Shown: piece by piece, positions 1 through 44,174 of the stretch | Layout of the letters: each line of letters starts with the position of its first letter | Numbering within the stretch: the first letter of the stretch is position 1 | NCBI GenBank assembly: GCA_018829905.1 | Contig: JAHJST010000025.1 | Coordinates: forward strand, 1 to 44,174 | DNA length: 44,174 bases | Direction: 5' to 3' | Source of the DNA: Patescibacteria group bacterium | Lineage (GTDB): Bacteria; Patescibacteriota; Minisyncoccia; RBG-13-40-8-A | Position numbers and translations under genes: made by a program | The notes under the pieces: model-generated | Seen by the model: only the letters and a program-made list of their open reading frames with translations | What the model was told of the DNA's origin: nothing | The model's database searches: none

Positions 1-122
1 GATTAGAGTATATGTCCAAGAAAAGTTTGTTCAACAATTTAAGAAAATCATTAAAAATTAATACTTTCTGCTTCTAATTTATTCTTTCAGACGACATTGC
101 TATGAACGATTAGAGGCGACAT

Positions 123-1526
123 TTATGTGATTGACAACATTCTTTTGAACAAAATAATAGATTTATTATTTTCTAATTGTTTTTTAATCTTTTCACTTGT
201 TTCTGGTAAAAATGGCTCTATTAAAAAAGCAATCTCAGAAATAGCATAAAGTAAATTAGATATTATTTGTTCTCTGTTTTCTGACTCCCATGGTTTATTC
301 TTATCAATATATTCATTACAAAAAGCAATTAACTTCCAAATTTCATTTAATACTTCGAATAATTTAAAATCTTTAAAATATTCTAAATAATTATCTCTTG
401 TTTGTTTTGTTCTATCTAAAATATTTTTTTCTGGTTCTAATTTTTTATCAGTGGCTAATTTTAAAACACGAGCGACTAAATTACCAAGACCATTGGCTAA
501 GTCTGAGTTATATTTTTCAATAAACTTTTCTTTTTTAAAGTCTCCATCTTGTCCAAATGGAAATTGAGATAACAAAAGATATCTGGCTCCATCAACACCA
601 AATTCATTAACAATATCATTAGGATCTATTACATTGCCTATTGTTTTACTCATCTTTTGACCATCAACTGTAAAAAATCCATGAATAAATTCTTTGTCAG
701 GAGTTTTTTGTTTAGCGGCTAATAATATAGCTGGCCAATAAATAGTATGAAATTTTAAAATATCTTTAGCTAATAAATGAACAATCTCAGCATCATCCCA
801 CCATTCATTAAATTCATCAGTCCCATATCCTATTGATGAAACATAGTTTAAAAGTGCTTCAAACCAAACATAAATAGTTTGATTTTTATCAAAAGGAAAT
901 TCTATTCCCCATTTAACCTTTTGACGAGAAATAGAAAAATCATCTAAATCTTGTTTTAATAATGCTAATGTTTCTTTTCTAGCAAAATCAGGTTCAATTT
1001 TTAATTTTCCAGATTCAATTAATTTTTCAACTTTATTCAAATAATCTTTTAATTTAAAAAAGTAGTTTTTTTCTTTAATTTTTTCTGGTTCTTTTTTATG
1101 ATCAGGACATAAACCATCAACTAATTCTTTTTCTGTTAAAAACTTTTCACAACCAGTACAATAAAGTCCCTCGTATTCTTTTTCATAAATAGAGTCTTTT
1201 AAATTTTCTAAAAATTTCTTAACTGCTTTTTCATGTTTTTCATCGGTTGTTCGTACAAAATGATCATATTTAATATTTAAATTTTCCCAAGTTTTTTTAA
1301 ATAACTCAGACTTTTCATCACAAAACTCTTTCGGGTCTTTGCCTTCTTTTTTGGCTGATTCAGCTATTTTTGCACCATGCTCATCAGTTCCAGTTAAAAA
1401 GAAAACTTGTTCTCCTTGTTCCCTAAAAAACCGCGTTAAAACATCCGCAGCTAAAGTTGTATATGCATGGCCTAGATGAGCAATATCATTTACATAATAT
1501 ATTGGAGTTGTAATTAATTTTTTCAT
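123..1526 (-). CDS. metG: Methionyl-tRNA synthetase
   Basis: ITTPIYYVN..HLGH (HIGH), GTDEHG, Zn knuckle CTGC/CPDH, DFSISR, KMSKT. Confidence 0.97.
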   Translation of the reverse strand: MKKLITTPIYYVNDIAHLGHAYTTLAADVLTRFFREQGEQVFFLTGTDEHGAKIAESAKKEGKDPKEFCDEKSELFKKTWENLNIKYDHFVRTTDEKHEKAVKKFLENLKDSIYEKEYEGLYCTGCEKFLTEKELVDGLCPDHKKEPEKIKEKNYFFKLKDYLNKVEKLIESGKLKIEPDFARKETLALLKQDLDDFSISRQKVKWGIEFPFDKNQTIYVWFEALLNYVSSIGYGTDEFNEWWDDAEIVHLLAKDILKFHTIYWPAILLAAKQKTPDKEFIHGFFTVDGQKMSKTIGNVIDPNDIVNEFGVDGARYLLLSQFPFGQDGDFKKEKFIEKYNSDLANGLGNLVARVLKLATDKKLEPEKNILDRTKQTRDNYLEYFKDFKLFEVLNEIWKLIAFCNEYIDKNKPWESENREQIISNLLYAISEIAFLIEPFLPETSEKIKKQLENNKSIILFKRMLSIT

Positions 1527-2137
1527 TTTATTACAATAACAAATTCACCTTTTGTCTTAATCTTTAATTCACTAGCTATTCCTCTATAGATAGTTTCAAA
1601 TTTTTTAGTTAATTCCCTACCAATAACAACTTCTCTATCTCCTAATTCCTTTAGTGTTTTTTCTATACGATAGGGAGATTCATAAATAATAACTGGATAT
1701 TTAAAAGATAAGATTTCTTTAAAAAATTTATTTCTACCTTTTTTATGAGGAGGAAATCCCATAAAAACAAACTTATCCATTGAAAATCCAGAAACACTAG
1801 CAATTGCTGCAACAGCACAAGCACCAGGGATAACAGAAATCTCACAATCTAATTGTTTAATTAATTGATTTCCTGGATCACATATACCTGGAGTACCAGA
1901 ATCAGAAACTAAAGCCAAATCTTTTTCTTTTAACAATTCTTTTATCTTTTCAATCTTATTAATCCTAGAATGTTGATGATAAGATTCTACATTAGTAGAA
2001 ATATCATATCTATTTAATAATTTTTTAGTAACTCTAGTATCTTCACATAAAATCAAATCAACGTCTTTTAAAATTTTTAAGGCCCTTAAACTAATATCTT
2101 TTAAATTTCCTATTGGAGTTGATACAATGTATAGCAT
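1523..2137 (-). CDS. rsmI: 16S rRNA C1402 2'-O-methyltransferase
   Basis: LYIVSTPIGNLKDIS, CEDTRVT, SDSGTPGICDPG, YESPYR, RELTKKFE. Confidence 0.95.
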   Translation of the reverse strand: MLYIVSTPIGNLKDISLRALKILKDVDLILCEDTRVTKKLLNRYDISTNVESYHQHSRINKIEKIKELLKEKDLALVSDSGTPGICDPGNQLIKQLDCEISVIPGACAVAAIASVSGFSMDKFVFMGFPPHKKGRNKFFKEILSFKYPVIIYESPYRIEKTLKELGDREVVIGRELTKKFETIYRGIASELKIKTKGEFVIVIK

Positions 2138-2183
2138 AAATAAAGCTTAACAGATATTTTGTTTTTTGTTAAGATGTGTATAT
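2138..2183. promoter_or_regulatory. Back-to-back extended -10 promoters (rsmI / HIT), near-leaderless
   Basis: - strand TGT-TAAGCT 6 nt before the rsmI ATG; + strand TGT-TAAGAT 8 nt before the HIT ATG. Confidence 0.5.
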
Positions 2184-2543
2184 ATGAATTGTATATTTTG
2201 TAAAATTGCAAAAAAAGAAATTCCTTCAGAAAAAATTTATGAAAATGATAAAGTTTTTTGTTTTCTTGATATTAATCCTGTTTCTAAGGGACATACTTTA
2301 GTTATTTCTAAAAAACATTATGAAAATATTTTTGATATTCCAGAAAATGAATTAAAAGAATTAATTTCTGTGGTAAAAAAAATATCTAAAAAAAGAAAAA
2401 AAGAATTAAATGCTGATGGCATTAATTTATTTAATGCAAATGGAAAAATTGCGGAACAAAGCGTATCTCATTTTCATATTCACATTATTCCAAGGTATAA
2501 AAACGATGGGATAAATATAAGCAAGATGTTTAAACAAAAATGA
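2184..2543 (+). CDS. HIT family hydrolase
   Basis: MNCIFCKI start, GHTLVI, HFHIHIIPR histidine triad; ATG at 2184 preferred over TTG at 2166. Confidence 0.93.
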   Translation: MNCIFCKIAKKEIPSEKIYENDKVFCFLDINPVSKGHTLVISKKHYENIFDIPENELKELISVVKKISKKRKKELNADGINLFNANGKIAEQSVSHFHIHIIPRYKNDGINISKMFKQK

Positions 2544-3064
2544 TATTAACTCCACATATATTAATTGGATCATTAATAGGATCTAAAACTAAAAAACCTT
2601 TTTTGATTATAATATTAGGAATATTGAGTCATATTTTTTTAGACTACATACAACATTGGGATTATGATATTTCTGGAATTGTAAATCCTTCTAGTGATTT
2701 TAAATATTTTTTAATATGTCTTTTAAAAATATTTTTAGATGTTTTTATAGGATTTTTAATTGTTTTTTTTATTTCAAATAAAAAAGGATATTTAAATAAA
2801 AAACACTTACCATTTATTGCTTTTGGAATAATCTTTGCTGTTTTTCCAGATTTGATTCTTTTTGTTTTATATATGTTCAATTTGCAAACAATTTTTGAAC
2901 AATATCTTTTATTTCATCAAAAATTCTTACATACAAGAGCATATAGTGGATTTGGTTTTTGGGGAGTTTTTAATCAAATCATTGCAAGTATGATTTTCAT
3001 ATCTGCTTTTTTTATTAAAATAAAAAAGAGAACAAAAACATCCTCTTTTTCAAAAATAAAATAA
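2540..3064 (+). CDS. Membrane protein, metal-dependent hydrolase-like
   Basis: MILTPH, SHIFLDYIQHWDY and FPD motifs with several hydrophobic helices; ATGA overlap with HIT gene. Confidence 0.6.
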   Translation: MILTPHILIGSLIGSKTKKPFLIIILGILSHIFLDYIQHWDYDISGIVNPSSDFKYFLICLLKIFLDVFIGFLIVFFISNKKGYLNKKHLPFIAFGIIFAVFPDLILFVLYMFNLQTIFEQYLLFHQKFLHTRAYSGFGFWGVFNQIIASMIFISAFFIKIKKRTKTSSFSKIK

Positions 3065-4090
3065 TTATTTGCGTTTTTTTACTATATCTCTAAAAAATTC
3101 CGCAACTACAGCAGTAATTGGAACAGCTAAAAACATTCCAACAATACCACCCAATTTAGCACCTATTAATAGAGCTAAAATAATTATTACAGGACTTAAT
3201 TTAACAATTTTACCAACAACTAATGGAACAATAAGATTATTTTCTAACTGCTGAATTACAATGTATAGAATAAGGACCCAAAAACCAAGAATAGGTGCTT
3301 GTAAAAATGCTAAAATAACTGCTGGTATACCAGACATAATAGGACCAATATATGGAAGCAATTCAAAAGTTCCAGCTAAAATAGCTAAAACCAATGCAAA
3401 TTTAACATTTAAAAGAGTTAAACCAATATATGACATTGTTCCAACAACCAATCCTAGGAATAATTGTCCTTGCAACCAACGACCTAATTTTCTCTGAGAT
3501 CTTTCCCATAGTCCTAAAATGTAATCTTTGTGTTGATGAGGAATAATAGAGGCTAATGCATTTTTTATTCCTTTTTTTTGTACTGATAAATAAAATGAAA
3601 CAATTAAAGCTGTTAAGAAAGAAAATATACCACCAAAAATACTAACTGCTGTTGAAAATAAATTACTGGTTGCTTTTTTCAATAAGTCTCCTGCTCCAGT
3701 TAAATAGTTCTGTGCTTTATCAATTATTCCACCATATTTAGTAGATGCTTTTTTAAAAGATTCAAATTTTTCAGATAAATCTTCTATATAAGCTGGCAAA
3801 TTTGAAGACAAATCACCAACATCTCTAGAAAGACCAGGGATAATCAAAGAAAGAACAAGTCCAATAAAACCAATAACTATAATATATATTATTAATGCTC
3901 CTATTACTCTGGGGATTTTAATTCTTTCTAAAAGATTTACTACTGGCGCAATAGCAGAAGCAATAATTAAAGCAAAAATAAATATTGCAATAACATCACG
4001 AACCAAATAAAGAAATATTATAGCAAGGATTATAAAAACAACTTTAAATATTGTACTTGAAGATATTGATATTGTTTTTGTATTAGACAT
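3065..4090 (-). CDS. AI-2E family transporter
   Basis: Multi-TM; WLQGQL, LLPYIGP, IQQLENNLIVP, GGIVGMFLAVP. Confidence 0.92.
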   Translation of the reverse strand: MSNTKTISISSSTIFKVVFIILAIIFLYLVRDVIAIFIFALIIASAIAPVVNLLERIKIPRVIGALIIYIIVIGFIGLVLSLIIPGLSRDVGDLSSNLPAYIEDLSEKFESFKKASTKYGGIIDKAQNYLTGAGDLLKKATSNLFSTAVSIFGGIFSFLTALIVSFYLSVQKKGIKNALASIIPHQHKDYILGLWERSQRKLGRWLQGQLFLGLVVGTMSYIGLTLLNVKFALVLAILAGTFELLPYIGPIMSGIPAVILAFLQAPILGFWVLILYIVIQQLENNLIVPLVVGKIVKLSPVIIILALLIGAKLGGIVGMFLAVPITAVVAEFFRDIVKKRK

Positions 4091-4094
4091 ATAT

Positions 4095-5363
4095 TTAAAT
4101 ATTTAATAATTTTTCAAATCTTTTTTTATCTTTAAACGGACCAATAAGAGCTAAATTCAATTTTTCTGGAACAAATATATCTTTAGCAACTCTTTGAATA
4201 TCATTTATCGTTACACTTTCTATTTTAGCAAATATTTCATCAAGGGTCAAAATATTATCTTCTAAAAGCTCCTGATCTCCATGAAACATGGCTTGTTCAT
4301 CAGACCCTTCCATAGCTAATATTAATCTTCCTTTAATAAAATCTTTTGCTTTTTTTAATTCTTTTTCATTAACTTTTTTATCTTTTATTAATTTATAGTT
4401 TTTAAGAATAATCTGAATAGCTATATCTATTCTCTTGTTATCTACACCAGCTCTAGTATATAAGGTTCCTGTGTCAGTATAATTATCTGCGTTAGTTCTA
4501 ACATAATAAGACAATCCTTGTTTTTCTCGTATATCAATCCACATACGAGAACTCATACTTCCACCTAAAATAATTCCCAAAATATCTAAAATAAATCTAT
4601 CTTTGTGGAATAAATCATATCCTCTTACTCCTAAAAAAAGATGTGTTTGGTCTGTTTTTTTATAATGAACCAATATTCTTGGTTTTGTTTGTTTTTCAAT
4701 GACTTTTTTCTTATCTTTTGGTTTTTCAGTATTTATATTCTTAAAATAATTATTAATTTTATTTTTTAAGTCTCCTTTAATATTTCCAGCTACAACAACA
4801 ACTGTATTGTGAGAAGAATAATGATTTTTTAAGTAATTTAAAAAATCTTTTTTTGTTAATTTATTTATTACATCTCTTTTTCCAAGAATCAACCAACCAG
4901 ATGGTTGATTTCCATAAAGTAAACTTTCCCATATTTTCCAAATATACATTTTGGGATTATCTAAGTACATATTTACTTCTTCATTTATTACACCTTTTTC
5001 TCTATTTATCTCCTTTTGTTCAATTTTTGAATTTAAAAACATATCTGAAACCCAATCAAGAGCCAAATCTAAGTGTTTTGAATCAACTTTTGCCCAATAC
5101 CCTGTTTGTTCTTTGCCTGTAAACGCATTATACTCTCCACCAACCCTATCAAGAGTCTCGGCAATAGCTAATGTATTTGGCCTCTTCTTGGTCCCCTTAA
5201 AAAACATATGTTCTAAAAAATGCGAAATACCATTTATTTCTTTTGTTTCATATTTAGAACCAGTTCCAACTAAAACTAAAACAGTCACTGCTTTAGTGTT
5301 TTTCATTGGAACAGTGACTAATCTTAAACCATTTTTAAATGTATGTTTTTGAAATTCACTCAT
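4095..5363 (-). CDS. M16 (pitrilysin) family Zn peptidase
   Basis: GISHFLEHMFFKGT (HxxEH), NAFT, IREKQGLSYY. Confidence 0.95.
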   Translation of the reverse strand: MSEFQKHTFKNGLRLVTVPMKNTKAVTVLVLVGTGSKYETKEINGISHFLEHMFFKGTKKRPNTLAIAETLDRVGGEYNAFTGKEQTGYWAKVDSKHLDLALDWVSDMFLNSKIEQKEINREKGVINEEVNMYLDNPKMYIWKIWESLLYGNQPSGWLILGKRDVINKLTKKDFLNYLKNHYSSHNTVVVVAGNIKGDLKNKINNYFKNINTEKPKDKKKVIEKQTKPRILVHYKKTDQTHLFLGVRGYDLFHKDRFILDILGIILGGSMSSRMWIDIREKQGLSYYVRTNADNYTDTGTLYTRAGVDNKRIDIAIQIILKNYKLIKDKKVNEKELKKAKDFIKGRLILAMEGSDEQAMFHGDQELLEDNILTLDEIFAKIESVTINDIQRVAKDIFVPEKLNLALIGPFKDKKRFEKLLNI

Positions 5364-6636
5364 TTAGTTTTTTATTTAAATATTCTTTTAATTCATCTAT
5401 TTTAATTCTTTCTTGCTTCATTGTGTCTCTGTGTCTAATAGTAACAGATTTATCTTTTAAAGAATCAAAGTCAAACACAAGGCAAAAAGGGGTTCCAGCT
5501 TCATCTTGAGCAAAATATCTTTTTCCAATATTTCCTCTAGAATCCCATGCACAAACAAATCTAGTTTTTAATAAATCATATACTTTTCTTGCTTGTTTAA
5601 CCAATTCAGGCTTATTAGACAAAAGAGGAAATATAGCTACTTTAATTGGAGCTAAGCTAGGTTTTAATTTTAAAACAATTCTTTTTCCATCTTCATGATA
5701 TGCTTCATTTAAAACAGCTAGTATTGTTCTTTCTAATCCAAAAGAAGGTTCAATAACATGAGGAAAAAACTTATTATTATCAACCTCCTGATATTTTAAT
5801 TCTTTTCCACTAGCATTAGAGTGTTGTTTTAAATCATAATCATATCTATAAGCTAAACCATAAAGTTCTTTAAAACCAAAAGGAAATCTATACTCAATAT
5901 CTTCTGTTTTTTTAGAATAATGAGACAATTCATCTTTTTTATGATTTCTCCATCTAATATTTTTTTTATTAATACCTAGTCCTAAAAACCATTTTTCCAT
6001 TTCTTTTTTCCAATTTTCAAAATGTTTTTTCCAATTTTCTTGTTTAATAAAATATTCTATTTCCATTTGCTCAAATTCTAGTTTTCTAAAGATAAAATTA
6101 CCTAAAGTAATTTCATTTCTAAAGGCTTTACCAATTTGAGCAATACCAAATGGTAATTTTGGATGAAAAGAATCAATAATGTTTTTAAAATTAACAAATA
6201 TTGCTTGAGCTGTTTCTGGTCTTAAATAAACAATAGAAGAATCTTGTTCTACTGGACCAATAAAGGTTTTAAACATTGGATTAAATTTACGAGGATTTGT
6301 TAATTCTCCTCCACAATCAGGACACTTATCCTTTGCATGATCTTGTCTAAATCTCTTTTTGCATTTTTTACAATCAACTAAAACATCAATAAATCCTTTT
6401 GTATGGCCAGATGCATCCCATATTTTAGGACTCATTAAAATACCACCATCTAAACCATATATATCATCTCTATTTTGAACAAATGTTTTCCACCAACTTG
6501 CTTTAATATTATTGGCTAATTCAACACCAAGAGGGCCAAGATCAAAAGTATTAGCCAATCCTCCATAAATCTCAGAACCTGGATATATAAATCCACGTCT
6601 TTTACATAAAGAAACAATTTTTTCCATTTTTTCCAT
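5356..6636 (-). CDS. glyQS: Glycyl-tRNA synthetase, alpha2 type
   Basis: KRRGFIYPGSEIYGG, YLRPETAQ, FRNEIT, FEQMEIE, HVIEPSFG, C-terminal anticodon domain. Confidence 0.96.
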   Translation of the reverse strand: MEKMEKIVSLCKRRGFIYPGSEIYGGLANTFDLGPLGVELANNIKASWWKTFVQNRDDIYGLDGGILMSPKIWDASGHTKGFIDVLVDCKKCKKRFRQDHAKDKCPDCGGELTNPRKFNPMFKTFIGPVEQDSSIVYLRPETAQAIFVNFKNIIDSFHPKLPFGIAQIGKAFRNEITLGNFIFRKLEFEQMEIEYFIKQENWKKHFENWKKEMEKWFLGLGINKKNIRWRNHKKDELSHYSKKTEDIEYRFPFGFKELYGLAYRYDYDLKQHSNASGKELKYQEVDNNKFFPHVIEPSFGLERTILAVLNEAYHEDGKRIVLKLKPSLAPIKVAIFPLLSNKPELVKQARKVYDLLKTRFVCAWDSRGNIGKRYFAQDEAGTPFCLVFDFDSLKDKSVTIRHRDTMKQERIKIDELKEYLNKKLNE

Positions 6637-6640
6637 ATAA

Positions 6641-8458
6641 TTATTCTTTTACCTTACCATCTTCACTACTTGTCATTGGATCATCAGGCAAGCTAGTGCT
6701 AACAGCAGGAGTAAAATCTTTTAAAATATTTTTCGTAAAATTATCTTTACCCTCTATAGAAGATTCATTAATTAAAATAGGCATAGTTGCAATTTGATTA
6801 ACAGATGGTCTTAATCCTATTTGAAAAACCAATTCATACCATTCTTTAAAAATTCCAGTTCCTGAAGAAATATATGGTATTTCCCAAACAACTTCTTTTG
6901 TACGCTCATTATACTGTACATTAGTATTAGAATTATCATTTAAATAAAAATTAGACCATTCTATGCCTTGAGGTAAAAATGCAGAAACTCTAACATTTTC
7001 AATATCATTGCTTGTATTAACTATTTGCCAATGAACAGTATAATTAGTTAATTGACCAACACTGGGTGGAATTGGACCTTGATTAATAATTCCAGCTTCT
7101 GGTTCATAATAATAGACCTCTGTAATTAAATCAAGTGTAGAATTTAATTTGCAAGTTAATTTATCTGTAAATCTTAATTCTGAAACAGAAAATTTTTCTG
7201 GTATAGTTAATGTTTGTATTTCAGATATAGCAATTAATTCAAAATTCTTATCATTATTATTAAATATTGGTATTGATCTCATTAAATTAATTGAAAAACT
7301 TAATTTTCCTGATTGATTTGGTTCTAAAAGATTTAATTCAGAAACATCTGCACCGCTCCAAATAATTGAATTATCCCTAGAATCAAAAAATCCTTTATTA
7401 TTTTCAACTGTTTTGAAATCAAAAGCTCTTGAATCTAAATATACTTTTAATATTAATTCTCTTAAAGCAACGTCTGTGTTATTTTTAAACTCAACATCAT
7501 AACTTATTGATTGACCAATATTTAAAATACAATCATCATCATGATTTCTAGCTTTAATATTTAATAATATTGGAGAAGGAGAAATTTGAGTAACAAATTC
7601 TGCTTGAGAATACTGAATAAATTTTCCATTTTCTTGTTTTCCTATTGTTGTTTTTAATATTTTATTCTCCATTTCTAATCCTTGTAAAACACCTATTAAA
7701 TCAATTATTCCTTTTTCTCCTACTTCTAAACTTTCTATTTCCCAAACACCATTAATAGGTTCTGGATTAGATTCTTTTAATTCAAAATCACTAGAATAAT
7801 CTATTTCTATTCTTAAATTAAAAAAATCTTGTTCAGATTTATTCTCATATTCAATTACATAATTAACATCTTGTCCATTTACTGCTTTTTCTGATCCTTC
7901 GATATTTATTTCAATTAATGTAGAATTTATTTCTATTCTAGCAGAAGAAGAGTTTTCAAATCTAGAACTAATATTTTGGGGTAAATAATCTAATTTAATA
8001 CTTAAATTTTTAATATCTCCTTTTTGACCAACAAATCTTGCTTTAAAAGTTTCTTCACCATTAGATTTACGATTAATTGTTCCAATATTTCTTGCTTCTT
8101 GAAATAATTCTTTTCCATTAATATCAAAAGTTCCAGTAGGATAAGCAATTATTAAATTAGCATCATTTAAGTTAACTCTATTATTATTCTCATACTTAAT
8201 TTTAAATTCAACTTCATCACCAGATGCAATATCTTTTGATATTTCTACATTAATAGATACTTTTGATTTAGAAAAAGAATTTTGACCCCATAAAATAGCG
8301 CCTATAAACATTAAAATTAAAACAACAAAAACAATTATTAATGTTTTTGGAAGATTCTTTTTAGAAAACAAAGAAATTAAGCCTAGTTTTTTCTTAGAAG
8401 TCTTTGTATTTTCTAAATTTTTTACTTCAAAACTATTTGGTTGGTTTATTCCATCCAT
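6641..8458 (-). CDS. Membrane-anchored extracellular protein with tandem Ig-like beta domains
   Basis: One N-terminal TM helix followed by repeated Y(E/K)N..L..L beta-sandwich-like segments; GPIPPSVGQ.T.YTVHW. Confidence 0.6.
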   Translation of the reverse strand: MDGINQPNSFEVKNLENTKTSKKKLGLISLFSKKNLPKTLIIVFVVLILMFIGAILWGQNSFSKSKVSINVEISKDIASGDEVEFKIKYENNNRVNLNDANLIIAYPTGTFDINGKELFQEARNIGTINRKSNGEETFKARFVGQKGDIKNLSIKLDYLPQNISSRFENSSSARIEINSTLIEINIEGSEKAVNGQDVNYVIEYENKSEQDFFNLRIEIDYSSDFELKESNPEPINGVWEIESLEVGEKGIIDLIGVLQGLEMENKILKTTIGKQENGKFIQYSQAEFVTQISPSPILLNIKARNHDDDCILNIGQSISYDVEFKNNTDVALRELILKVYLDSRAFDFKTVENNKGFFDSRDNSIIWSGADVSELNLLEPNQSGKLSFSINLMRSIPIFNNNDKNFELIAISEIQTLTIPEKFSVSELRFTDKLTCKLNSTLDLITEVYYYEPEAGIINQGPIPPSVGQLTNYTVHWQIVNTSNDIENVRVSAFLPQGIEWSNFYLNDNSNTNVQYNERTKEVVWEIPYISSGTGIFKEWYELVFQIGLRPSVNQIATMPILINESSIEGKDNFTKNILKDFTPAVSTSLPDDPMTSSEDGKVKE

Positions 8459-8475
8459 ATATGTATTATATCATT

Positions 8476-8931
8476 TTAATAAATATCTTTTAAGTCCATA
8501 TCCTTATCATACCCTAATAACTGAATTAAATCTTTTTCAAATTCTTTAATATTAATTGCTTTTTTATCTAAATCTTTAAAAGTTTTTAAAATTAATTTCC
8601 AAACACCTTCATCTTTTTCTTGTTCTGGAAAAGCATTATTAATTAAATCATTTAATTGATTAGCTTTTTTTAATTTTTCTAAATCTTTTTTAATATTTAA
8701 AAATTGATCTAATAAAAAAGCATCTTTTAAAATTAAAAAATTCTTTCCTTCAACTAAAATTAATTGAACAAAAGAAATTGGCTCAATAGAATATCTTAAT
8801 TTACTTTCTATTTTTTTTGTTCCTTTTGCAGAAATAAATATTTTTCCTAATTCTTCAGAATAAATAGATATAACATTATCATATTCATTAGATGATTTTT
8901 TAAAAAGAATTATTGCTTTTGTTTTAATCAT
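8476..8931 (-). CDS. recO: DNA repair protein RecO (short form)
   Basis: AIIL...EYD..ISIYSEELGKI...AKG.KK..SKL N-terminal OB fold; no Zn finger. Confidence 0.85.
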   Translation of the reverse strand: MIKTKAIILFKKSSNEYDNVISIYSEELGKIFISAKGTKKIESKLRYSIEPISFVQLILVEGKNFLILKDAFLLDQFLNIKKDLEKLKKANQLNDLINNAFPEQEKDEGVWKLILKTFKDLDKKAINIKEFEKDLIQLLGYDKDMDLKDIY

Positions 8932-8965
8932 AAATATTATTTTAATTATCTTATTATATCACAAA

Positions 8966-9001
8966 ATTAAATCGCCTTGATGGAAATCAAGACGATTTAA
9001 T
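8966..9001 (-). terminator. Hairpin, probable intrinsic terminator
   Basis: 16-bp arms with one G-U pair on the - strand, 4-nt loop, T-rich tail. Confidence 0.6.
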
Positions 9002-9053
9002 ATATAAAAATATATTTAAATCCTTTTTTAAATTATTAAATAAATAACAAGCC

Positions 9054-9093
9054 AAAAAAAGATGAGAAGTTTTTAACACAGGAAAACTTCTCA
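9054..9093 (-). terminator. Intrinsic terminator of the Zn-finger gene
   Basis: TGAGAAGTTTT/AAAACTTCTCA 11-bp stem followed by a T7 tract on the - strand. Confidence 0.7.
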
Positions 9094-9104
9094 AAAACCT
9101 CAGC

Positions 9105-9509
9105 TTAATCTACGAAAGACGGAATACCACCGCGAACCCTAAGTCCGAGCTTAGCGGCGACCGTACGAGCTGCTCGCATAGAAACTGTCTGATGAGCGCG
9201 GCGCTTTGACGCAACAGCCTCAGAATCCATGGCCTCCAGTCTTCCAAAAGAGACTGTTCCGCCACTAAAATAATTGTGACGAACATGGACATTCTGAGTC
9301 ATAGCATCAAGTGCCTTCATTTCTTCTCTCGTGAATCCGGGCCAGATCTCTTTCAAACAACGAGCATAGAAATTGTCTTCCATGCCCATTGCCTGCATAA
9401 AGCAACAGCAACAAATCGTGCCCCTTATTTTACCACACTGATCACACATACTCCATCCGCAAATCTTACAGATAGAGACAGCTTCACCTTCCCTACAGAC
9501 ATCACACAT
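9105..9509 (-). CDS. Hypothetical protein with N-terminal Cys-rich (B-box-like) Zn finger
   Basis: CDVC..CKIC..CDQC..CCCC; GGAGG SD upstream of ATG 9509; visibly GC-richer than flanks. Confidence 0.65.
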   Translation of the reverse strand: MCDVCREGEAVSICKICGWSMCDQCGKIRGTICCCCFMQAMGMEDNFYARCLKEIWPGFTREEMKALDAMTQNVHVRHNYFSGGTVSFGRLEAMDSEAVASKRRAHQTVSMRAARTVAAKLGLRVRGGIPSFVD

Positions 9510-9565
9510 TTTTCCTCCAAAAAGATCAAACAATTTAGATTAACCTTATTTCAGGCTATGGTATA

Positions 9566-9599
9566 ATTATAACATATTGACAGAATTTGTCAATATGTT
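9566..9599. promoter_or_regulatory. Sigma70 promoter embedded in a 12-bp perfect inverted repeat
   Basis: AACATATTGACA-gaatt-TGTCAATATGTT; - strand TTGACA-16 nt-TATAAT. Confidence 0.7.
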
Positions 9600-9628
9600 G
9601 TAATCTATTATTGTTTTATTTACTTATT

Positions 9629-12358
9629 TTATATCTTCTCAACTTTAAATTCTCCCTTAATAAGCTTATCCGCTATTACAGCTTTTAATACTTGTTCTTT
9701 ATTTTTTTCAATAATTTCTTCATTATAATATAAATTAATTTTATCATTAGGTGTTAATCCTTGTTTTTTACGCTCATCCTGTACTTTTCTAATAAATTCT
9801 CTTACTATTCCCTCTTGTTCTAATTCTTTAGTAATTTTTAAATCTAATTCAACTCCTTGTTTTAATTCCAAAACAATATTTTTAACATTAACTTCATCTT
9901 TTATCAATTCTAATAATTCATCTTCTAATTTATACTTAGGAATTTTTAAAGACAAAAGAGGTTGTCTTACTTTAATTCCAGCATCTGTTCTTTTTTGAAG
10001 AGCCAAACTACAAACTTCTTTAACTTTTAACATTTTTTCTTCTAATTCTTTATTAATTAAATTTTCTTGTTTTGGCCAATCTTCTAAATGAACAGATTCT
10101 TTCTTTGTTATTTCTTTAAAAACATGATCAGAAACAAATGGCATAACTGGAGCCATTAATTTACTTAATTCAATTAAAACATATTTTAATGTTTGAATTG
10201 CTTTTTTATCTTTATCTTTTATTCTTTGTCTGGATCTTCTTAAATACCAAGTAGATAAATCATTAATAAATGGTTCTAATGGTCTAACAGCTTTATTTAA
10301 ATCATAATTATTATATGCATTAGTAATTTCTTTTTTCAAAGATTCTATTTTAGATAAAATCCATTTATCTAAAATATTGTTAGAATTAAAAGATTCTTTA
10401 ATATCTATTTCAAACATTTTATAAAAAGAAAATACATTTAAAAATATTAAAATGATTTTTTTAACAACTTCGCTTACTTCTTTTTCAGAAAAACATAAAT
10501 CTTCTGCTCTCATAACATGAGAAGATGCTAAATAAAATCTAACTGCATCAACTCCATATTTATCAAACATTTTCATTGGATCAGGATAATTATTTAACAT
10601 TTTAGCCATTTTTTTACCATCTTCAGCTAAAACAATTCCATTAACTATTACATTTTTAAAGGATTCTTTTTGTTTAATAGCACTAGATAATACGTGTAAA
10701 TAATAGAACCAAGCACGAGTCTGATCAACTCCTTCTGCAATAAATTCAGCAGGAAAATTCTTTTCAAATTTTTCTTTATTCTCAAAAGGATAATGCATTT
10801 GAGCATAAGGCATTGAACCAGATTCAAACCAACAATCTAAAACATCTGGAATTCTTTTCATTTTTCCTCCACAATTACAATTAAATTCAATTTTATCAAC
10901 AAAATGTTTATGTAAATCTTTAATTTTTACTCCAGAAATATCCTGTAATTCTTTAATAGATCCAAATACTTTTTTCTCTTGACAAGACTCACAAATCCAA
11001 ATAGGCATAACAGATCCCCAAAATCTTTGTCTAGAAATAGACCAATCTTTTGCATTTTCTAACCATTTACCAAATCTTCCGTCTTTAATATGTTTAGGAA
11101 CCCAATTAATATTTTTAGCATTTTTTAACATTTGATCTTTAATTTTTTCAACAGCAACAAACCAAGAATCAGTAGCATAATTTAAAAGCGGAGATTCACA
11201 TCGCCAACAATATGGATAAGTATGAGTAAATTTCTCTGTTTTAAAAACTAAATTCTTTTTCTTAAGAAAATCAATAATTTTTTGATCAGTAGAAACAGGG
11301 TCATTTTTAGGTTTTACTTCTAATCCAGAAAAATCTTTAACATCTTTTGTAAACCTACCATCCATATTAACATGTTGGATAAACGGAAGATCTTTTTCTT
11401 TTCCTAAATTCATATCATCTTCACCAAAAGCAGGTGCAATATGAACAACTCCAGTACCATCTTCTATTGTTACAAAATCTGCTAATTGAATTGTATAATC
11501 TATATCAAAATATTCAAAAAGAGGTTTATACTTTTTACCTTCTAAGTCTTTTGCTTTAACTTCTCCTAATATTTTATACTCTTTATCTTTAAAAATGTTT
11601 TTTAAATTATCTTTGTTTAAAATATATTTTTCATCTCCAGATTTTACTTTTACATATTTAATTTTTTCTCCCATTGCCAAAGCAACATTACCTGGCAATG
11701 TCCAAGAAGTAGTTGTCCATGCTAAAATATATGTTTTTGGTTCATCAACTAATTCAAATTTAGCAATTATTGAAATATCTTCTACTTCTTTGTATCCTTC
11801 AGCAACCTCTGATTGAGATAAGGTTGTTTCACATCTAGGACAAATATGCATTGATTTGTAACCCTTATAAATTAAGTCTTTGTCCCATAATTGTTTAAAT
11901 ACCCACCAAACTGATTCCATAAAATCTAAATCCATTGTTTTATAATCATTTTCCATATCAACCCATCTACCTAATCTATTAATTACTTTTTTCCATTCTT
12001 CAGCATAAAGCATTACTTTGTTTCTGCAACATTCATTAAATTTATCAATTCCAAAATCTTCAATATCTTTTTTAGATTTTGTTTTTAATTCTTGTTCAAC
12101 AATATTTTCTATTGGCAAACCATGACAATCCCATCCCCATTTTCTTTCAACTTTATATCCCTTCATTGTCCAATAACGAGGAATAATATCTTTCATTAAA
12201 GAAGCAACAATATGACCATAATGAGGCAATCCAGTTGCAAATGGTGGACCATCATAAAATACAAAATCTTGTTTAGATTTTTTATCTAAAGATTTTTTAA
12301 ATATATTATTCTTTTGCCAAAACTCAAGAATATTTTTTTCTATTTCTGGAATGTTCAT
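9629..12358 (-). CDS. ileS: Isoleucyl-tRNA synthetase (IleRS2-like)
   Basis: DGPPFATGLPHYGH, GWDCHGLP, WTTT, DWSISRQRFWG, EGVDQTRAWFY, KMAK. Confidence 0.96.
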   Translation of the reverse strand: MNIPEIEKNILEFWQKNNIFKKSLDKKSKQDFVFYDGPPFATGLPHYGHIVASLMKDIIPRYWTMKGYKVERKWGWDCHGLPIENIVEQELKTKSKKDIEDFGIDKFNECCRNKVMLYAEEWKKVINRLGRWVDMENDYKTMDLDFMESVWWVFKQLWDKDLIYKGYKSMHICPRCETTLSQSEVAEGYKEVEDISIIAKFELVDEPKTYILAWTTTSWTLPGNVALAMGEKIKYVKVKSGDEKYILNKDNLKNIFKDKEYKILGEVKAKDLEGKKYKPLFEYFDIDYTIQLADFVTIEDGTGVVHIAPAFGEDDMNLGKEKDLPFIQHVNMDGRFTKDVKDFSGLEVKPKNDPVSTDQKIIDFLKKKNLVFKTEKFTHTYPYCWRCESPLLNYATDSWFVAVEKIKDQMLKNAKNINWVPKHIKDGRFGKWLENAKDWSISRQRFWGSVMPIWICESCQEKKVFGSIKELQDISGVKIKDLHKHFVDKIEFNCNCGGKMKRIPDVLDCWFESGSMPYAQMHYPFENKEKFEKNFPAEFIAEGVDQTRAWFYYLHVLSSAIKQKESFKNVIVNGIVLAEDGKKMAKMLNNYPDPMKMFDKYGVDAVRFYLASSHVMRAEDLCFSEKEVSEVVKKIILIFLNVFSFYKMFEIDIKESFNSNNILDKWILSKIESLKKEITNAYNNYDLNKAVRPLEPFINDLSTWYLRRSRQRIKDKDKKAIQTLKYVLIELSKLMAPVMPFVSDHVFKEITKKESVHLEDWPKQENLINKELEEKMLKVKEVCSLALQKRTDAGIKVRQPLLSLKIPKYKLEDELLELIKDEVNVKNIVLELKQGVELDLKITKELEQEGIVREFIRKVQDERKKQGLTPNDKINLYYNEEIIEKNKEQVLKAVIADKLIKGEFKVEKI

Positions 12359-12900
12359 AATTTTCTTAATTCACCAGTTTTTTGACCTTTAATTGAAAAT
12401 GATTTTTCTGCAAATAAATTTTTAGAAATTCCCTGAAAAGAAACCAATAAATCACTATGAGAAACAATTAAAATATTTTTTTCCTTATACTTATTATCAA
12501 TATCATCTAAAAATCCTTTTGCTCTATTAAAAACATCTGTTAAATTTTCTCCATTAGGTGGTCTTTTTTCAAATCTATTACTATTCCCAAAATATCCATA
12601 CCATTTTTCAATTGAACTACCATTTAAATCTCCTGTATTTATTTCTCTTAATCTTTTATCAAAATTAATTTTTAAATTTAATGATTTTCCAATTATTTCA
12701 GCAGTTGATTTAGCACGCAAAACATCAGAAGAAAATATTAAATCAATATTTTCTCTTTTTAATTTTTTAATTACTTGTTTAACTTGTTTTTTCCCATCCC
12801 TAGTTAATGGATTATACCCTTTTTCAGGCCAAGAACTAACAAAATCATATTTATTAGACCTAGCTTGTCCATGTCTAAGAATAAAATATTGATTATTCAC
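12355..12900 (-). CDS. Histidine phosphatase family protein
   Basis: LRHGQ, FSSD..RA..TA, RLREI..G, LIVSH. Confidence 0.92.
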   Translation of the reverse strand: MNNQYFILRHGQARSNKYDFVSSWPEKGYNPLTRDGKKQVKQVIKKLKRENIDLIFSSDVLRAKSTAEIIGKSLNLKINFDKRLREINTGDLNGSSIEKWYGYFGNSNRFEKRPPNGENLTDVFNRAKGFLDDIDNKYKEKNILIVSHSDLLVSFQGISKNLFAEKSFSIKGQKTGELRKL

Positions 12901-14402
12901 ATTTTTTTAGGCTTTGAAATTCCCATTAAGTCTAATATTTCCTCTAAAACAGTTTTAGTTGCTAAAACTAAACTTAATCTAGCATTTTCCATTTCTTTGT
13001 AATCTCCTAAAACCTTACAATCAGTATAAAATCTATGAAAAGCAGAAGCAACTTCCATTGCATAATGAGGCAATCTTTGAACCTGATAATCTTTAACTGT
13101 ATCTTCAATGATTTCTGGCAATTTAATTAATTGTTTAATTAAATCTAATTCTGAAGGATGATTTAATAATTTTAAATTAGGATTTTTAGGCTTTGCTTTT
13201 TTTAAAATACTATTTATTCTAGCATAAGCATATTGAATATAGAAAACAGGATTTTTTTGAGATTTTTCTTTGGCTAAATCTAAATCAAACTCCATATGTC
13301 TATTAGCAGAATGCATTAAAAAGAAAAATCTTACTGAATCAGAACCAACTTCTTTTAATAAATCATCTAAAGTTTCAAAATTACCTTTTCTTTTAGACAT
13401 TCTAATTTGTTTACCATTTTTAATAATAGTAACAAATTGATGTAAAATTATTTCTAATTTTCCTTTGAACCCAATTGCATCTACTCCAGCCATTAAACTA
13501 GGAACATCTCCATGATGATCAGCTCCCAAGATATTAATTACTTTATCAAATTTTCTAATTTTAAATTTATCTAAATGATAAGCAATATCATCAGCTAAAT
13601 ACGTATATAACCCATCTTTTTTAATTAAAACTCTGTCTCTATTGTCTCCAAACTTAGAAGATTTAAACCAAAGAGCTCCTTCTTTTTCATAAGTTAATTT
13701 TTTTCTTTTTAAAATATCTATTGTTTTTTTAATATCTAAACTACTTTCAAAAAACCATTTATCATATTTAACTCCTAATTTATCTATTGTTTTTTTAATT
13801 AATTTCTCAGTTATTAATTTGGCTGCTTTTTGTCCTGCTTTAAATGGGTCTTTTTCTTTAATATTCAATTTATTAATATATTCTCCTTTATACTCACCTT
13901 CTTTATTCCCTAATACAGAATTTCCTAAACTTAAAATTTGATTACCAGAATCATTAACATAATATTCTTTTTCTACTTTAAACCCAGCCTTATTTAAAAC
14001 ATTAGCTAAAACATCTCCCATAGGTCCTCCCCTGGCATTAGCAATGGTTAAAGGGCCAGTTGGGTTAGCAGATATAAATTCGACTTGGATTTTTTTTCCT
14101 TTCCCAATATTTATTTTACTACCTTTAATTATTTCTTTAACTTGATTTTGCAAAAAAGAATCTTTTAAGAAAAAATTAATAAATCCTGGTTTAACAATTT
14201 CTATTTTTTCAAATAAATCTGTTTTAATTTTTAATTTAATTTCTCCAGCTACTTCTATAGGAGATTTTTTCTTTGCTAAAAGCATTGCTACATTAGTAGC
14301 ATAATCACCAAAAGATTTTTCTTGTGGTGCTTCAACAACAAAATCAATTTTTGATTTAATTGCCTTATTAATTATTTCTTTGATTTGTCTTCTAATAACC
14401 AT
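12897..14402 (-). CDS. argS: Arginyl-tRNA synthetase
   Basis: GDYATN, PGFINF, EFISANPTGPL, EYYVND, GADHHG, RMSKRKG, YIQYAYARI. Confidence 0.96.
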   Translation of the reverse strand: MVIRRQIKEIINKAIKSKIDFVVEAPQEKSFGDYATNVAMLLAKKKSPIEVAGEIKLKIKTDLFEKIEIVKPGFINFFLKDSFLQNQVKEIIKGSKINIGKGKKIQVEFISANPTGPLTIANARGGPMGDVLANVLNKAGFKVEKEYYVNDSGNQILSLGNSVLGNKEGEYKGEYINKLNIKEKDPFKAGQKAAKLITEKLIKKTIDKLGVKYDKWFFESSLDIKKTIDILKRKKLTYEKEGALWFKSSKFGDNRDRVLIKKDGLYTYLADDIAYHLDKFKIRKFDKVINILGADHHGDVPSLMAGVDAIGFKGKLEIILHQFVTIIKNGKQIRMSKRKGNFETLDDLLKEVGSDSVRFFFLMHSANRHMEFDLDLAKEKSQKNPVFYIQYAYARINSILKKAKPKNPNLKLLNHPSELDLIKQLIKLPEIIEDTVKDYQVQRLPHYAMEVASAFHRFYTDCKVLGDYKEMENARLSLVLATKTVLEEILDLMGISKPKKM

Positions 14403-15655
14403 TTATATATTGATTTAATTATTATTATTTTATTATCTATTTTAATTTCTCCATCTTCATTTTCAGTAAGAATTAATCCCTTTTTTAATTTTAATTCTTT
14501 TAATGCTTTTATTAAAGCCTTTACTTCTCTTTCCTTTGTTTCTATGTTATTCAAGCTTTGAGCAACTTGAATTAATAATTCAAGTTTTCTACCCTTTCTA
14601 ATGGCAAAATCAATTTCTAAATTATTTTCAGTACGATAATAATATATTTCTTTTCCTCTTCTTTTTAATTCTATAAAGACTAAATTTTCTAAAAATTTTC
14701 CAACATCTTTTGAAAATCTAAAAGAAATTGAATTGGCTAAATTATTATCAATACAATAAACTTTTTTATTAGCAACAAATTGCTTTTTCAAAGAATAAGA
14801 ATACAAACTAGTTGTAAATATTAAAAAACTATTTTCAAGATAATCAGTATAACTACTTACAGTATTAACGCTTCCCAATTTCAAAAGACTTTTTAATTTA
14901 TTATATGAAAATAAATTGGCCAAATTACTTAAATAATAAAGAGAAAGCTCTCTTAAAGATTTAACTTCCTTAATCTCGTATCTAGTAACAATATCTCTAT
15001 AAAGGATATCTTCATACATTTTTTTTAAAATTTCAGAATTCTTATAATTTAAATATTCTGGCATTCCTCCTTGTTTTAAATATTCATTAAATAATTTATT
15101 TAATTTTCCTCTTTCAACTGTTTTTAATAAAAAATTTTCTTTAAATTCATATTTATTGAATCTCAAAAATTCATCAAAAGAAAAAGGATAAAGTTCACAA
15201 AGAATATATCTTCCAGTTAATTTTGTTCCAAGCTCCTTGCTTAAAAGAGATGCATTTGAACCAGTTATAAAAAACTTAAATCCTCTGTCTTGCATTCTTC
15301 TAACAAAATTTTCCCATCCTTTAATGTTTTGAATTTCGTCGAAAAAGAAAACCTTTTTTTCACCAAAAAGCTCCAAGAAAGACTCATAAAGTAAATTAAA
15401 GTCTTTAGAAAAAAAATCAAGCAAGCGTTCATCTTCAAAATTAAAATAATAACACTTGTCTTTATAAAAAGATCTTATTAATTGAACTAATAAAGTTGAT
15501 TTCCCAACACGCCTAATTCCAGCAATAACAACAATATGTGGCATTTTAAGATATTTTTTAATTAGAAATAAAGCATTTCTTTCTATGCCTTTATCTTTTT
15601 TATCAATAACTTCTTTTTGTTCTAAAATTATTTCCTTTAACAAAGATTTTTCCAT
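14372..15655 (-). CDS. AAA+ ATPase (AAA_14/DUF4143 type)
   Basis: GIRRVGKST Walker A, FFDEIQ Walker B, TGSNAS, GGMPE, KKVY.IDN, ENLVF.EL, EIDF. Confidence 0.9.
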   Translation of the reverse strand: MEKSLLKEIILEQKEVIDKKDKGIERNALFLIKKYLKMPHIVVIAGIRRVGKSTLLVQLIRSFYKDKCYYFNFEDERLLDFFSKDFNLLYESFLELFGEKKVFFFDEIQNIKGWENFVRRMQDRGFKFFITGSNASLLSKELGTKLTGRYILCELYPFSFDEFLRFNKYEFKENFLLKTVERGKLNKLFNEYLKQGGMPEYLNYKNSEILKKMYEDILYRDIVTRYEIKEVKSLRELSLYYLSNLANLFSYNKLKSLLKLGSVNTVSSYTDYLENSFLIFTTSLYSYSLKKQFVANKKVYCIDNNLANSISFRFSKDVGKFLENLVFIELKRRGKEIYYYRTENNLEIDFAIRKGRKLELLIQVAQSLNNIETKEREVKALIKALKELKLKKGLILTENEDGEIKIDNKIIIIKSIYKWLLEDKSKK

Positions 15656-15672
15656 AAATAATTAAATTAATA

Positions 15673-15726
15673 GTTCTCATTGATATTATAAGCTTATCAT
15701 GTAAAGTTCTCATTGTCAATGAGAAC
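15673..15726 (-). promoter_or_regulatory. Promoter with three CAATGAGAAC operator half-sites
   Basis: GTTCTCATTG at 15673 and 15706, inverted copy at 15717; - strand TTGACA-17 nt-TAAGCT. Confidence 0.65.
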
Positions 15727-15729
15727 CAT

Positions 15730-15738
15730 TGTGGATAA
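15730..15738 (-). promoter_or_regulatory. Single consensus DnaA box
   Basis: TTATCCACA on the - strand. Confidence 0.4.
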
Positions 15739-15764
15739 CCCTTTGATTTTTAAAAAGGGCTCTA

Positions 15765-16115
15765 TTAGCCCTTTTTAACTTCATCTATTATTTTTACAAA
15801 TATATCTGGATGGTCTTGGACCAGTTGAGCTAAGATTTTTCTATCAATAATGATTTCATTTTTCTTTAATGCATTAATAAATCTAGAATAAGAAATTCCA
15901 TTTTCTCTACACATAGCATTAATTTGTATTTGCCACAATCTACGAAAACTTCTTTTTTTATTCCTTCTATCTCTATATGAATAAGTCCAGGCATGTTTTA
16001 ATGCCTCTTTAGCTAATCTATACTTAGACTTTCTTCCCCATTTAAATCCTTTTGCCTGCTTTATTATTTTTTTCTTTCTTTTGCGTTTTTGAACGCCTCT
16101 TTTTACCCTTGTCAT
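15765..16115 (-). CDS. rplT: 50S ribosomal protein L20
   Basis: MTRVKRG, YSYRDRRNKKRSFRRLWQIQINA, ISYSRFI, DRKILA. Confidence 0.98.
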   Translation of the reverse strand: MTRVKRGVQKRKRKKKIIKQAKGFKWGRKSKYRLAKEALKHAWTYSYRDRRNKKRSFRRLWQIQINAMCRENGISYSRFINALKKNEIIIDRKILAQLVQDHPDIFVKIIDEVKKG

Positions 16116-16297
16116 AAAAATTTAATTAGATCTTTAGCAATTTTTCCTTTTACAACCTTGAAACCTTTTTTTTTCCTTCTTTGATTTCCTGATTGTTTTG
16201 AATTCAAATGATCCTGATTCTGCGGTCTACGCATCAGTTTTCCTTTTTTGGTTAATCTAAACCTTTTGGTTATTGATTTGTTGGTTTTTCCAGACAT
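16112..16297 (-). CDS. rpmI: 50S ribosomal protein L35
   Basis: KTNKS..KRFRLTKKGKL, H.NSK; lies between infC and rplT. Confidence 0.92.
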   Translation of the reverse strand: MSGKTNKSITKRFRLTKKGKLMRRPQNQDHLNSKQSGNQRRKKKGFKVVKGKIAKDLIKFL

Positions 16298-16821
16298 ATT
16301 GTTATTGCTATTCCTCTTGGATTATTCTTTGTTTCTTCTTCTTTTTTAATATCAAGAGGAATTGTTTCAATAAAATTATCTAATTTTTCTTTAGCAATGT
16401 ATTTTCTACCTCTTTCTCTTCCTTTTAATCTCATTTCTATTCTAACTTTATGACCTAGTTTTAAAAATTTTTCTATTTGCTTAACTCTTGTTTCTAAATC
16501 ATGAGAAGATGTATTAAAACCAATTCTTATTCCCTTTAATTCAAACTTTTTCTGTTTAGCTTTCATTTTTCTTTGTTTTTTCTCTTCAGAATATTGATAT
16601 TTACCATAATCTGTAATCTTACAAACAGGTGGGTTTGCAGTAGGAGAAATTTCTACTAAATCCAATAATCTTTCTTTTGCTATGCTTAATGCCTTAGAAG
16701 TATCAATTATTCCTAAATTTTCTCCTTTTTCATCAATAACTCGCACCTGATCGATGCGAATCATTTCATTGATTCTTGTAAGTTTTTTCTTTTCCTGTTT
16801 TCTAAAAAATGTTTTTCTCAT
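16270..16821 (-). CDS. infC: Translation initiation factor IF-3
   Basis: RINE.IR..QVRVID, LDLVEISP..NPPVCKITDYGKY, GHKV, GRE. Confidence 0.96.
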   Translation of the reverse strand: MRKTFFRKQEKKKLTRINEMIRIDQVRVIDEKGENLGIIDTSKALSIAKERLLDLVEISPTANPPVCKITDYGKYQYSEEKKQRKMKAKQKKFELKGIRIGFNTSSHDLETRVKQIEKFLKLGHKVRIEMRLKGRERGRKYIAKEKLDNFIETIPLDIKKEEETKNNPRGIAITICLEKPTNQ

Positions 16822-16823
16822 TG

Positions 16824-17171
16824 TGGAGACGGGGAGAATCGAACTCCCGTGTAAAAAAATTTTTAAAATAAATCTACAAGCATATTCTGTTTAATTAAAA
16901 CTATTTAAATAAAAAACAGAAAAAAACTTAAATAGTTTTGTCCAAAGAATTCAATATTTTAACCAGGACAAGTTAAAATATCTATCTCAAAAAACTATAA
17001 CATTCTTGATTGTGCATTGAGAATTACAATTAGAATGGCTGTATCAATTAAGCTACAGCAGGTGCAAAATTAAATTTGTTTGCAGTTGTTTTTTATTAGA
17101 TTTTTACGAGCTAACTAATATCCTCGACTTGCATATTTTAAAGAACTTTTCTATCGAAGCCTATCGTCCCC
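16824..17171 (-). ncRNA. ssrA: tmRNA (one-piece); tag ANKFNFAPAVA* at 17083-17048
   Basis: 5' GGGGACG pairs with 3' CGTCTCC-A including the G3-U alanine determinant; T-arm GGGAG-TTCGATT-CTCCC; tag ORF ending AVA; adjacent to smpB; CCA not fully encoded. Confidence 0.95.
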
Positions 17172-17619
17172 TAAATTCTCTTTGTTTTTCTATTTCAAAT
17201 TCTCTTTTTTTAATTTTTTGTCTTTTATCTATTTCTCTTTTTCCTTTTCCAATACCAAATTCTAGTTTAATTAAGTTCTTCTTAGTATATATCTTAATTG
17301 GTATTAATGTCAATCCTTTTTGTTTTGATTTACCAATCAAAGATTGAATTTCTTTTTTCCTTAACAAAAGCTTTCTTGACCTATATTTATCATAATCATC
17401 AGGTGTGTTTTTCTCTTGATATGGAGAAATTAAAGAATTAATTAAAAAAGCTTCTTGATCTTTAATTACAACATATGATCCTTTTAAACTAATGTGGCCG
17501 GCTTTGATTGCTTTAACCTCATGGCCAAAAAGCTTTAAACCGGCCTCATAAGTTTCTAAAATTTCATAATCATAAAGCGCTTTTCTATTTTCTGCTAGTT
17601 TTTTTGCCTTCTGTTGCAT
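17161..17619 (-). CDS. smpB: SsrA-binding protein
   Basis: AENRKALYDY.ILE.YEAGL.L.G.EVKAIK, RSRKLLL, GLTLIP, GKGK..DKR; exact start uncertain (17619-17634). Confidence 0.96.
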   Translation of the reverse strand: MQQKAKKLAENRKALYDYEILETYEAGLKLFGHEVKAIKAGHISLKGSYVVIKDQEAFLINSLISPYQEKNTPDDYDKYRSRKLLLRKKEIQSLIGKSKQKGLTLIPIKIYTKKNLIKLEFGIGKGKREIDKRQKIKKREFEIEKQREFRGR

Positions 17620-17917
17620 CTTCATGCCATTCATCTAATTTTTTATCAATTACTTCATCAACTGTATCAATGATTTTCTTTACTTTCTCATGTACTCTTT
17701 CATCGCCAACTATTTTTCCAAAGATATGACTAGCAACAATTTTTTTTCTTTTTTTCTTTAAAGCAAAAATATATGCTGCTGAAACAATTAGTAATATTGG
17801 CCACCATTTCCAAATAGATGCGTCTAATATTCCAAGATTTGTTAATAATGCTACTACTCCAATAATTAGTATTATTGTTGCTAAAAAGCTGAAACAATAA
17901 TTTATATATGCCATCAT
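17585..17917 (-). CDS. Small membrane protein (LiaI/LiaF-like TM hairpin)
   Basis: ILIIGV.ALL.NLGI...IWKWWPILLI motif followed by a charged tail. Confidence 0.6.
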   Translation of the reverse strand: MMAYINYCFSFLATIILIIGVVALLTNLGILDASIWKWWPILLIVSAAYIFALKKKRKKIVASHIFGKIVGDERVHEKVKKIIDTVDEVIDKKLDEWHEDATEGKKTSRK

Positions 17918-17929
17918 AATTTAATAAAG

Positions 17930-18286
17930 TTACTTTCTAATAATACGACCTTTGTTTCTAATATACCATATAAAGCTCATTAATAAAATACCAATACTAT
18001 TTATTCCTACATCTTTTAATGCTCCGTGTCTTCCAAAAACAAAAGTTTGATGATATTCATCAGAAAAAGCATATAAAACAGCAATTATTATTGATAAAAT
18101 GATTGATTTATTACCAAATGCTCTTAAAAGTAAAAAGGTTAGAATAAAGTATTCTAACACATGAGCAATTTTACGAAGTAAAAAATCTTGTTCTAATCCT
18201 GATTCTAAGCTAGGAAGCGAAGAAAGAAGAAATATTATTCCTGCCCAGACAATGATTGGTAAATAAAATTTTAAAAATCTTTTCAC
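17930..18286 (-). CDS. VanZ family membrane protein
   Basis: IIFLLSS, RKIAHVLEY, YAFSDEYHQTFV.GR; GTG start matches the ATG of the duplicated 5' copy. Confidence 0.9.
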   Translation of the reverse strand: MKRFLKFYLPIIVWAGIIFLLSSLPSLESGLEQDFLLRKIAHVLEYFILTFLLLRAFGNKSIILSIIIAVLYAFSDEYHQTFVFGRHGALKDVGINSIGILLMSFIWYIRNKGRIIRK

Positions 18287-18287
18287 T

Positions 18288-18548
18288 TTAAAATTTGTAA
18301 ACAGAATGATCTCCAACAGAATGAAGCCATATTGTATTTTTATTTTTCAATTCAAATATTATTCTATATTTCTGATCAATAGAAAAAGCCCATAAACCAC
18401 TTAATTTACCAGAAAGCTTATGAGTTTTTAGGCTCTTATCAAATGGATTTTTTCTAAAAATATGTTCTTTTTCTTTAATCTTTTCTTTTATTTTTTTTGG
18501 AAGCTTTTTGTATTTTCTTTCAAATTTAACCGAATAATATATTTTCAT
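18288..18548 (-). CDS. RelE/YafQ-type toxin
   Basis: YS..FER.YKKL, NPF...LKTHKLSG, FSI...YRIIF, VGDH. Confidence 0.88.
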   Translation of the reverse strand: MKIYYSVKFERKYKKLPKKIKEKIKEKEHIFRKNPFDKSLKTHKLSGKLSGLWAFSIDQKYRIIFELKNKNTIWLHSVGDHSVYKF

Positions 18549-18551
18549 AAA

Positions 18552-18767
18552 TTAATCTAAGTCTTTAAAAGATTTTAAAACTTTGCCTTTTCCTAAAACA
18601 ATTTCTCTTCTGCTTTCTTCTATTTCTTTTAATAATTTTCTTTCCATCCAATCTCTTAATAAACTTCTAAAGAATTCGCTTTTTGTAGCATATTCTCCAG
18701 TTTTTACATTTTTTTCAACAACCTTGTTTAATTCAGCAGGCAATGATATATTTACAATTTTTCTCAT
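18552..18767 (-). CDS. Ribbon-helix-helix antitoxin
   Basis: IVNISLP..L...VE......YATKSEFFR.LLR; immediately upstream of the RelE gene. Confidence 0.85.
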   Translation of the reverse strand: MRKIVNISLPAELNKVVEKNVKTGEYATKSEFFRSLLRDWMERKLLKEIEESRREIVLGKGKVLKSFKDLD

Positions 18768-18773
18768 ATATTT

Positions 18774-18830
18774 GTAATATTAATTATTACTTTGTATTAC
18801 AATATTATTATAGAAAAAATAGCTTGTCAA
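18774..18830 (-). promoter_or_regulatory. TA promoter with GTAATA/TATTAC operator repeats
   Basis: TTGACA(18830-18825)-17 nt-TAATAT; GTAATA at 18774, TATTAC at 18785 and 18795. Confidence 0.6.
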
Positions 18831-18835
18831 GTATA

Positions 18836-18904
18836 TTAATATTTATTTTTCCCAATACCAATTTTACTTACAACTTTTCCTATCCTCCTTAAAAGGGCAT
18901 GCTT
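18836..18904 (-). pseudogene. 3' relic of a diverged dedA allele
   Basis: KHALLRRIGKVVSKI aligns ungapped with the dedA C-terminus KFAFFRKIGRAINKM; both are followed by TTGACAAG. Confidence 0.6.
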
Positions 18905-19028
18905 AAGCAATTTTACGAAGTAAAAAATCTTGTTCTAATCCTGATTCTAAATTAGGAATTGATGAAAGAAGAAATATTATTCCTGCCCAGATAATTATTG
19001 GTAAATAAAATTTTAAAAATCTTTTCAT
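18903..19028 (-). pseudogene. 5' fragment (41 codons) of vanZ
   Basis: 18906-19027 is a near-identical 122-bp direct repeat of 18164-18285; the fragment stops at RKIA-TAA. Confidence 0.9.
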
Positions 19029-19459
19029 AACAATTTTTTCTGTGGATGTGTTTCATGAATCTTTTTTCTAATAATATCAATAAATTTTATTGCTATTTTT
19101 ATAGATTGTTCTGTTTCATATTGGCTTATAAAGCTTATATCTTCATAAATAAACTTGTTTCTTTTTTTTCGCATATCATCAAAAAGCCCTATTAATTCTT
19201 TATGCTTTTTATCTAATTTGTTTTCTATAAAATCTATAATCGCCACATAATGACCAGGTAATGATCTTGGTCTTTTCCCAAAACTAAGCATTAAGGCCAA
19301 GCTTGCTTTAATCATGGCTTCATATGCTGTTTGATAACTTAATTCTTGATCAATTAATAAAACTTTTTTAGAAGAATTTATTTTCTTTTGTGCGCCTTCT
19401 AAAAATCTTTCTATCTGTTCAAAATTTATATCCTGTTCTTTAAATTTTTTATTATTCAT
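19025..19459 (-). CDS. HEPN-domain protein
   Basis: All-helical; AYEAM..A..AL, GH, R..RN...Y; downstream of an MNT gene. Confidence 0.82.
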   Translation of the reverse strand: MNNKKFKEQDINFEQIERFLEGAQKKINSSKKVLLIDQELSYQTAYEAMIKASLALMLSFGKRPRSLPGHYVAIIDFIENKLDKKHKELIGLFDDMRKKRNKFIYEDISFISQYETEQSIKIAIKFIDIIRKKIHETHPQKKLL

Positions 19460-19997
19460 CTTTTAAAATAATTTTATTTTTTAAAACATTCATTAAAAAT
19501 GGATCTTTGTTTTTTGTCTTTTCGTTAAATTCTTTTAATGAATAAATTATATAATTTATTTCTCTATCTAGTGTTTTCTCAATTTCCCTAATTTTATTAG
19601 AAAATTCTTCTATTTTAGGACTTCCTATAATCAATATATCTATGTCACTTAATTTATCTGTTTTTTCTAAAACAAAAGAACCGAATAGAAAAGCTTTTTT
19701 AATTTTAGAAAAACTTTCTACCAAATTCTTTAATTTTCCTTGAATTCCAGTAGTTTTAAAAATTATGCTTTTTAATTCATTGTATAGTGGATATTGTTTT
19801 TCTATTTTAAAATATCTTTGATTTCCACGATAATGACTTTTAACAATTCCTTTTTCTTCTAATTTATTTAAATCTCTTTGAAAAACACCTGGTTTTTTAT
19901 TTAAAAAACTAGCAATTTCTCTAAAATAATATTCCTTCTCTTGATTTGAATAAAGAAGGCCTAAAATTAACATTTGATTTTTAGTAAAACTAATCAT
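19452..19997 (-). CDS. wHTH + minimal nucleotidyltransferase (MNT)
   Basis: N-terminal wHTH (YFREIA..RDL.KLE..GI); GS-X10-DID; REINYI. Confidence 0.88.
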   Translation of the reverse strand: MISFTKNQMLILGLLYSNQEKEYYFREIASFLNKKPGVFQRDLNKLEEKGIVKSHYRGNQRYFKIEKQYPLYNELKSIIFKTTGIQGKLKNLVESFSKIKKAFLFGSFVLEKTDKLSDIDILIIGSPKIEEFSNKIREIEKTLDREINYIIYSLKEFNEKTKNKDPFLMNVLKNKIILKDE

Positions 19998-20007
19998 ATG
20001 CTATATA

Positions 20008-20042
20008 CATACAATTGTATGCTATTTAAATACACTTGTCAA
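20008..20042 (-). promoter_or_regulatory. MNT-HEPN promoter with palindromic operator
   Basis: TTGACA-17 nt-TACAAT; CATACAATTGTATG palindrome over the -10; the TGA of TTGACA is the dedA stop. Confidence 0.75.
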
Positions 20043-20716
20043 TTGTTATTATTCATCTTATTAATCGCCCTGCCTATTTTTCTAAAAAAAGCAAATTTAT
20101 GATCTTCTAAATTTTTAAAAAACTTTAATTTAGTAATCTTTCTCAACCAAGCAATTAAAACAATAGATATAATTATTAAAAAGATTATTACACCAATAGC
20201 CAATCCTTTAGCAATTTTTTGAGTAATATCACCAACTGCTTTATATCCCAATCCAAGAGAATAACCAATTATTAATACAGACAATATCCAAACAATAGAA
20301 GCAAAAAAAGTTGTAATAAGTACTGTTTTTTTCTTAATTTTTAAACTACCAGCAATCATTAAAACAAAAATACTTGTTCCAAGAGTAATTCTGCTAATAA
20401 ATATTGTTTTTACTACATGCTTTTCAAAATATTTTTCTATTTTTTCTAATATTTTTCTTGTTAAATGAAACTTTTTTATAAATTTATCTATAATATTTTT
20501 TCCACCAAAATATCCTAATAAATAAAAAAAGATTCCATTAATGTAATATCCAACAAAAAGAACAGCAAATAACCCAAAAAAATTAAAAAATCCAAATTTT
20601 AAAAGAACACCAGCAAGAACTAAAGTATAAGTGCCCTCAAATAGCGCACCAATAAAAGAAAATATATATCTATGTTCATATAAAAGACCAAGAATTGAAT
20701 TTACAAATAACTCCAT
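20039..20716 (-). CDS. DedA family membrane protein
   Basis: GALFEG...LVLAG, FYLLGYFGG, TIFISRI, IAGS..I, GY.LG. Confidence 0.85.
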   Translation of the reverse strand: MELFVNSILGLLYEHRYIFSFIGALFEGTYTLVLAGVLLKFGFFNFFGLFAVLFVGYYINGIFFYLLGYFGGKNIIDKFIKKFHLTRKILEKIEKYFEKHVVKTIFISRITLGTSIFVLMIAGSLKIKKKTVLITTFFASIVWILSVLIIGYSLGLGYKAVGDITQKIAKGLAIGVIIFLIIISIVLIAWLRKITKLKFFKNLEDHKFAFFRKIGRAINKMNNNN

Positions 20717-20721
20717 ATAAT

Positions 20722-23238
20722 TTAAAATAAAGTATCTTGCCCTCCATTTTTAATTCTTTTTTCATTTTCTTTAAAAACATTAATTTTACCAAATTCTCCA
20801 TCATATCCTGGTTGTATTGAAACTTTTCCTTTTCTAACCCTATCTATGCCATCTGCTATTTCTGGTAAACTAACAGAAGCTATTTTTTCCTTAGAAACAT
20901 TTAATAATATATTAAATTCTGTTTTAAAAGCTTTAATTAATGCCTTGTAATGAGTTTCTACTGTTTTTGTATTAGGACCAACATCTAAAGCATTCCCAAT
21001 TATTTCATCTAATGGAATTATATGTCTAAAAGGAATTGTATTTTTGTGCTTTTCTCCTAATTTTCTATCTGCTAACGCAAAAACTCTATTCATTACTCCG
21101 ATTGTTAATGGCTTTTTACACACAGGACATATATTGTTATGCTTGTCAGACTCTTCAGGACTTAATACTATATTACATTTTCTATGTCCATCCCAATGAT
21201 ATTTTCCTTCTTCTGGAAAAAACTCTAATGTTTCAATTAATTTTAATTCTTTTGACTCTCTTTTAATTGCCTGTTTAATTAGATTATATGATATTTTCTT
21301 TCCTTCAAAAATATTTGCTTCTCTACCGATCTTACGCGGACTGTGAGCATCTCCATTACTAATTAAAGTAATATTATCTAAAGAAGAATTGGCCCAGCTT
21401 GCTATAGGATCAGAACTTAATCCTGTTTCTATTGCAAAAATATCTTTTGAATATTCTTCAAAACATTCTTCTATTGAATCAAAGCCAGATTTAGAACCAA
21501 ATATACTAAACCATGGAGTATAACAATTATGAATTATAGCAAATTCTGCAGTATAAGAATTATCTTGTTTTACCTCTAAATTATATACATCACCCTTATA
21601 ACTACCTACTTCTATATCTCTAACAGGAATATAAATATATTTATTATCCATCCAACCATGTCTTCTTTTTAGTTTAGTGTTAAATTTTTTAAATTCAGGA
21701 GTTTTTAATAAATTAAAATCATCTTTTAAAAACGAAAGATTAGTCAAACAAAAAGAATTATAATTTGCAGTAATAATCCTATTCCCTATTTTAGACTTTT
21801 TACTATTAATTTTATCCATGTCTTGTTCTAAAATAGAAGGGATTATTCCCAATCTCAGTAAAATAATTTTCATTTGATTCATTAACGAACGAGATGAAGT
21901 TGCTCCAACATCACCACGCCACCATCCTATCAAAATTTCTTTTTGTTTTTCTAGTGGCAGGTCTAATATCCAACTAGGCAATTCTTTTGTAATTGCTGTT
22001 TTTTTATTAGAATCATTATAAAAATTATTTTTAAATATTTTTGATAAAATTTTTGAAAAATATATAATTTCTATGCTTTTAACTCCATCTCTACTATATT
22101 CCCTTGGCTCCAGATTAAAGCTTTTTTTCATTATTTTTTTTAGATCTTCAACATATTCTTCTTCGTTCTCATGAAAACAAAAAGAAATTGAATCTCGACT
22201 GTCGGTATATCCCTCTGACATATAATAACCTATCAATCTACAAAAATCTTTAGTAATTTCTATTTTATTTGGAATTAATTTTGCCCTTCCACCAAAACAA
22301 GAGATCTTGTTGTTGGTTATTTTAAATTCTTTTTTATTTAAAAAATCACTAAGTTTTATTTCTTTAATATCTTTAATTTTATCTAAAAATCTTGGGAATA
22401 TAAGAATATCACCTTTTTCAATATTTTTAGCTTGTATCCATTCTGGCTTATATTTTTTATATTCCTCATGCGTACATTTTCTATTGTCTTTGTACGCACA
22501 TATTGGCTTACAAACATTATGCGATACATTTAAACAGTCTTTATACGTCTTAATTGCATAGAATGGATGTTCAGAAGTGGTTTTTAATCCAAGTCTAAAA
22601 TAATATGGTCTAATATTATAAATCTTTCCATTATATTTTCTTTTATAAACCTCTTCTACTTTTCTCCACCTTCCTTTGTGTGTAAAAACTTTATCATTTT
22701 CAGAAACATTTTTAATTTTTTTCAATTTATTATTTACATGCAAATATGAATCGGGCAATAAACAATGAGCAGGAATAATCATACAATCTTTAGAAATTTT
22801 AAAAACAATTTTAGCTAACTCCTTAGCATCTAATCCTAATATTGGCCTACCATCTGATTTAATATTCCCTATCCAGCCTAAATGAGCATTTATTTTATCT
22901 ACAACATCAAACGAAGGAGCAAAAATTAAATTATGTATTTTTCTTACTTTACCTCCCTTGGAATAAATACTAGATATTTCTGCAGTTAAAATGAATCTTA
23001 AGTCTTTATCTATTCCATTCTTAATTTTAAATCTTTTCTTAATTTTATATAACCCTTTTTCAGCTGGTTCTAGTTTTGTTTTTAATTCTTTAAACCACAA
23101 AGGATGAGTAAAATCTCCTGTTCCTAAAATATCTATTCCTTTAATATTTGCCCATTTATCTAAATTTTCAACATCCATGTCTTTAGATGTTGCTCTTGAA
23201 TACTTAGAATGAATATGAAAATCAGCTATGTATTGCAT
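20722..23238 (-). CDS. PHP-domain endonuclease Q family protein, intein-containing (about 425 aa after splicing)
   Basis: ADFHIHSKYS, GTGDFTHP, DGRP, PAH|..TPWFS, ETGLSSD, SNGDAHS, GKYHWDGHRKC..CPVC, PGYDGEFG. Confidence 0.9.
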   Translation of the reverse strand: MQYIADFHIHSKYSRATSKDMDVENLDKWANIKGIDILGTGDFTHPLWFKELKTKLEPAEKGLYKIKKRFKIKNGIDKDLRFILTAEISSIYSKGGKVRKIHNLIFAPSFDVVDKINAHLGWIGNIKSDGRPILGLDAKELAKIVFKISKDCMIIPAHCLLPDSYLHVNNKLKKIKNVSENDKVFTHKGRWRKVEEVYKRKYNGKIYNIRPYYFRLGLKTTSEHPFYAIKTYKDCLNVSHNVCKPICAYKDNRKCTHEEYKKYKPEWIQAKNIEKGDILIFPRFLDKIKDIKEIKLSDFLNKKEFKITNNKISCFGGRAKLIPNKIEITKDFCRLIGYYMSEGYTDSRDSISFCFHENEEEYVEDLKKIMKKSFNLEPREYSRDGVKSIEIIYFSKILSKIFKNNFYNDSNKKTAITKELPSWILDLPLEKQKEILIGWWRGDVGATSSRSLMNQMKIILLRLGIIPSILEQDMDKINSKKSKIGNRIITANYNSFCLTNLSFLKDDFNLLKTPEFKKFNTKLKRRHGWMDNKYIYIPVRDIEVGSYKGDVYNLEVKQDNSYTAEFAIIHNCYTPWFSIFGSKSGFDSIEECFEEYSKDIFAIETGLSSDPIASWANSSLDNITLISNGDAHSPRKIGREANIFEGKKISYNLIKQAIKRESKELKLIETLEFFPEEGKYHWDGHRKCNIVLSPEESDKHNNICPVCKKPLTIGVMNRVFALADRKLGEKHKNTIPFRHIIPLDEIIGNALDVGPNTKTVETHYKALIKAFKTEFNILLNVSKEKIASVSLPEIADGIDRVRKGKVSIQPGYDGEFGKINVFKENEKRIKNGGQDTLF
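21526..22764 (-). mobile_element. Intein (413 aa) with LAGLIDADG homing endonuclease domain
   Basis: Starts CLLPD; block B TSEHPF; LIGYYMSEG and ILIGWWRGD helices; block F VYNLEV; ends IIHN followed by Cys+1. Confidence 0.93.
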
Positions 23239-24527
23239 AAACTTAAACCCAACCAAAACATTAATGCCCCAGAATTAAGCGTGTAAAAATAATGATCATT
23301 AAGACTAATAATTAAAAATCCTATTATTAAAAAAGCAAAACCAAGAGTTTTTGTTTTAATTAAAGTTTTTAAAACAAATATACCAATTAAAATTAAACCA
23401 ATAATTCCTAATTCTGTTGCTATTAATAAATATATATTATGCACTGGTTGATAAGCCCAATCAGGAATAGAATCATTATTTTTTAATTTTTCTAAGGTTG
23501 GTTCTATGCTTTTAATCATATTTACACCAGCTTTTAAATATACAGGATAATTTTGAGAATGAAAAACAAAATTTCCTATTCCTATCCCTATAACGGGCTT
23601 TTGTTTTATCATTTCAATGGCTATTTTATTATAGAAAAACCTTAAATCAACTGCTTCTTCATTTATTGATATTGTAAAAAATCTAGCTTTTAAATATGGA
23701 GATAGAATTAAAATAGATAATATTGAAATAATTAGAAAAACAAAAAACAAAGATATTAATTTTTTACTCAATTCTCTTCTCTCTTTATTATTGCCCATTT
23801 TTTTAATTACAAAAAATTTAATTAATAAATACAAAGGTACAAGAATTAAAAAAACTGTTAAGGATGTACGAGAAAATGTTAAAAACAAAGTAAAAATAAA
23901 AAGAGAAAAACCAATTAAATATATTTTCTTAAAATCAAATTTTAAAAAAAGAACTAAAAAACAAAAAATGCATAAAAGCATAAAACCAGCTAAAACATTT
24001 GGATGAGATAATGAACCATAAGCTCTTAATATTTTATCGTCATTAAATATAAAGCTAGCAACATTATATGCTCCTGGCTTTAAAACACCAGGTTCAATAA
24101 ATTTTAAACCCAAGCTAGATTGTTTAATAAATTGTAATATTCCTAAAACTGCTTGAAAAATTCCAGAGGAGAATATAATTAATAAAATATTCTTTAAATT
24201 TAAAAATTTAATATTTCTTACAATATATATGTATAAAAATGAATAAGATAATAATTTAATAAATCTAAAAACAGCTATTGATTGATTAGAAGAATAAAAA
24301 ATTGAAATAAAAGAAATAAATAAAAACAAAAACAAGAATATATCTTGTTTTTTAAATTTAATCCTTTTATTAATTATTGAAAATACAAATATACCAATTA
24401 AAATAATATCTGATAAATATAGAAAAAAATTATTCCATTCATTTGCTTGCCAATTAAATACATACCTTACTTGAAAAGGAATTAAGAAAATAAAAACATA
24501 AAAAAGAAATTTTTCTAATTTAATCAT
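23226..24527 (-). CDS. O-antigen ligase (WaaL/Wzy_C) family membrane protein
   Basis: Multi-TM; RAYGSLSHPNVLAG, LTFSR, GIGIGNF, PVHNIYL; start 24527 or 24539. Confidence 0.88.
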   Translation of the reverse strand: MIKLEKFLFYVFIFLIPFQVRYVFNWQANEWNNFFLYLSDIILIGIFVFSIINKRIKFKKQDIFLFLFLFISFISIFYSSNQSIAVFRFIKLLSYSFLYIYIVRNIKFLNLKNILLIIFSSGIFQAVLGILQFIKQSSLGLKFIEPGVLKPGAYNVASFIFNDDKILRAYGSLSHPNVLAGFMLLCIFCFLVLFLKFDFKKIYLIGFSLFIFTLFLTFSRTSLTVFLILVPLYLLIKFFVIKKMGNNKERRELSKKLISLFFVFLIISILSILILSPYLKARFFTISINEEAVDLRFFYNKIAIEMIKQKPVIGIGIGNFVFHSQNYPVYLKAGVNMIKSIEPTLEKLKNNDSIPDWAYQPVHNIYLLIATELGIIGLILIGIFVLKTLIKTKTLGFAFLIIGFLIISLNDHYFYTLNSGALMFWLGLSLCNT

Positions 24528-24546
24528 TAACTTAATCATACAAAAT

Positions 24547-24573
24547 AAAAAAACAAACAGCAAAAACTGTTTG
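24547..24573 (-). terminator. Intrinsic terminator (degenerate copy at about 31855-31878)
   Basis: CAAACAG-TTTTTG-CTGTTTG followed by T7 on the - strand. Confidence 0.6.
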
Positions 24574-24593
24574 ATTTTTATTAATAAGTATAT

Positions 24594-25223
24594 CTATTTT
24601 AATACATAATCTTTAACTTCTTTTATTATATAATTTTTAATACTTTGCCAATTAATGTTTGAGTTTAAAATTCTTATTTTTGATCTATTTTGCTTTGTTT
24701 CTGCATCTTTAAAATAAAGCAACGACCTTAAACACAAATACTCATTAAAGGTTTCTGGATATTTTTTCTTTGTAAATTCAAGAATTTTTTTTAAACTAAA
24801 TTTTTTAATTAAAAAATAAATATCTATAAAATCTCTTTTCGTTCCTCTCCCAATAATTGCTTCTACTTTCATTGCTGCAATATCCTTTATATTTGCTAAT
24901 AATAAAAGTTTATAATTATCAAAAGGACCAATTAAATTATAAGGATATTTAAAAAAAGATATATCTGTTATACCTATTTTAAACTCAAGAGTATTTTCAG
25001 AATAGATAGGCTCAGAAATATCTTTTGAAAATTCTTTTTTAAAATCAAGATAAAGTTTTTTTGAATCAAAATCTTTTTTTGAATAAAAATCAAAATCTTT
25101 AGATGTTCTATGGCCTAATTGTAAGGCCAATGCTGTTCCACCGGCTAAATAAAAATTATTCTTTAAAAATTCCATTTTTTTAATTATCTTTTTTTGATTC
25201 TGATTTAAAATTTCATCTTTCAT
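24594..25223 (-). CDS. AbiEii/AbiGii nucleotidyltransferase toxin
   Basis: FYLAGGTALALQLGHR.S.DFDF, IAAMK..AI..RG..RDFID. Confidence 0.9.
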   Translation of the reverse strand: MKDEILNQNQKKIIKKMEFLKNNFYLAGGTALALQLGHRTSKDFDFYSKKDFDSKKLYLDFKKEFSKDISEPIYSENTLEFKIGITDISFFKYPYNLIGPFDNYKLLLLANIKDIAAMKVEAIIGRGTKRDFIDIYFLIKKFSLKKILEFTKKKYPETFNEYLCLRSLLYFKDAETKQNRSKIRILNSNINWQSIKNYIIKEVKDYVLK

Positions 25224-25567
25224 AATCTTATTTCTTTTTTTAAAATTCTTTTCATTATTCTTATCTTTTCTAAAGATGGAAATATTTCACGAATAGCTAA
25301 TTTGTATTTATCTTCACTTATCTTAAGATTAAAAATCGTTAACCAATAATTTAAAACATTATCATACCAAAATCCTCTTTTGGGATTTTTTAAAACGTCT
25401 TTTATTTGCTTTTTAGAATAATTATTAAAAAGCCATTTTAAATGTTTTTTGGTTCCATGATTTAAAACCTGCTGAATAATTAAATTTTTATCCTTTTTAA
25501 TATCTATATCTTTTAAGTCATAACTCCATAAAACTGATTCTAAAAACTTAGGTAATTTTTTTTCCAT
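25220..25567 (-). CDS. DUF6922-like partner protein (putative antitoxin)
   Basis: LWSYD...ID...DK.LIIQQVLNHG....KWL...Y; ATGA-coupled to the AbiEii gene. Confidence 0.75.
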   Translation of the reverse strand: MEKKLPKFLESVLWSYDLKDIDIKKDKNLIIQQVLNHGTKKHLKWLFNNYSKKQIKDVLKNPKRGFWYDNVLNYWLTIFNLKISEDKYKLAIREIFPSLEKIRIMKRILKKEIRL

Positions 25568-25606
25568 ATATCATCATTATACCACAAATATATGACTATT
25601 TCAAAC

Positions 25607-25662
25607 CTATTTTTTTAGTTTATAAACCATATATAATGGATAAAACTCATAATAATGATCTT
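25607..25662 (-). pseudogene. 3' relic of the Zn-ribbon/PD-(D/E)XK gene
   Basis: 25613-25662 vs 26883-26932: 44/50 identical; DHYYEFYPLYMVYKLKK* vs DHYYEFYPLHMVYKLKP*. Confidence 0.85.
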
Positions 25663-25668
25663 AAATAT

Positions 25669-26001
25669 TTAAAATCCATTATTTTTAATATAGTCTTCTA
25701 TTTTTTTAATTGCCTTTTCAAAGTCTAAAAGTTCTGGTATTTGTTTTGAAAGACGAATTTTCCAATTCAATTTATATTCTTGTTTTTTAATTGCTGTCAA
25801 AAAATCAAGATCTTCTGAAAATCTATAATCAGGAAAATACATCTTTTTAAGCGCTGTTCCTCCTCTAAATATTAAATCTTTAATGTTTTTATGTTTAGAA
25901 AAATAAAAAAGAAACAATTCAATAAAATAATCTTTTTCAATTGTTTCTACTGGAACTCCTTTTTCTGATGCCTTTTTTACAATTTGAGAATAATTTATCA
26001 T
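25669..26001 (-). pseudogene. AbiEii toxin with a large in-frame internal deletion
   Basis: IEKDY, FRGGTAL, RFSEDLDF run directly into the C-terminal W...L..QI..L.DF segment; only 110 aa. Confidence 0.72.
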
Positions 26002-26810
26002 GTTTTAATTATTTTTCTGATTTGATTAGGAGAAACATTATCAATTAAACGCCAATTATTTTTAGCTAAATTTTTTTTTGGTAAAACAGGATCAAAAACA
26101 TCATATTGTTTACCAATTATTCTTTTTAAATCATTTAATGTCTTTTTGTCTCCAATGTTTAATATTTCTGAAATATATCCTAAGCGTTTAACTATTATAC
26201 TTTTATTATATTTTTTTAAATAAAATAATATTTTTTTCCAATCTATTTTATCTTTTACTAAAAAAATGCCTTTTGCTATTTCTGTAATACCCCCACAATA
26301 TTCTGGATGAAAAAGCGCGTCTAAAATTGTTTTTTCTAAATCAGAAATTCTTACTTTTTCCTTTTTGTCTATCCATTTTTCCGTAACTCCAAAAATGAAT
26401 TTTTTGCTTATAAAGACAAATTTAAATCTATCTTTTGCATTAATCGGTGAAATCTGTCTTTTGTTAGTAGCTATAAAAATCTTATTTATTGGATGAATAG
26501 TCATGCCCCAAAAATCCATTGCACTATAAAAAGCAATATAATAATTTAAACTATTAACTATATTTTTTGCAGCTATAAACCAATTTCCAATATAATTATT
26601 TACATTTCCTAATTCTTGAGGAATAATTATATGTTTTCCTTTTTTTAATGAAGCAATAATTTTTCTATTTTTTAATTCTGAAATAAGTCGTCCAGCAGAA
26701 AAATAGTTTAATCCAGTTATATTTACAACATCATTAATACTAAAAATTACTTTATTTTTATCATAAAGACCTTCAATCAATTTTGCACTTGTTTTTCCTA
26801 AGGTTTTCAT
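25998..26810 (-). CDS. AbiEi type IV antitoxin / transcriptional regulator
   Basis: N-terminal wHTH, YYIAFYSAM..WG, SDLEKTILD, YCGGI.E, KRLGY. Confidence 0.87.
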   Translation of the reverse strand: MKTLGKTSAKLIEGLYDKNKVIFSINDVVNITGLNYFSAGRLISELKNRKIIASLKKGKHIIIPQELGNVNNYIGNWFIAAKNIVNSLNYYIAFYSAMDFWGMTIHPINKIFIATNKRQISPINAKDRFKFVFISKKFIFGVTEKWIDKKEKVRISDLEKTILDALFHPEYCGGITEIAKGIFLVKDKIDWKKILFYLKKYNKSIIVKRLGYISEILNIGDKKTLNDLKRIIGKQYDVFDPVLPKKNLAKNNWRLIDNVSPNQIRKIIKT

Positions 26811-26827
26811 AAATCAATGTTTATTTA

Positions 26828-26880
26828 ATAGTATTAACGCCCATACCGTTAATACTATACAGAAAAAATACATTTGTCAA
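26828..26880 (-). promoter_or_regulatory. abiE promoter with 12-bp inverted-repeat operator
   Basis: TTGACA-17 nt-TAGTAT; ATAGTATTAACG-7 nt-CGTTAATACTAT; the TGA of the -35 is the upstream gene's stop. Confidence 0.78.
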
Positions 26881-27905
26881 GGTTTTAATTTATAAACCAT
26901 GTGTAAAGGATAAAATTCATAATAGTGATCTTGGTCAAACCATGCACATTTAAAATCATATAATCTTAATCCTGTTAACCTTGAAAGAGCTATTGCATAC
27001 CATGTTAATTGTTCGTATGGTTTATCTTTTTTACTTTTTGGTTTGAAATCTAATATATGTATTTGATTATTTCTAAATTGTATAAAATCTATATGACCTG
27101 TTAATATTTCTGGTTTAATTGGAAATTCAAATTTTAATACTTTTTCCATATATTCTATATCTTTTCTTAATAAATATATTGGTATTTCTACTGCTACTGT
27201 TACTGAATCATTGGCTAACATAAATCTTTGCAATATTTCATGTCTTAATCTATTGTTTTTTACTGATTGCAAAACTAAATTGGCTGTTCGGGTTGCATAG
27301 TTTTGTTTTTCTTTGACCATTACTTGTTCTAAGCTAAATTTTAATTTTTTTGTTTGCGATGCTCTAGAATTTTCTTGATGAAAATAGTGGTGTGGGCATG
27401 ATTGATATATTGTTTCTAAAAATTCTTTAAATATTTTAAAACTTTTATTACTTGGAAAATCTTTTGTAATTAAATCTAATTTAGCTTGATGATAACAATA
27501 TTCATATACTTGTTTATGATTTAGGTTTAATTTTTTAATTATCTGATTTGGAGTGTATAATTTTTTTCCTTGTTGTCTATATCTTGAATAAGTACACAAA
27601 TATTTAAGTTCTTCTATCCAATTTGATAAAGTTTTAGAACTAATATTTATTCCGAATTTTTCTTTTAATAATTTTATTGTTTTTTCTTTGCTATTGCCTA
27701 TATTATATAAAGTTAAACCCTCTAAAATAATTTTTAAAGGGTATTTTTTGTTTTTTATTGGATACGGTGTAAATGTTTTATTACAATCTTTGCAAATATA
27801 TAACTGAACAGTTTGAAGCTTGTTTTTTCTTATTCCTCTTCTTATTATGTTCTTACTATCACAATATGGACAGCTCTTTATATTTAAATTATCTACTACA
27901 TTCAT
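26877..27905 (-). CDS. IS1 InsA-like Zn ribbon + HTH + PD-(D/E)XK nuclease fusion
   Basis: CPYC..RRG.R....Q.Y.CKDC.KTF; S.KTLSNWI helix; TGHIDF..ILDFKP..QL..YA. Confidence 0.75.
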   Translation of the reverse strand: MNVVDNLNIKSCPYCDSKNIIRRGIRKNKLQTVQLYICKDCNKTFTPYPIKNKKYPLKIILEGLTLYNIGNSKEKTIKLLKEKFGINISSKTLSNWIEELKYLCTYSRYRQQGKKLYTPNQIIKKLNLNHKQVYEYCYHQAKLDLITKDFPSNKSFKIFKEFLETIYQSCPHHYFHQENSRASQTKKLKFSLEQVMVKEKQNYATRTANLVLQSVKNNRLRHEILQRFMLANDSVTVAVEIPIYLLRKDIEYMEKVLKFEFPIKPEILTGHIDFIQFRNNQIHILDFKPKSKKDKPYEQLTWYAIALSRLTGLRLYDFKCAWFDQDHYYEFYPLHMVYKLKP

Positions 27906-27906
27906 A

Positions 27907-28911
27907 TTAATTAATTAAAAAATTTATTATTAATTTTATCATTGTATCTTTTTCTTTTGGGTTGCTTTGTGCTATTAATAATGCTAATGCCACCAATGCA
28001 TTGTCATTAAACTTCTTTTCTCCTTTTTTATTGAATAAATAACTATTTTTTGCAAGAAAAACAATAAATAAAAAAGAACCAATGCGCTTATTTCCATCAG
28101 TAAATACATGGTCTTTAATAATAAAATACAATAAATGAGCTGATTTTTCTTCAATACTTGGATATAATTCTTTTTTATCAAAAGTTTGATTTATTGTTCT
28201 CAATATTCCTTGTAAACCATTTTTTGTATCTGTTCCAAATAAATCACTAGCTTGTTTCTTTTTAATTAAATTGTTCTTTAATTCTAGAATGATTTGATTT
28301 GCTTCTTTATAATCTATTGTTTGTTTTATTTTTGTAGTTTTTTCTATTCTTAATTTCCCTTCATCGTATTTATGTAATAAAATCCAAGCATTAGCATAAT
28401 CAGTAATAACTTTTAATAATCCCTTTGCTTCTTTAGTATTAAGTTTTTTTGATTCTATTGTTTTTTTAATTAAAGAAATAGCTTGTTCAAATTCTTTTAA
28501 ACTTGTTTCTTTTAATCTTTTTTGATTTATTGTAAATCCTTTAATTATATGATCTTTTAAGATTTTTGTTGCCCAAATACGGAATTGAGTAGCTCTTTTT
28601 GAATTAACACGATAACCAACTGCAATAATCATATCTAGATTATAAAAATCTATTTTTCTTTCTACGAGTTTCTTTCCTTCTTTTTGAACTATCCGGAATT
28701 TCCGGATAGTTTGTTTTTTCTCAAGCTCATCACTTTTAAAAATATTTTTGATATGCTCATTTATTGTTCTAATATCTTTGCTAAATAATTCAGATATTTG
28801 TTTTTGATTTAACCATATAGTTTCTTTTTCTAATTTAACATATAAAGATATTTTACCTTTTGTTTTGTATATTATTATTTCTCCTTTATTATTTTGATCT
28901 TGTTTTTTCAT
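27907..28911 (-). CDS. RhuM + Fic/Doc domain protein
   Basis: ETIWLNQ.QI.ELF, YNLDMII.VGYRVNS..ATQFRIWAT; HVFTDGNKR. Confidence 0.92.
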   Translation of the reverse strand: MKKQDQNNKGEIIIYKTKGKISLYVKLEKETIWLNQKQISELFSKDIRTINEHIKNIFKSDELEKKQTIRKFRIVQKEGKKLVERKIDFYNLDMIIAVGYRVNSKRATQFRIWATKILKDHIIKGFTINQKRLKETSLKEFEQAISLIKKTIESKKLNTKEAKGLLKVITDYANAWILLHKYDEGKLRIEKTTKIKQTIDYKEANQIILELKNNLIKKKQASDLFGTDTKNGLQGILRTINQTFDKKELYPSIEEKSAHLLYFIIKDHVFTDGNKRIGSFLFIVFLAKNSYLFNKKGEKKFNDNALVALALLIAQSNPKEKDTMIKLIINFLIN

Positions 28912-28923
28912 TATTTTTTAAAT

Positions 28924-29604
28924 TTAAAATTTAGTTTCTTTTACTTTGTCTATATAATAACAAAGGTCTTTACAGTCTTTTCTTGATTTTGGTGGTTGTG
29001 GCTGGTCTAAGATTTCTCTTGCTTTTAGAAGAATTTTTGGGATTTTTTCTAAATCTATTTTTATATCTACAATATATGTTTCAAATCCCAGTTTAAAATT
29101 TTCATCACTATCTAGATCATCATGAGGATGACAATAAATTAAAGATAAATTTCTTATTGGTTTAAATCCATATTTTTCAGCTAAAAATGCATAACAATTT
29201 AATTGTATTTCATATAAAGGAAATAGTTCGTCTTGTCTTTCTGTAAATTTTGCTGTTTTATAATCAATAATATGATATGCATTATCTTTTGTTTTTAAAA
29301 TATCATCTGGTTTTCCAATCAATATCCAATCACCATGCTCTACTGGAAGTTTAAATGTTGTATCATCTTCTACAACTTCTATTGCATCTGGAATTGGTAA
29401 CCATTCTGGTGGTTGGCCCTGATTATTAAAAGAACGATGAGTGCTTCTTTTTGAAACAGAGTCCAATGTACTAAATATTCCTGGAAATATTCCTGGTGCT
29501 TTTCCTATGTGTCTTTCATACCAAAAACATCTTGGACAAAAATCTGGCATGTTTAATTTTCCCAAGTCTTTTGCGCTTATTGATTTTAAATAGTTTTGTT
29601 TCAT
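28924..29604 (-). CDS. Solo RecB/Cas4-like PD-(D/E)XK nuclease
   Basis: CPRCFW, GKPDD, IIDYKT, QLNCYA, C-terminal C...C. Confidence 0.82.
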   Translation of the reverse strand: MKQNYLKSISAKDLGKLNMPDFCPRCFWYERHIGKAPGIFPGIFSTLDSVSKRSTHRSFNNQGQPPEWLPIPDAIEVVEDDTTFKLPVEHGDWILIGKPDDILKTKDNAYHIIDYKTAKFTERQDELFPLYEIQLNCYAFLAEKYGFKPIRNLSLIYCHPHDDLDSDENFKLGFETYIVDIKIDLEKIPKILLKAREILDQPQPPKSRKDCKDLCYYIDKVKETKF

Positions 29605-29668
29605 TTTTTTATAATTTTTCAAAATTATTAATACTGTCAAACTAAAAATTAAAATTTTTATAAATTTT

Positions 29669-29806
29669 CTATGTTCTACAAATTATACAATTAAAACAAT
29701 AATCACAACATTTCTTACCACAATTTTCAATAATCAATCTTTTGAAAAATTTTCTAAACTTTTTCAATTTTTCTAGTTCTTTTTGCATAAATTTGTTTTT
29801 TGTCAT
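29669..29806 (-). CDS. Small Cys-rich ORF (45 aa), possibly truncated
   Basis: MTKNKFMQKELEKLKKFRKFFKRLIIENCGKKCCDYCFNCIICRT*; below the ORF-track size cutoff. Confidence 0.45.
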   Translation of the reverse strand: MTKNKFMQKELEKLKKFRKFFKRLIIENCGKKCCDYCFNCIICRT

Positions 29807-30260
29807 TATAAACTAATTTTTTCTGAGGATTTTTCTTTTCAATTATTTTTTCTATTCTTTTAATAAAATCTTCAGCTGTTTTTATGGCATTTTTTGCTTC
29901 AATTTCAGAAATTATTAAATCTGTGCCATAAATTAAATAATTTCTTTTTTGTTTCATTCTTTTAAATTTTTCTATTAAAATCTTAAATTCTTTTCCTAAA
30001 TAAGATTCACAAAATCTTATTGTAATTATATGAGAACCAACGGTTCTTGGCTTGTATCCTAAAGAAAATATTAAAGCACGACCAGCTAAAATCATTGATT
30101 TGTATGCTTGCTCAAAAGCAGACTCATCAATGTTTTCCTTTAATAAAATTTTTGCTGCTTTGATTGACCTGCAAGACTTAATTAGCACGCTTTCTACTTC
30201 CTTAAGGCTGAATTTCTTTTTTTGTAAACTATTATCATCTAATAATTTTTTCAAATTCAT
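29754..30260 (-). CDS. HEPN-domain protein
   Basis: AYKSM..AGRAL, SH, KRNYLIY; homolog of 19025-19459, sharing PQKKL. Confidence 0.82.
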   Translation of the reverse strand: MNLKKLLDDNSLQKKKFSLKEVESVLIKSCRSIKAAKILLKENIDESAFEQAYKSMILAGRALIFSLGYKPRTVGSHIITIRFCESYLGKEFKILIEKFKRMKQKRNYLIYGTDLIISEIEAKNAIKTAEDFIKRIEKIIEKKNPQKKLVYNDKKQIYAKRTRKIEKV

Positions 30261-30819
30261 TTTGATTTCCAATAATAAATATTTTTGGATTACTTATTAT
30301 GTCTTCTAAAAAAACAGATTCTTTTGATTTTTTTCTAAAATCTTGTTGAGAAAATATAACATAATTTATTTCTCTGCTTAAATATGTTTCAATTAATGAA
30401 ATATTTTTAATTAAAATATTTTCATCTGGATTACCTATTATCATTAAATCAATGTCGCTAAATTGATCTTCTTTTTGTTTTGCAAAAGAACCAAAAATAA
30501 AAGATATTTTAATATTTTTTATTTTTTTTAAACCTTTTTCAATTCTTGCTTCTATTCCTATTGTTTTAGAAACTATTTTTTTTATTTCTTCAAAAAGTGG
30601 TGTTTTTTTATTTAAAAAATAGTAAAGCTGATTTCCTTTTTTCTCTTTTTTAAACAAACCAATTTTTTCCAAAGACAAAAGCTCTCTTCGAATATTTCCC
30701 ACTGAAATTTCTAGTTTTTTTTCTAATTCTCTTAAATAATATTTTTTATCAATATCTGTAAAAAATAATTTAAGGATTTTTTTTCTAGTTTTGGATTTTG
30801 AAATTCTTAAAATATCCAT
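30235..30819 (-). CDS. wHTH + MNT antitoxin
   Basis: YYLRELE...S.GNIRREL..LE..GL; GS-X10-DID; REINYV. Confidence 0.88.
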   Translation of the reverse strand: MDILRISKSKTRKKILKLFFTDIDKKYYLRELEKKLEISVGNIRRELLSLEKIGLFKKEKKGNQLYYFLNKKTPLFEEIKKIVSKTIGIEARIEKGLKKIKNIKISFIFGSFAKQKEDQFSDIDLMIIGNPDENILIKNISLIETYLSREINYVIFSQQDFRKKSKESVFLEDIISNPKIFIIGNQNEFEKIIR

Positions 30820-30823
30820 ATTT

Positions 30824-30874
30824 ATTGTAGTCAATACATACTTCAATTGTAGTCGATTTAAACTACGATGTCAA
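30824..30874 (-). promoter_or_regulatory. MNT-HEPN promoter with GACTACAAT direct repeats
   Basis: TTGACA-17 nt-TACAAT; ATTGTAGTC at 30824 and 30846. Confidence 0.72.
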
Positions 30875-30930
30875 GTTCTTATTTTATATATTTTTGTATG
30901 TTTTTATCTCGCGGGTTTGGATATGTTTTA
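30868..30930. repeat. About 60-bp degenerate direct repeat of 31606-31668
   Basis: atgtcaagtt.ttattt..tatatttttgtat.tttt.a.ctc.cgggtttgg.t.tgtttt present at both sites. Confidence 0.8.
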
Positions 30931-31156
30931 TATATTTAAATTATCTACTATATTTATATTTGTTAATTAATTAAAAAATTTACTATTAACTTTATCATAA
31001 TATCTTTATTAGTATGTTCCACATTGGAACATACTAATTTTTTATATAATTTTTTACTATCTAAAATATTGTTTATATATTTTGTAATCACTGATTTTTT
31101 AATTCTAAAATGATTTTACTATCTGTTTTAAATAATTTTGTTTCATTTTTTTATAA
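30931..31156 (-). pseudogene. Collapsed relic of the nuclease-rhuM-nuclease block
   Basis: 31126-31156 vs 29584-29614: 30/31 identical; IILELK fragment of rhuM; 30931-31007 resembles 27879-27951. Confidence 0.78.
31008..31038. repeat. Perfect 14-bp inverted repeat
   Basis: ATTAGTATGTTCCA-CAT-TGGAACATACTAAT. Confidence 0.8.
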
Positions 31157-31364
31157 AATCTTCTTTGGTTAGTTTTGATTGTCTTAAAATAGATTTAAAT
31201 GTTCCTACTGGTATTTCTTTTGAATGAATAGGGACAACAACTGTTAATGTTTCTTTTTTTGTAATTTTTCTATACTTAACATGACTTCCTTTTTGAGAAA
31301 TAAAAAGAAATCCTCGTTTTTCGAGAATTTTTATTATATAACGAGAAGTAAAAATTTTAGACAT
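31143..31364 (-). CDS. hicA: HicA family toxin
   Basis: IK.LE..GF...SQKGSHVKY, VVPIH.KEIP.GT..SILRQ. Confidence 0.92.
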   Translation of the reverse strand: MSKIFTSRYIIKILEKRGFLFISQKGSHVKYRKITKKETLTVVVPIHSKEIPVGTFKSILRQSKLTKEDFIKK

Positions 31365-31575
31365 ACTTTAATTGATGCGTAGTAATAGTCGGTTGTTCCA
31401 CCTTTATAATCTCTGATTTTGGAATATCTTCTAAATATAATTCTAAGGCTTCTTCTAAATTTTTTAAAGCCTTACTTCTAGTGTCTCCGAAACTAGAAAC
31501 ATCCACATTAAGACATTGAGCAACGTAATATTTACCTTCTTTCCATGTTATATATATAAATTTATTCTTTTTCAT
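31357..31575 (-). CDS. hicB: HicB family antitoxin (short, no DNA-binding domain)
   Basis: EG.YYVAQC....VSSFGDT...AL.NL.EALELYLE. Confidence 0.9.
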   Translation of the reverse strand: MKKNKFIYITWKEGKYYVAQCLNVDVSSFGDTRSKALKNLEEALELYLEDIPKSEIIKVEQPTITTHQLKYV

Positions 31576-31759
31576 ATATTTATATTTTATTATTTAAAAA
31601 ATTAAATGTCAAGTTTTTATTTCGTATATTTTTGTATTTTTTACCTCACGGGTTTGGGTGTGTTTTTTGAGTTTTTTGTTGTTTTTCGTGAGGTGGTTTT
31701 GTTTTTGTTTTTTGGTTGTTTTCGTGAGTTTTTAAGCTGATTTTGTGGTTTTTTGTTTT

Positions 31760-31810
31760 TTATTCAATAATTTCTTCTTGTTGTATGGTTTCTTCTGGTT
31801 GTGTGGTTGA
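31760..31810 (-). pseudogene. 3' relic of an allele of the giant fibre gene
   Basis: PEETIQQEEIIE* vs PEQTPQSEAVIK*: 6/12 identical, same distance to TAA, followed by an A-run in both. Confidence 0.62.
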
Positions 31811-31904
31811 CTATGGTCCTGATAATCCTTTAAACATTAAATTTTAACATAATTAAAAAACAAACAGTAAAATGTTTGTATTTTGAATAATAAATATATT
31901 AAAT

Positions 31905-32201
31905 TTATCTTGATTTAATTCCTAATTTAAATTCTAATTTCCTAACTCTTTTTTTTAAGTCATTTACATCAAATTGAAAGGCTGTATTACCTAGTCTTAA
32001 TTTAATGTCTTCATTGGCCTGTTCTATCCTTTCTAATCTGTTCTCTACCTTATCTAATCTGTCATCTACCTTATCAAATCTTTTATCTACTTTATCAAAT
32101 CTTTTATCCATATTATCAAAACCACCTTTAACCATTTCAGCTGTAGGAAATATTTCTTTTTGGGCTTTTATTAGTTTTTTGATATCTTTATCTGTAAGCA
32201 T
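31905..32201 (-). CDS. Small coiled-coil protein with heptad repeats
   Basis: FDNMDKR-FDKVDKR-FDKVDDR-LDKVENR-LERIE; 21-bp tandem DNA repeats at about 32033-32121; promoter TTGACA-16 nt-TAAAAT 6 nt before the ATG. Confidence 0.75.
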   Translation of the reverse strand: MLTDKDIKKLIKAQKEIFPTAEMVKGGFDNMDKRFDKVDKRFDKVDDRLDKVENRLERIEQANEDIKLRLGNTAFQFDVNDLKKRVRKLEFKLGIKSR

Positions 32202-32262
32202 AGTTTAATTTTATCAAATGTTTATTCTATGTCAAGTTTTTCATTTTTATCCATAAAAAAAC

Positions 32263-32357
32263 TTGACAAGGGGTTTTTTATAATATAGAATTATAATATC
32301 ACGATGAGAGGGCACGCCTAAGGTTTCGTCCGAAGGTTACTCCCTCTCTTTTGTTTT
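32263..32357 (+). ncRNA. Putative small RNA 1 (promoter plus about 60-nt hairpin) convergent with NYN1
   Basis: TTGACA-17 nt-TAGAAT; GAGAGGG(32306)...CCCTCTC(32348) followed by TTTTGTTTT. Confidence 0.55.
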
Positions 32358-32849
32358 GCCCAATTTATGGTTTAAATCATCTATATAAATAAAATATTTA
32401 CGAAACTTTCTTAATAATGCAGAATATTTTCTACGATTAGGAATTATTATACGGAAGAGTTTTCTTTGTTTTTCTAAATATTCTATTAAACAATGAAAAT
32501 CTCCATCACCAGAGACAATAATTGCTTTATCATAATTAGGATATTCAATCATTGTATGTAATACTAATTCTGCATCAACATTTCCTTTTATAAAATTTTC
32601 TTCTTTCTTTTTGTATTCAAGGGTTGGTTTGAAAATAACAATATAACCAGTTTTTTGTAAAAAAGTATACAATGCCTCATTGCCTGGAACATAACCAATA
32701 AAAAGAAAGCTCTTTGTAACCTTATACTTGTCTTTAATATAAATATAGAATTTAGCAAAATCTAATTCCCAGCCACGATCTTTAATTGCTAAATTAAGAT
32801 TCTGACTATCTACAAAAGCATAATTATTTTCTTTTATTTTTTGACTCAT
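32337..32849 (-). CDS. NYN (LabA/DUF88, PIN-like) domain nuclease
   Basis: AFVDSQNL, KGNVDAELV, VSGDGDF: intact acidic active-site set. Confidence 0.93.
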   Translation of the reverse strand: MSQKIKENNYAFVDSQNLNLAIKDRGWELDFAKFYIYIKDKYKVTKSFLFIGYVPGNEALYTFLQKTGYIVIFKPTLEYKKKEENFIKGNVDAELVLHTMIEYPNYDKAIIVSGDGDFHCLIEYLEKQRKLFRIIIPNRRKYSALLRKFRKYFIYIDDLNHKLGKTKERE

Positions 32850-32913
32850 ATTATATAGCTTATTTTGATAATAAGTTGTTTTTTTTATTCATAAAAAAAA
32901 CTGTAAAAAAAAC

Positions 32914-32994
32914 TTGACAAGAGGTTTTTTATAAATTATACTGAATAATGTGATAGCACTCTGGGGTGTCCTTTGGACAGCCCCAGATTTTTTT
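32914..32994 (+). ncRNA. Putative small RNA 2 (promoter plus about 45-nt hairpin) convergent with NYN2
   Basis: TTGACA-17 nt-TATACT; TCTGGGG-TGTCC-TTT-GGACA-G-CCCCAGA followed by T7. Confidence 0.55.
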
Positions 32995-33429
32995 ATTGAG
33001 AAATTTCGTTTTTTAATTTGTGTAGATCAATATATTTAGCTCTTTCTAATAATTCTTTAGAAATACGCCCTCTTGTGGACATAACAATAATCCATTTACT
33101 TTTCTTTTTAATTCTATTTCGAAAGCTAATTCCATATCAAGATTTCCTTTGAGCTTATCGCGATAACTAGATATTTTTATTTTTTTAATAGCTTTGGTTC
33201 TTAAAATATATCCATTAATGTCTAGCATATCTAAAAATTTCTGTTCATTTTGCTTGTTTTCGTCATAAGCAGCGTAAATAAAACATTTTACATCCTTGCC
33301 ACATTCTTTTTTAAAATATTTCATTAATTTTTCATAAGAAATCTTCCAACCCAAAGTCCTTTGAGCATAAAAAGTATTAGCTGCGTCTATAAAAACATAT
33401 ACTTTGCCTTTAATAAATTTCTTAATCAT
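32993..33429 (-). pseudogene. NYN domain gene with internal deletion and frameshift
   Basis: VFIDAAN and KGNLDMEL present, SGD.DF missing; C-terminus KWIIVMSTRGRISKELLERAKYIDLHKLKNEISQ* continues in another frame to 32993. Confidence 0.82.
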
Positions 33430-33460
33430 ATAGCTTATTTTAATAATAAGTTATTTTTTT

Positions 33461-36400
33461 TTATTTAATAACTGCTTCTGATTGTGGTGTTTGTTCTGGT
33501 TCAATGACTGGTTTTTCAATTGGCTGTGGTTCTTCTATTGTTGGTTGTTCAACAACTGGCTTTAATAATTCATCAATTACGGGGATAGATTCCTCTGGAG
33601 CAATGTCGGCAGAACCATCTTTATCTGGGGTTGGTTCTTCAACAACTGGTTCTAGTACTGGGGTTGGGGTTGGTGTTGGTGTTGGTGTTGGTTCAATAAT
33701 TTCGGGTTCTAAAGGAGGGGTTTCTTCCTCTATTATACATGTGGAATCACAGCCGTCTCCGTCTATTTTATTGCCGTCATCACATGATTCTCCTGGTTGT
33801 ACAACACTATCTCCGCAAAAAGCTTCGACAACTCCGGCATTGTTATTATCGGATGCAATATCGGCATCTGATGCAATGTCGGCAGGAGAATCTTCCTCAT
33901 CTACTAATAAAATCCAGTAATCAAATTCTAGGGGTTCTGGGGTTACGTCGCTTAAGCGGATTGTAAATCCAGCTCCTTGTGCTTTTTCTGATATGTAGTA
34001 AGTTCTGCCTCCTGTGTCTGAGGTAAATGTAATGAATATTTTTGAATTTGTTTCAACTAGTTTATTCTTTACTCTGTATTCTATTTGTTGGGCTGGGAAT
34101 ATGTCTGAACCAACAATAGAATCTTTGTCTTTTTGTTTTTTAACTCTAAATTGTTCTACTGCTAGTTTAGTAATATTTGTTATTCCGTCTTTTATTGTTA
34201 TTCCTAGATTCTTTAAAGTGTTAATAATTTGGCTTACTATGTTTGTATCTAATGATGGAGGAAGAATAGAATGTTTAATTGTTATATTATCCTCTTTGCT
34301 TATTGATGTTCCATTCTCTTTTATTTTTATTAACTCTTTTTCATTTATACATGTTTTTCCTATACATAGTTTATTACCTATGTGTAAATCTTTGGATATT
34401 GATGCTGTGCCTGCGACTGTTAGTTTGTAGGTTGGGTTAGTTGTTCCTATGCCGACGTTATTTGAAGCGTTATCTACAAATAACGTACCACTATCTACAT
34501 TAAAATCACCTGCGACGGTAAGACCTCCTGCAAAGCTGGAACTTGCTGTTCCTGATACGGTTAAAACACCTGTTAATGCTGATGATGAGGCAAGAATTCC
34601 GCCTGCAACTTCTAACTTATATAGGGGTGAAACATTTCCGATGCCGACGTTGCCTGTGGAGTTGATTGTTATTGATTCAATATTTTGTGGTGCATTAATT
34701 ATATTCATTATTGAAAACATTTCGCTAAATGTTTGGGCCCATAGACCATGTAATTTTTCATATTCTATTGCTTTTTGATTATCAAATAATTCAGTAGTTT
34801 CTGTATGAACCGCTTCTGGTAGTATTGCTTCAACTTCCTGAGCAATCATACCTATCTGTGTTTCTTGGTTTTTATCTGGATCTGTCCAATTAAATGTTAC
34901 CCCTCTTAATTGAGATGCTTTTTCTAATGCACTTGTAACTGTTGTTATATTTGTTTTTAAACGTTCATCAGAAGATGAATGATATGCGCCAAAAACTCCA
35001 CCAACATATCCATCATCTTCAATCCAAAACACATCGCTTCCTGCGTGCTGAACATGCACAAAACTGTCCGCATCATTATTATCACTGTCCATATTTATGT
35101 ATAAATCATCTTTTGCATAATAATATCCATAAGTAGAATACCCTTGATAAGTAGTTGCAGTTATTGTTCCAGAAGCATTAAAAGCAGTTCTATCTATCGT
35201 TGCTTCTAAGAGCGCGTCTGCCAATGTTCCTATTGAAAAGAAGGATGTTGCACTGTCTCCTGTTAAGGCAGATCCTGCTTCAGCATCACCAGCAGCATAA
35301 TTACCAGTAGTATCTGTGCCCAAAGCAACTGAATTAGCAGCAATTGTTGTTGTAATTGCTGTTGTTCCTGAACCAGTAACATCTCCTGATAATGTAATTG
35401 TTTGATTTCCTGTAAGATATGAAGAATCATTGGTCCACATAGATATATTTCCTGTAGCTCCTGTTAATGCTCCTCCAGTAAGTATGGCTGTGCCATCTGT
35501 TAAGGTTCCTCCTCTAATTATGTCTGTAGCTGTTAATGAATCAGATATTGATGCACGTACAAAATCAAACTTAATACCTCCTGTAATATTACCTGATAAT
35601 TTAATATTACCTACAACATCTAATTTTTCTGCTGGCCCCGTCGTCCCGATGCCGACGTTGCCGCTCGTTCCATAAATCCCCATTCGCACCGTTCTTGCAC
35701 TACCATTCCAATTAGACAATTCTACATTCGTAACATTGGAGGAAGGATTAGAAAATCTCATTCCACCCCACGAAGAGGCAGGTGAACCTACACGAAAATC
35801 AGTTGCGGAGTGAGAAGTGTCATTTGAACCCATAGAAAATTTGAAAATAACATCATCATCAGTTGTCCCAGTACCCGCAACCTCAAGTTTTCCAGTCGGG
35901 TTCGTCGTCCCGATGCCGACGTTGCCTCTTTGTGTTCCGCCCCCAATAGTCATTGCGATACTTGAACCGCCCACATTTCCCGTAACAAAATTGATATTGC
36001 CGTAAGTGCCGCCACTGGCCGCATAATTATTTACGATATTCGTGTCGACATAATTACTGCCGAAACGAAATGGCCCCGCCCCGCCATTATTCTGCTCAAA
36101 CTCCGAAGTATATACCGCTGCTGTGGCTCGTATTATTCCGCTGCCACCTCCGTTGACTGGGACGGTTTGAAAGTTGCCCAGAACCAAATTCGTGCCCGTG
36201 GTTTCAGCCTTAAAGACGTTTAGCAAAGCCCCTGGACTCGTTGTCCCGATGCCGACGTTGCCTGATGTTGTTAATGTTCCCACTGTTAACCCAGCGTCGC
36301 CACTATCATCAGCCAGTCTAACCGCTAAAGTTGTTGCGCTCTTTTTTAATGCAGGAAAAGAAGAAGTCGTGCCACCAAATTTAAGCATTGAAAAATCAGT

Positions 36401-39400
36401 TTGTGCATCGTTATACAGCTGTATTACTCCATCAGTAGCACTATCTATTCTAAATCTATTACTTTTTTGCAATACTCCCCCAAAGGCCACGTCACTAGTA
36501 AAATAACCTGTTCCGACAACATATAAAGCTTTTGTCGGCCCTGTTGTCCCGATGCCTATATTTCCTTGAACATATAAATGAGATGAGATTGATGCTATTC
36601 CATCAAAACTAACACTTCCTGAGCTTACAATTGAACTTCTAAAGATGGCTGTTCCATTTACGTCTAATAAAGCAGCAGGAACGGTTGTCCCGATGCCGAC
36701 GTTGCCTTGAATTGCTAATCCGTCCGTTGGTCCTGCAGAAGCCGCATATCCTGAACCAATGACAGCATTTCCACTGACGGCTAACTTTGACCCAGGCGAA
36801 GCTGTCCCGATGCCGACGTTGTCGCTTATATATGCCGTCCCTAAAACATCAAGAGTGTTAGTTGGGTCGGTAGTGGCATTATCCGCTATAGTAATACCTG
36901 AAGCTCCGATAAGCATCTTTGTTTTTGAGGTTGAAACATTATATATAGCAAAACCACCATTAGCCGCTGCTGGTTTTCCTGCGACTAATTGCCAACTTTG
37001 ACCATTAGCCCCAGTATTAACTATCCCAATTCGTGAAGTTGATTGGTCTCCTGATGATACAGTTAATAATGACCCTGGCGCCGTCGTCCCGATGCCGACG
37101 TTGCCTCCTGATAATATAGTCATACGACTTGTTCCAGTAACAGTCGTATTATTGGCTGCTGTAAAAAATTGTATATTGGTAGCTGCATTCATTATAGAAG
37201 ACCCTCCACCAATTTGCACATAATTATCGCTTGTATCTGACACGGCATACATTAAACTAATTGGTTCTTCTGCGTTTGTATAATGATACATACCCAAACG
37301 ACCATATTTATCTGTGGTGTTTGTTCTTGTATTAGCTGCTGAATCAGCACCTAATACAATAGATAATCCACCATTTGCAACATCAAGTTTTCCAGTCGGA
37401 TTCGTCGTCCCGATGCCGACGTTGCCGCTTGGTTGTATTCTCATCCTTTCCACACCAGTATTTGAGGTAACTGGATTTGTAACAAATCGTATAGCACTTC
37501 CGCCATTACTACCATCTGTGTCCCCTATTACTGAAATATCTAATATACGAGTATAAGGTGCACCAGCAATTGTGTAAGAATCTAATGTGGTCTTAGCTGG
37601 ACTATTCCAAGTTTTAAGAGATACCCCTGTTCCAGAAATACCGAATGATAACTGACCAACTGGCGCCGTCGTCCCGATGCCGACGTTGCCTTGTATTGTA
37701 AATTGTCCTGATACGCTCGCTGTGCCATCAACGGCTAATTTAGCAGTCGGAAGGAGAGTCCCGATGCCGACGTTGCCGTTCATTACTGCTAACCCTGCTG
37801 TCCCTGGAGTAGCTGTTCCTATTCCAACATTTCCTCCACTTGTGATAGTCATTGCTAAAGAATTATTATTACCAAATTTCATATCAGTATTTTCAAAATT
37901 CCAAAATAAAGGTTGTTCTACTGAATTTAGTCCTATCCTAAGTCCATCTGAGGTAGTTTGCCCGGTCCCATCATTTGTAAAATATTGATAAGTAGTTGCC
38001 CCTGTTGCACCATTATGTAACCATAACGGAATTGCATTTACATTACTTGTTCCAACATCTACCTGAAGTTTAGATAATGAAGGATTAGTCGTCCCGATGC
38101 CGACGTTGCCTGATTTATCTATTGTCACTGCCGTAGTCAATGTCCCGCCAGTGTTAGCAGTTCGTAAGTAAAGTTTGCCACCCACATCCACGGAGGTATC
38201 CTGAAGTCCGCCAGCAATAGCCGCTGGTGTATAACGAGTAGTGCCGCTACTATAATGATTTTCAAAAACTAATTGTGACTGTATGTTAGTTGGAGCCCAC
38301 GCATTAGTAATACCAGAACTAATTACAGCAAGGGTATTAAACCCTGTATTGTCGTTTACATTTTTAAGAACATCAAATAATACTGTAGGACTAGTCGTCC
38401 CGATGCCGACGTTGCCGGCACTTGTTATTCTGACCTGTTCCGTTTGCGCCCCACCATTTGTGTTGGTGGTAAATGTTATCTTTGATGGAGGACGATTCCC
38501 TGATGTAGGTACCCCATCAACCGAAAGTAATATGCCCGCGGTAGCAAAAAAACCTGTGCCTCCATGTGCATTTCCTTGAAGTAGAAGGATTTGATCTCCA
38601 TCAGAAACAATAGAAGGAGAAGCATGTGTCCCACCCGATCTTACCCCATATATTACAGACCTTGCCCCTGCTCCAGATATAGCTAGACTACTTTCTACCG
38701 CATCTTTGGCTAAATGTAATTGATACCCCGGCCCCGTCGTCCCGATGCCGACGTTGCCGTTCATTACTGCCAGACCCGCTGTCCCTGGATTAGCAGTACC
38801 AATTCCAATATTTCCACTTCCAAATATTGTTATTGCATTGACAGGGGTTCCAGCCGTTTTTGTGCGGAAATACCAGTTACTAACGTCAGTGTTAAACGGG
38901 AAATCCACATATACTTGACCAGTTGTAGCGTTTACCCACGTATCTAGCCCGGAATCAGTACCACTTCTAAAGATTTTGAAATGCGGATTTCCACTCGATG
39001 GCTCTATGTGAAGATTAGCCGTCGGCCCCGTCGTCCCGATGCCGACGTTGCCTTGATTTTGTATATACAAGACCTCGCTGATACTGGCTGTGCCTGCTAC
39101 TTCCAATGTTGCCCCTATATCGGTTGTCCCGATGCCGACGTTGCCGCTACTTCTTTGAATCCTCATAGCCTCATAATATGAACCACCGTAATATCTATCT
39201 ATTGCTAAATCAGAATCTGGAGTGACAGAGTGTCTAAATCCCCAATAAGGACTAGTAGCATAATTAAACCTTAGAATTGGAGTTGTTCCTGGGGTATCTG
39301 ACCTATTAACGGTTGATAGGTTTAATAACGCTCCTGGGTCGCTGGTGCCTATACCTACCATTGAGTTTGATGCTACAACAAAGGTTGTGTCCATTATTCT

Positions 39401-42400
39401 GGTTTCTGCACTTATAGATGCTGTCCCATCAACGCTTAACTTATATCCAGGGCTGGTGTCTCCGATGCCGACGTTGCCTTGATTTGTTATTCTCATTTTC
39501 TCGGAAATATTAACTGCATCACGATATGTGGTGAAAAATGCTAATCCCGTAGTACCACCAAATGTATCATTTTCATCTACTGCGGTAATTTTTGCTCTAA
39601 CTCCAGCTACACCTGACGTCCAGGCACTAACATCATTTGAATAAAATTGTAATTGTCCTATTGTTTCTCCATCAGCCACAACAGTATTACTAGATTCAAG
39701 TCGTAAGATATTATTAGCGGAAGTACTTTTTATATTAAGAAGTGCCCCCGGCCCCGTCGTCCCGATGCCGACGTTGCCCGTTATATCATTCATATTTATA
39801 GTACCTACTCCAGAAATTATAGACAATGTATTGGCAGTATTTCCATAATTTATCTGCCCTTTTATTGTTCCTGCTGATTTAAATAAAATTCCCGGCACTC
39901 CACTTGTTGTTGTATCTAAAGTAATATATCCATAACCTGCGTCCCCTTTAAATTTTGCTACTCCAATACCGCTTACATGAGTTCCCAAAACATCTAATGT
40001 CGCCCCCGGCGTTGTCGTCCCGATGCCCACATAATTAGCACCCGCATCTACATAAAGGGTGCCGCTGTCTATGTTCATTCCTGATGCTACGGTTAGTTCG
40101 TCCCATAGGGTTAAAGCTCCTGAGATAGATGCTGTGCCATCAACGCTTAGTTTAGCAGTCGGAAGGATAGTCCCGATGCCGACGTTGCCGGTTCCTTTTA
40201 TAGTCATCACAACGTCACTGGTTGTCTTGTAAGCAGAATTGAAAAGCGAATGAAAATTAAAATTGGTCGAAGTACCATCAAACACCATTCCAATACCTCC
40301 GACGGGCGTACCATTTGCTCCAACTTCATTTCGCCATATAATACCCTTTGTCCCCGTTCCCAACCCGCCAATATTATGTAACGTAAGTATTTCTGCGTCA
40401 GTAGTAGTACCAATGTTAGTTTGGATGTGTAATTTCCCCTGAGGTCCCGTCGTCCCGATGCCGACGTTGCCGCCAGTGAAATAAGAATTACCGGACCCTG
40501 CCGATTGTACAGGTCCGGGTCTGAACTTTTCGTAGCCGGTTCCTGGATTATCTCTAACCGCTATCGCTCCGTCACTTTCAATAGCTAGTTGTGAAGCAAC
40601 CACTCCTCCCCAGTGAAAGCTGAGCCGCGGCGGTAGATAGGCACTTGTACCACCAAATTGGGCTTCACGTAATTGTATTGGAGCTGTAGCATAATTAGTA
40701 GCTACATTATCACTTTGAGCCAGGATAGAGCTGCCGAGTGCTTTTATATTACCATTTACATCCAACTTCGCCCCTGGAGACACAGTCCCGATGCCGACGT
40801 TGCCTTGATTTTGTATATACAAGACCTCGCTGATACTGGCTGTGCCTGCTACTTCCAATGTTGCCCCTATATCGGTTGTCCCGATGCCGACGTTGCCGTT
40901 CTGGTCCATCAACATACCAGTATTCAATGTGCCACCTGAATTATATGTTTGTAGCTGTAACTTACCTCCTTGTCCAACAACTGGATTAAAATAAGCCGAA
41001 ATTAATGCATGATTATAGTAACCATTAAAAGTAAGTGATTCTCCTTGGGTATAATCTTGTGCGCTTGGATTACTCAAAGTAACAAGATTTGCAATACCAA
41101 AAAAACCCTTATTGACTGTTAGAGGTGCCCCCGGCCCCGTTGTCCCGATGCCGACGTTGCCTGAGCTTACTATCACATTGTTTCTCGGGTTTAAAATTAT
41201 ATTATCAGTTCCAGCTTGGTGAAAATCTATAAGGAGACGACTTGTCCCATCCGAATCCTTAAAATTATATCCTGTATATGACCCTTGATTTCCTTGAAAT
41301 TCAAGTATTCCATTACTACTATTTCTACCTATTTTGTAGTAAATCCCACCACCCATACCTATTCTTAATTGATCGCTTGAAGTTGTTCCTACAATGTCCA
41401 GAGCACTTCCCGGTGCCGTCGTCCCGATGCCGACGTTGCCTTGTATTGTAAATTGTCCTGATACGCTGGCGGTGCCATCAACGCTTAGTTTAGCAGTCGG
41501 AAGGAGAGTCCCGATGCCGACGTTGCCAGTGCTTGCAATACTCATTAATTCGAGTCCAGTACCACTTAAAATAGATAATCTTTCAGAATCTTCGCCATCT
41601 TGATAATTAGACCTGATAGTAAATCTCTTGTCTGTCTCATTTCCTGAAGTAATATCAAAAGAAGCAGTAGCAGTAGAGGCAATACTTAATAAAGCAGTAG
41701 GCCCCGTCGTCCCGATGCCGACGTTGCCGAGTACATTGAAACCATATTCACCAGCACCAATATTCTCCAAAGTTAATGACGTATCTGTATACCCTGTATT
41801 TGTTAGTATTCTAAATTTCCTAGCTGCAGTAGCATCAATCAATAGTGGGTAAGTAGAATTTTGAGGGTCTTTGAGTGCCAATATATCATCACCATTAGAA
41901 GCAGCAGCCACTTCCAACTTCGCCCCTGGACTCGTTGTGCCGATGCCGACGTTGCCTTGTATTATAGTTTGTCCTGAGATACTTGCAGTGCCATCAACGC
42001 TTAGTTTAGCAGTCGGAAGGAGAGTCCCGATGCCGACGTTGCCGCTGTCTAAAAAGGTTACAAGTTCCGCTCCACCAGTGGTTGTTGTTCTATTATGACC
42101 AAAATGATAGCCGGCCCCCGTTTGATTGTTATCCGAATCAATATTAAAAAACATTTCATCCGCAGTATTGATAGTTGCATTGATAGATCCCGCCGTACCC
42201 AATGTCAAAACCGGAGAAAAATTAGCGGTACCTAAGAATGTTCCCTCACCGGCAACTACAAGTTTTGTCCCCGGACTCGTTGTCCCGATGCCGACGTTGC
42301 CGCTTCCTTCTAAATGCAACACCGGGCTTGAACTCCAAGTTCCTGCAGAAGTAAGTAAATAATAATCAAGTTTTCCAGAAGAAACACCAGCTGAATATTT

Positions 42401-44173
42401 TGTTCCCTGTAAATAAGCTGTGTTTAAACCATCAACATCAAAAAGTATAATCTTCTGTCCTGTGGTTGAATCTAATCTCATCGCTCCAACCGCAGAACCA
42501 CCTGTGTCTATATCTAATTTAGCCCCCGGTCCCGTCGTCCCGATGCCGACGTTGCCGGTTGATTGCTCAAGAACCATTACATTCTTTGCGTTTTGCTCGT
42601 CAAAAAAGTACAAATGCGTTGCATCATTCGCACGCTGTCCAATACTCCATCTCCATCCACTCGCACCTGTATTGAAATACAAATTAGCATCGCTTGTTGA
42701 GACAGAACGTGTAATTCCAATTCCACTTGAATTCTTCGCTACTTCAAGAGCCAACACTGGATTCGTCGTCCCGATGCCGACGTTGCCGCTTCCTAAAATT
42801 GTGACCAAATCCGTTGTGTAATTCTGAATTTTAAGAACAGTTTCAGTGGCGGCGAGTGCCATAATTGATGTTCCTGCTACATCCTTTTTTGCGCCTACAA
42901 TGCCAACTGCCTGCAATGTTGCTGTTGGAGAATTACTTCCAATTATTCCGAATAAATCCAATCCTTGAGCATTAGCGTCAGATGCTCCATATAATCTGTA
43001 TCCTCCAGCAGTTGAAGATATAATGGTATGGTAAGCAAAAGTAGTATCATTAGACGCACCGAACCATCCTGATAAGCCATTACTTACATCTGCGTCGGAG
43101 AGAATAAAATTTCCATCACGAACATCTAATTTTCCAGTCGGCGCCGTCGTCCCGATGCCGACGTTGCCTGTTTCTGTTATTCTAACCTTTTCACCATTAT
43201 CGGAACCATAAAAAGCAGACATACCATCATCTCTTACAATAAATCTTGTAGCCCCAGCAGAATTTGCTGCTTCAAGTGAATATGTAGCCGAGGTTGTTCC
43301 TGCACCTCTTATAGACAACCTACCATTTCCAACTCCCGCTGTTCCGACTCTAAGGTCACCGGTTATTATCCCAATACCTACAACATGAAGAGGTGAGCTT
43401 GGCACCGTCGTCCCGATGCCGACGTTGCCTTGACTATCTATTCTCATTTTCTCGGTTAAATTAGTAGCACTTCCTCCAAGGTTAGTATAGAAAACCATAT
43501 CCTGCCTATAATTAATACCTTGTCCAACAGATATAGTGCCTATTTTCCCAGCCTGCCAATTCTCCCCAGTATACCCTGCCATAAAACCAATCGCTGGACC
43601 GGAAACGACGTCCCCAGCAGCCGGTCCCGCTTGTAGATTTAATACCGTGTTTAAACCAGACGCTGTAGAACCTTTAATATGCAAATTATAGAGTGGCCCC
43701 GTCGTCCCGATGCCGACGTTGCCTTGATTTTGTATATACAAGACCTCGCTGATACTGGCTGTGCCTGCTACTTCCAATGTTGCCCCTATATCGGTTGTCC
43801 CGATGCCGACGTTGCCAGAAGTATTGATTGTCATAGCCAATACTCCATTAGCGCCTAATTGTAATTTGGAACCAATTCCACTAGATAAAATAGCTAAATC
43901 GGTAGACAACCCTCCACTAAATTCTTGATCAGCATTTGCAATTCTACCAATTATTGTCCCCCCGACAGACAATGCTATTTCCGCACGAGTTGCATGATTA
44001 ACGGTCAATAACTCGCCCGGTGCCGTCGTCCCGATGCCGACGTTGCCGCTTGTTTGTTCAATGACTACCTTTGGTGTAGCCGCACCTGCAAAAAACTCTG
44101 CACGACCGCTGTCTTTTAAAACAAACAAATTCAAAGTATTGGCTTCGTTATTAAACCTATATCCTGCCGCCGC
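33461..44173 (-). CDS. Giant GNVGIGT-repeat fibre/adhesin with peptidase S74 chaperone domain (5' partial, >3570 aa)
   Basis: Frame open to the window edge; about 40 GNVGIGT-like motifs; SDERLK..RGVTFNW..GMIAQEVE; Cys-rich repeat; Pro/Glu tail. Confidence 0.88.
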   Translation of the reverse strand, partial: AAAGYRFNNEANTLNLFVLKDSGRAEFFAGAATPKVVIEQTSGNVGIGTTAPGELLTVNHATRAEIALSVGGTIIGRIANADQEFSGGLSTDLAILSSGIGSKLQLGANGVLAMTINTSGNVGIGTTDIGATLEVAGTASISEVLYIQNQGNVGIGTTGPLYNLHIKGSTASGLNTVLNLQAGPAAGDVVSGPAIGFMAGYTGENWQAGKIGTISVGQGINYRQDMVFYTNLGGSATNLTEKMRIDSQGNVGIGTTVPSSPLHVVGIGIITGDLRVGTAGVGNGRLSIRGAGTTSATYSLEAANSAGATRFIVRDDGMSAFYGSDNGEKVRITETGNVGIGTTAPTGKLDVRDGNFILSDADVSNGLSGWFGASNDTTFAYHTIISSTAGGYRLYGASDANAQGLDLFGIIGSNSPTATLQAVGIVGAKKDVAGTSIMALAATETVLKIQNYTTDLVTILGSGNVGIGTTNPVLALEVAKNSSGIGITRSVSTSDANLYFNTGASGWRWSIGQRANDATHLYFFDEQNAKNVMVLEQSTGNVGIGTTGPGAKLDIDTGGSAVGAMRLDSTTGQKIILFDVDGLNTAYLQGTKYSAGVSSGKLDYYLLTSAGTWSSSPVLHLEGSGNVGIGTTSPGTKLVVAGEGTFLGTANFSPVLTLGTAGSINATINTADEMFFNIDSDNNQTGAGYHFGHNRTTTTGGAELVTFLDSGNVGIGTLLPTAKLSVDGTASISGQTIIQGNVGIGTTSPGAKLEVAAASNGDDILALKDPQNSTYPLLIDATAARKFRILTNTGYTDTSLTLENIGAGEYGFNVLGNVGIGTTGPTALLSIASTATASFDITSGNETDKRFTIRSNYQDGEDSERLSILSGTGLELMSIASTGNVGIGTLLPTAKLSVDGTASVSGQFTIQGNVGIGTTAPGSALDIVGTTSSDQLRIGMGGGIYYKIGRNSSNGILEFQGNQGSYTGYNFKDSDGTSRLLIDFHQAGTDNIILNPRNNVIVSSGNVGIGTTGPGAPLTVNKGFFGIANLVTLSNPSAQDYTQGESLTFNGYYNHALISAYFNPVVGQGGKLQLQTYNSGGTLNTGMLMDQNGNVGIGTTDIGATLEVAGTASISEVLYIQNQGNVGIGTVSPGAKLDVNGNIKALGSSILAQSDNVATNYATAPIQLREAQFGGTSAYLPPRLSFHWGGVVASQLAIESDGAIAVRDNPGTGYEKFRPGPVQSAGSGNSYFTGGNVGIGTTGPQGKLHIQTNIGTTTDAEILTLHNIGGLGTGTKGIIWRNEVGANGTPVGGIGMVFDGTSTNFNFHSLFNSAYKTTSDVVMTIKGTGNVGIGTILPTAKLSVDGTASISGALTLWDELTVASGMNIDSGTLYVDAGANYVGIGTTTPGATLDVLGTHVSGIGVAKFKGDAGYGYITLDTTTSGVPGILFKSAGTIKGQINYGNTANTLSIISGVGTINMNDITGNVGIGTTGPGALLNIKSTSANNILRLESSNTVVADGETIGQLQFYSNDVSAWTSGVAGVRAKITAVDENDTFGGTTGLAFFTTYRDAVNISEKMRITNQGNVGIGDTSPGYKLSVDGTASISAETRIMDTTFVVASNSMVGIGTSDPGALLNLSTVNRSDTPGTTPILRFNYATSPYWGFRHSVTPDSDLAIDRYYGGSYYEAMRIQRSSGNVGIGTTDIGATLEVAGTASISEVLYIQNQGNVGIGTTGPTANLHIEPSSGNPHFKIFRSGTDSGLDTWVNATTGQVYVDFPFNTDVSNWYFRTKTAGTPVNAITIFGSGNIGIGTANPGTAGLAVMNGNVGIGTTGPGYQLHLAKDAVESSLAISGAGARSVIYGVRSGGTHASPSIVSDGDQILLLQGNAHGGTGFFATAGILLSVDGVPTSGNRPPSKITFTTNTNGGAQTEQVRITSAGNVGIGTTSPTVLFDVLKNVNDNTGFNTLAVISSGITNAWAPTNIQSQLVFENHYSSGTTRYTPAAIAGGLQDTSVDVGGKLYLRTANTGGTLTTAVTIDKSGNVGIGTTNPSLSKLQVDVGTSNVNAIPLWLHNGATGATTYQYFTNDGTGQTTSDGLRIGLNSVEQPLFWNFENTDMKFGNNNSLAMTITSGGNVGIGTATPGTAGLAVMNGNVGIGTLLPTAKLAVDGTASVSGQFTIQGNVGIGTTAPVGQLSFGISGTGVSLKTWNSPAKTTLDSYTIAGAPYTRILDISVIGDTDGSNGGSAIRFVTNPVTSNTGVERMRIQPSGNVGIGTTNPTGKLDVANGGLSIVLGADSAANTRTNTTDKYGRLGMYHYTNAEEPISLMYAVSDTSDNYVQIGGGSSIMNAATNIQFFTAANNTTVTGTSRMTILSGGNVGIGTTAPGSLLTVSSGDQSTSRIGIVNTGANGQSWQLVAGKPAAANGGFAIYNVSTSKTKMLIGASGITIADNATTDPTNTLDVLGTAYISDNVGIGTASPGSKLAVSGNAVIGSGYAASAGPTDGLAIQGNVGIGTTVPAALLDVNGTAIFRSSIVSSGSVSFDGIASISSHLYVQGNIGIGTTGPTKALYVVGTGYFTSDVAFGGVLQKSNRFRIDSATDGVIQLYNDAQTDFSMLKFGGTTSSFPALKKSATTLAVRLADDSGDAGLTVGTLTTSGNVGIGTTSPGALLNVFKAETTGTNLVLGNFQTVPVNGGGSGIIRATAAVYTSEFEQNNGGAGPFRFGSNYVDTNIVNNYAASGGTYGNINFVTGNVGGSSIAMTIGGGTQRGNVGIGTTNPTGKLEVAGTGTTDDDVIFKFSMGSNDTSHSATDFRVGSPASSWGGMRFSNPSSNVTNVELSNWNGSARTVRMGIYGTSGNVGIGTTGPAEKLDVVGNIKLSGNITGGIKFDFVRASISDSLTATDIIRGGTLTDGTAILTGGALTGATGNISMWTNDSSYLTGNQTITLSGDVTGSGTTAITTTIAANSVALGTDTTGNYAAGDAEAGSALTGDSATSFFSIGTLADALLEATIDRTAFNASGTITATTYQGYSTYGYYYAKDDLYINMDSDNNDADSFVHVQHAGSDVFWIEDDGYVGGVFGAYHSSSDERLKTNITTVTSALEKASQLRGVTFNWTDPDKNQETQIGMIAQEVEAILPEAVHTETTELFDNQKAIEYEKLHGLWAQTFSEMFSIMNIINAPQNIESITINSTGNVGIGNVSPLYKLEVAGGILASSSALTGVLTVSGTASSSFAGGLTVAGDFNVDSGTLFVDNASNNVGIGTTNPTYKLTVAGTASISKDLHIGNKLCIGKTCINEKELIKIKENGTSISKEDNITIKHSILPPSLDTNIVSQIINTLKNLGITIKDGITNITKLAVEQFRVKKQKDKDSIVGSDIFPAQQIEYRVKNKLVETNSKIFITFTSDTGGRTYYISEKAQGAGFTIRLSDVTPEPLEFDYWILLVDEEDSPADIASDADIASDNNNAGVVEAFCGDSVVQPGESCDDGNKIDGDGCDSTCIIEEETPPLEPEIIEPTPTPTPTPTPVLEPVVEEPTPDKDGSADIAPEESIPVIDELLKPVVEQPTIEEPQPIEKPVIEPEQTPQSEAVIK
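35643..44047 (-). repeat. Dispersed in-frame 20-bp repeat GGCAACGTCGGCATCGGGAC
   Basis: 31 perfect copies counted by eye, plus about 7 variants extending to about 34443; all in the same codon phase. Confidence 0.95.
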
Positions 44174-44174
44174 A

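Follow-up and report, generated by a model that had tools for sequence, protein, structure and literature searches.

How did a single genome come to hold, one behind the other, at least nine toxin-antitoxin and defence cassettes interspersed with remnants of neighbouring gene ends? These cassettes occupy a ~15-kb region (17930-33466) of the minus strand, each with its own predicted promoter, in a window of 44,174 nt (the whole stretch of DNA analysed) from G000, the 641-kb genome of a groundwater bacterium, probably one of the Patescibacteria, represented by a 27-contig metagenome assembly. An initial annotation had described five junctions with diverged copies of cassette flanks and had proposed stacking in the layout geneA-[cargo1]-geneB'::'geneA-[cargo2]-geneB, B' and 'A denoting the partial flank copies. 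The stack of autonomous toxin-antitoxin and defence cassettes is indeed genuine, and the phenomenon is of an already known kind. Self-BLASTN and alignments recovered repeats at all five junctions, while several of the descriptions had to be revised, and the full layout was found at ~30930 and ~31828 only.

Chance is excluded as the origin of the direct pairs. Between 17000 and 33520 there are ten direct pairs of at least 43 bits, whereas 60 dinucleotide-shuffled versions averaged 0.08 such pairs and scored 47.3 bits at best. The region represents 2.4% of the genome, yet nine of the 54 local direct pairs in G000 fall within it. Paired copies always differ (78-97% identity). As third codon positions show no excess of these differences (17/43, p = 0.24), codon counts cannot separate alleles from in-situ decay.

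The small slot, extending from dedA to vanZ, comprises the following features:

20039-23256, minus strand: backbone genes, an 844-aa gene with an intein and dedA (synteny)
19025-19997, minus strand: MNT1-HEPN1 cassette
18906-19028, minus strand: B' of junction 1, vanZ codons 1-41, directly after HEPN1 (self-BLASTN, alignment)
18768-18905, minus strand: spacer with the RHH promoter (18830; promoter match)
18288-18767, minus strand: cassette of an RHH antitoxin and a YafQ/RelE-like toxin
17930-18286, minus strand: full vanZ, flank B of the slot, 118 aa from a GTG start at 18286 (118-aa form on record)

Here, the vanZ start (18164-18285) recurs at 18906-19027 with 94% identity over 122 nt; the fragment's ATG and the stop of HEPN1 overlap (ATGA), and the dedA TGA stop sits within TTGACA of the MNT1 promoter. 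Of the 'vanZ start fused to a dedA end' reported at 18904, the vanZ start stands, but the dedA end has to be given up, its alignment score of 18 being reached by 440 of 500 shuffles (mean 20.4). A PolX relic was also looked for after the vanZ fragment and none was found. The fragment encodes I-I-N where full vanZ has V-L-S. I-I-N is present in three of the eight full-length members of the VanZ cluster (P0126, P0130 and P0131, from sister assemblies) and a mosaic V-I-N in two further full-length members; the fragment looks ancestral rather than decayed. That the copies are alleles of different strains, as had been suggested, is therefore supported at this one junction.

Junction 2 lies within the large slot and involves these features:

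28924-29604/29640, minus strand: Cas4-like PD-(D/E)XK nuclease (226/238 aa)
27907-28911, minus strand: RhuM-Fic (PADLOC PDC-S23)
26877-27905, minus strand: 342-aa PD-(D/E)XK nuclease
25998-26810, minus strand: AbiEi (PADLOC AbiEi, E = 1.9e-70)
25669-26001, minus strand: AbiEii with an in-frame internal deletion (comparison with a 257-aa sister-strain protein)
25613-25662, minus strand: 'A of junction 2, last 16 nuclease codons with their own stop (KLKK*; self-BLASTN, alignment)
24594-25567, minus strand: DUF6922-AbiEii cassette (PADLOC)

The repeated nuclease 3' end at ~25663 was recovered as described: the 16 codons at the 3' end of the 342-aa gene (26883-26932) match 25613-25662 at 88% over 50 nt. 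The working nuclease takes its TGA stop from TTGACA of the AbiE cassette (25669-26880), whose homology to a cassette in G013 covers 26880-25705. A 3' truncation of AbiEii was considered and rejected; the protein lacks aa 70-212 of the 257-aa form. Homologues of the genes at 26877-29640 lie on separate contigs in G012, and the relic variant of the nuclease occurred as a full-length allele in 0 of 2 other members. Junctions 1 and 2 both lack the proposed B'::'A joint (at 18906 and 25663, respectively), their cargo being bracketed by a single duplicated gene end.

The genome-wide scan suggested with the initial annotation revealed the same scar signature at five other sites of G000, two of them with AbiE-type cargo. 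On contig C19, cargo lies between copies of one gene end (10447-10578 and 11934-12065, 94% over 132 nt), and at C12 45284/46815 simple cargo lies between direct repeats. At junctions 1 and 2 and at this C19 pair, the downstream relic retains a native tail and its own stop, and the TGA that terminates the working copy is part of the TTGACA of the cassette. Two relatives display such scars as well. In G012, an HTH and Peptidase_M78 pair occupies the waaL site, and 37-nt repeats (95%) that span the start of waaL lie on either side of it. In G010, the cargo sits at TrxR2, where G000 itself has a scar beyond the window, and identical 24-nt repeats from the end of TrxR2 bracket it. Both are independent examples at backbone positions shared with G000. 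The TrxR2 site is empty in G001, G011 and G006.

Simple bracketed cargo, as seen at junctions 1 and 2, C19-A, C12 45284/46815, G010 (24 nt, 100%) and G012 (37 nt, 95%), is what in-situ insertion with long target duplication would leave. That is, a staggered break or template switching would have copied a target of 24-132 nt identically, with divergence of the copies thereafter; a second strain would not have to contribute an allele. Such insertion was reportedly described for restriction-modification units by Nobusato in 2000. A later report (PMC2853133) gives this pattern for these units, most of them from species with natural competence, the repeats measuring 46-423 bp, and the neutral codon-position test is compatible with it. 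However, we regard this origin as unlikely, since B'::'A joints built from the two flanks, as at junctions 3 and 4, would not result from it, and since the vanZ fragment matches an allele of working full-length genes. Moreover, the TrxR2 copies are 94% identical over 132 nt but ~60% identical in the final 15 nt, a sudden drop although their tails are similar in residues (FLKT vs WLRS); judged from the alignment, this step resembles a recombination breakpoint at which two diverged alleles meet. Ends of outgroup TrxR proteins resemble that of the relic, and among three other members with a C-terminus none carried the relic variant as a full-length allele.

Both flanks are represented at junction 3, which comprises:

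31606-31666, minus strand: spacer S, with the hicB promoter's -35 box at its end (self-BLASTN, alignment)
31143-31575, minus strand: toxin-antitoxin cassette of hicB-like (DUF7387) and hicA (Pfam)
31126-31156, minus strand: repeat of the region where the 226/238-aa nuclease begins (97% over 31 nt to its parent, 29584-29614)
30931-31007, minus strand: B' of junction 3, last 15 RhuM-Fic codons and 27 nt from the start of the 342-aa nuclease gene
30868-30929, minus strand: 'A of junction 3, S', which repeats spacer S (alignment)
29669-30846, minus strand: MNT2-HEPN2 cassette (PADLOC PDC-M05A/B) and a 45-aa ORF

The relic block fused to a repeated upstream spacer, noted at ~30930, is borne out. 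B' matches its parent (27879-27951) at 87% over 77 nt, with the ATG lost in the copy, and S' matches S at 87% over 62 nt; the two copies adjoin at a distance of 1 nt, and S' extends as far as the -35 box of the promoter of MNT2. The hicBA homologues of G006 and G002 (69-81% amino acid identity) are not preceded by S, so that S is context and lies outside the hicBA cassette. The nuclease-start copy overlaps the hicA stop. Since it is common to both units, and since junction 3 has a unit-end-to-unit-start form, tandem duplication of flank-cargo-flank, followed by cargo exchange through homologous recombination and by deletions, also comes into consideration. This course is very unlikely: it takes three steps per junction as compared to one integration and one deletion, and the cargos are unrelated (hicBA as compared to MNT-HEPN, and NYN/cc98 as compared to the remainder).

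The second complete joint, junction 4, combines pieces of the two flanks of the large slot:

33461-44134, minus strand: giant repeat-rich gene, 3557+ aa, running off the contig, flank A (ORF list)
31905-32201, minus strand: 98-aa coiled-coil ORF with its own 11/12 predicted promoter
31829-31907, minus strand: B' of junction 4, stop, spacer, terminator and first waaL codons
31750-31800, minus strand: 'A of junction 4, last 12 codons of the giant gene, stop and A-run
23226-24539, minus strand: waaL-like O-antigen ligase, flank B (Pfam Wzy_C, synteny)

B' matches 24519-24601 at 79% over 84 nt, its parent containing a terminator hairpin at 24573-24554, and 'A matches 33451-33501 at 78% over 51 nt. 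Each copy outscores 500 of 500 shuffles; the 'A pair has a BLAST E of 2.6e-4 at the level of the window and falls short of the 1e-4 cut-off in the genome-wide search. Thus, at ~31828 a waaL-region copy is indeed followed by a giant-gene end, but it is not the 'waaL promoter and start' that had been named, consisting mainly of the AbiEii stop, hairpin, spacer and at most seven waaL codons (likely start ATG 24539 or 24527; start forms on record). In relatives, homologues of the C-terminal region of the giant gene lie upstream of waaL (G001 and G004), and a homologue of the 98-aa ORF adjoins waaL in G009.

The fifth junction, reported as repeated NYN flanks at ~32891, is of a different nature:

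32913-33429 (open part 33046-33429), minus strand: NYN1, NYN-domain RNase pseudogene (Pfam NYN positions 1-85/145)
32850-32886, minus strand: NYN2 upstream element (copy 33425-33461, 92% over 37 nt)
32337-32849, minus strand: NYN2, intact NYN-domain gene (Pfam, PADLOC NYN, tblastn)
32255-32283, plus strand: antisense promoter element 3' of NYN2 (copy 32906-32934 3' of NYN1, 97% over 29 nt)

Both repeats are real. The upstream copy at 33425-33461 comes after the giant-gene stop, and the downstream copies carry plus-strand 11/12 promoter matches at 32263 and 32914. However, AAAATAAGCTA, part of the upstream element, is also found 5' of the G043 homologue, and a homologous downstream promoter module is present in G002 and G043. 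As NYN homologues of two other genomes have the same flanks, the latter belong to the NYN cassette and are not slot flanks. NYN1 and NYN2 share 30% amino acid identity. Alignment with the intact G002 and G043 homologues reveals a 73-nt internal deletion in NYN1, whose DNA matches reach down to 32913. Together with the loss of aa 70-212 from AbiEii, this substantiates the proposed erosion after integration.

Joints known from an assembly alone, and from a 27-contig metagenome assembly at that, could in principle be chimeras of co-existing strains that occur in no cell. We consider this highly improbable. The copies differ in every pair, and a truncated B' fused to 'A needs reads of its own. The proteins of both junction-1 cargos are listed in other assemblies on contigs of 4445, 9249, 14086 and 23394 nt with different VanZ alleles, their co-location on one contig being inferred from equal sizes. 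Furthermore, a 9682-nt contig appears to contain waaL, AbiEii209, the intact 257-aa AbiEii and Fic, and the same scar type recurs in G012 and G010. As far as these sister contigs appear to hold stacked gene content, the integration events predate those strains. Single-cargo alleles, expected by the initial annotation in the dedA-vanZ and giant gene-waaL intervals of relatives, were not seen; family-level relatives hold other genes there.

The remark that no integrase is visible holds: a profile scan of the ORFs of at least 80 aa, save three of 142-181 aa, yielded no recombinase in the window, and the PF00589 matches of G000 correspond to a single tyrosine-recombinase locus on contig C14. A site-specific system, either integron-like or relying on a trans-acting integrase that recognises some conserved sequence, for instance the CTTGACAAG box, would fit the coincidence of cassette left ends with the -35 box, the ~5-fold enrichment of CTTGACA (7 of 51 genome copies within 2.5% of the genome) and the 19-nt promoter stretch common to the RHH and C19 AbiE cassettes. 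Beyond the lack of a window integrase, what leaves it with hardly any credibility is that the duplicated stretches are various gene ends of 24-132 nt rather than a single att site, that an Rfam scan of 17000-34000 gave tmRNA only, and that most cassettes are preceded by consensus-like promoter sites of their own, the best of the region. The term 'integron-like' is therefore apt for the outcome, but not for the mechanism.

Taken together, we think it probable that the stack arose additively, through homology-assisted integration of DNA in which another cassette occupied the corresponding position, followed by deletions. Against this reading stand the failure to find single-cargo alleles, or full-length TrxR2 and nuclease alleles with the relic variants, as well as the single flank piece at junctions 1 and 2 and the neutral codon counts. 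In each event, pairing would occur over 25-130 nt of shared flank, a gene end or spacer, and an illegitimate joint would close the opposite side, leaving a partial second flank copy at the joint; later deletions between short repeats would erode older units. This may proceed by a single RecA crossover with a nibbled, recircularised fragment (Campbell-type) or by homology-facilitated illegitimate recombination of a linear fragment, two known routes to exactly such a product, either of which may have acted here. The donor was presumably a sister strain and entry may have been by natural transformation; ComEC and DprA are present in G000. Transforming DNA enters single-stranded, which makes recircularisation less obvious and counts against the Campbell-type route. 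The neighbour gene-end remnants in the stack thus look like scars of ordinary recombination, not of a dedicated insertion enzyme.

A similar product has been described for conjugation in E. coli. In 56 of 60 integrants, 109-950 bp of the homologous locus had been duplicated by single crossover of a recircularised fragment, and the remaining four arose by homology-facilitated illegitimate recombination (PMC3240628). Shared with the Campbell-type integrants are an insert beside a partial locus duplication, a new closure joint and independence of a site-specific enzyme; in contrast, the duplications described here are shorter (25-132 nt), natural, ancient and nested several times in one locus, and in this uncultivated host with its 641-kb genome RecA dependence and a circular intermediate would be hypothetical. 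The orphan arrays described for T6SS effector-immunity, Rhs and CDI loci (PMC5361080) likewise gain successive modules and retain, behind the newest one, earlier modules together with gene ends that were displaced, reach an integron-like outcome in the absence of an integrase, and have been proposed to use one homologous anchor and one illegitimate joint. They differ in that their modules are 3' ends of a large toxin gene, whereas the cargo here consists of toxin-antitoxin and abortive-infection pairs with their own promoters and the remnants derive from the ends of unrelated flank or housekeeping genes. Restriction-modification units with long target duplication, as described by Furuta 2010 (PMC2853133), resemble our cassettes in lacking mobility genes and in having non-identical direct repeats of >30 bp over the neighbour's 3' end, and most reported hosts are naturally competent. 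That mechanism is tied to restriction-enzyme breakage, whereas most cargo here (AbiE, RelE/YafQ, HicA) lacks known DNA cleavage; the empty site is shown here at the family level, for TrxR2. Finally, integrase-less core defence hotspots (PMC10250203) also have conserved core genes on both sides of variable defence cargo and show no evident machinery of mobile elements; set against these, 17930-33466 is a region in which the scars of additive events are visible.

From 14 kb to the contig end every gene of the window lies on the minus strand, following a first 14 kb of housekeeping genes that include four aminoacyl-tRNA synthetases. The closest named homologues of the window proteins come from Patescibacteria, and annotation with Pfam, PADLOC and Rfam gave the following order.

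Minus-strand gene order
33461-44134, minus: giant gene
minus: NYN1 pseudogene, NYN2, cc98 (a 98-aa coiled-coil ORF), junction 4 (31828)
31606-31666, minus: spacer S, then hicB-like, hicA, junction 3 (30930)
minus: MNT2, HEPN2, 45-aa ORF
minus: Cas4-like nuclease, RhuM-Fic, 342-aa PD-(D/E)XK nuclease
minus: AbiEi, AbiEii (internally deleted), junction 2 (25663)
minus: DUF6922, AbiEii, waaL-like ligase, 844-aa gene with an intein, dedA
minus: MNT1, HEPN1, junction 1 (18906), RHH, YafQ/RelE, vanZ, liaF-like, smpB, tmRNA

According to Pfam and PADLOC, the stack at 17930-33466 holds AbiE, RelE/YafQ-RHH, HicAB, MNT-HEPN, NYN, Fic and Cas4-like nuclease cargo (in PADLOC, AbiEi with E = 1.9e-70, RhuM-Fic as PDC-S23 and MNT2/HEPN2 as PDC-M05A/B), and neither source reports a restriction-modification unit among its cassettes. 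GC is about 25% in the window, except for the giant gene with 41-47%; the stretch 33461-44174 contains many 100%-identical internal repeats of ~113-122 nt and runs off the contig. Contig C18 of the same assembly (641,130 bases, 27 contigs, 96% complete) begins (1-3300) with giant-like sequence and a piece of the repeat at 96% identity, beside genes that neighbour waaL in relatives, and the contig break probably lies inside the giant gene. At the edge of the cassette region, a tmRNA gene (~17000-17171 by Rfam, the match being clipped by the search boundary) adjoins smpB. The 844-aa backbone gene harbours an intein with LAGLIDADG motifs (21519-22765), which is absent from the matched relatives' homologues, where its flanking parts are adjacent.

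Self-BLASTN and local alignments revealed real repeats, far above shuffled sequence, at all five places where the initial annotation had reported duplicated flanks. Its observation is largely right and its interpretation partly right.

Direct repeat pairs at the stack (identity, length)
18164-18285 / 18906-19027: 94%, 122 nt, junction 1
26883-26932 / 25613-25662: 88%, 50 nt, junction 2
27879-27951 / 30931-31007: 87%, 77 nt, junction 3, Fic/nuclease
31606-31666 / 30868-30929: 87%, 62 nt, junction 3, spacer S
29584-29614 / 31126-31156: 97%, 31 nt, behind hicA
24519-24601 / 31829-31907: 79%, 84 nt, junction 4, waaL side
33451-33501 / 31750-31800: 78%, 51 nt, junction 4, giant-gene end
33425-33461 / 32850-32886: 92%, 37 nt, NYN flank
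32906-32934 / 32255-32283: 97%, 29 nt, NYN flank

Ten direct pairs of at least 43 bits, one of them the MNT1/MNT2 paralogues, lie in 17000-33520, as compared to a mean of 0.08 in 60 dinucleotide-preserving shuffles of this stretch, among which the best score was 47.3 bits. Genome-wide, leaving out the internal repeats of the giant gene, 54 same-contig direct pairs at most 20 kb apart reach E <= 1e-4, and nine of them fall in the stack, which makes up 2.4% of the genome.

The proposed layout, in which a partial copy of the downstream flank (B') is fused to a partial copy of the upstream flank ('A), holds with both flanks in the right order and orientation at 30930 and 31828, as judged by alignments and shuffles, whereas 18906 shows B' only and 25663 'A only. 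Junction 3 is a clean B'::'A joint: hicA is followed by 31 nt of the next nuclease's start region, by ~118 nt and then by a copy of the last 15 Fic codons together with the first 27 nt of the 342-aa nuclease, its ATG lost; one base further a copy of S starts, which extends to the MNT2 -35 box. S is missing upstream of the hicBA homologues of two relatives (G006 and G002), in which similarity runs from near the -10 box to the hicA stop, and is therefore context rather than cassette. A longer Fic relic upstream of 31007 was rejected (41% aa identity over 46 aa, E = 0.01), and only the last 77 nt were counted as homologous. Junction 4 is a second B'::'A joint. Here, cc98 is followed by a duplicate of the sequence leading up to and into waaL, which consists of a stop codon, spacer, the hairpin CAAACAG...CTGTTTG and T-run of the terminator, and no more than seven waaL codons; 28 bases further on, the final 12 codons of the giant gene recur together with its stop and A-run. 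Each of these two copies beats 500/500 shuffles; the giant-end copy is the weakest element, with E = 2.6e-4 within the window, and misses E = 1e-4 genome-wide.

At junction 2, the final 16 codons of the 342-aa nuclease stand precisely on either side of an AbiEi-AbiEii cassette (26880-25705; 72% nt identity to a homologous cassette in the relative G013). In the working nuclease the C-terminus reads ...KLKP and the TGA lies within the cassette's TTGACA; the downstream copy reaches its own stop (...KLKK*). The idea that the 110-aa AbiEii is a 3' truncation was rejected, as the 257-aa P0179 from a sister strain matches residues 1-69 at 97% and residues 66-110 at 98%; an in-frame deletion between two DFL motifs has thus removed aa 70-212.

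At junction 1, the HEPN1 stop overlaps the ATG that opens 41 vanZ codons, and homology ends at 18906. The fragment is followed by a 138-nt spacer with a promoter, by RHH-YafQ and by the full vanZ gene, whose GTG start lies directly behind the YafQ stop. The dedA end that had been read into this spacer (18770-18905) dissolves on alignment, its best local score of 18 comparing with a shuffle mean of 20.4 and being reached by 440/500 shuffles. A relic of a PolX end was likewise rejected, as BLAST against nine relatives' PolX ends and the whole genome gave no match. With both candidates gone, B' is all that junction 1 carries. Exact-sequence look-ups revealed near variants of the stack proteins in other assemblies, and eight members of the VanZ cluster were compared at the residues where the window's fragment reads I-I-N and its full VanZ V-L-S.

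VanZ cluster members by residue pattern
I-I-N: full-length P0126, P0130, P0131
V-I-N: P0128, P0129
V-L-S: the two calls from the contig of the window and a third from a contig of 44,138 nt

The window's VanZ differs from P0131 at four residues, three of them inside the duplicated 41 codons, and at position 23 it has L where relatives have I or V, which argues that the fragment is not a decayed copy. Judged from these proteins, the fragment appears to carry an allele that works in full-length genes, and the two copies either derive from different alleles or were shuffled by conversion between the repeats. The earlier suggestion that the copies are different alleles finds some support at vanZ, whose I-I-N form occurs in full-length sister proteins and looks ancestral. 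Against it, all other members have the working-copy form of the nuclease (0/2 matching the relic) and of TrxR2, a thioredoxin-reductase-like protein encoded on contig C19 (0/3 of those with a C-terminus). A codon-position test on the copy differences was neutral (17/43 at third positions, p = 0.24).

Every junction fits a scheme in which a fragment with a short piece of shared flank and foreign cargo would arrive, integrate via this piece so that it comes to lie on both sides of the cargo, and have its far end closed by an illegitimate joint. Two routes had been suggested, single-crossover integration of circularised flank-cargo-flank DNA and homology-facilitated illegitimate recombination, either followed by erosion. 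In E. coli, 56/60 integrants of a linearised non-replicating plasmid are reported to be single crossovers of a nibbled, recircularised molecule, which favours the first route; these integrants carry a 109-950 bp duplication of the homologous locus, and only 4/60 arose by homology-facilitated illegitimate recombination, which deleted there and did not duplicate (PMC3240628). The latter process is the one put forward to explain arrays of orphan immunity genes at Vibrio T6SS clusters, as well as Rhs/CDI loci (PMC5361080), and either route would fit the present data. A different origin would be insertion with long target duplication, which is known for restriction-modification units and has been linked to DNA breakage by the cargo (PMC2853133). 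It accounts for junctions 1 and 2 as well as integration via a flank piece does, but leaves the two-flank joints 3 and 4 and the vanZ allele result unexplained.

At junction 5 (32891), which had been taken for duplicated neighbour flanks, alignment with the relatives G002 and G043 revealed ends that are borne by the NYN genes themselves. NYN1 and NYN2 are 30% identical as proteins and have short flanks in common. The NYN1 homologues (73% aa identity in G002, 65% in G043) share with NYN1 a downstream module (GC-rich hairpin, short conserved stretch, TTGACA promoter in antisense orientation) as well as an upstream AAAATAAGCTA motif; because the same features accompany NYN genes in other genomes, these flanks are cassette parts and not pieces of neighbouring genes. 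NYN1 has suffered a 73-nt internal deletion. Behind each NYN gene (32255-32350 and 32906-33020) lies a convergent plus-strand mini transcription unit, that is an 11-of-12 sigma-70-like promoter, ~45-60 nt and a GC-rich hairpin whose T-run overlaps the NYN stop codon. This module is kept beside the homologues in G002 and G043, matches no Rfam family and may encode an antisense (type I or type III-like) antitoxin RNA.

The genome-wide scan for such scars that the initial annotation had advised, carried out from local direct pairs, brought the same pattern to light at five other sites of this genome, two on contig C19 and one each on C12, C4 and C13.

Scar sites outside the stack
C19 10447-10578 / 11934-12065 (94%, 132 nt): TrxR2 3' end brackets a 194-aa ORF plus AbiEii cassette
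C19 15347-15495 / 16075-16224 (94%, 150 nt): bPH_2 gene opens with the next gene's first 119 nt
C12 45284-45357 / 46815-46890: 3' end of a 100-aa ORF brackets a 156-aa ORF, DUF6922 and an AbiEii-like gene
C4 1130-1672 and C13 831-1367: GC-richer 3' ends of two genes repeated ~400 nt downstream (83-84% over ~130 nt), past a terminator hairpin

Of the four AbiE-type cassettes in the genome, three lie between duplicates of the upstream gene's end, and the AbiEii-like protein of C12 is 37% identical to the window's AbiEii. The layout on C4 and C13 resembles C-terminal displacement at Rhs-type loci. At C19 15347-16224, two genes lie between split transketolase genes, the first, the 232-aa bPH_2 gene, being 94% identical to the second, a 428-aa gene, over its initial 119 nt and the spacer upstream. 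The working copy of TrxR2 ends FLKT with its TGA inside CTTGACAAG, and the relic ends NWLRS*; outgroup proteins (76-77% identity) terminate in NWLKD or NWLKH and have the TG/TS residues of the relic. Over the final 15 nt, identity between the two copies falls sharply from 94% to ~60% with the tails they encode remaining similar, which is again left unexplained by insertion with long target duplication. Other local repeats were rejected as scars, namely LAGLIDADG ORFs on C12, pilin-like N-termini on C13 and structured-looking non-coding repeats on C20 and C24. The C12 ORFs, three consecutive LAGLIDADG_2 homing-endonuclease frames with repeated flanking sequence at 16400-19200, are probably introns in an rRNA gene.

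Sixty relatives, none of the same genus, were searched, and in a metagenome scan WaaL found no strain-level match (best 52% aa identity). Relatives at the family or order level keep the backbone infC-smpB-liaF-vanZ ... dedA-X-waaL. The dedA-vanZ interval is not a family-wide cassette slot: the stretch corresponding to 18286-20039 holds DUF1858 and a PolX-type (PolX-PHP) polymerase in 9/9 relatives (loci L101-L108 and L116), joined by an MFS half-transporter in 7/9. As tblastn finds none of the three anywhere in the assembly under study (96% complete), MNT1-HEPN1 and RHH-YafQ occupy their place. The interval between the giant gene and waaL does vary among relatives, but their cargo there is not of toxin-antitoxin type. 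Immediately upstream of waaL, G012 has an HTH (XRE) and Peptidase_M78 pair that is flanked by 37-nt copies (95%) covering the waaL start. TrxR2 lies beside GAPDH, an empty site in this family- or order-level comparison, in G001, G011 and G006, and four other relatives have an isocitrate-dehydrogenase-family gene there. In G010 (contig C41, locus L120, 700-4182), a HEAT-repeat gene with 102-nt tandem repeats and a GNAT-like gene are framed by perfectly matching 24-nt copies of the TrxR2 3' end, and the isocitrate-dehydrogenase-family gene behind this cargo is truncated to 113 aa. In G001, the spacer that follows the giant gene is repeated before three later genes of the interval. Beyond the waaL-start copies of G012, no further self-repeats were detected around cassette homologues in G013, G012, G006 and G002. 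G012 and G010 are two independent parallels that support a recurring process.

The I-I-N VanZ proteins show the YafQ-derived upstream read-through that is also seen in the window, and their contigs are listed at 4445, 9249 and 14086 nt, sizes that are also listed for MNT1 variants. A size of 23,394 nt is listed for vanZ, HEPN1, waaL, AbiEii, Fic, the Cas4-like nuclease and MNT2, and one of 9,682 nt for waaL, AbiEii209, Fic and the intact 257-aa AbiEii. If equal size denotes one and the same contig, as we infer, several other assemblies hold the stacked gene content, which argues against a chimeric assembly. Five groundwater metagenome runs from four other studies contain 0.74-0.88 of sampled words of 24400-33600, a measure of word content that is silent on the joints. 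The expected single-cargo alleles were not seen among the sister-assembly protein records, and the sister contigs appear to hold stacked content.

No recombinase domain was found by Pfam in the window's ORFs, the scan excluding three ORFs of 142-181 aa at 8476-12900. The only PF00589 matches in the genome are two pieces of one 747-aa frame on C14 (13548-15347), which may be a Xer-type gene interrupted by an intein. DNA uptake genes are present (ComEC, 199.5 bits; DprA, 258 bits). Promoter matches of 11 or 10 of 12 positions precede cc98, hicB, MNT2, the 238-aa nuclease, AbiEi, DUF6922, MNT1 and RHH. Eight 11-of-12 matches occur in 17500-33600, five of them before cc98, hicB, MNT2, DUF6922 and MNT1 and two antisense at NYN 3' ends, and the total of promoter-like sites shows no excess over shuffles. 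The TGA stops of dedA (20039-20042), the 342-aa nuclease (26877-26880) and TrxR2 (C19:10587-10592) lie within the next cassette's TTGACA -35 box, and thus the cassette's left end terminates the host gene. TTGACA/CTTGACAAG was rejected as a recombination site: the motif is enriched, but reads as promoter consensus.

The four scars nested within 15 kb are consistent with a single, simple and enzyme-independent process, and as they recur at five other sites of this genome, at waaL in G012 and, outside the window, at TrxR2 in G010, this process can be tested by sequencing populations of one groundwater species. A broader reading, which we consider unlikely, is that toxin-antitoxin and defence cassettes in ultra-small genomes are standard units, whose left end is their own -35 box with a TGA that can end the invaded core gene, and that RecA-driven capture of sister-strain alleles stacks such units instead of replacing them, so that an integron-like reservoir would arise without an integrase and keep its history as scars in the flanks. 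If true, this would describe a general mode of assembly for defence islands that lack an integrase; the assembly of defence and toxin-antitoxin hotspots without mobile-element genes is acknowledged as open in the Discussion of PMC10250203.

As for known systems, no integrase was found in the window, in line with the initial annotation, and unlike the promoterless cassettes of an integron most cassettes here have their own promoter matches. An integron has IntI beside its array, whereas the stack has none (Pfam; PF00589 only on C14), and integron cassettes each end in attC, whereas the Rfam scan returned only the tmRNA. Integrase islands at tRNA or tmRNA genes have a duplicate of the RNA gene's 3' end at their far border; in contrast, self-BLASTN finds no tmRNA repeat in the stack, and an integrase is lacking. 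Of the features by which insertion with long target duplication is recognised (PMC2853133), two are present: repeats exceed 30 bp (122, 50, 77, 62 and 84 nt in the window; 132 and 150 nt on C19), and the inserts are below 20 kb and free of integrase or transposase (Pfam on cassette ORFs). A further feature is a compared genome in which the repeat aligns to a single-copy target at an unoccupied site; the candidate for this is the TrxR2-GAPDH site of G001, G011 and G006, which are related at family or order level only. However, the cargo there is a restriction-modification unit and here it is not. We found no description of long target duplication for toxin-antitoxin cassettes, the accessible text of PMC2654758 having the term only in a reference, which is no proof that such cases are unpublished. 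The stack extends long target duplication to cargo without known DNA-cleaving activity, which argues that the duplication stems from host recombination and not from the cargo. Taken together, the locus illustrates, clearly and in several layers, a type of recombination scar that is already known; such scars are ordinary in themselves, and new are the kind of cargo and its occurrence in a lineage in which gene gain is poorly understood.

Follow-up and report, generated by a model that had tools for sequence, protein, structure and literature searches.

In the window (the whole stretch of DNA analysed here, 44,174 nucleotides of contig JAHJST010000025.1 from a Patescibacteria group bacterium), two NYN nuclease genes each converge with a short promoter-hairpin unit on the opposite strand. 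Do these units encode small RNAs, and do such RNAs control the nucleases? A preliminary description of the locus had proposed that each pair is a module of an NYN nuclease and a small RNA, after the example of toxin-antitoxin (TA) systems belonging to type III. The source organism is a groundwater bacterium with a tiny genome. The features discussed below are collected in Table 1.

Table 1. Coordinates of the two NYN-RNA units and of the repeats around them
Feature	Position in the window	Strand	Description
RNA1 promoter	32263-32291	+	-35 TTGACA (32263-32268), 17-nt spacer, -10 TAGAAT (32286-32291)
RNA1	32298-32357	+	Predicted hairpin RNA of about 55-60 nt with a U-tract; overlaps the stop codon and last codons of NYN1
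NYN1	32337-32849	-	Predicted nuclease gene, 170 aa, PF01936 (LabA-like, PIN-fold); all catalytic Asp residues present
Direct repeat copy	32850-32886		Just upstream of the NYN1 start; pairs with 33425-33461
RNA2 promoter	32914-32942	+	-35 TTGACA, 17-nt spacer, -10 TATACT
RNA2	32947-32996	+	Predicted RNA of about 48 nt; conserved single-stranded 5′ part, 12-bp GC-rich hairpin, U-tract
NYN2	32993-33429	-	Broken NYN gene; N-terminal ORF at 33046-33429 (127 aa)
Direct repeat copy	33425-33461		Just upstream of the NYN2 start, adjoining the stop codon of a giant gene

The two NYN genes

In a Pfam profile search, NYN1 scored 54.5 bits against PF01936 (gathering cut-off 24.2). It also matches the structure PDB 2qip (E 2.5e-9), and it has the catalytic residues D14, D92, D115, and D117, each of which recurs in 41-42 of 42 homologues. 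NYN2 had been taken for an intact gene, which it is not. It was found that a deletion of 73 nt together with a frameshift has removed the SGDxDF catalytic motif (D115/D117) from the copy in the window, whose match to PF01936 (43.5 bits) covers profile positions 1-85 only. The deletion junction lies at 33116/33117, and a three-frame reading revealed that the C-terminal remnant reaches, out of frame, a TAA at 32993-32995. The deletion is polymorphic in the population; one DNA contig keeps 71 extra letters at the junction. An intact NYN2 orthologue of 169 aa exists elsewhere (L019).

Both genes lie in a TA-rich neighbourhood with HicA, HicB-like, and MNT-HEPN genes (Pfam), just as had been noted. 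The absence of an obvious protein antitoxin was also borne out: no conserved protein partner of NYN was found, the largest flanking family occurring at 4/42 loci. A comparison of the upstream regions revealed no 5′ leader or promoter for NYN conserved between loci. A search of NCBIfam gave no match, and PADLOC gave generic NYN and HEC-09 matches only. The genome encodes RNase III, and it has a housekeeping NYN paralogue, upstream of pnp, which is not accompanied by such an RNA.

Two small RNA genes facing NYN

The near-consensus promoters, hairpins, and U-tracts of the preliminary description were all located on the plus strand at both NYN genes. Each promoter agrees with the consensus at 11/12 positions. 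RNA1 indeed overlaps the last codons of NYN1, covering the 3′ flank and 21 nt of coding sequence. RNA2 had been said to end at the true stop codon of NYN2. Its T-run does contain the complement of the TAA, but this TAA is out of frame in the broken gene, and RNA2 is confined to the 3′ flank, outside the NYN2 coding region. RNA1 is predicted to fold with -21.4 kcal/mol (z -3.43) and RNA2 (32949-32996 as folded) with -21.0 kcal/mol (z -4.99). T-runs follow both hairpins on the plus strand only, the orientation claimed for the small RNAs. A simple terminator scan flagged neither hairpin because of bulges or internal loops in each. There is a single hairpin at RNA1 and at RNA2, with no tandem RNA repeats. 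Neither RNA has an ORF beyond four codons, in keeping with the earlier claim, and these few codons are unconserved; a small peptide encoded by the RNAs was therefore rejected.

A 24-nt block is common to both promoters and occurs only at 32259-32282 and 32910-32933, while none was expected from 100 shuffles. Its A-tract, CTTGACAAG, and T-rich spacer are largely the general strong-promoter consensus of this genome. Thus, the shared block is not in itself a paralogous repeat. Upstream of many promoters of these RNAs there are TTATCCACA-like boxes. DnaA control particular to the RNAs was rejected, since a like arrangement is also common elsewhere among the promoters of the genome (22 exact TTATCCACA boxes, about 10 of them adjoining a TTGAC).

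The Rfam 15 covariance models gave no relevant match up to E 10 within 31000-34000, and at gathering scores they detected only the tmRNA in the whole window. No match to the two RNA families was found in the papers searched. In two metatranscriptome runs, two contigs from one run match only 32297-32336 and 32298-32366, with flanks unlike those of the window. Both are relatives' copies, could be DNA carry-over, and are uninformative on expression here.

In summary, each unit is a predicted two-gene cassette consisting of an NYN nuclease gene and, on the opposite strand, a strongly promoted gene for a hairpin RNA of 45-60 nt, whose putative intrinsic terminator adjoins the NYN stop codon or extends over it. 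With a sigma-70 promoter, a hairpin, a U-tract, and conservation in relatives, both units have the features of a predicted bacterial small RNA gene.

Conservation of the RNA genes

Is the arrangement common beside other NYN genes? A conserved antisense promoter and a covarying hairpin had been predicted there, and both were found. The promoter and the RNA are present at 42/43 usable NYN1-type loci of the same class and at 79/79 usable loci of named MAGs belonging to Patescibacteria, Omnitrophota, Elusimicrobiota, and others; no close NYN1 homologue without the RNA was found among them. Of 27 NYN2-type loci, at least 25 have a promoter equivalent to that of RNA2 and a hairpin ending at the stop codon. 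A sigma-70 promoter is correctly placed in 101/109 members of the RNA family.

I also searched 151 genomes of the class starting from the RNA. The window's RNA1 was matched by model R2 at 32298-32352 (29.1 bits, E 9.5e-4), while model R1, built from group A only, was too narrow (18.6 bits, E 0.17). There were 59 matches, of which 39 lie by a full-length NYN gene, 5 by a broken or contig-cut one, and 10 are without a detectable NYN; the other 5 are weak. Among credible matches, 44/54 thus have a convergent NYN gene or remnant. In other classes of the phylum, 11/12 fetched RNA matches face an NYN gene, and the sole credible copy of the RNA1 family in the window's genome is the one at NYN1. About 6 of the roughly 10 copies without a detectable NYN have near-consensus promoters, and some loci have a tandem second RNA copy. 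The cassette was found in 138/401 sampled genomes of the class, about one third.

The RNA remains intact beside truncated NYN genes of 60-75 aa, beside frameshifted NYN genes, and beside the broken NYN2 of the window. The sequences of its unpaired 5′ tail and of its apical loop are kept across loci whose proteins are 36-84% identical, including loci at which these parts do not code. The conserved unpaired parts are a 5′ AUCAC tail, a UUYGU loop, and a UAA/GAA-type internal loop; RNA1 itself has the 5′ AUCAC start and a GG-UUUCGU-CC apical loop. Since the NYN stop codon falls anywhere between RNA positions 1 and 62, the conservation of the RNA is not due to coding. The two different hairpins had been suggested to form cognate pairs with the two divergent NYN proteins. 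In agreement with this, RNA1 and RNA2 belong to two unrelated RNA families, each bound to its own NYN clade, RNA2 being a separate family tied to the NYN2 clade.

Covariation and strand of the fold

In alignment A5, which was fitted to the model and so leans toward structure, 93.8% of the cells are paired and 14/17 pairs show compensatory changes. The corresponding values are 96.6% and 10/10 for alignment A11 (58 group-B sequences of RNA1), and 99.1% and 5/12 for alignment A7 (10 type 2a sequences of the RNA2 family, aligned with MAFFT). In each of the three, neither the covariation score nor the percentage of paired cells was equalled in any of 500 shuffles. The ratios of G-U to A-C cells are 25:1, 51:4, and 8:0, and this excess indicates that the fold sits on the RNA strand. 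When all 40 sequences were simply aligned with MAFFT, the outer stems were misaligned and RNAalifold consequently found only 3 pairs; that alignment was replaced by the model-based and subgroup alignments. Pairing of the 5′ tail with the loop as a pseudoknot was rejected, as there are loop variants without a matching change in the tail (judged by eye). On the whole, it is almost certain that a real small RNA gene is coupled to NYN.

A possible restraint of NYN by the RNA

What may the RNA do to NYN? That it restrains NYN seems fairly likely. In the explanation preferred here, the RNA would be the antidote of a costly nuclease, acting by antisense pairing at the 3′ end in a type I-like manner, and the unit would behave like a TA system or as a self-limiting selfish module. 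There is no terminator in the NYN orientation ahead of the RNA gene, so NYN transcripts would extend through it and end in a 3′ region with full complementarity to the RNA. The abundant RNA would then pair with this 3′ end, probably starting loop to loop, because the loop's UUCG and UUUG fit the YUNR U-turn motif. RNase III would cut the duplex and remove the protective 3′ hairpin, lowering the NYN level. This route needs read-through of the NYN mRNA, since NYN2-type RNAs overlap the coding region little or not at all. The occurrence of the same arrangement in two unrelated RNA families suggests that the 3′-to-3′ geometry itself matters. An antisense or antidote role is also consistent with the RNA outliving NYN, the missing protein partner, the RNase III gene, the HicAB and MNT-HEPN neighbours, and the RNA-free housekeeping paralogue. 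I regard the chances of this explanation as a whole as even, and antisense pairing may or may not, about equally, be the main route of restraint.

In its convergent 3′-end overlap, the cassette resembles type I TA systems more closely than type III. RNAI and RNAII of Enterococcus faecalis par are a convergent type I pair with a common terminator. Another parallel is RNA-OUT of IS10, a stable stem-loop antisense RNA with a strong promoter, which restrains a weakly expressed transposase and pairs from its loop. However, RNA-OUT covers the 5′ end and the ribosome-binding site of its target, whereas the overlap is at the 3′ end here and NYN is not a known transposase. In the cited accounts of Bacillus subtilis, txpA/RatA and yonT/SR6 are type I TA systems with a convergent antisense RNA overlapping the 3′ end (PMC5848175, PMC3531473). 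The cassette shares with type I a short, strongly promoted, convergent, putatively antisense RNA with 3′-end overlap, a location in mobile or accessory DNA, an available RNase III, and a terminator hairpin common to both strands. It differs in the conservation of the RNA sequence over phyla and in the candidate toxin, for NYN1 is a 170-aa soluble PIN-fold nuclease and not the small hydrophobic peptide of type I.

The main rival to the antisense reading is type III-like: the hairpin RNA would bind the NYN protein, blocking its active site or acting as a decoy substrate, and convergence would only keep the genes linked. The conserved 5′ tail and loop fit recognition by a protein, since they would be dispensable in an RNA acting by cis-antisense pairing alone, and this unpaired sequence is kept across distant hosts regardless of coding overlap. 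Each NYN clade has its own type of RNA. The orphan and tandem RNA copies hint at trans action, and well-promoted ones could act against NYN produced at other sites. NYN is, moreover, an RNase-type enzyme of the PIN fold whose catalytic residues are intact. In the sources cited, type III is represented by ToxIN, CptIN, and TenpIN (PMC8860590, PMC3401426, PMC13682666), which likewise combine an RNase-type protein with a small non-coding RNA, lack a protein antitoxin, and have clade-specific RNAs. However, the tandem RNA repeats and the same-strand upstream RNA gene with a terminator that mark type III are absent here; the RNA gene is convergent, has its own promoter, and is not in the NYN operon, and the protein is of the NYN fold family instead of ToxN, CptN, or TenpN. 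Nor does protein binding account for the termination of both unrelated RNA families exactly at the NYN stop codon. I consider the type III-like reading rather unlikely. The NYN-sRNA module first proposed is real, conserved, and clade-specific, but it lacks these three defining features of type III.

Direct repeats and spread of the cassette

The two direct repeat copies (37 nt, 92% identity, spacing 575) bracket the NYN2-RNA2 unit, and there is also a degenerate third copy (about 32205-32263). Flanking direct repeats exceed the 99th percentile of controls at 16/105 loci, and homologues at 59-84% identity occur in several phyla. The NYN gene of each cassette is accessory and has spread horizontally. 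Such a mobile-like cassette could also mean that the RNA is not an inhibitor but a substrate or cofactor processed by NYN, a regulator acting in trans on further genes, or an element at the cassette end that serves its spread; seed regions typically have such a conserved 5′ tail, and RNA copies without NYN do exist. This is improbable in view of the position of the genome's only credible RNA1-type copy at NYN1 and of most credible matches at NYN genes or remnants, and no candidate trans target, mobility enzyme, or variable guide-like segment of the RNA was found. It is very improbable that there is no functional RNA and that promoter-like sequence merely lies by chance beside bidirectional terminators in AT-rich DNA, for although promoter-like sites are as frequent in this region as in shuffles (37 observed, 41.2 expected) and promoter-plus-hairpin units are many in the genome, the comparative data contradict this reading, with promoter position, RNA sequence, and fold kept at more than 120 loci across phyla, compensatory changes, strand-specific G-U pairs, and a T-run on the RNA strand only.

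Restraint of NYN by its RNA may be part of a larger picture, which I put forward tentatively. The units may be a widespread selfish cassette without a nuclease promoter: NYN would insert at the start of a host gene, duplicate the leader, and borrow its expression signals, while its own convergent RNA would restrain it through antisense pairing, through binding to the protein, or in both ways. Such TA or mobile nuclease elements under RNA control would form a new class, common in Patescibacteria and also present in Omnitrophota, Elusimicrobiota, Planctomycetes, and Melainabacteria.

Significance for the NYN family

There are thousands of bacterial NYN proteins of PF01936, and their function is unknown according to Matelska et al. 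2017, who leave the family outside their predicted TA toxins and, in their treatment of PF01936 / COG1432 (LabA-like, structure 2qip), give it no RNA partner and no TA role (PMC5499597). NYN1 and the LabA-like PF01936 proteins belong to the same Pfam family and have the same set of catalytic Asp residues. A dedicated, covarying RNA partner would be the first concrete regulatory handle on PF01936, and it leads to an idea that can be tested: accessory NYN genes would be toxic or selfish. As a TA-like system, the NYN-RNA cassette looks previously undescribed. If the idea is true, a PIN-fold nuclease would join the RNA-antitoxin systems, with a layout unlike type III and a toxin unlike type I. To my knowledge, few small RNAs have been described from CPR and other uncultured phyla, to which two new structured RNA families would now be added. 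In these very small genomes, the cassette is a common accessory element. The pairing of NYN with a hairpin RNA looks like an RNA-controlled, TA-like mobile cassette that has been kept in many uncultured bacteria.

Two NYN genes facing small RNA genes

The genome, 641 kb in 27 contigs with 28% G+C, includes the window as contig C23, and the sequencing runs containing this stretch carry the label groundwater metagenome. The preliminary description had placed a promoter-hairpin RNA against each of two NYN (PF01936, LabA-like) genes, and this stands. Each near-consensus promoter is followed on the plus strand by a stable hairpin (fold z -3.43 for RNA1 and -4.99 for RNA2) and then a T-run, while a 24-nt promoter block common to both occurs only at these two sites, with 0 expected by chance. 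The block is present at both genes as claimed, but its A-tract, CTTGACAAG and T-rich spacer represent the general strong-promoter consensus of the organism, which also precedes ordinary genes as well as those for tRNA and RNase P RNA. A simple terminator scan flagged neither hairpin, and Rfam 15 gave no match to the two RNAs.

A DnaA-box-like TTATCCACA lies 0-20 nt upstream of the -35 element at many promoters of this genome, which has 22 exact boxes, about 10 of them beside a TTGAC. A similar box also precedes many NYN-RNA promoters in other genomes, and in these bacteria it seems to be linked to promoters in general. In further candidate small RNA genes of the same genome, a near-consensus promoter is followed by a structured region and a T-run, and an ORF is absent.

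Features of the window, of other contigs (C) of the same genome and of homologous loci (L)
Feature	Position	Strand	Remark
Giant repeat-protein gene	stop at 33461	minus	first in listed order; ORF 33461-44174, >3557 aa, open at window end
NYN2	33046-33429	minus	after giant gene
NYN1	32337-32849	minus	after NYN2
Coiled-coil gene		minus	after NYN1
HicB-like/HicA pair		minus	after coiled-coil gene
MNT-HEPN pair		minus	after HicB-like/HicA pair
PD-(D/E)XK gene		minus	last, after MNT-HEPN pair
RNA1 promoter	32263-32291	plus	11/12 consensus positions; directly past NYN1
RNA2 promoter	32914-32942	plus	11/12 consensus positions; directly past NYN2
37-nt direct repeat	32850-32886, 33425-33461		just upstream of both NYN starts
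Coiled-coil promoter	32208-32235	minus
hicB-like/hicA promoter	31584-31612	minus
MNT-HEPN promoter	30846-30874	minus
21-nt tandem repeats	32023-32106		three, in coiled-coil gene
G/T-rich stretch	31606-31800		between coiled-coil gene and hicB-like promoter
UAA/GAA internal loop	32319-32336		in RNA1
tmRNA gene	16821-17171	minus	Rfam RF00023, 120.8 bits
TTATCCACA boxes (examples)	window 32249-32257; C27:1403, C27:18441, C8:6598, C12:11921
Candidate small RNA genes	C24 329, C24 28558, C3 7020	plus
Candidate small RNA genes	C24 23247, C4 13058, C7 9160, C20 33535, C26 35066	minus
Housekeeping NYN paralogue	C5 10296-10832		upstream of pnp
Tandem second RNA copies	L043 (genome G089, C4 87763-87817), L047 1340-1395, L112

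The giant ORF has GNVGIGTT-type repeats and a Cys-rich and Pro/Thr-rich C-terminal part. The repeats of the 98-aa coiled-coil gene encode (D/N)KRFDKVD heptads. The G/T-rich stretch, about 190 nt, is non-coding, strongly G/T-rich on the plus strand (A/C-rich on the gene strand), and contains a 7-nt inverted repeat besides recurring CTCACGAAAA-like words. Since the coiled-coil, hicB-like/hicA and MNT-HEPN promoters stop 6-11 nt before the start codon and no Shine-Dalgarno sequence follows, the layout suggests that these mRNAs may be leaderless or near-leaderless.

Conservation of the RNA beside NYN1-type genes

NYN1-type genes, defined by E <= 1e-20, are present in 138 of the 401 sampled genomes of the class Minisyncoccia, and the opposite strand just past the stop codon was inspected for an RNA. 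The proposed test, a search for an antisense promoter and hairpin downstream of NYN homologues, was strongly positive. A -35/-10 promoter and an RNA beginning AUCAC were found at 42 of 43 usable loci of the class, window included (L040 is cut by a contig end), the sole exception being L012, where the RNA is absent past the NYN stop. Each RNA folds into a long, interrupted hairpin capped by GG-UUYGU-CC and has a U-tract at its end. Because the NYN stop codon falls anywhere between RNA positions 1 and 62, varying among loci, the conservation belongs to the RNA itself and does not come from the protein code.

A scan of one genome per species gave 80 NYN1-type loci with 59-84% protein identity, from MAGs named Doudna-, Parcu-, Gottesman-, Sacchari-, Peri- and Gracilibacteria, WWE3, WS6, Omnitrophota, Elusimicrobiota, Planctomycetes, Melainabacteria and others, some of which labels may be binning errors. 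The RNA was found at all 79 usable loci (L159, cut by its contig, was left out): covariance model R2 matched 43 at the expected place and strand, and the remaining 36 carry the window's subtype, seen by eye or regex. Among 109 RNAs with enough upstream sequence, 101 have a promoter made up of a TTGAC-type -35, a spacer of 16-19 nt and a TAnnnT -10, located 3-10 nt ahead of the RNA's first base. Some loci have two RNAs in tandem: about 100 nt past the first lies another copy, of a different subtype and without its own NYN gene.

No recurrent protein family flanks the NYN gene, the largest being present in 4 of 42 loci, in agreement with the noted lack of an obvious protein antitoxin. The sequence upstream of NYN shows no conservation from locus to locus. 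The 37-nt direct repeat of the window (92% identity) has a degenerate third copy beyond the RNA1 promoter. When the stretch before the NYN start was compared with the one beyond the RNA promoter, 16 of 105 loci had a direct repeat whose score exceeded the 99th percentile of mismatched controls, and several of these repeats extend as far as an ATG and include it.

Covariation and strand of the fold

The predicted covarying hairpin was borne out in three alignments. In A5 (model-fitted, n=32), 93.8% of cells are paired and 14 of 17 pairs changed on both sides; in A11 (MAFFT, the window's RNA1 subtype, n=58), the values are 96.6% and 10 of 10 pairs (72 cells); in A7 (MAFFT, RNA2 type 2a, n=10), they are 99.1% and 5 of 12. 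Slid controls gave 46-77%, 51-66% and 27-46% paired cells, respectively, and 0 of 500 shuffles reached the covariation score and percentage paired in any alignment, while 2 of 500 reached the compensated-pair count alone in A7. A G-U cell can pair only in the small RNA, and an A-C cell would be G-U on the NYN-sense strand; the G-U to A-C counts of 25:1, 51:4 and 8:0 thus assign the fold to an RNA from the plus strand of the window.

RNAs of group B, the window's RNA1 subtype, have a conserved internal loop in which UAA faces GAA, flanked by two short G-C helices. The loop resembles the UAA/GAN loop motif, and is swapped for Watson-Crick pairs in another subtype.

A broken NYN2 gene with its own RNA family

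NYN2 had been described as ending at TAA 32993. This stop codon exists, in a C-terminal remnant, but the gene is broken: its frame shifts near 33116, and the segment bearing SGDSDF is missing. A search with the intact orthologue of L019 (169 aa) found NYN2-type genes in 24 of 401 class genomes. Twenty of 27 loci have one of two regex-defined RNA types (2a, n=10 including the window; 2b, n=10), and at least five more have a different promoter-hairpin-T-run directly at the stop; the picture at L093 and L099 is ambiguous. These RNAs show no sequence relationship to RNA1; thus, two NYN clades with only 29% identity have each retained an RNA of their own in one and the same 3'-to-3' layout.

Public groundwater runs show that NYN2 is polymorphic. 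In run X2, a DNA contig of depth 63.5 has 71 extra letters exactly at 33116/33117; judging from coordinates and not from the letters themselves, these and 2 shared letters would make 73 nt and restore a 510-nt gene. Run X4 holds both forms: both flanking contigs (depth 20-23) break at 33116/33117, and a 58-nt contig of depth 6.2 spans the deleted junction. In X4 a further deletion, of 11 nt at 33326, is fixed, and the NYN2 of genome G130 also has a stop in it. Together with the lesions in the window, these indicate repeated NYN decay with the RNA gene left intact.

Searching from the RNA

Genomes were also searched with the RNA model alone, independently of the protein. At E <= 1e-3, 59 hits were obtained in 48 of 151 class genomes. 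Of these, 39 adjoin a convergent NYN gene of full length and 5 an NYN fragment or a frameshifted, internally deleted (60-75 aa) or contig-cut gene; at 10 no NYN is detected by HMM, and 5 are weak and probably false positives. One of the 10 retains a recognisable NYN C-terminal coding remnant, beside hicAB. Other classes of the phylum had hits in 16 of 151 genomes, with a convergent NYN at 11 of 12 fetched loci.

RNA1 is the only credible hit in its own genome, where the housekeeping NYN paralogue has no such RNA. A NYN variant of about 250 aa, matched in 12 of 12 sampled genomes of genus g30, has no RNA at the one locus read (L012, genome G033). The N-terminus of the next gene on the same strand resembles MutM, as read from the letters by eye.

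Possible action of the RNA

The RNA gene is conserved in fold and strand, is linked to an accessory NYN gene that has no protein partner, and outlasts NYN decay. The RNA probably restrains NYN. It would most likely act as an antisense RNA on the 3' end of the NYN mRNA, since the geometry is shared by two unrelated RNA families, no terminator oriented for NYN lies ahead of the RNA gene, RNA and mRNA have complementary hairpin loops, and RNase III is encoded in the genome. The yonT/SR6 and txpA/RatA pairs are known parallels (PMC5848175, PMC3531473). The main rival is direct inhibition of the NYN protein by the RNA; the conservation of the unpaired 5' tail, loop and internal loop speaks for it, and so do orphan or tandem copies with good promoters. 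Antisense and direct inhibition could also act together.

The cassette lacks defining features of the classical types. Type III systems have tandem repeats, a same-operon order and a ToxN-like toxin, all absent here, and the small hydrophobic toxin, a type I hallmark (PMC6563280), is also absent. According to Matelska et al. 2017 (PMC5499597), PF01936 has unknown function and lies outside their predicted TA clusters. The main text of Weinberg et al. 2017 does not mention NYN, LabA or DUF88; its supplements could list such a motif. Searches of the literature on NYN/LabA, RNA antitoxins and Patescibacteria small RNAs gave no description of a NYN-associated RNA. The idea of a NYN-small RNA module was right in outline: the cassette, not found described in these searches, is real and widespread, and its RNA is a candidate antitoxin.

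Follow-up and report, generated by a model that had tools for sequence, protein, structure and literature searches.

A giant gene of a tiny groundwater bacterium of the Patescibacteria group carries 31 copies of a 20-nt word, GGC AAC GTC GGC ATC GGG AC, all of them in frame 0 of a single open reading frame (ORF) and every one encoding GNVGIGT. The identity of these copies at the DNA level is accounted for by neither selection on the protein nor the codon use of the genome. It is probably the product of concerted evolution through recombination mediated by the motif, in which modules of the gene would be copied, swapped and imported. The gene lies at one end of the stretch of DNA that was analysed, contig JAHJST010000025.1 of assembly GCA_018829905.1 (44,174 nt, hereafter the window), in a genome of 641 kb and 28% GC. 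Its reading frame is open at the 5' end, where it is cut by the end of the contig; 3570 aa is thus a lower bound on its length, and the true array is possibly longer. The following features describe its overall organisation.

33461..44173, minus strand: giant ORF of at least 3570 aa, encoding a tail-fibre-like, modular, putative surface fibre
34805..34972, minus strand: Peptidase_S74 intramolecular chaperone domain (PF13884, E 9e-19, aa 3068-3123)
33725..33823, minus strand: cysteine-rich acidic repeat in the tail after the S74 domain (TIGR02232, E 1.2e-9; DUF4215 below cut-off)

The S74 domain scores 68 bits against a cut-off of 22, and the S-D-E-R-L-K found in its translation corresponds to the SDxxxK motif. 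Among PHROG tail fibres the ORF matches phrog_9942 (E 4e-119, 14 stretches) and phrog_18345 (E 1e-82), while a sequence search of the PDB returned the Bdellovibrio mosaic adhesive trimer (MAT) fibres 8OND, 8OML, 8OJN and 8ON4 (E 2e-7 to 4e-4; E 2-3e-7 for 8OND and 8OML). These similarities mark the product as a tail-fibre-like fibre with an S74 chaperone; it is encoded on the chromosome, and its nearest solved relatives are the MAT fibres. The fibre is probably a trimer, and homology suggests both this state and its display at the surface. A piece of another contig (C18:1-2712, minus strand), whose first elements are two HTH-like repeats plus a hydrophobic helix, is the probable N-terminal part of the gene, and PF12728 (HTH_17) is carried by several relatives. 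The protein is proposed to consist of some 40 modules in a row that are structurally independent of one another and that all open with the joint motif GNVGIGT(T)xP.

The MAT fibres of Bdellovibrio bacteriovorus, in their S74 subgroup (8OND, 8OML, 8OJN and 8ON4; Caulton et al. 2024, PMC10769870), are likewise chromosomal phage-tail-fibre-like fibres of a bacterium living on other bacteria, with a C-terminal S74 chaperone bearing SDxxxK and a stalk in which a V-G-...-P-...-L loop motif recurs. By contrast, the MATs are 21 separate proteins of about 1000 aa or less where that account gives ranges, rather than one gene of at least 3570 aa, and they have a conserved, beta-rich N-terminal domain of about 130 aa after a signal peptide where the present fibre has a probable HTH-plus-transmembrane N-terminus. 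The capping-loop motifs in Supplementary Fig. 18 of the same article may bear on the GNVGIGT motif, but the portion of the account available here makes no mention of DNA-level repeats or of recombination between motifs.

The 31 exact words lie precisely at the starts listed in the sequence-only reading, which are plus-strand coordinates of a minus-strand word; no copy occurs in 100 dinucleotide-preserving shuffles. Along with four near copies at three or fewer mismatches, all lie on the same strand, i.e. as direct repeats. Two of the earlier figures require revision: the words are spaced 87-633 bp apart rather than about 80-380 bp, and the peptide pattern finds 40 motif-like heptads, hence nine variants of the exact word instead of about seven. 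The versions of the peptide written in AT-rich codons, which that reading placed near 37815 and 38797, are both real. The first belongs to a mini-module of 19 aa, and an exact word follows 57 bp downstream. The exact 20-mer is confined to the giant ORF, with no further occurrence in the 641-kb genome.

35643..44047, minus strand: array of 31 exact in-frame words delimiting module bodies
34635..34654, minus strand: word variant with two mismatches, encoding GNVGIGN, beyond the S74 domain
36804..36823, minus strand: word variant with one mismatch, encoding DNVGIGT
39459..39478, minus strand: word variant with three mismatches, encoding GNVGIGD
41937..41956, minus strand: word variant with one synonymous mismatch, GGG to GGC
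37814..37834, minus strand: AT-spelled GNVGIGT at aa 2112, GGA AAT GTT GGA ATA GGA ACA
38795..38815, minus strand: AT-spelled GNIGIGT at aa 1785, in a paralogous mini-module with 86% DNA identity to the 37814 site

The six wobble positions are fixed as C/C/C/C/C/G in all 31 copies, in a gene whose GC3 outside the motif is 0.255 (3291 codons), compared with 0.124 in 25 further ORFs from the window (8632 codons). This spelling would be expected at a frequency of about 7e-6 per motif from the codon use of the gene itself, and of 1.5e-7 from that of the genome; yet 31 of the 40 motif copies are identical, and only three synonymous changes are seen among the 35 GC-spelled copies (210 wobble sites). 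Genome-wide, the codons of the word are the rarest or second-rarest of their families (GTC 3%, ATC 5%, GGG 6%, GGC 11%, AAC 14%), and ACG, which comes next after the word, makes up 3.5% of its family. The gene for EF-Tu avoids GTC, GGG and ACG, and on this ground the word cannot be read as a string of preferred codons. The conserved block has a sharp 5' edge; on the 3' side GC-ending codons reach about five codons beyond the word (ACG ACG ... CCN) before background use resumes.

The modules between the words are mostly unrelated, as had been noted from the sequence: just 18 of 741 pairs of module bodies reach BLASTP E<1e-3, nearly all of them involving short connector modules, a family with patchwork similarity, and the remaining 723 pairs are without detectable protein similarity. 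Three dispersed cassettes, each composed of a word, 73 bp and a further word, are identical to one another as far as the outer edges of the flanking words and no further. For half of the intragenic repeats of at least 60 nt (four of eight), all four ends lie within 12 nt of a word edge. The modules are also heterogeneous in GC3 (0.145-0.48; chi2 87.5, df 27, p 3e-8), whereas other genes, cut into chunks of equal size, are homogeneous (p 0.15). The highest value belongs to module 36, which shares 66% and 64% identity with one module each of two unrelated 2241-aa proteins; the modules that flank it here find only 29-52% matches in those proteins, at non-adjacent places, and no more than 29% in the protein that it matches at 66%. 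Module 36 is common to foreign proteins in a non-colinear way, and from its sequence looks like a recent import.

43704..43816, minus strand: 113-bp cassette, copy 1 (word, 73 bp, word), 100% identical to copies 2 and 3
40785..40897, minus strand: 113-bp cassette, copy 2, 100% identical to copies 1 and 3
39033..39145, minus strand: 113-bp cassette, copy 3, 100% identical to copies 1 and 2
35939..36241, minus strand: body of module 36, GC3 0.48, the highest in the giant gene

Other arrays bear on the same process. Exact words make up 21 of 24 motifs at locus L043, which contains a 277-bp word-bounded repeat, and 17 of 19 at locus L183, where a word-bounded repeat of 216-234 bp is present in four copies; in a related genome (G429) 9 of 12 words are exact at a GC3 of 0.49, and the homogenised block is 31 nt long rather than 20 nt as here. 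Across 11 pairs of related loci, 10 of 52 internal homology ends, which are partly non-independent, fall within 30 nt of a motif, as against 4.9% at random. Junctions between shared and unshared sequence are thus placed in or at the word in this gene, in the two other arrays and in related loci, and, at the protein level, for module 36. Motif spellings differ by 2.0 wobble positions within a locus and by 3.9 between loci, and identical pairs account for 13% of comparisons within loci but 0.2% between them. In two related giant genes, G401 (11 motif-like sites) and G423 (10), every site is spelled differently, which implies that the homogenising process is not general to the family.

Concerted evolution of this kind could arise without special machinery. 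The GNVGIGT motif would be the sole stretch common to all modules, such that homology-dependent events could pair modules nowhere else. Unequal exchange, short-tract gene conversion, template switching during replication and uptake of foreign fibre DNA are all candidate events, any of which would duplicate, delete, move or import a whole module in frame, while also overwriting part of the motif DNA with the copy of the partner. Through such overwriting the motif DNA would evolve in concert and stay identical as the bodies diverge. Cassette shuffling would then follow from the architecture and general recombination, a dedicated enzyme-plus-site system being unnecessary. RecA is encoded on another contig (C12), and the window encodes the N-terminal domain of a RecO; for RecA-dependent exchange, however, the length of homology usually given is 20 bp or more. 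We infer the mechanism and rate of this recombination, and likewise its adaptive value for host attachment. The earlier suggestion that the word is a DNA-level site of recombination or conversion hence holds as regards its identity and the junctions found at it, but not as regards a system dedicated to its use.

The GC-rich spelling in a genome of 28% GC might be due to biased conversion, to better annealing of a GC-rich 20-mer or to repeated import from a GC-richer pool. Since homogenised arrays with AT-rich spelling also exist (loci L307 and L318), a general GC-biased conversion is not evident. Unbiased conversion accounts for the homogeneity of the words but not for the survival of a GC-ending spelling under AT pressure.

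No close ortholog of the giant gene was found in the collections searched, the best match among 40 kin genomes being 55% over 197 aa, and the best database protein for a C-terminal query had 53% identity over 14% of that query. No sign of recently transferred whole modules came from a blastn comparison of the gene with 240 word-bearing loci and 116 loci of the unbiased viral scan, which returned only 30-109-nt matches around the motif. When 27 trimmed module bodies were compared with 475 loci by tblastn, 11 of them had matches, all weak (30-57% identity), and word-bearing loci were not clearly favoured (45 vs 57 locus hits; 15 vs 7 when the module bearing the S74 domain is left out).

Whether the wobble positions of the motif follow host codon bias elsewhere had been put forward as a check on the role of the word, and was studied in two unbiased samples of 118 and 119 loci. 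For most motifs they do: an unbiased scan of viral contigs found the exact spelling in 2 of 207 motifs, among 150 different spellings. In the metagenome sample, by contrast, the exact spelling is the commonest (14 of 174), and for the pooled viral and metagenome motifs 15 instances were observed where 0.25 would be expected from the codon use of each ORF, an over-representation of about 60-fold. The check refutes a universal site, but does not refute a process acting at the DNA level, and the excess across contigs is one for which intragenic processes alone are insufficient. A second spelling, with the wobble letters G-T-G-G-T-G, is over-represented as well. One tentative, and rather unlikely, extension is that the exact spelling represents a shared "linker dialect", a DNA-level standard held against local codon bias in fibre genes across CPR bacteria, DPANN archaea, further groundwater microbes and the phages of all these. 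Modules would then be recombinable in frame between any carriers, forming a community-wide pool of adhesins, within which spellings like G-T-G-G-T-G would mark separate compatibility groups. In one diverged pair of related loci (45% aa identity), 13 of 27 wobble sites differ in the motif and 137 of 214 outside it, and synonymous constraint on the motif in that pair is mild at most.

It is unlikely that recent descent alone explains the array, i.e. that a GC-richer donor, to which such a spelling is nothing unusual, recently supplied the array or just the words, which have since had too little time to decay, with no need for ongoing homogenisation. The GC3 of the giant gene does exceed that of the other ORFs and of the candidate N-terminal part on contig C18 (0.113), the fibre genes of relatives have GC3 values of 0.35-0.51, among them the largely exact array of G429, and module 36 resembles a recent import. 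The bodies, however, are mutually unalignable and have a GC3 of about 0.24, while the words have accumulated just the three synonymous changes given above, and mutation would not spare the words. Furthermore, the identical dispersed cassettes imply that events have happened within this gene.

Nor is a function of the nucleic acid apart from recombination a likely cause, whether a ribosome pause on rare codons at each module boundary or a CGUCG/CGACG hairpin in mRNA or single-stranded DNA; we regard either as quite improbable. The rarity of its codons would suit the word to pausing, and the assembly, which is incomplete, has cognate Watson-Crick tRNAs for five of the word's six codons and also for the ACG that follows it (Gly GCC and CCC, Val GAC, Ile GAU, Thr CGU), while tRNA-Asn was not found among its 37 tRNAs. 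Selection for rare codons would nonetheless not set GGC at glycines 1 and 4 yet GGG at 6, and arrays of the same word occur in genes of GC3 0.35-0.5, in which these codons are not rare. A hairpin is predicted recurrently, in five of six copies folded (the six z values range from 0.1 to -2.95), but complementarity at its two wobble pairs is no stronger than at wobble positions that do not pair, and the 3' arm ACGACG is present in only 18 of the 31 copies. Selection for a hairpin is accordingly not supported, since positions that pair show no covariation of their own beyond that of the others.

A dedicated shuffling system, in which a recombinase, site-specific or guided and with its gene elsewhere, would recognise the 20-mer and excise, insert or exchange modules, is very unlikely. 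The sharp 5' edge of the block, its 31 invariant copies, the arrays headed by the word in several other contigs and the over-representation of the spelling relative to local codon use are what such a system might produce, and the only recombinase matches in the genome are a tyrosine enzyme (contig C14) and a serine enzyme (contig C16, with an in-frame TAG). Against this, the sites are direct repeats only, between which a simple site-specific recombinase could only delete. The sequence-only reading had seen no recombinase in the window, and a Pfam scan of its 30 ORFs indeed detects neither a tyrosine nor a serine recombinase; none is found among 10 neighbouring ORFs of three other word-bearing loci either. 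The length of the conserved block varies between this gene and G429, other spellings are used in most motifs elsewhere, and the diverged pair discussed above differs at nearly half of its motif wobble sites. Shufflons and tail-fibre inversion systems (R64 Rci/sfx; Mu Gin, P1 Cin, p15B Min) have short sites inside the coding region of an adhesin or tail fibre that join alternative segments in frame, but those sites are inverted, the recombinase is adjacent and it is the C-terminus that is switched, whereas the fibre array has direct sites, no adjacent recombinase and internal modules. The likeness to a repeat-spacer array is formal only: CRISPR-like arrays have non-coding repeats and short spacers of even length, while here a single reading frame runs through all the repeats, and the "spacers" are themselves coding and measure 67-613 bp.

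Diversity-generating retroelements (DGRs) diversify surface and binding proteins in CPR bacteria, and contig C4 of this genome has one, with a reverse transcriptase, a small ORF at the Avd position and a TR/VR pair in which template adenines account for about 15 of the 18 differences inside the repeat. A link with the fibre was rejected, as its array has no template repeat or adenine pattern and neither the word nor the modules recur elsewhere in the genome. An Avd-like gene adjoins the array in G429, where neither a reverse transcriptase nor a template repeat is found.

Contigs from the Logan collection, drawn from four groundwater runs of four studies, match pieces of the modules including the flanking words with no differences (e.g. 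35898-36262) and stop at words. These contigs show no rearranged alleles, although they break at words and the sides of their joints are shorter than 31 letters; among the 15 joints listed (739 further), the sides are 22-30 letters and the depth is far above that of the organism, and these joints were left out of the evidence; stretches that the contigs leave uncovered carry no meaning. The contig ends within the array, short-read graphs branch at words and the block order between the three 113-bp cassettes comes from one short-read assembly, but it is extremely improbable that assembly or error correction equalised the repeats or stitched different genes together at a shared word, given the word-to-word agreement of those four studies, the persistence of one-mismatch variants in the contig and the presence of similar arrays in records with the contig names of several assemblers and in a complete 651-kb genome.

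The favoured reading, recombination mediated by the motif, has a precedent in the adhesins of T-even phages, with the glycine-rich motifs of gp38 and the His boxes of gp37 (Trojet et al. 2011, PMC3157838, citing Tetart et al. 1996, 1998). In gp38, as here, conserved glycine-rich motifs lie between the hypervariable segments of a receptor-binding protein, and exchanges in or near the conserved motifs produce chimeras. In the phages these exchanges were shown in crosses; in the fibre array, junctions in or near motifs that flank hypervariable segments suggest them. The scale also differs, with five motifs in an adhesin of the 260-aa class compared with at least 31 identical words in a gene of more than 10 kb, as does the setting, gp38 and gp37 being phage genes and the fibre gene part of a cellular chromosome. 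The section of that account available here reports no synonymous invariance against codon bias. A full-text literature search returned no match for the motif peptide string or its sub-strings.

In practical terms, genes of this kind break short-read assemblies at the words. The excess of the spelling across contigs would be an unusual case of synonymous-site conservation across lineages of very different base composition. The array is itself a testable substrate, in which native words can be compared with synonymously recoded ones. Giant surface proteins are prime candidates for the means by which ultra-small episymbionts recognise their hosts and change from one to another. If the proposed recombination is true, any homology-driven event in such a gene would give an intact, in-frame and re-assorted fibre, which would offer these organisms a simple way to adhesin diversity without dedicated machinery.

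The 31 copies of a 20-nt word reported by the sequence-only reading were found at exactly the starts it had assigned to them, compared with none in 100 shuffles. Each copy encodes the peptide GNVGIGT, and all lie on the minus strand in one shared reading frame of a giant fibre gene:

33461 (stop) to 44173 (contig end), minus strand: giant ORF housing the word array, 3570 aa as seen
aa 3068-3123 of this ORF: Peptidase_S74 intramolecular chaperone (Pfam)

Searching by peptide pattern reveals 40 motif-like heptads, of which 31 are exact, four have no more than three mismatches and five are more distant; two of the latter are the AT-spelled copies previously described, at 37814-37834 and 38795-38815. 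Every word spacing is a multiple of three, and the range is 87-633 bp rather than the approximately 80-380 bp originally estimated. The 5' edge of the conserved DNA is abrupt, at the first G of the word, while on the 3' side around five GC-ending codons (often ACG ACG ... CCN) precede the background level.

The giant ORF matches tail-fibre families in PHROGs (E values of 4e-119 and 1e-82). The usual position of the S74 chaperone is C-terminal; here approximately 450 aa lie beyond it (window 33461-34804, minus strand), a region containing two further motif-like sites, a cysteine-rich acidic repeat (TIGR02232) and a proline-rich tail. Sequence matches to solved structures were confined to the Bdellovibrio MAT fibres 8OND, 8OML, 8OJN and 8ON4, which PMC10769870 describes as phage-like, trimeric adhesins displayed on the surface. 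The N-terminus missing from the giant gene is probably encoded by a 904-aa ORF truncated by the start of another contig of the same genome (L374; C18:1-2712, minus strand), and the whole gene would then exceed 4470 aa. This ORF has a third-position GC content (GC3) of 0.113 and contains two HTH-like repeats, a hydrophobic helix and fibre-like segments. HTH_17 domains are present in related giant proteins, and no overlap was found between the ends of C18 and the fibre-gene contig. Three of the modules between words have matches in at least 1685 proteins of 1963-6248 aa, with identities of only 28-39%, and no close ortholog usable for comparing module order was present in the collections searched.

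The gene neighbourhood is chromosomal, including four aminoacyl-tRNA synthetases, IF-3, SmpB and a RecO N-terminal domain. The fibre gene is followed immediately downstream by an island of genes of the toxin-antitoxin and defence types (window 19025-19997 and 24594-33429, minus strand), encoding two NYN-domain proteins, two HEPN and nucleotidyltransferase pairs, two PD-(D/E)XK nucleases, a RhuM-Fic protein and AbiEii; an 844-aa ORF with intein splicing and LAGLIDADG homing-endonuclease domains occupies 20722-23256 (minus strand). Outside the window, the genome contains a diversity-generating retroelement on C4:1-2011 (L499), continued on C16:1-440 (L500), with its reverse transcriptase divided between the two contig ends. 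Adjoining the C4 portion is a 120-aa ORF, a putative Avd by its position, and the 135 nt template/variable repeat pair on C4 has 84% identity, the differences lying mainly at template adenines (approximately 15 of 18 within the repeat). Both C18 and C13 carry additional reverse transcriptase fragments at their ends, and the sole serine recombinase match in the genome (C16:31201-31638) has an in-frame TAG.

The proposal that recombination occurs at the word is supported by several word-bounded structures. Three dispersed 113-bp cassettes in the fibre gene, each consisting of a word, 73 bp and a second word, are 100% identical with unrelated outer flanks, and a second family of short connector modules forms a patchwork of similarity. 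Elsewhere, words bound a dispersed 277-bp repeat in the locus L043 and a repeat of 216-234 bp, present in four copies, in the viral contig L183. In comparisons of 11 related pairs of loci, 52 internal homology ends were counted, 10 of them no more than 30 nt from a motif, against 4.9% of random positions; both pair members are counted, such that independent events number about half as many. Furthermore, two unrelated 2241-aa proteins each have one module that resembles the most GC-rich module of the gene (35939-36241), at 66% and 64% identity, whereas the neighbours of the latter find matches of only 29-52%, at non-adjacent places; by these matches, the relationship is a non-colinear mosaic bounded by the motif. 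Conserved motifs within adhesin genes of T-even phages are described as acting as exchange points (PMC3157838), a precedent for the principle, although here it is inferred from sequence. Full-text literature searches found no mention of the GNVGIGT motif in print.

The part of the proposal that does not fare well is a dedicated site-specific recombination system, which is unlikely given that every site is a direct repeat and that no recombinase was found nearby when 30 ORFs of the window and 10 ORFs neighbouring three other word loci were scanned. Recent descent alone cannot account for the identity of the words, as 210 wobble sites would have had to escape change over the time in which the module bodies turned unalignable. 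Ribosome pausing at rare codons cannot explain the fixed choice between GGC and GGG, and word arrays also occur in genes that use such codons commonly. An assembly artefact is contradicted by independent Logan contigs from runs of four studies, which recover the word-to-word pieces with 0 differences, such that the feature is not peculiar to one assembly; these contigs end at words and revealed no rearranged allele.

The genome (641 kb, 27 contigs, 96% complete), of which the window is the whole of contig C23, has a GC content of 28.3%. GC3 is 0.255 in the fibre gene, excluding the motif, versus 0.124 in the 25 other ORFs of the window. In the module bodies (35643-44047) it is approximately 0.24, about twice the genome's value of around 0.12, and varies from 0.145 to 0.48 between modules (p = 3e-8), while equal-sized chunks of other genes are homogeneous, a contrast that also speaks for recombination at the word; import, biased conversion or selection may be the cause. 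Under genome-wide codon use, the probability of the word's spelling is 1.5e-7 per motif, and a search of the whole assembly found no copy outside the fibre gene with up to two mismatches. Explanations based on preferred codons, given that EF-Tu avoids GTC, GGG and ACG, or on a hairpin, the predicted fold of which lacks specific covariation, were rejected.

Two samples independent of codon choice were drawn by degenerate back-translation of the motif. The exact word accounts for only two of 207 motifs (118 loci, 150 spellings) in viral contigs, and for 14 of 174, from 10 loci, in metagenome contigs (119 loci, 131 spellings), where it is nevertheless the commonest single spelling. The motif is present in 130 of 401 genomes of the phylum, with many spellings among the matches listed. 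In one diverged related pair (G130 and G290; 45% amino acid identity over 1411 aligned columns), wobble differences at conserved G, N, V and I residues number 13 of 27 in motifs and 137 of 214 outside, and the motif-like sites of related giant genes in G401 (n = 11) and G423 (n = 10) are all spelled differently. This variation excludes a universally constrained recognition site. At least 80 genome records contain the exact word, 35 of the titles of the 80 matches listed naming CPR lineages and 10 naming archaea, with the qualification that bin labels are fallible and that a lone match in a GC-rich genome is what codon use alone would predict. Arrays of the exact word are found in:

L043: 21 of 24 motifs exact
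L183, viral contig: 17 of 19 motifs exact
G429, another genome: 9 of 12 motifs exact, identical block of 31 nt
L030: 8 of 12 motifs exact
L039: 8 of 10 motifs exact

Directly downstream of the word array at L377 (G429:C1) is a 23S_rRNA_IVP (Avd-like) gene at 3465-3809; neither a reverse transcriptase nor a template repeat was found next to it.

When 367 motifs, all from ORFs 150 codons or longer, were scored against the codon use of their own ORF, the exact word was observed 15 times (expected 0.25), including 10 times in ORFs with a GC3 below 0.4 (expected 0.008). Excesses at individual positions, namely GGC at Gly-1 (173 versus 83 expected), GTC (112 versus 53) and GGG at Gly-6 (95 versus 39), point to the same word. 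A second spelling, with wobble letters G-T-G-G-T-G, is also in excess (observed 4, expected 0.06), and its near variants recur inside single genes (samples L249-L498; genomes G015, G019 and G190), a pattern suggesting that the motif peptide may have several spelling 'dialects'. Two spellings from one locus resemble each other more than spellings from different loci do. The evidence for recombination leaves unaccounted for both the GC-ending spelling in a genome of 28% GC and its recurrence in unrelated contigs. The excess of the exact spelling is an unexplained signal at the population level, and merits a census.

Follow-up and report, generated by a model that had tools for sequence, protein, structure and literature searches.

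The window analysed here, a stretch of 44,174 nt, holds a giant fibre gene whose 5′ end is open, the contig stopping within the gene. The source of the gene is an ultra-small groundwater bacterium (Patescibacteria). Its product exceeds 3,570 aa, with about 40 cassettes leading into an S74 domain and then into a Cys-rich and PT-rich tail, and in translation the reading frame is unbroken over every cassette junction. The principal features of the gene are as follows:

33461..44173, reverse strand: giant fibre gene (ORF list and translation)
35643..44047, reverse strand: core array, 31 exact copies of the 20-nt word GGCAACGTCGGCATCGGGAC, which encodes GNVGIGT
34805..34972, reverse strand: Peptidase_S74 intramolecular chaperone domain, aa 3068-3123 (Pfam PF13884, 9e-19)
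33725..33817, reverse strand: Cys-rich acidic repeat (myxo_disulf_rpt / DUF4215; NCBIfam TIGR02232, 1.2e-9)
40442..41161, reverse strand: homotrimer-modelled segment (cassette 15, module A copy 2 and cassette 17)

The S74 match reaches 68 bits against a Pfam cut-off of 22, and the translated domain contains SDERLK, an instance of the SDxxxK catalytic motif, with autocleavage being putative. An extension of about 450 aa C-terminal to this domain holds the Cys-rich acidic repeat, whose Pfam DUF4215 match (4e-5) lies under its cut-off. The protein matches two PHROG tail fiber families, phrog_9942 (4e-119) and phrog_18345 (1e-82), and the PDB sequence matches of its shaft are the mosaic adhesive trimer (MAT) fibres of Bdellovibrio, with 8ond best at E = 1.4e-5 and the others ranging to 1e-2. 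Prediction of three copies of aa 1005-1244 as a homotrimer gave a score of 0.90 (best of 3 controls, 0.00), which may stem from the model's memory of, or likeness to, solved MAT fibres; among proteins solved as one-chain pairs, 21 of 30 attain the mark for this score, and among those solved as single chains, 0 of 23. The runs agreed in no less than 93% of contacts, with a partner pLDDT of 87 or more, and the shaft is modelled on this basis as an intertwined homotrimer. A monomer AlphaFold2 prediction for a single cassette, based on 26 aligned paralogous cassettes, was unusable (mean pLDDT 57.6, pTM 0.29). An S74 domain with SDxxxK, shaft similarity and a modelled homotrimer are the attributes of the S74-type tail-fibre-like / MAT superfamily found here, and they suggest that the gene encodes a trimeric, phage-tail-fibre-like, S74-bearing surface fibre resembling the Bdellovibrio MAT fibres, in which the cassettes, judged from their protein context, would be structural units. 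A fragment on contig C18 (positions 1-2703), where a tblastn search with the repeat region gave its one weak match elsewhere in the genome, opens with HTH_17 (34 bits), followed by one hydrophobic helix; it is a candidate N-terminus of the fibre and probably constitutes the N-terminal part of the gene.

Each cassette opens with the loop motif GNVGIGT, followed by TTxPxxKL. At the protein level, 42 xxVGIG cores can be counted across the whole gene (34443-44047), with core periods of 42-381 nt that are, in every case, a multiple of 3. Allowing at most one mismatch, the core word matches the 641-kb genome at 33 positions, all within the fibre ORF and all in reverse orientation (0 forward), so that all are direct repeats in frame; the word is absent from the other contigs of the genome. 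The spelling of the core is letter-identical in 31 of 33 GNVGIGT sites, for which the non-core codon usage of the same gene predicts a fraction of 6e-6, and it employs codons that are rare across this 28%-GC genome (GTC 3%, ATC 5%, ACG 4%, GGG 6%). GC3 is 1.0 within the core and drops to about 0.1-0.3 at a distance of 11 codons or more, and the exact GC-rich word spans 20-26 nt. A Leu at +13, as conserved as the core, uses 5 codons, and the Val at +15 is spelled with the usual GTT/GTA.

Two codon-level explanations of the word were considered and set aside. A GC-rich codon bias was rejected on codon usage for the fibre gene and also for most of the loci in our collection, where 269 of 359 exact words have flanks with GC3 <0.5. 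Translational accuracy or rare-codon pausing was thought unlikely because conserved residues elsewhere in the repeat are spelled with ordinary codons; as further points against both, the three Gly codons of the word differ, and two loci (L316 and L317) use the word where its codons are not rare.

Duplicated modules bounded by this word were mapped by self-BLAST of 33461-44174 and by alignment with 20-nt outer flanks:

39033..39145, reverse strand: module A (93-nt period), copy 1; core, 73 nt, core; TDIGATLEVAGTASISEVLYIQNQ; 100% identical to copies 2 and 3
40785..40897, reverse strand: module A, copy 2 (self-BLAST, flank alignment)
43704..43816, reverse strand: module A, copy 3 (self-BLAST, flank alignment)
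37671..37777, reverse strand: module B (87-nt period), copy 1 (B1); core, 67 nt, core; LLPTAKLAVDGTASVSGQFTIQ; differs from B2 at 5 positions and from B3 at 12
41421..41527, reverse strand: module B, copy 2 (B2); mosaic, with its 5′ part like B3/B4 and its 3′ part like B1
41937..42043, reverse strand: module B, copy 3 (B3); downstream core with one mismatch, GGC for GGG
40118..40189, reverse strand: module B, half copy; core and first ~53 nt in common, then a divergent 153-nt cassette
37758..37834, reverse strand: module C (PGTAGLAVMN), copy 1; AT-spelled GNVGIGT core, ATPGTAGLAVMN, canonical core; immediately before B1
38739..38815, reverse strand: module C, copy 2; AT-spelled GNIGIGT core, ANPGTAGLAVMN, canonical core

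The initial annotation had described a 93-nt module identical at three distant sites with different neighbours, and self-BLAST bears this out: 39024-39145 equals 43695-43816 (122 nt), 39033-39146 equals 40785-40898 (114 nt) and 40785-40897 equals 43704-43816 (113 nt), each at 100%, an identity that rests on one metagenome assembly. In the flank alignment, module A identity begins with the first base of the upstream core; for copy 2 it runs exactly to the end of the downstream core, and copies 1 and 3 agree over another 9 nt. The outer flanks of the three copies are unrelated. Outside the duplicated modules, cassettes have only about 40-80 nt in common, around the cores, so that identical blocks of this kind lie far beyond chance.

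The 73-nt interior of module A shows zero synonymous differences among the three copies, and this bears on the reading that no recent copying has taken place and that the short modules are old paralogues held alike by purifying selection on linker structure. Such a reading could draw on the short GTAS(I/V)S cassettes, correctly described in the initial annotation as scattered among long unique ones, since they embody a protein motif that is found family-wide and recurs both beyond the S74 domain and in the C18 fragment. The nucleotide data nevertheless contradict it already: the three A interiors are synonymously identical, the conserved Leu uses 5 codons, and the B and C copies do differ at synonymous sites. 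We regard it as extremely unlikely.

The two further recurrences that had been noticed are also present in the gene. The 87-nt module occurs in three copies that are 88-95% identical, plus the half copy at 40118-40189, which had been placed near 40130; its alignments pair 37662-37777 with 41412-41527 (116 nt, 94.8%), 41417-41527 with 41933-42043 (111 nt, 91.0%), 37667-37778 with 41933-42044 (112 nt, 88.4%) and, for the half copy, 40118-40190 with 41972-42044 of B3 (73 nt, 94.5%). The PGTAGLAVMN module recurs as two copies, at 37758-37834 and 38739-38815, with 9 differences in 77 nt (~88-90% identity). Exact duplication, as originally claimed, is a property of the 93-nt-period module, B (88-95%) and C (~88-90%) being similar but not identical. 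The C pair provides an internal control, in that its AT-spelled cores carry 4 differences in 20 nt and the adjoining canonical cores 0 in 20. Within module B, sites 40-44 set B1 against B2, B3 and B4, whereas sites 63-66 set B1 and B2 against B3 and B4, and these conflicting patterns imply at least one exchange inside the 67-nt interior.

The positions of the copies speak to a further alternative, namely that unequal crossing-over or replication slippage between cores gave rise to tandem duplicates that were later dispersed by rearrangement and divergence. In-frame direct repeats of 20-26 nt are classical substrates for such events, and the accessible part of PMC2194252 describes cagY as a gene whose direct repeats recombine to give deletions and duplications in frame. 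Start-to-start distances of the duplicate pairs, however, range from 516 to 4,671 nt with no pair adjacent, and the original contention that the copies are not tandem holds both in the window (0 of 6 HSPs adjacent) and in 21 loci (0 of 27 high-identity HSPs adjacent). Moreover, the 1.6 and 2.8 kb separating the A copies were not duplicated along with them, and the youngest copies, those that are 100% identical, are already far apart. A tandem origin is very unlikely on these grounds.

An assembly artefact, in which the identical blocks or the cassette order would result from repeat mis-resolution or bubble-popping and the real gene would contain one copy or diverged copies, has several circumstances in its favour. 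The contig ends inside the fibre gene, the identity blocks of 113-122 nt exceed many assembly k-mers, and the word is hugely abundant in the source community, where core-bearing bins have depths in the thousands versus about 20-40 for cassette contigs; the 73-nt A interior had 0 matches among JGI metagenome contigs, and a consensus-collapsing assembler could make near-identical A copies exactly identical. A run search located part of the fibre gene in 7 groundwater runs. Logan contigs (k=31) from four of these runs (X1, X2, X4, X5), belonging to four studies, break at every core, and the more than 500 joints that they contain have sides of <31 nt and were disregarded as graph tangles. Collapse, on the other hand, could not generate the diverged B and C copies (88-95%), which nonetheless follow the same core-to-core pattern, and independent assemblies of other organisms hold that pattern with copies that are 92-98% identical. 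The frame is intact over all junctions and, among the pieces listed, several long cassettes are found again at 100% in runs of more than one study. An artefact would account at most for the exactness of A or for the order of segments between copies, and we consider it improbable.

The two edges of the core behave differently. Identity ends at its 5′ edge in 459 of 465 core pairs; on the 3′ side it runs on for at least 10 nt in 46 of the 465, with tails of 30-50 nt and then whole cassettes. Shared tracts form in this way a graded series, each beginning at a core. The initial annotation had identity ending within a few bases of the flanking 20-mers, which is accurate for both ends of module A, but not for the half copy or for the 10 of 27 family HSPs with at least one end within a cassette. 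Its repeat-bounded cassette as the unit of movement is similarly apt for the dispersed, core-to-core copies of A, yet a fixed unit is contradicted by the mosaics and the half copy, and also by other core pairs having 10-50 nt in common past the core on the 3′ side. The pattern fits conversion tracts of variable length anchored in cores, rather than excision and insertion of a defined element.

The latter would be expected from programmed shuffling by a dedicated site-specific recombinase acting on the 20-nt word, with cassettes excised and re-inserted as in integrons or shufflons. A repeated site that is sharply bounded, letter-perfect and provided with a very sharp 5′ edge would suit such an enzyme, as would whole cassettes duplicated far apart and the small hairpin that the extended word may form (5 bp, -6.2 kcal/mol, z = -3.7). 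The neighbours of the fibre gene are nonetheless toxin-antitoxin, NYN and housekeeping genes, with no recombinase gene beside it in the 44-kb window, and the genome's only matches to PF00589 (tyrosine) and PF00239 (serine) lie on other contigs, C14 and C16. All the sites are direct repeats, unlike those of a shufflon, mosaic and half copies are unexpected from cut-and-paste at fixed sites, and the ACGACG arm of the hairpin is missing from 11-12 of the 31 core copies. We give this possibility little credence. The hairpin as a functional site was itself rejected, being weak and not kept in all copies.

Comparable duplicates were found in other genomes and in one viral contig. Of the 27 family HSPs, 17 run core-to-core at both ends in both copies (chance per end, 1.6-7.6%); these 17 stem from six repeat families and are hence not independent, and the comparison loci were mostly picked for holding many cores. 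Core-bounded dispersed duplicates include one of 200 nt at 98% (L298), a viral 195-nt-period module in 4 copies (L315) and a duplicate common to two contigs of one genome (L303/L307), and a further locus (L310) holds 274 nt at 97% plus a 117-nt-period module in 4 copies. Genome loci with the exact word number more than 150, spread over many phyla, and viral loci more than 130. Its exact spelling was tallied at 45 of 134 sites in 60 relatives, and an unbiased viral scan recovered it at 4 of 225 viral GNVGIGT sites, which display 159 spellings; universality of the exact word was rejected on the latter count.

So wide a distribution lends some plausibility to the view that the modules were not copied within the gene but repeatedly imported, with recombination at the common word bringing them in from, for instance, another fibre gene or a phage. 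Modules common to contig pairs L303/L307 and L310/L311, each pair in one genome, speak for it as well. BLAST of the fibre gene against 301 other loci, however, revealed no shared cassette and only about 60-83 nt around cores, with the best cross-genome nucleotide match, 83 nt at 83%, being centred on a core. The cassettes follow the codon usage of the host genome, no other contig of which carries the word, and copying in cis accounts for three identical copies more parsimoniously than three imports of one sequence would. Import is accordingly a highly improbable source of the duplicates.

Copying of modules from word to word, by recombination anchored on the word, is the most likely account of these observations. 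More specifically, we deem it fairly probable that homology-anchored, non-reciprocal recombination within one gene, through RecA-type gene conversion or replication template switching, gave rise to the duplicated modules; the genome has recA and recO. A broken or nascent strand would pair at another copy of the word and, because the word is identical at about 31 in-frame positions, it could do so at any other copy. The paired strand would then copy the sequence 3′ of the word and resolve either inside the cassette, leading to extended core identity, the half copy and the B mosaics, or at the next word, leading to the whole short cassettes A, B and C. Where a cassette is short (57-93 nt), even a short tract would extend as far as the following anchor and so transfer the cassette intact. 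These exchanges would also continually erase mutations in the word, so that it would stay letter-identical, with rare codons, in an AT-rich gene, and the two AT-spelled cores would have drifted because pairing was no longer possible. The net outcome would be an in-frame reshuffling and lengthening of the fibre shaft. The anatomy of the gene, the breakpoints at cores, the mosaics, the codon anomaly, the recurrence in other genomes and the presence of recA and recO are observed, whereas the recombination mechanism, its rate and any benefit are inferred; fixed differences suggest that recombination may be ongoing. The breakpoints could owe as much to selection favouring whole structural units as to the mechanism.

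Homogenisation alone leaves the spelling common to distant lineages unexplained. We tentatively raise the possibility, which we find doubtful, that the word is an actively maintained DNA-level joint common to a large fibre-gene subfamily, with members in viruses as well as in CPR bacteria, DPANN archaea and other phyla. Its role would be that of a common recombination standard, close in length to a minimal pairing segment and rich enough in GC to anneal stably within AT-rich DNA, through which shaft and tip modules would be copied within the gene, between paralogues and across genomes. Consistent with this idea, multi-core arrays of distant lineages are dominated by the same spelling regardless of the codon usage of each lineage, and most exact words in the collection loci lie in flanks of low GC3; the 4 exact sites among 225 in viruses argue against it, as does the finding of no cross-genome cassette exchange for the fibre gene. 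If true, it may drive rapid in-frame remodelling of attachment fibres at the population level in host-dependent ultra-small cells.

For ultra-small CPR bacteria, which depend on attaching themselves to other cells, giant proteins of the tail-fibre-like kind are prime candidates for making this contact. The gene offers a base-resolution example of how such a fibre may be rebuilt, with modules copied word to word and a codon-discordant word at module boundaries. Should the word serve as a recombination anchor, the fibre could change in length and composition, in frame, without dedicated machinery. This would amount to a simple evolvability device akin to cagY and to the conserved-motif exchanges known from phage adhesins, but operating in another protein family and at a far larger scale. 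Genes of this type break or scramble short-read assemblies, and their true diversity is therefore probably underestimated; the word is a handy probe to find and type them.

The closest structural counterparts are the MAT fibres of Bdellovibrio bacteriovorus (Caulton et al. 2024, PMC10769870; PDB 8OND, 8OML, 8OL4, 8ON4, 8OJN), which are the only solved-structure sequence matches of the fibre and align with it over the common ...MRI..GNVGIGT..P..KL.V.G motif. As described in the accessible part of that article, MAT fibres have trimeric beta-helix/prism shafts and mosaic tips, and their recurrent motifs are capping loops on trimeric beta-helix domains. Comparing V-G-I-G-T-T-x-P-x-x-K-L, formed by the core and its flank, with the capping-loop V-G-G/N-pi-x-x-P-x-x-x-L given there, P-x-x-x-L matches and the V-to-P distance is one residue longer. 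The present protein is 3-4 times longer than the MATs of about 1,000 aa and continues for about 450 residues after S74; all 21 MATs have, according to the same portion of text, a signal peptide followed by a conserved beta-rich N-terminal domain of about 130 aa, instead of which the probable N-terminus here comprises an HTH and one membrane helix. That portion makes no mention that we found of nucleotide-level motif identity or intragenic module copying. A literature search returned nothing on the GNVGIGT motif or on Peptidase_S74 in Patescibacteria; the supplements of PMC10769870 may list related fibres.

In T-even phages, adhesin genes recombine at conserved glycine-rich gp38 motifs (Tetart et al., cited in Trojet et al. 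2011, PMC3157838). To the extent covered by the available sections of that paper, the two systems are alike in that a conserved glycine-rich motif bounds variable modules and holds the breakpoints, but the proteins are unrelated, the adhesin of about 260 aa has 5 motifs against about 40 in the fibre gene, and exchanges occur between phages rather than as copies inside one cellular gene. The same sections contain no mention that we found of a frozen synonymous spelling discordant with host codon usage for gp38. Unlike integrons and shufflons, the fibre array has no linked recombinase in the 44-kb window, its sites are direct and in frame, and its only potential stem, of 5 bp, is missing in about a third of the copies; unlike surface proteins with tandem repeats arising by slippage, its duplicates are not arranged head-to-tail (0 of 27 HSPs adjacent).

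Borrelia vlsE and Neisseria pilE/pilS undergo antigenic variation by segmental gene conversion of an expressed surface-protein gene, in which short segments bounded by short conserved sequences are transferred non-reciprocally from silent donor cassettes outside the expression site. The fibre gene resembles them in the proposed non-reciprocal transfer of short segments between short conserved boundaries and differs in having donor and recipient in the same ORF; core and tblastn searches of the 641-kb genome located no silent donor cassettes of the vls/pilS type outside the gene. By analogy, the fibre gene most probably works like Helicobacter pylori cagY, where intragenic recombination between direct repeats yields in-frame deletions and duplications (Aras et al. 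2003, PMC2194252, in the part available to us). CagY belongs to another protein family, and its deletions and duplications between repeats were shown, in that part, in host populations, whereas the fibre gene exhibits, in one assembly, a dispersed copy-and-paste of its modules.

The window comprises all 44,174 bp of contig C23. The genome carrying the giant fibre gene (641 kb in 27 contigs, 96% complete, GC content 28%) occurs in sequencing runs from groundwater; this source and its size are consistent with an ultra-small bacterium of CPR/Patescibacteria type. The minus-strand frame of the gene stays open over 3,570 codons, from 33461 to the contig end, and its protein matches PHROG tail-fiber families (phrog_9942, 4e-119; phrog_18345, 1e-82) and contains a Peptidase_S74 chaperone domain (9e-19, sequence SDERLK). 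The gene and its neighbourhood comprise the following features, in window positions.

Gene neighbourhood
123-33429: housekeeping genes (Met-, Ile- and Arg-tRNA synthetases, another class II tRNA synthetase, IF-3, SmpB, RecO)
20722-23256, minus strand: 844-aa ORF containing both an intein splicing domain and a match to LAGLIDADG homing endonucleases
24594-33429: toxin-antitoxin/defence-type run (AbiEii, RhuM/Fic, PD-(D/E)XK nuclease, two HEPN or nucleotidyltransferase genes, HicA, two NYN-domain genes)
33461-44173, minus strand: giant fibre gene, 5' end running off the contig
33461-34804: post-S74 region of the fibre gene (two more cores with a GTASIS module, Lys-rich segment, cysteine-rich acidic repeat, Pro/Thr/Glu-rich tail)

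The toxin-antitoxin/defence-type run is dense and adjoins the fibre gene on its downstream side, and the host protein of the intein-bearing ORF received no Pfam identification at 1e-5. RecA and RecO are both encoded in the genome; no recombinase gene was found near the fibre gene in the 44-kb window, the two recombinase matches of the genome lying on other contigs. The sole tyrosine-recombinase match (C14:13548-15347) consists of two separate parts in a single 747-aa open frame, which suggests an insertion, possibly another intein, within an Xer-type gene.

The S74 chaperone is not C-terminal, some 450 residues lying beyond it, among them the cysteine-rich acidic repeat (TIGR02232, 1.2e-9); if S74 self-cleaves as in phage fibres, this piece would come off. 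On a further contig (C18:1-2703, minus strand; locus L318) a 901-aa ORF with an open 3' end runs from an HTH_17 domain (aa 13-49, 34 bits) through a second HTH-like stretch and one hydrophobic helix into fibre-like repeats; aa ~2880-2915 of the window gene have a near-identical counterpart among these repeats. In this ORF we probably have the 5' part missing from the giant fibre gene, the alternative being a second fibre gene.

The only solved structures similar in sequence are Bdellovibrio MAT fibres (8OND, 1.4e-5, plus 8OML, 8OL4, 8ON4 and 8OJN), whose alignments to the window gene fall on the same '...MRI..GNVGIGT..P..KL.V.G' motif. Three copies of residues 1005-1244 were modelled as one continuous homotrimer, with a score, calibrated on two copies rather than three, of 0.90 against 0.00 for the best of three controls, contact agreement of at least 93% and partner pLDDT of at least 87 across runs. 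Among proteins solved as pairs of one chain, 21/30 pass the mark applied; among those solved as single chains, 0/23 do. The pass of the window segment may have its source in likeness to the solved fibres. A cassette of the same kind gave no usable fold as a monomer (pLDDT 57.6).

At the protein level the gene holds 42 xxVGIG cores, 33 of which read GNVGIGT, and the exact 20-mer GGCAACGTCGGCATCGGGAC spells 31 of these 33. Core-to-core periods range from 42 to 381 nt (median 237), every one divisible by three. The codons of the core are rare in the genome (GTC, 3% of Val; ATC, 5% of Ile; ACG, 4% of Thr; GGG and GGC, 6% and 11% of Gly; AAC, 14% of Asn), whereas outside the cores the codon set of the gene is essentially genomic, AAT for instance making up 83% of Asn codons. 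Under the gene's own non-core codon usage, the expected share of GNVGIGT sites with the exact spelling is 6e-6, against the 31/33 observed. GC3 is 1.0 within the core, 0.4-0.9 across the following five codons and ~0.1-0.3 farther out. Protein conservation alone is rejected as the cause, because conserved residues nearby use ordinary, varied codons: Leu at +13 (29/31) draws on five, and Val at +15 on the usual GTT and GTA. As judged from codon usage, the core is a DNA-level feature.

An inverted repeat of 5 bp, CGTCG...CGACG, arises where ACGACG follows the core (e.g. 43700-43729). As folded DNA this extended word reaches -6.2 kcal/mol (z = -3.7), and the inverted repeat is present in only ~19-20 of the 31 copies.

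Cores and their cassettes recur within the gene as follows.

Duplicated modules and variant cores of the fibre gene
39033-39145, 40785-40897, 43704-43816: module A, 93-nt period, 100% identical in the assembly
37671-37777, 41421-41527, 41937-42043: module B, 87-nt period, 88-95% identical
40118-40189: half copy of module B, with the 5' half alone in common
37758-37834, 38739-38815: module C (PGTAGLAVMN), 9 differences in 77 nt
37815-37834, 38796-38815: AT-spelled GN(V/I)GIGT cores, both in duplicated C modules
36546-36565, 40017-40036: chimeric cores

The initial annotation had placed recurrent modules at these dispersed positions, and self-BLAST and alignments bore its coordinates out. No two copies of modules A, B or C are adjacent. 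Identity in module A starts with the upstream core's first base and runs through the downstream core, and 9 nt longer between copies 1 and 3. The long cassettes are unique as nucleotides and share just ~25-46% protein identity with one another. The AT-spelled cores of the C modules differ at 4/20 positions and the neighbouring canonical cores at 0/20; it follows that canonical identity is maintained by something inactive on copies too unlike to pair. Both chimeric cores join a canonical 3' half (GGCATCGGGAC) to a 5' half that is AT-spelled or encodes other residues (GNI.., NYV..), and could stem from exchanges with breakpoints within the core or from partial decay.

Four groundwater runs from four studies (X1, X2, X4 and X5) were compared as k=31 contigs over 34200-44174. 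Among the pieces listed, several long cassettes occur at 100% identity in runs from more than one study. The extreme abundance of the word in the source communities makes the contigs stop at every core, and cassette order and the three contexts of module A thus rest on assembly. If the assembler merged near-identical copies, the exactness of module A may be overstated; the dispersed core-bounded pattern is independent of A, since it is also seen in the diverged copies of B and C and in other assemblies. In X1 the summed k-mer depth of core-bearing bins reaches 12,000, versus ~20-40 for the organism's cassette contigs, an excess indicating that the word is common to very many genomes of these groundwater communities. 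Fibre genes of this type will break up short-read assemblies in a systematic way.

Across the 465 pairs of exact cores, identity ends at the 5' edge in 459; on the 3' side it extends at least 10 nt in 46, with a tail of 30-50 nt and then whole short cassettes. The copies of module B (B1-B3 and the half copy B4) carry incompatible site patterns, sites 40-44 setting B1 apart from B2/B3/B4 and sites 63-66 separating B1/B2 from B3/B4. Graded shared tracts, B mosaics and a half copy together form the picture expected of non-reciprocal, homology-initiated copying, and it is from this pattern that we infer the recombination step itself. Copying by gene conversion or template switching would begin in a core and resolve at a variable distance; a tract extending to the next core would move a whole cassette, most easily the shortest (57-93 nt).

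The same analysis was applied to homologous genes from 12 relatives and five further records found through collection matches, giving 21 loci with the window, mostly picked for high core number. Off-diagonal HSPs of at least 85 nt and 85% identity within core-bearing spans numbered 27, in 7 of the 21 loci. They begin at a core in both copies in 20 cases, end at one in both in 20 and do both in 17, the chance per HSP end being 1.6-7.6%; the remaining 10 have one or both ends within a cassette. None of the 27 HSPs across the 21 loci is tandem, and tandem slippage is rejected for the fibre gene on this test. The 17 core-to-core HSPs form six repeat families: A and B in the window, a cassette of 168-nt period in L298, a 252-nt cassette and a four-copy module of 117-nt period in L310, and a four-copy module of 195-nt period in the viral contig L315. 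L303 and L307, on separate contigs of one genome, also have one core-to-core module in common. The viral record that includes L315 (G062; also L223-L226) is a 7-kb contig with CheckV completeness 6, almost all one fibre gene with 22 cores, and its viral assignment may rest on tail-fibre similarity alone.

Beyond these loci, the 60 nearest genomes hold 134 GNVGIGT-coding sites in 29 genomes, with the exact word at no fewer than 45 sites in at least 14 genomes among the matches listed. Loci with the exact word also number more than 150 in the species-genome collection, spread over CPR groups, DPANN and methanogen archaea, Acidobacteriota, Planctomycetota, Elusimicrobiota and further groups, and more than 130 among viral contigs. 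In the collection loci the word lies in an open frame at 351/359 occurrences, with spacing a multiple of three in 116/116. Flank GC3 there has a median of 0.38, falling below 0.5 in 269/359 and reaching 0.7 in only 15; the word thus sits mostly amid AT-rich codons, and GC-rich codon bias fails to explain it. An unbiased degenerate scan of viral contigs returned 225 GNVGIGT-coding sites in 159 spellings, with the exact word at only 4 and at most one mismatch at 26. These counts tell against a universal role and indicate that the word marks a subfamily, large arrays above all, rather than every such motif. Single letters at the viral sites nonetheless lean canonical (GGC 49%, AAC 56%, GTC 32%) despite a flank GC3 of 0.27, and spellings differ by a mean distance of 2.29 within loci versus 3.90 between them. 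Intragenic homogenisation alone does not account for one spelling across distant lineages, for which horizontal spread of the subfamily and selection on the DNA word are candidates. A second spelling, which pairs AAT and ATT with Gly and Val codons that end in G, occurs alongside the canonical one in several unrelated genomes (G002:C13, G061:C18 and C37, G008:C22, G025:C3) and in viral loci; the frozen word may not be the only one of its kind.

Bdellovibrio MAT fibres are described as intertwined trimeric beta-helix/prism fibres whose recurrent glycine-rich motifs are capping loops (sections of Caulton et al. 2024, PMC10769870). In the broad sense, the window protein belongs to the S74-type tail-fibre-like/MAT fibre superfamily; we withhold the strict MAT label because its N-terminus is beyond the contig or different. 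By their membership tests, the fibre gene falls outside both silent-cassette antigenic variation and integron- or shufflon-type systems. In our literature searches we met no account of a frozen, codon-discordant spelling at module junctions, nor of core-to-core module copies in S74-type or MAT-like fibres. As a process, the module copying is most like two known cases: recombination in T-even adhesin genes at their conserved glycine-rich motifs (Trojet et al. 2011, PMC3157838), and recombination between the direct repeats of cagY that preserves the reading frame (Aras et al. 2003, PMC2194252).
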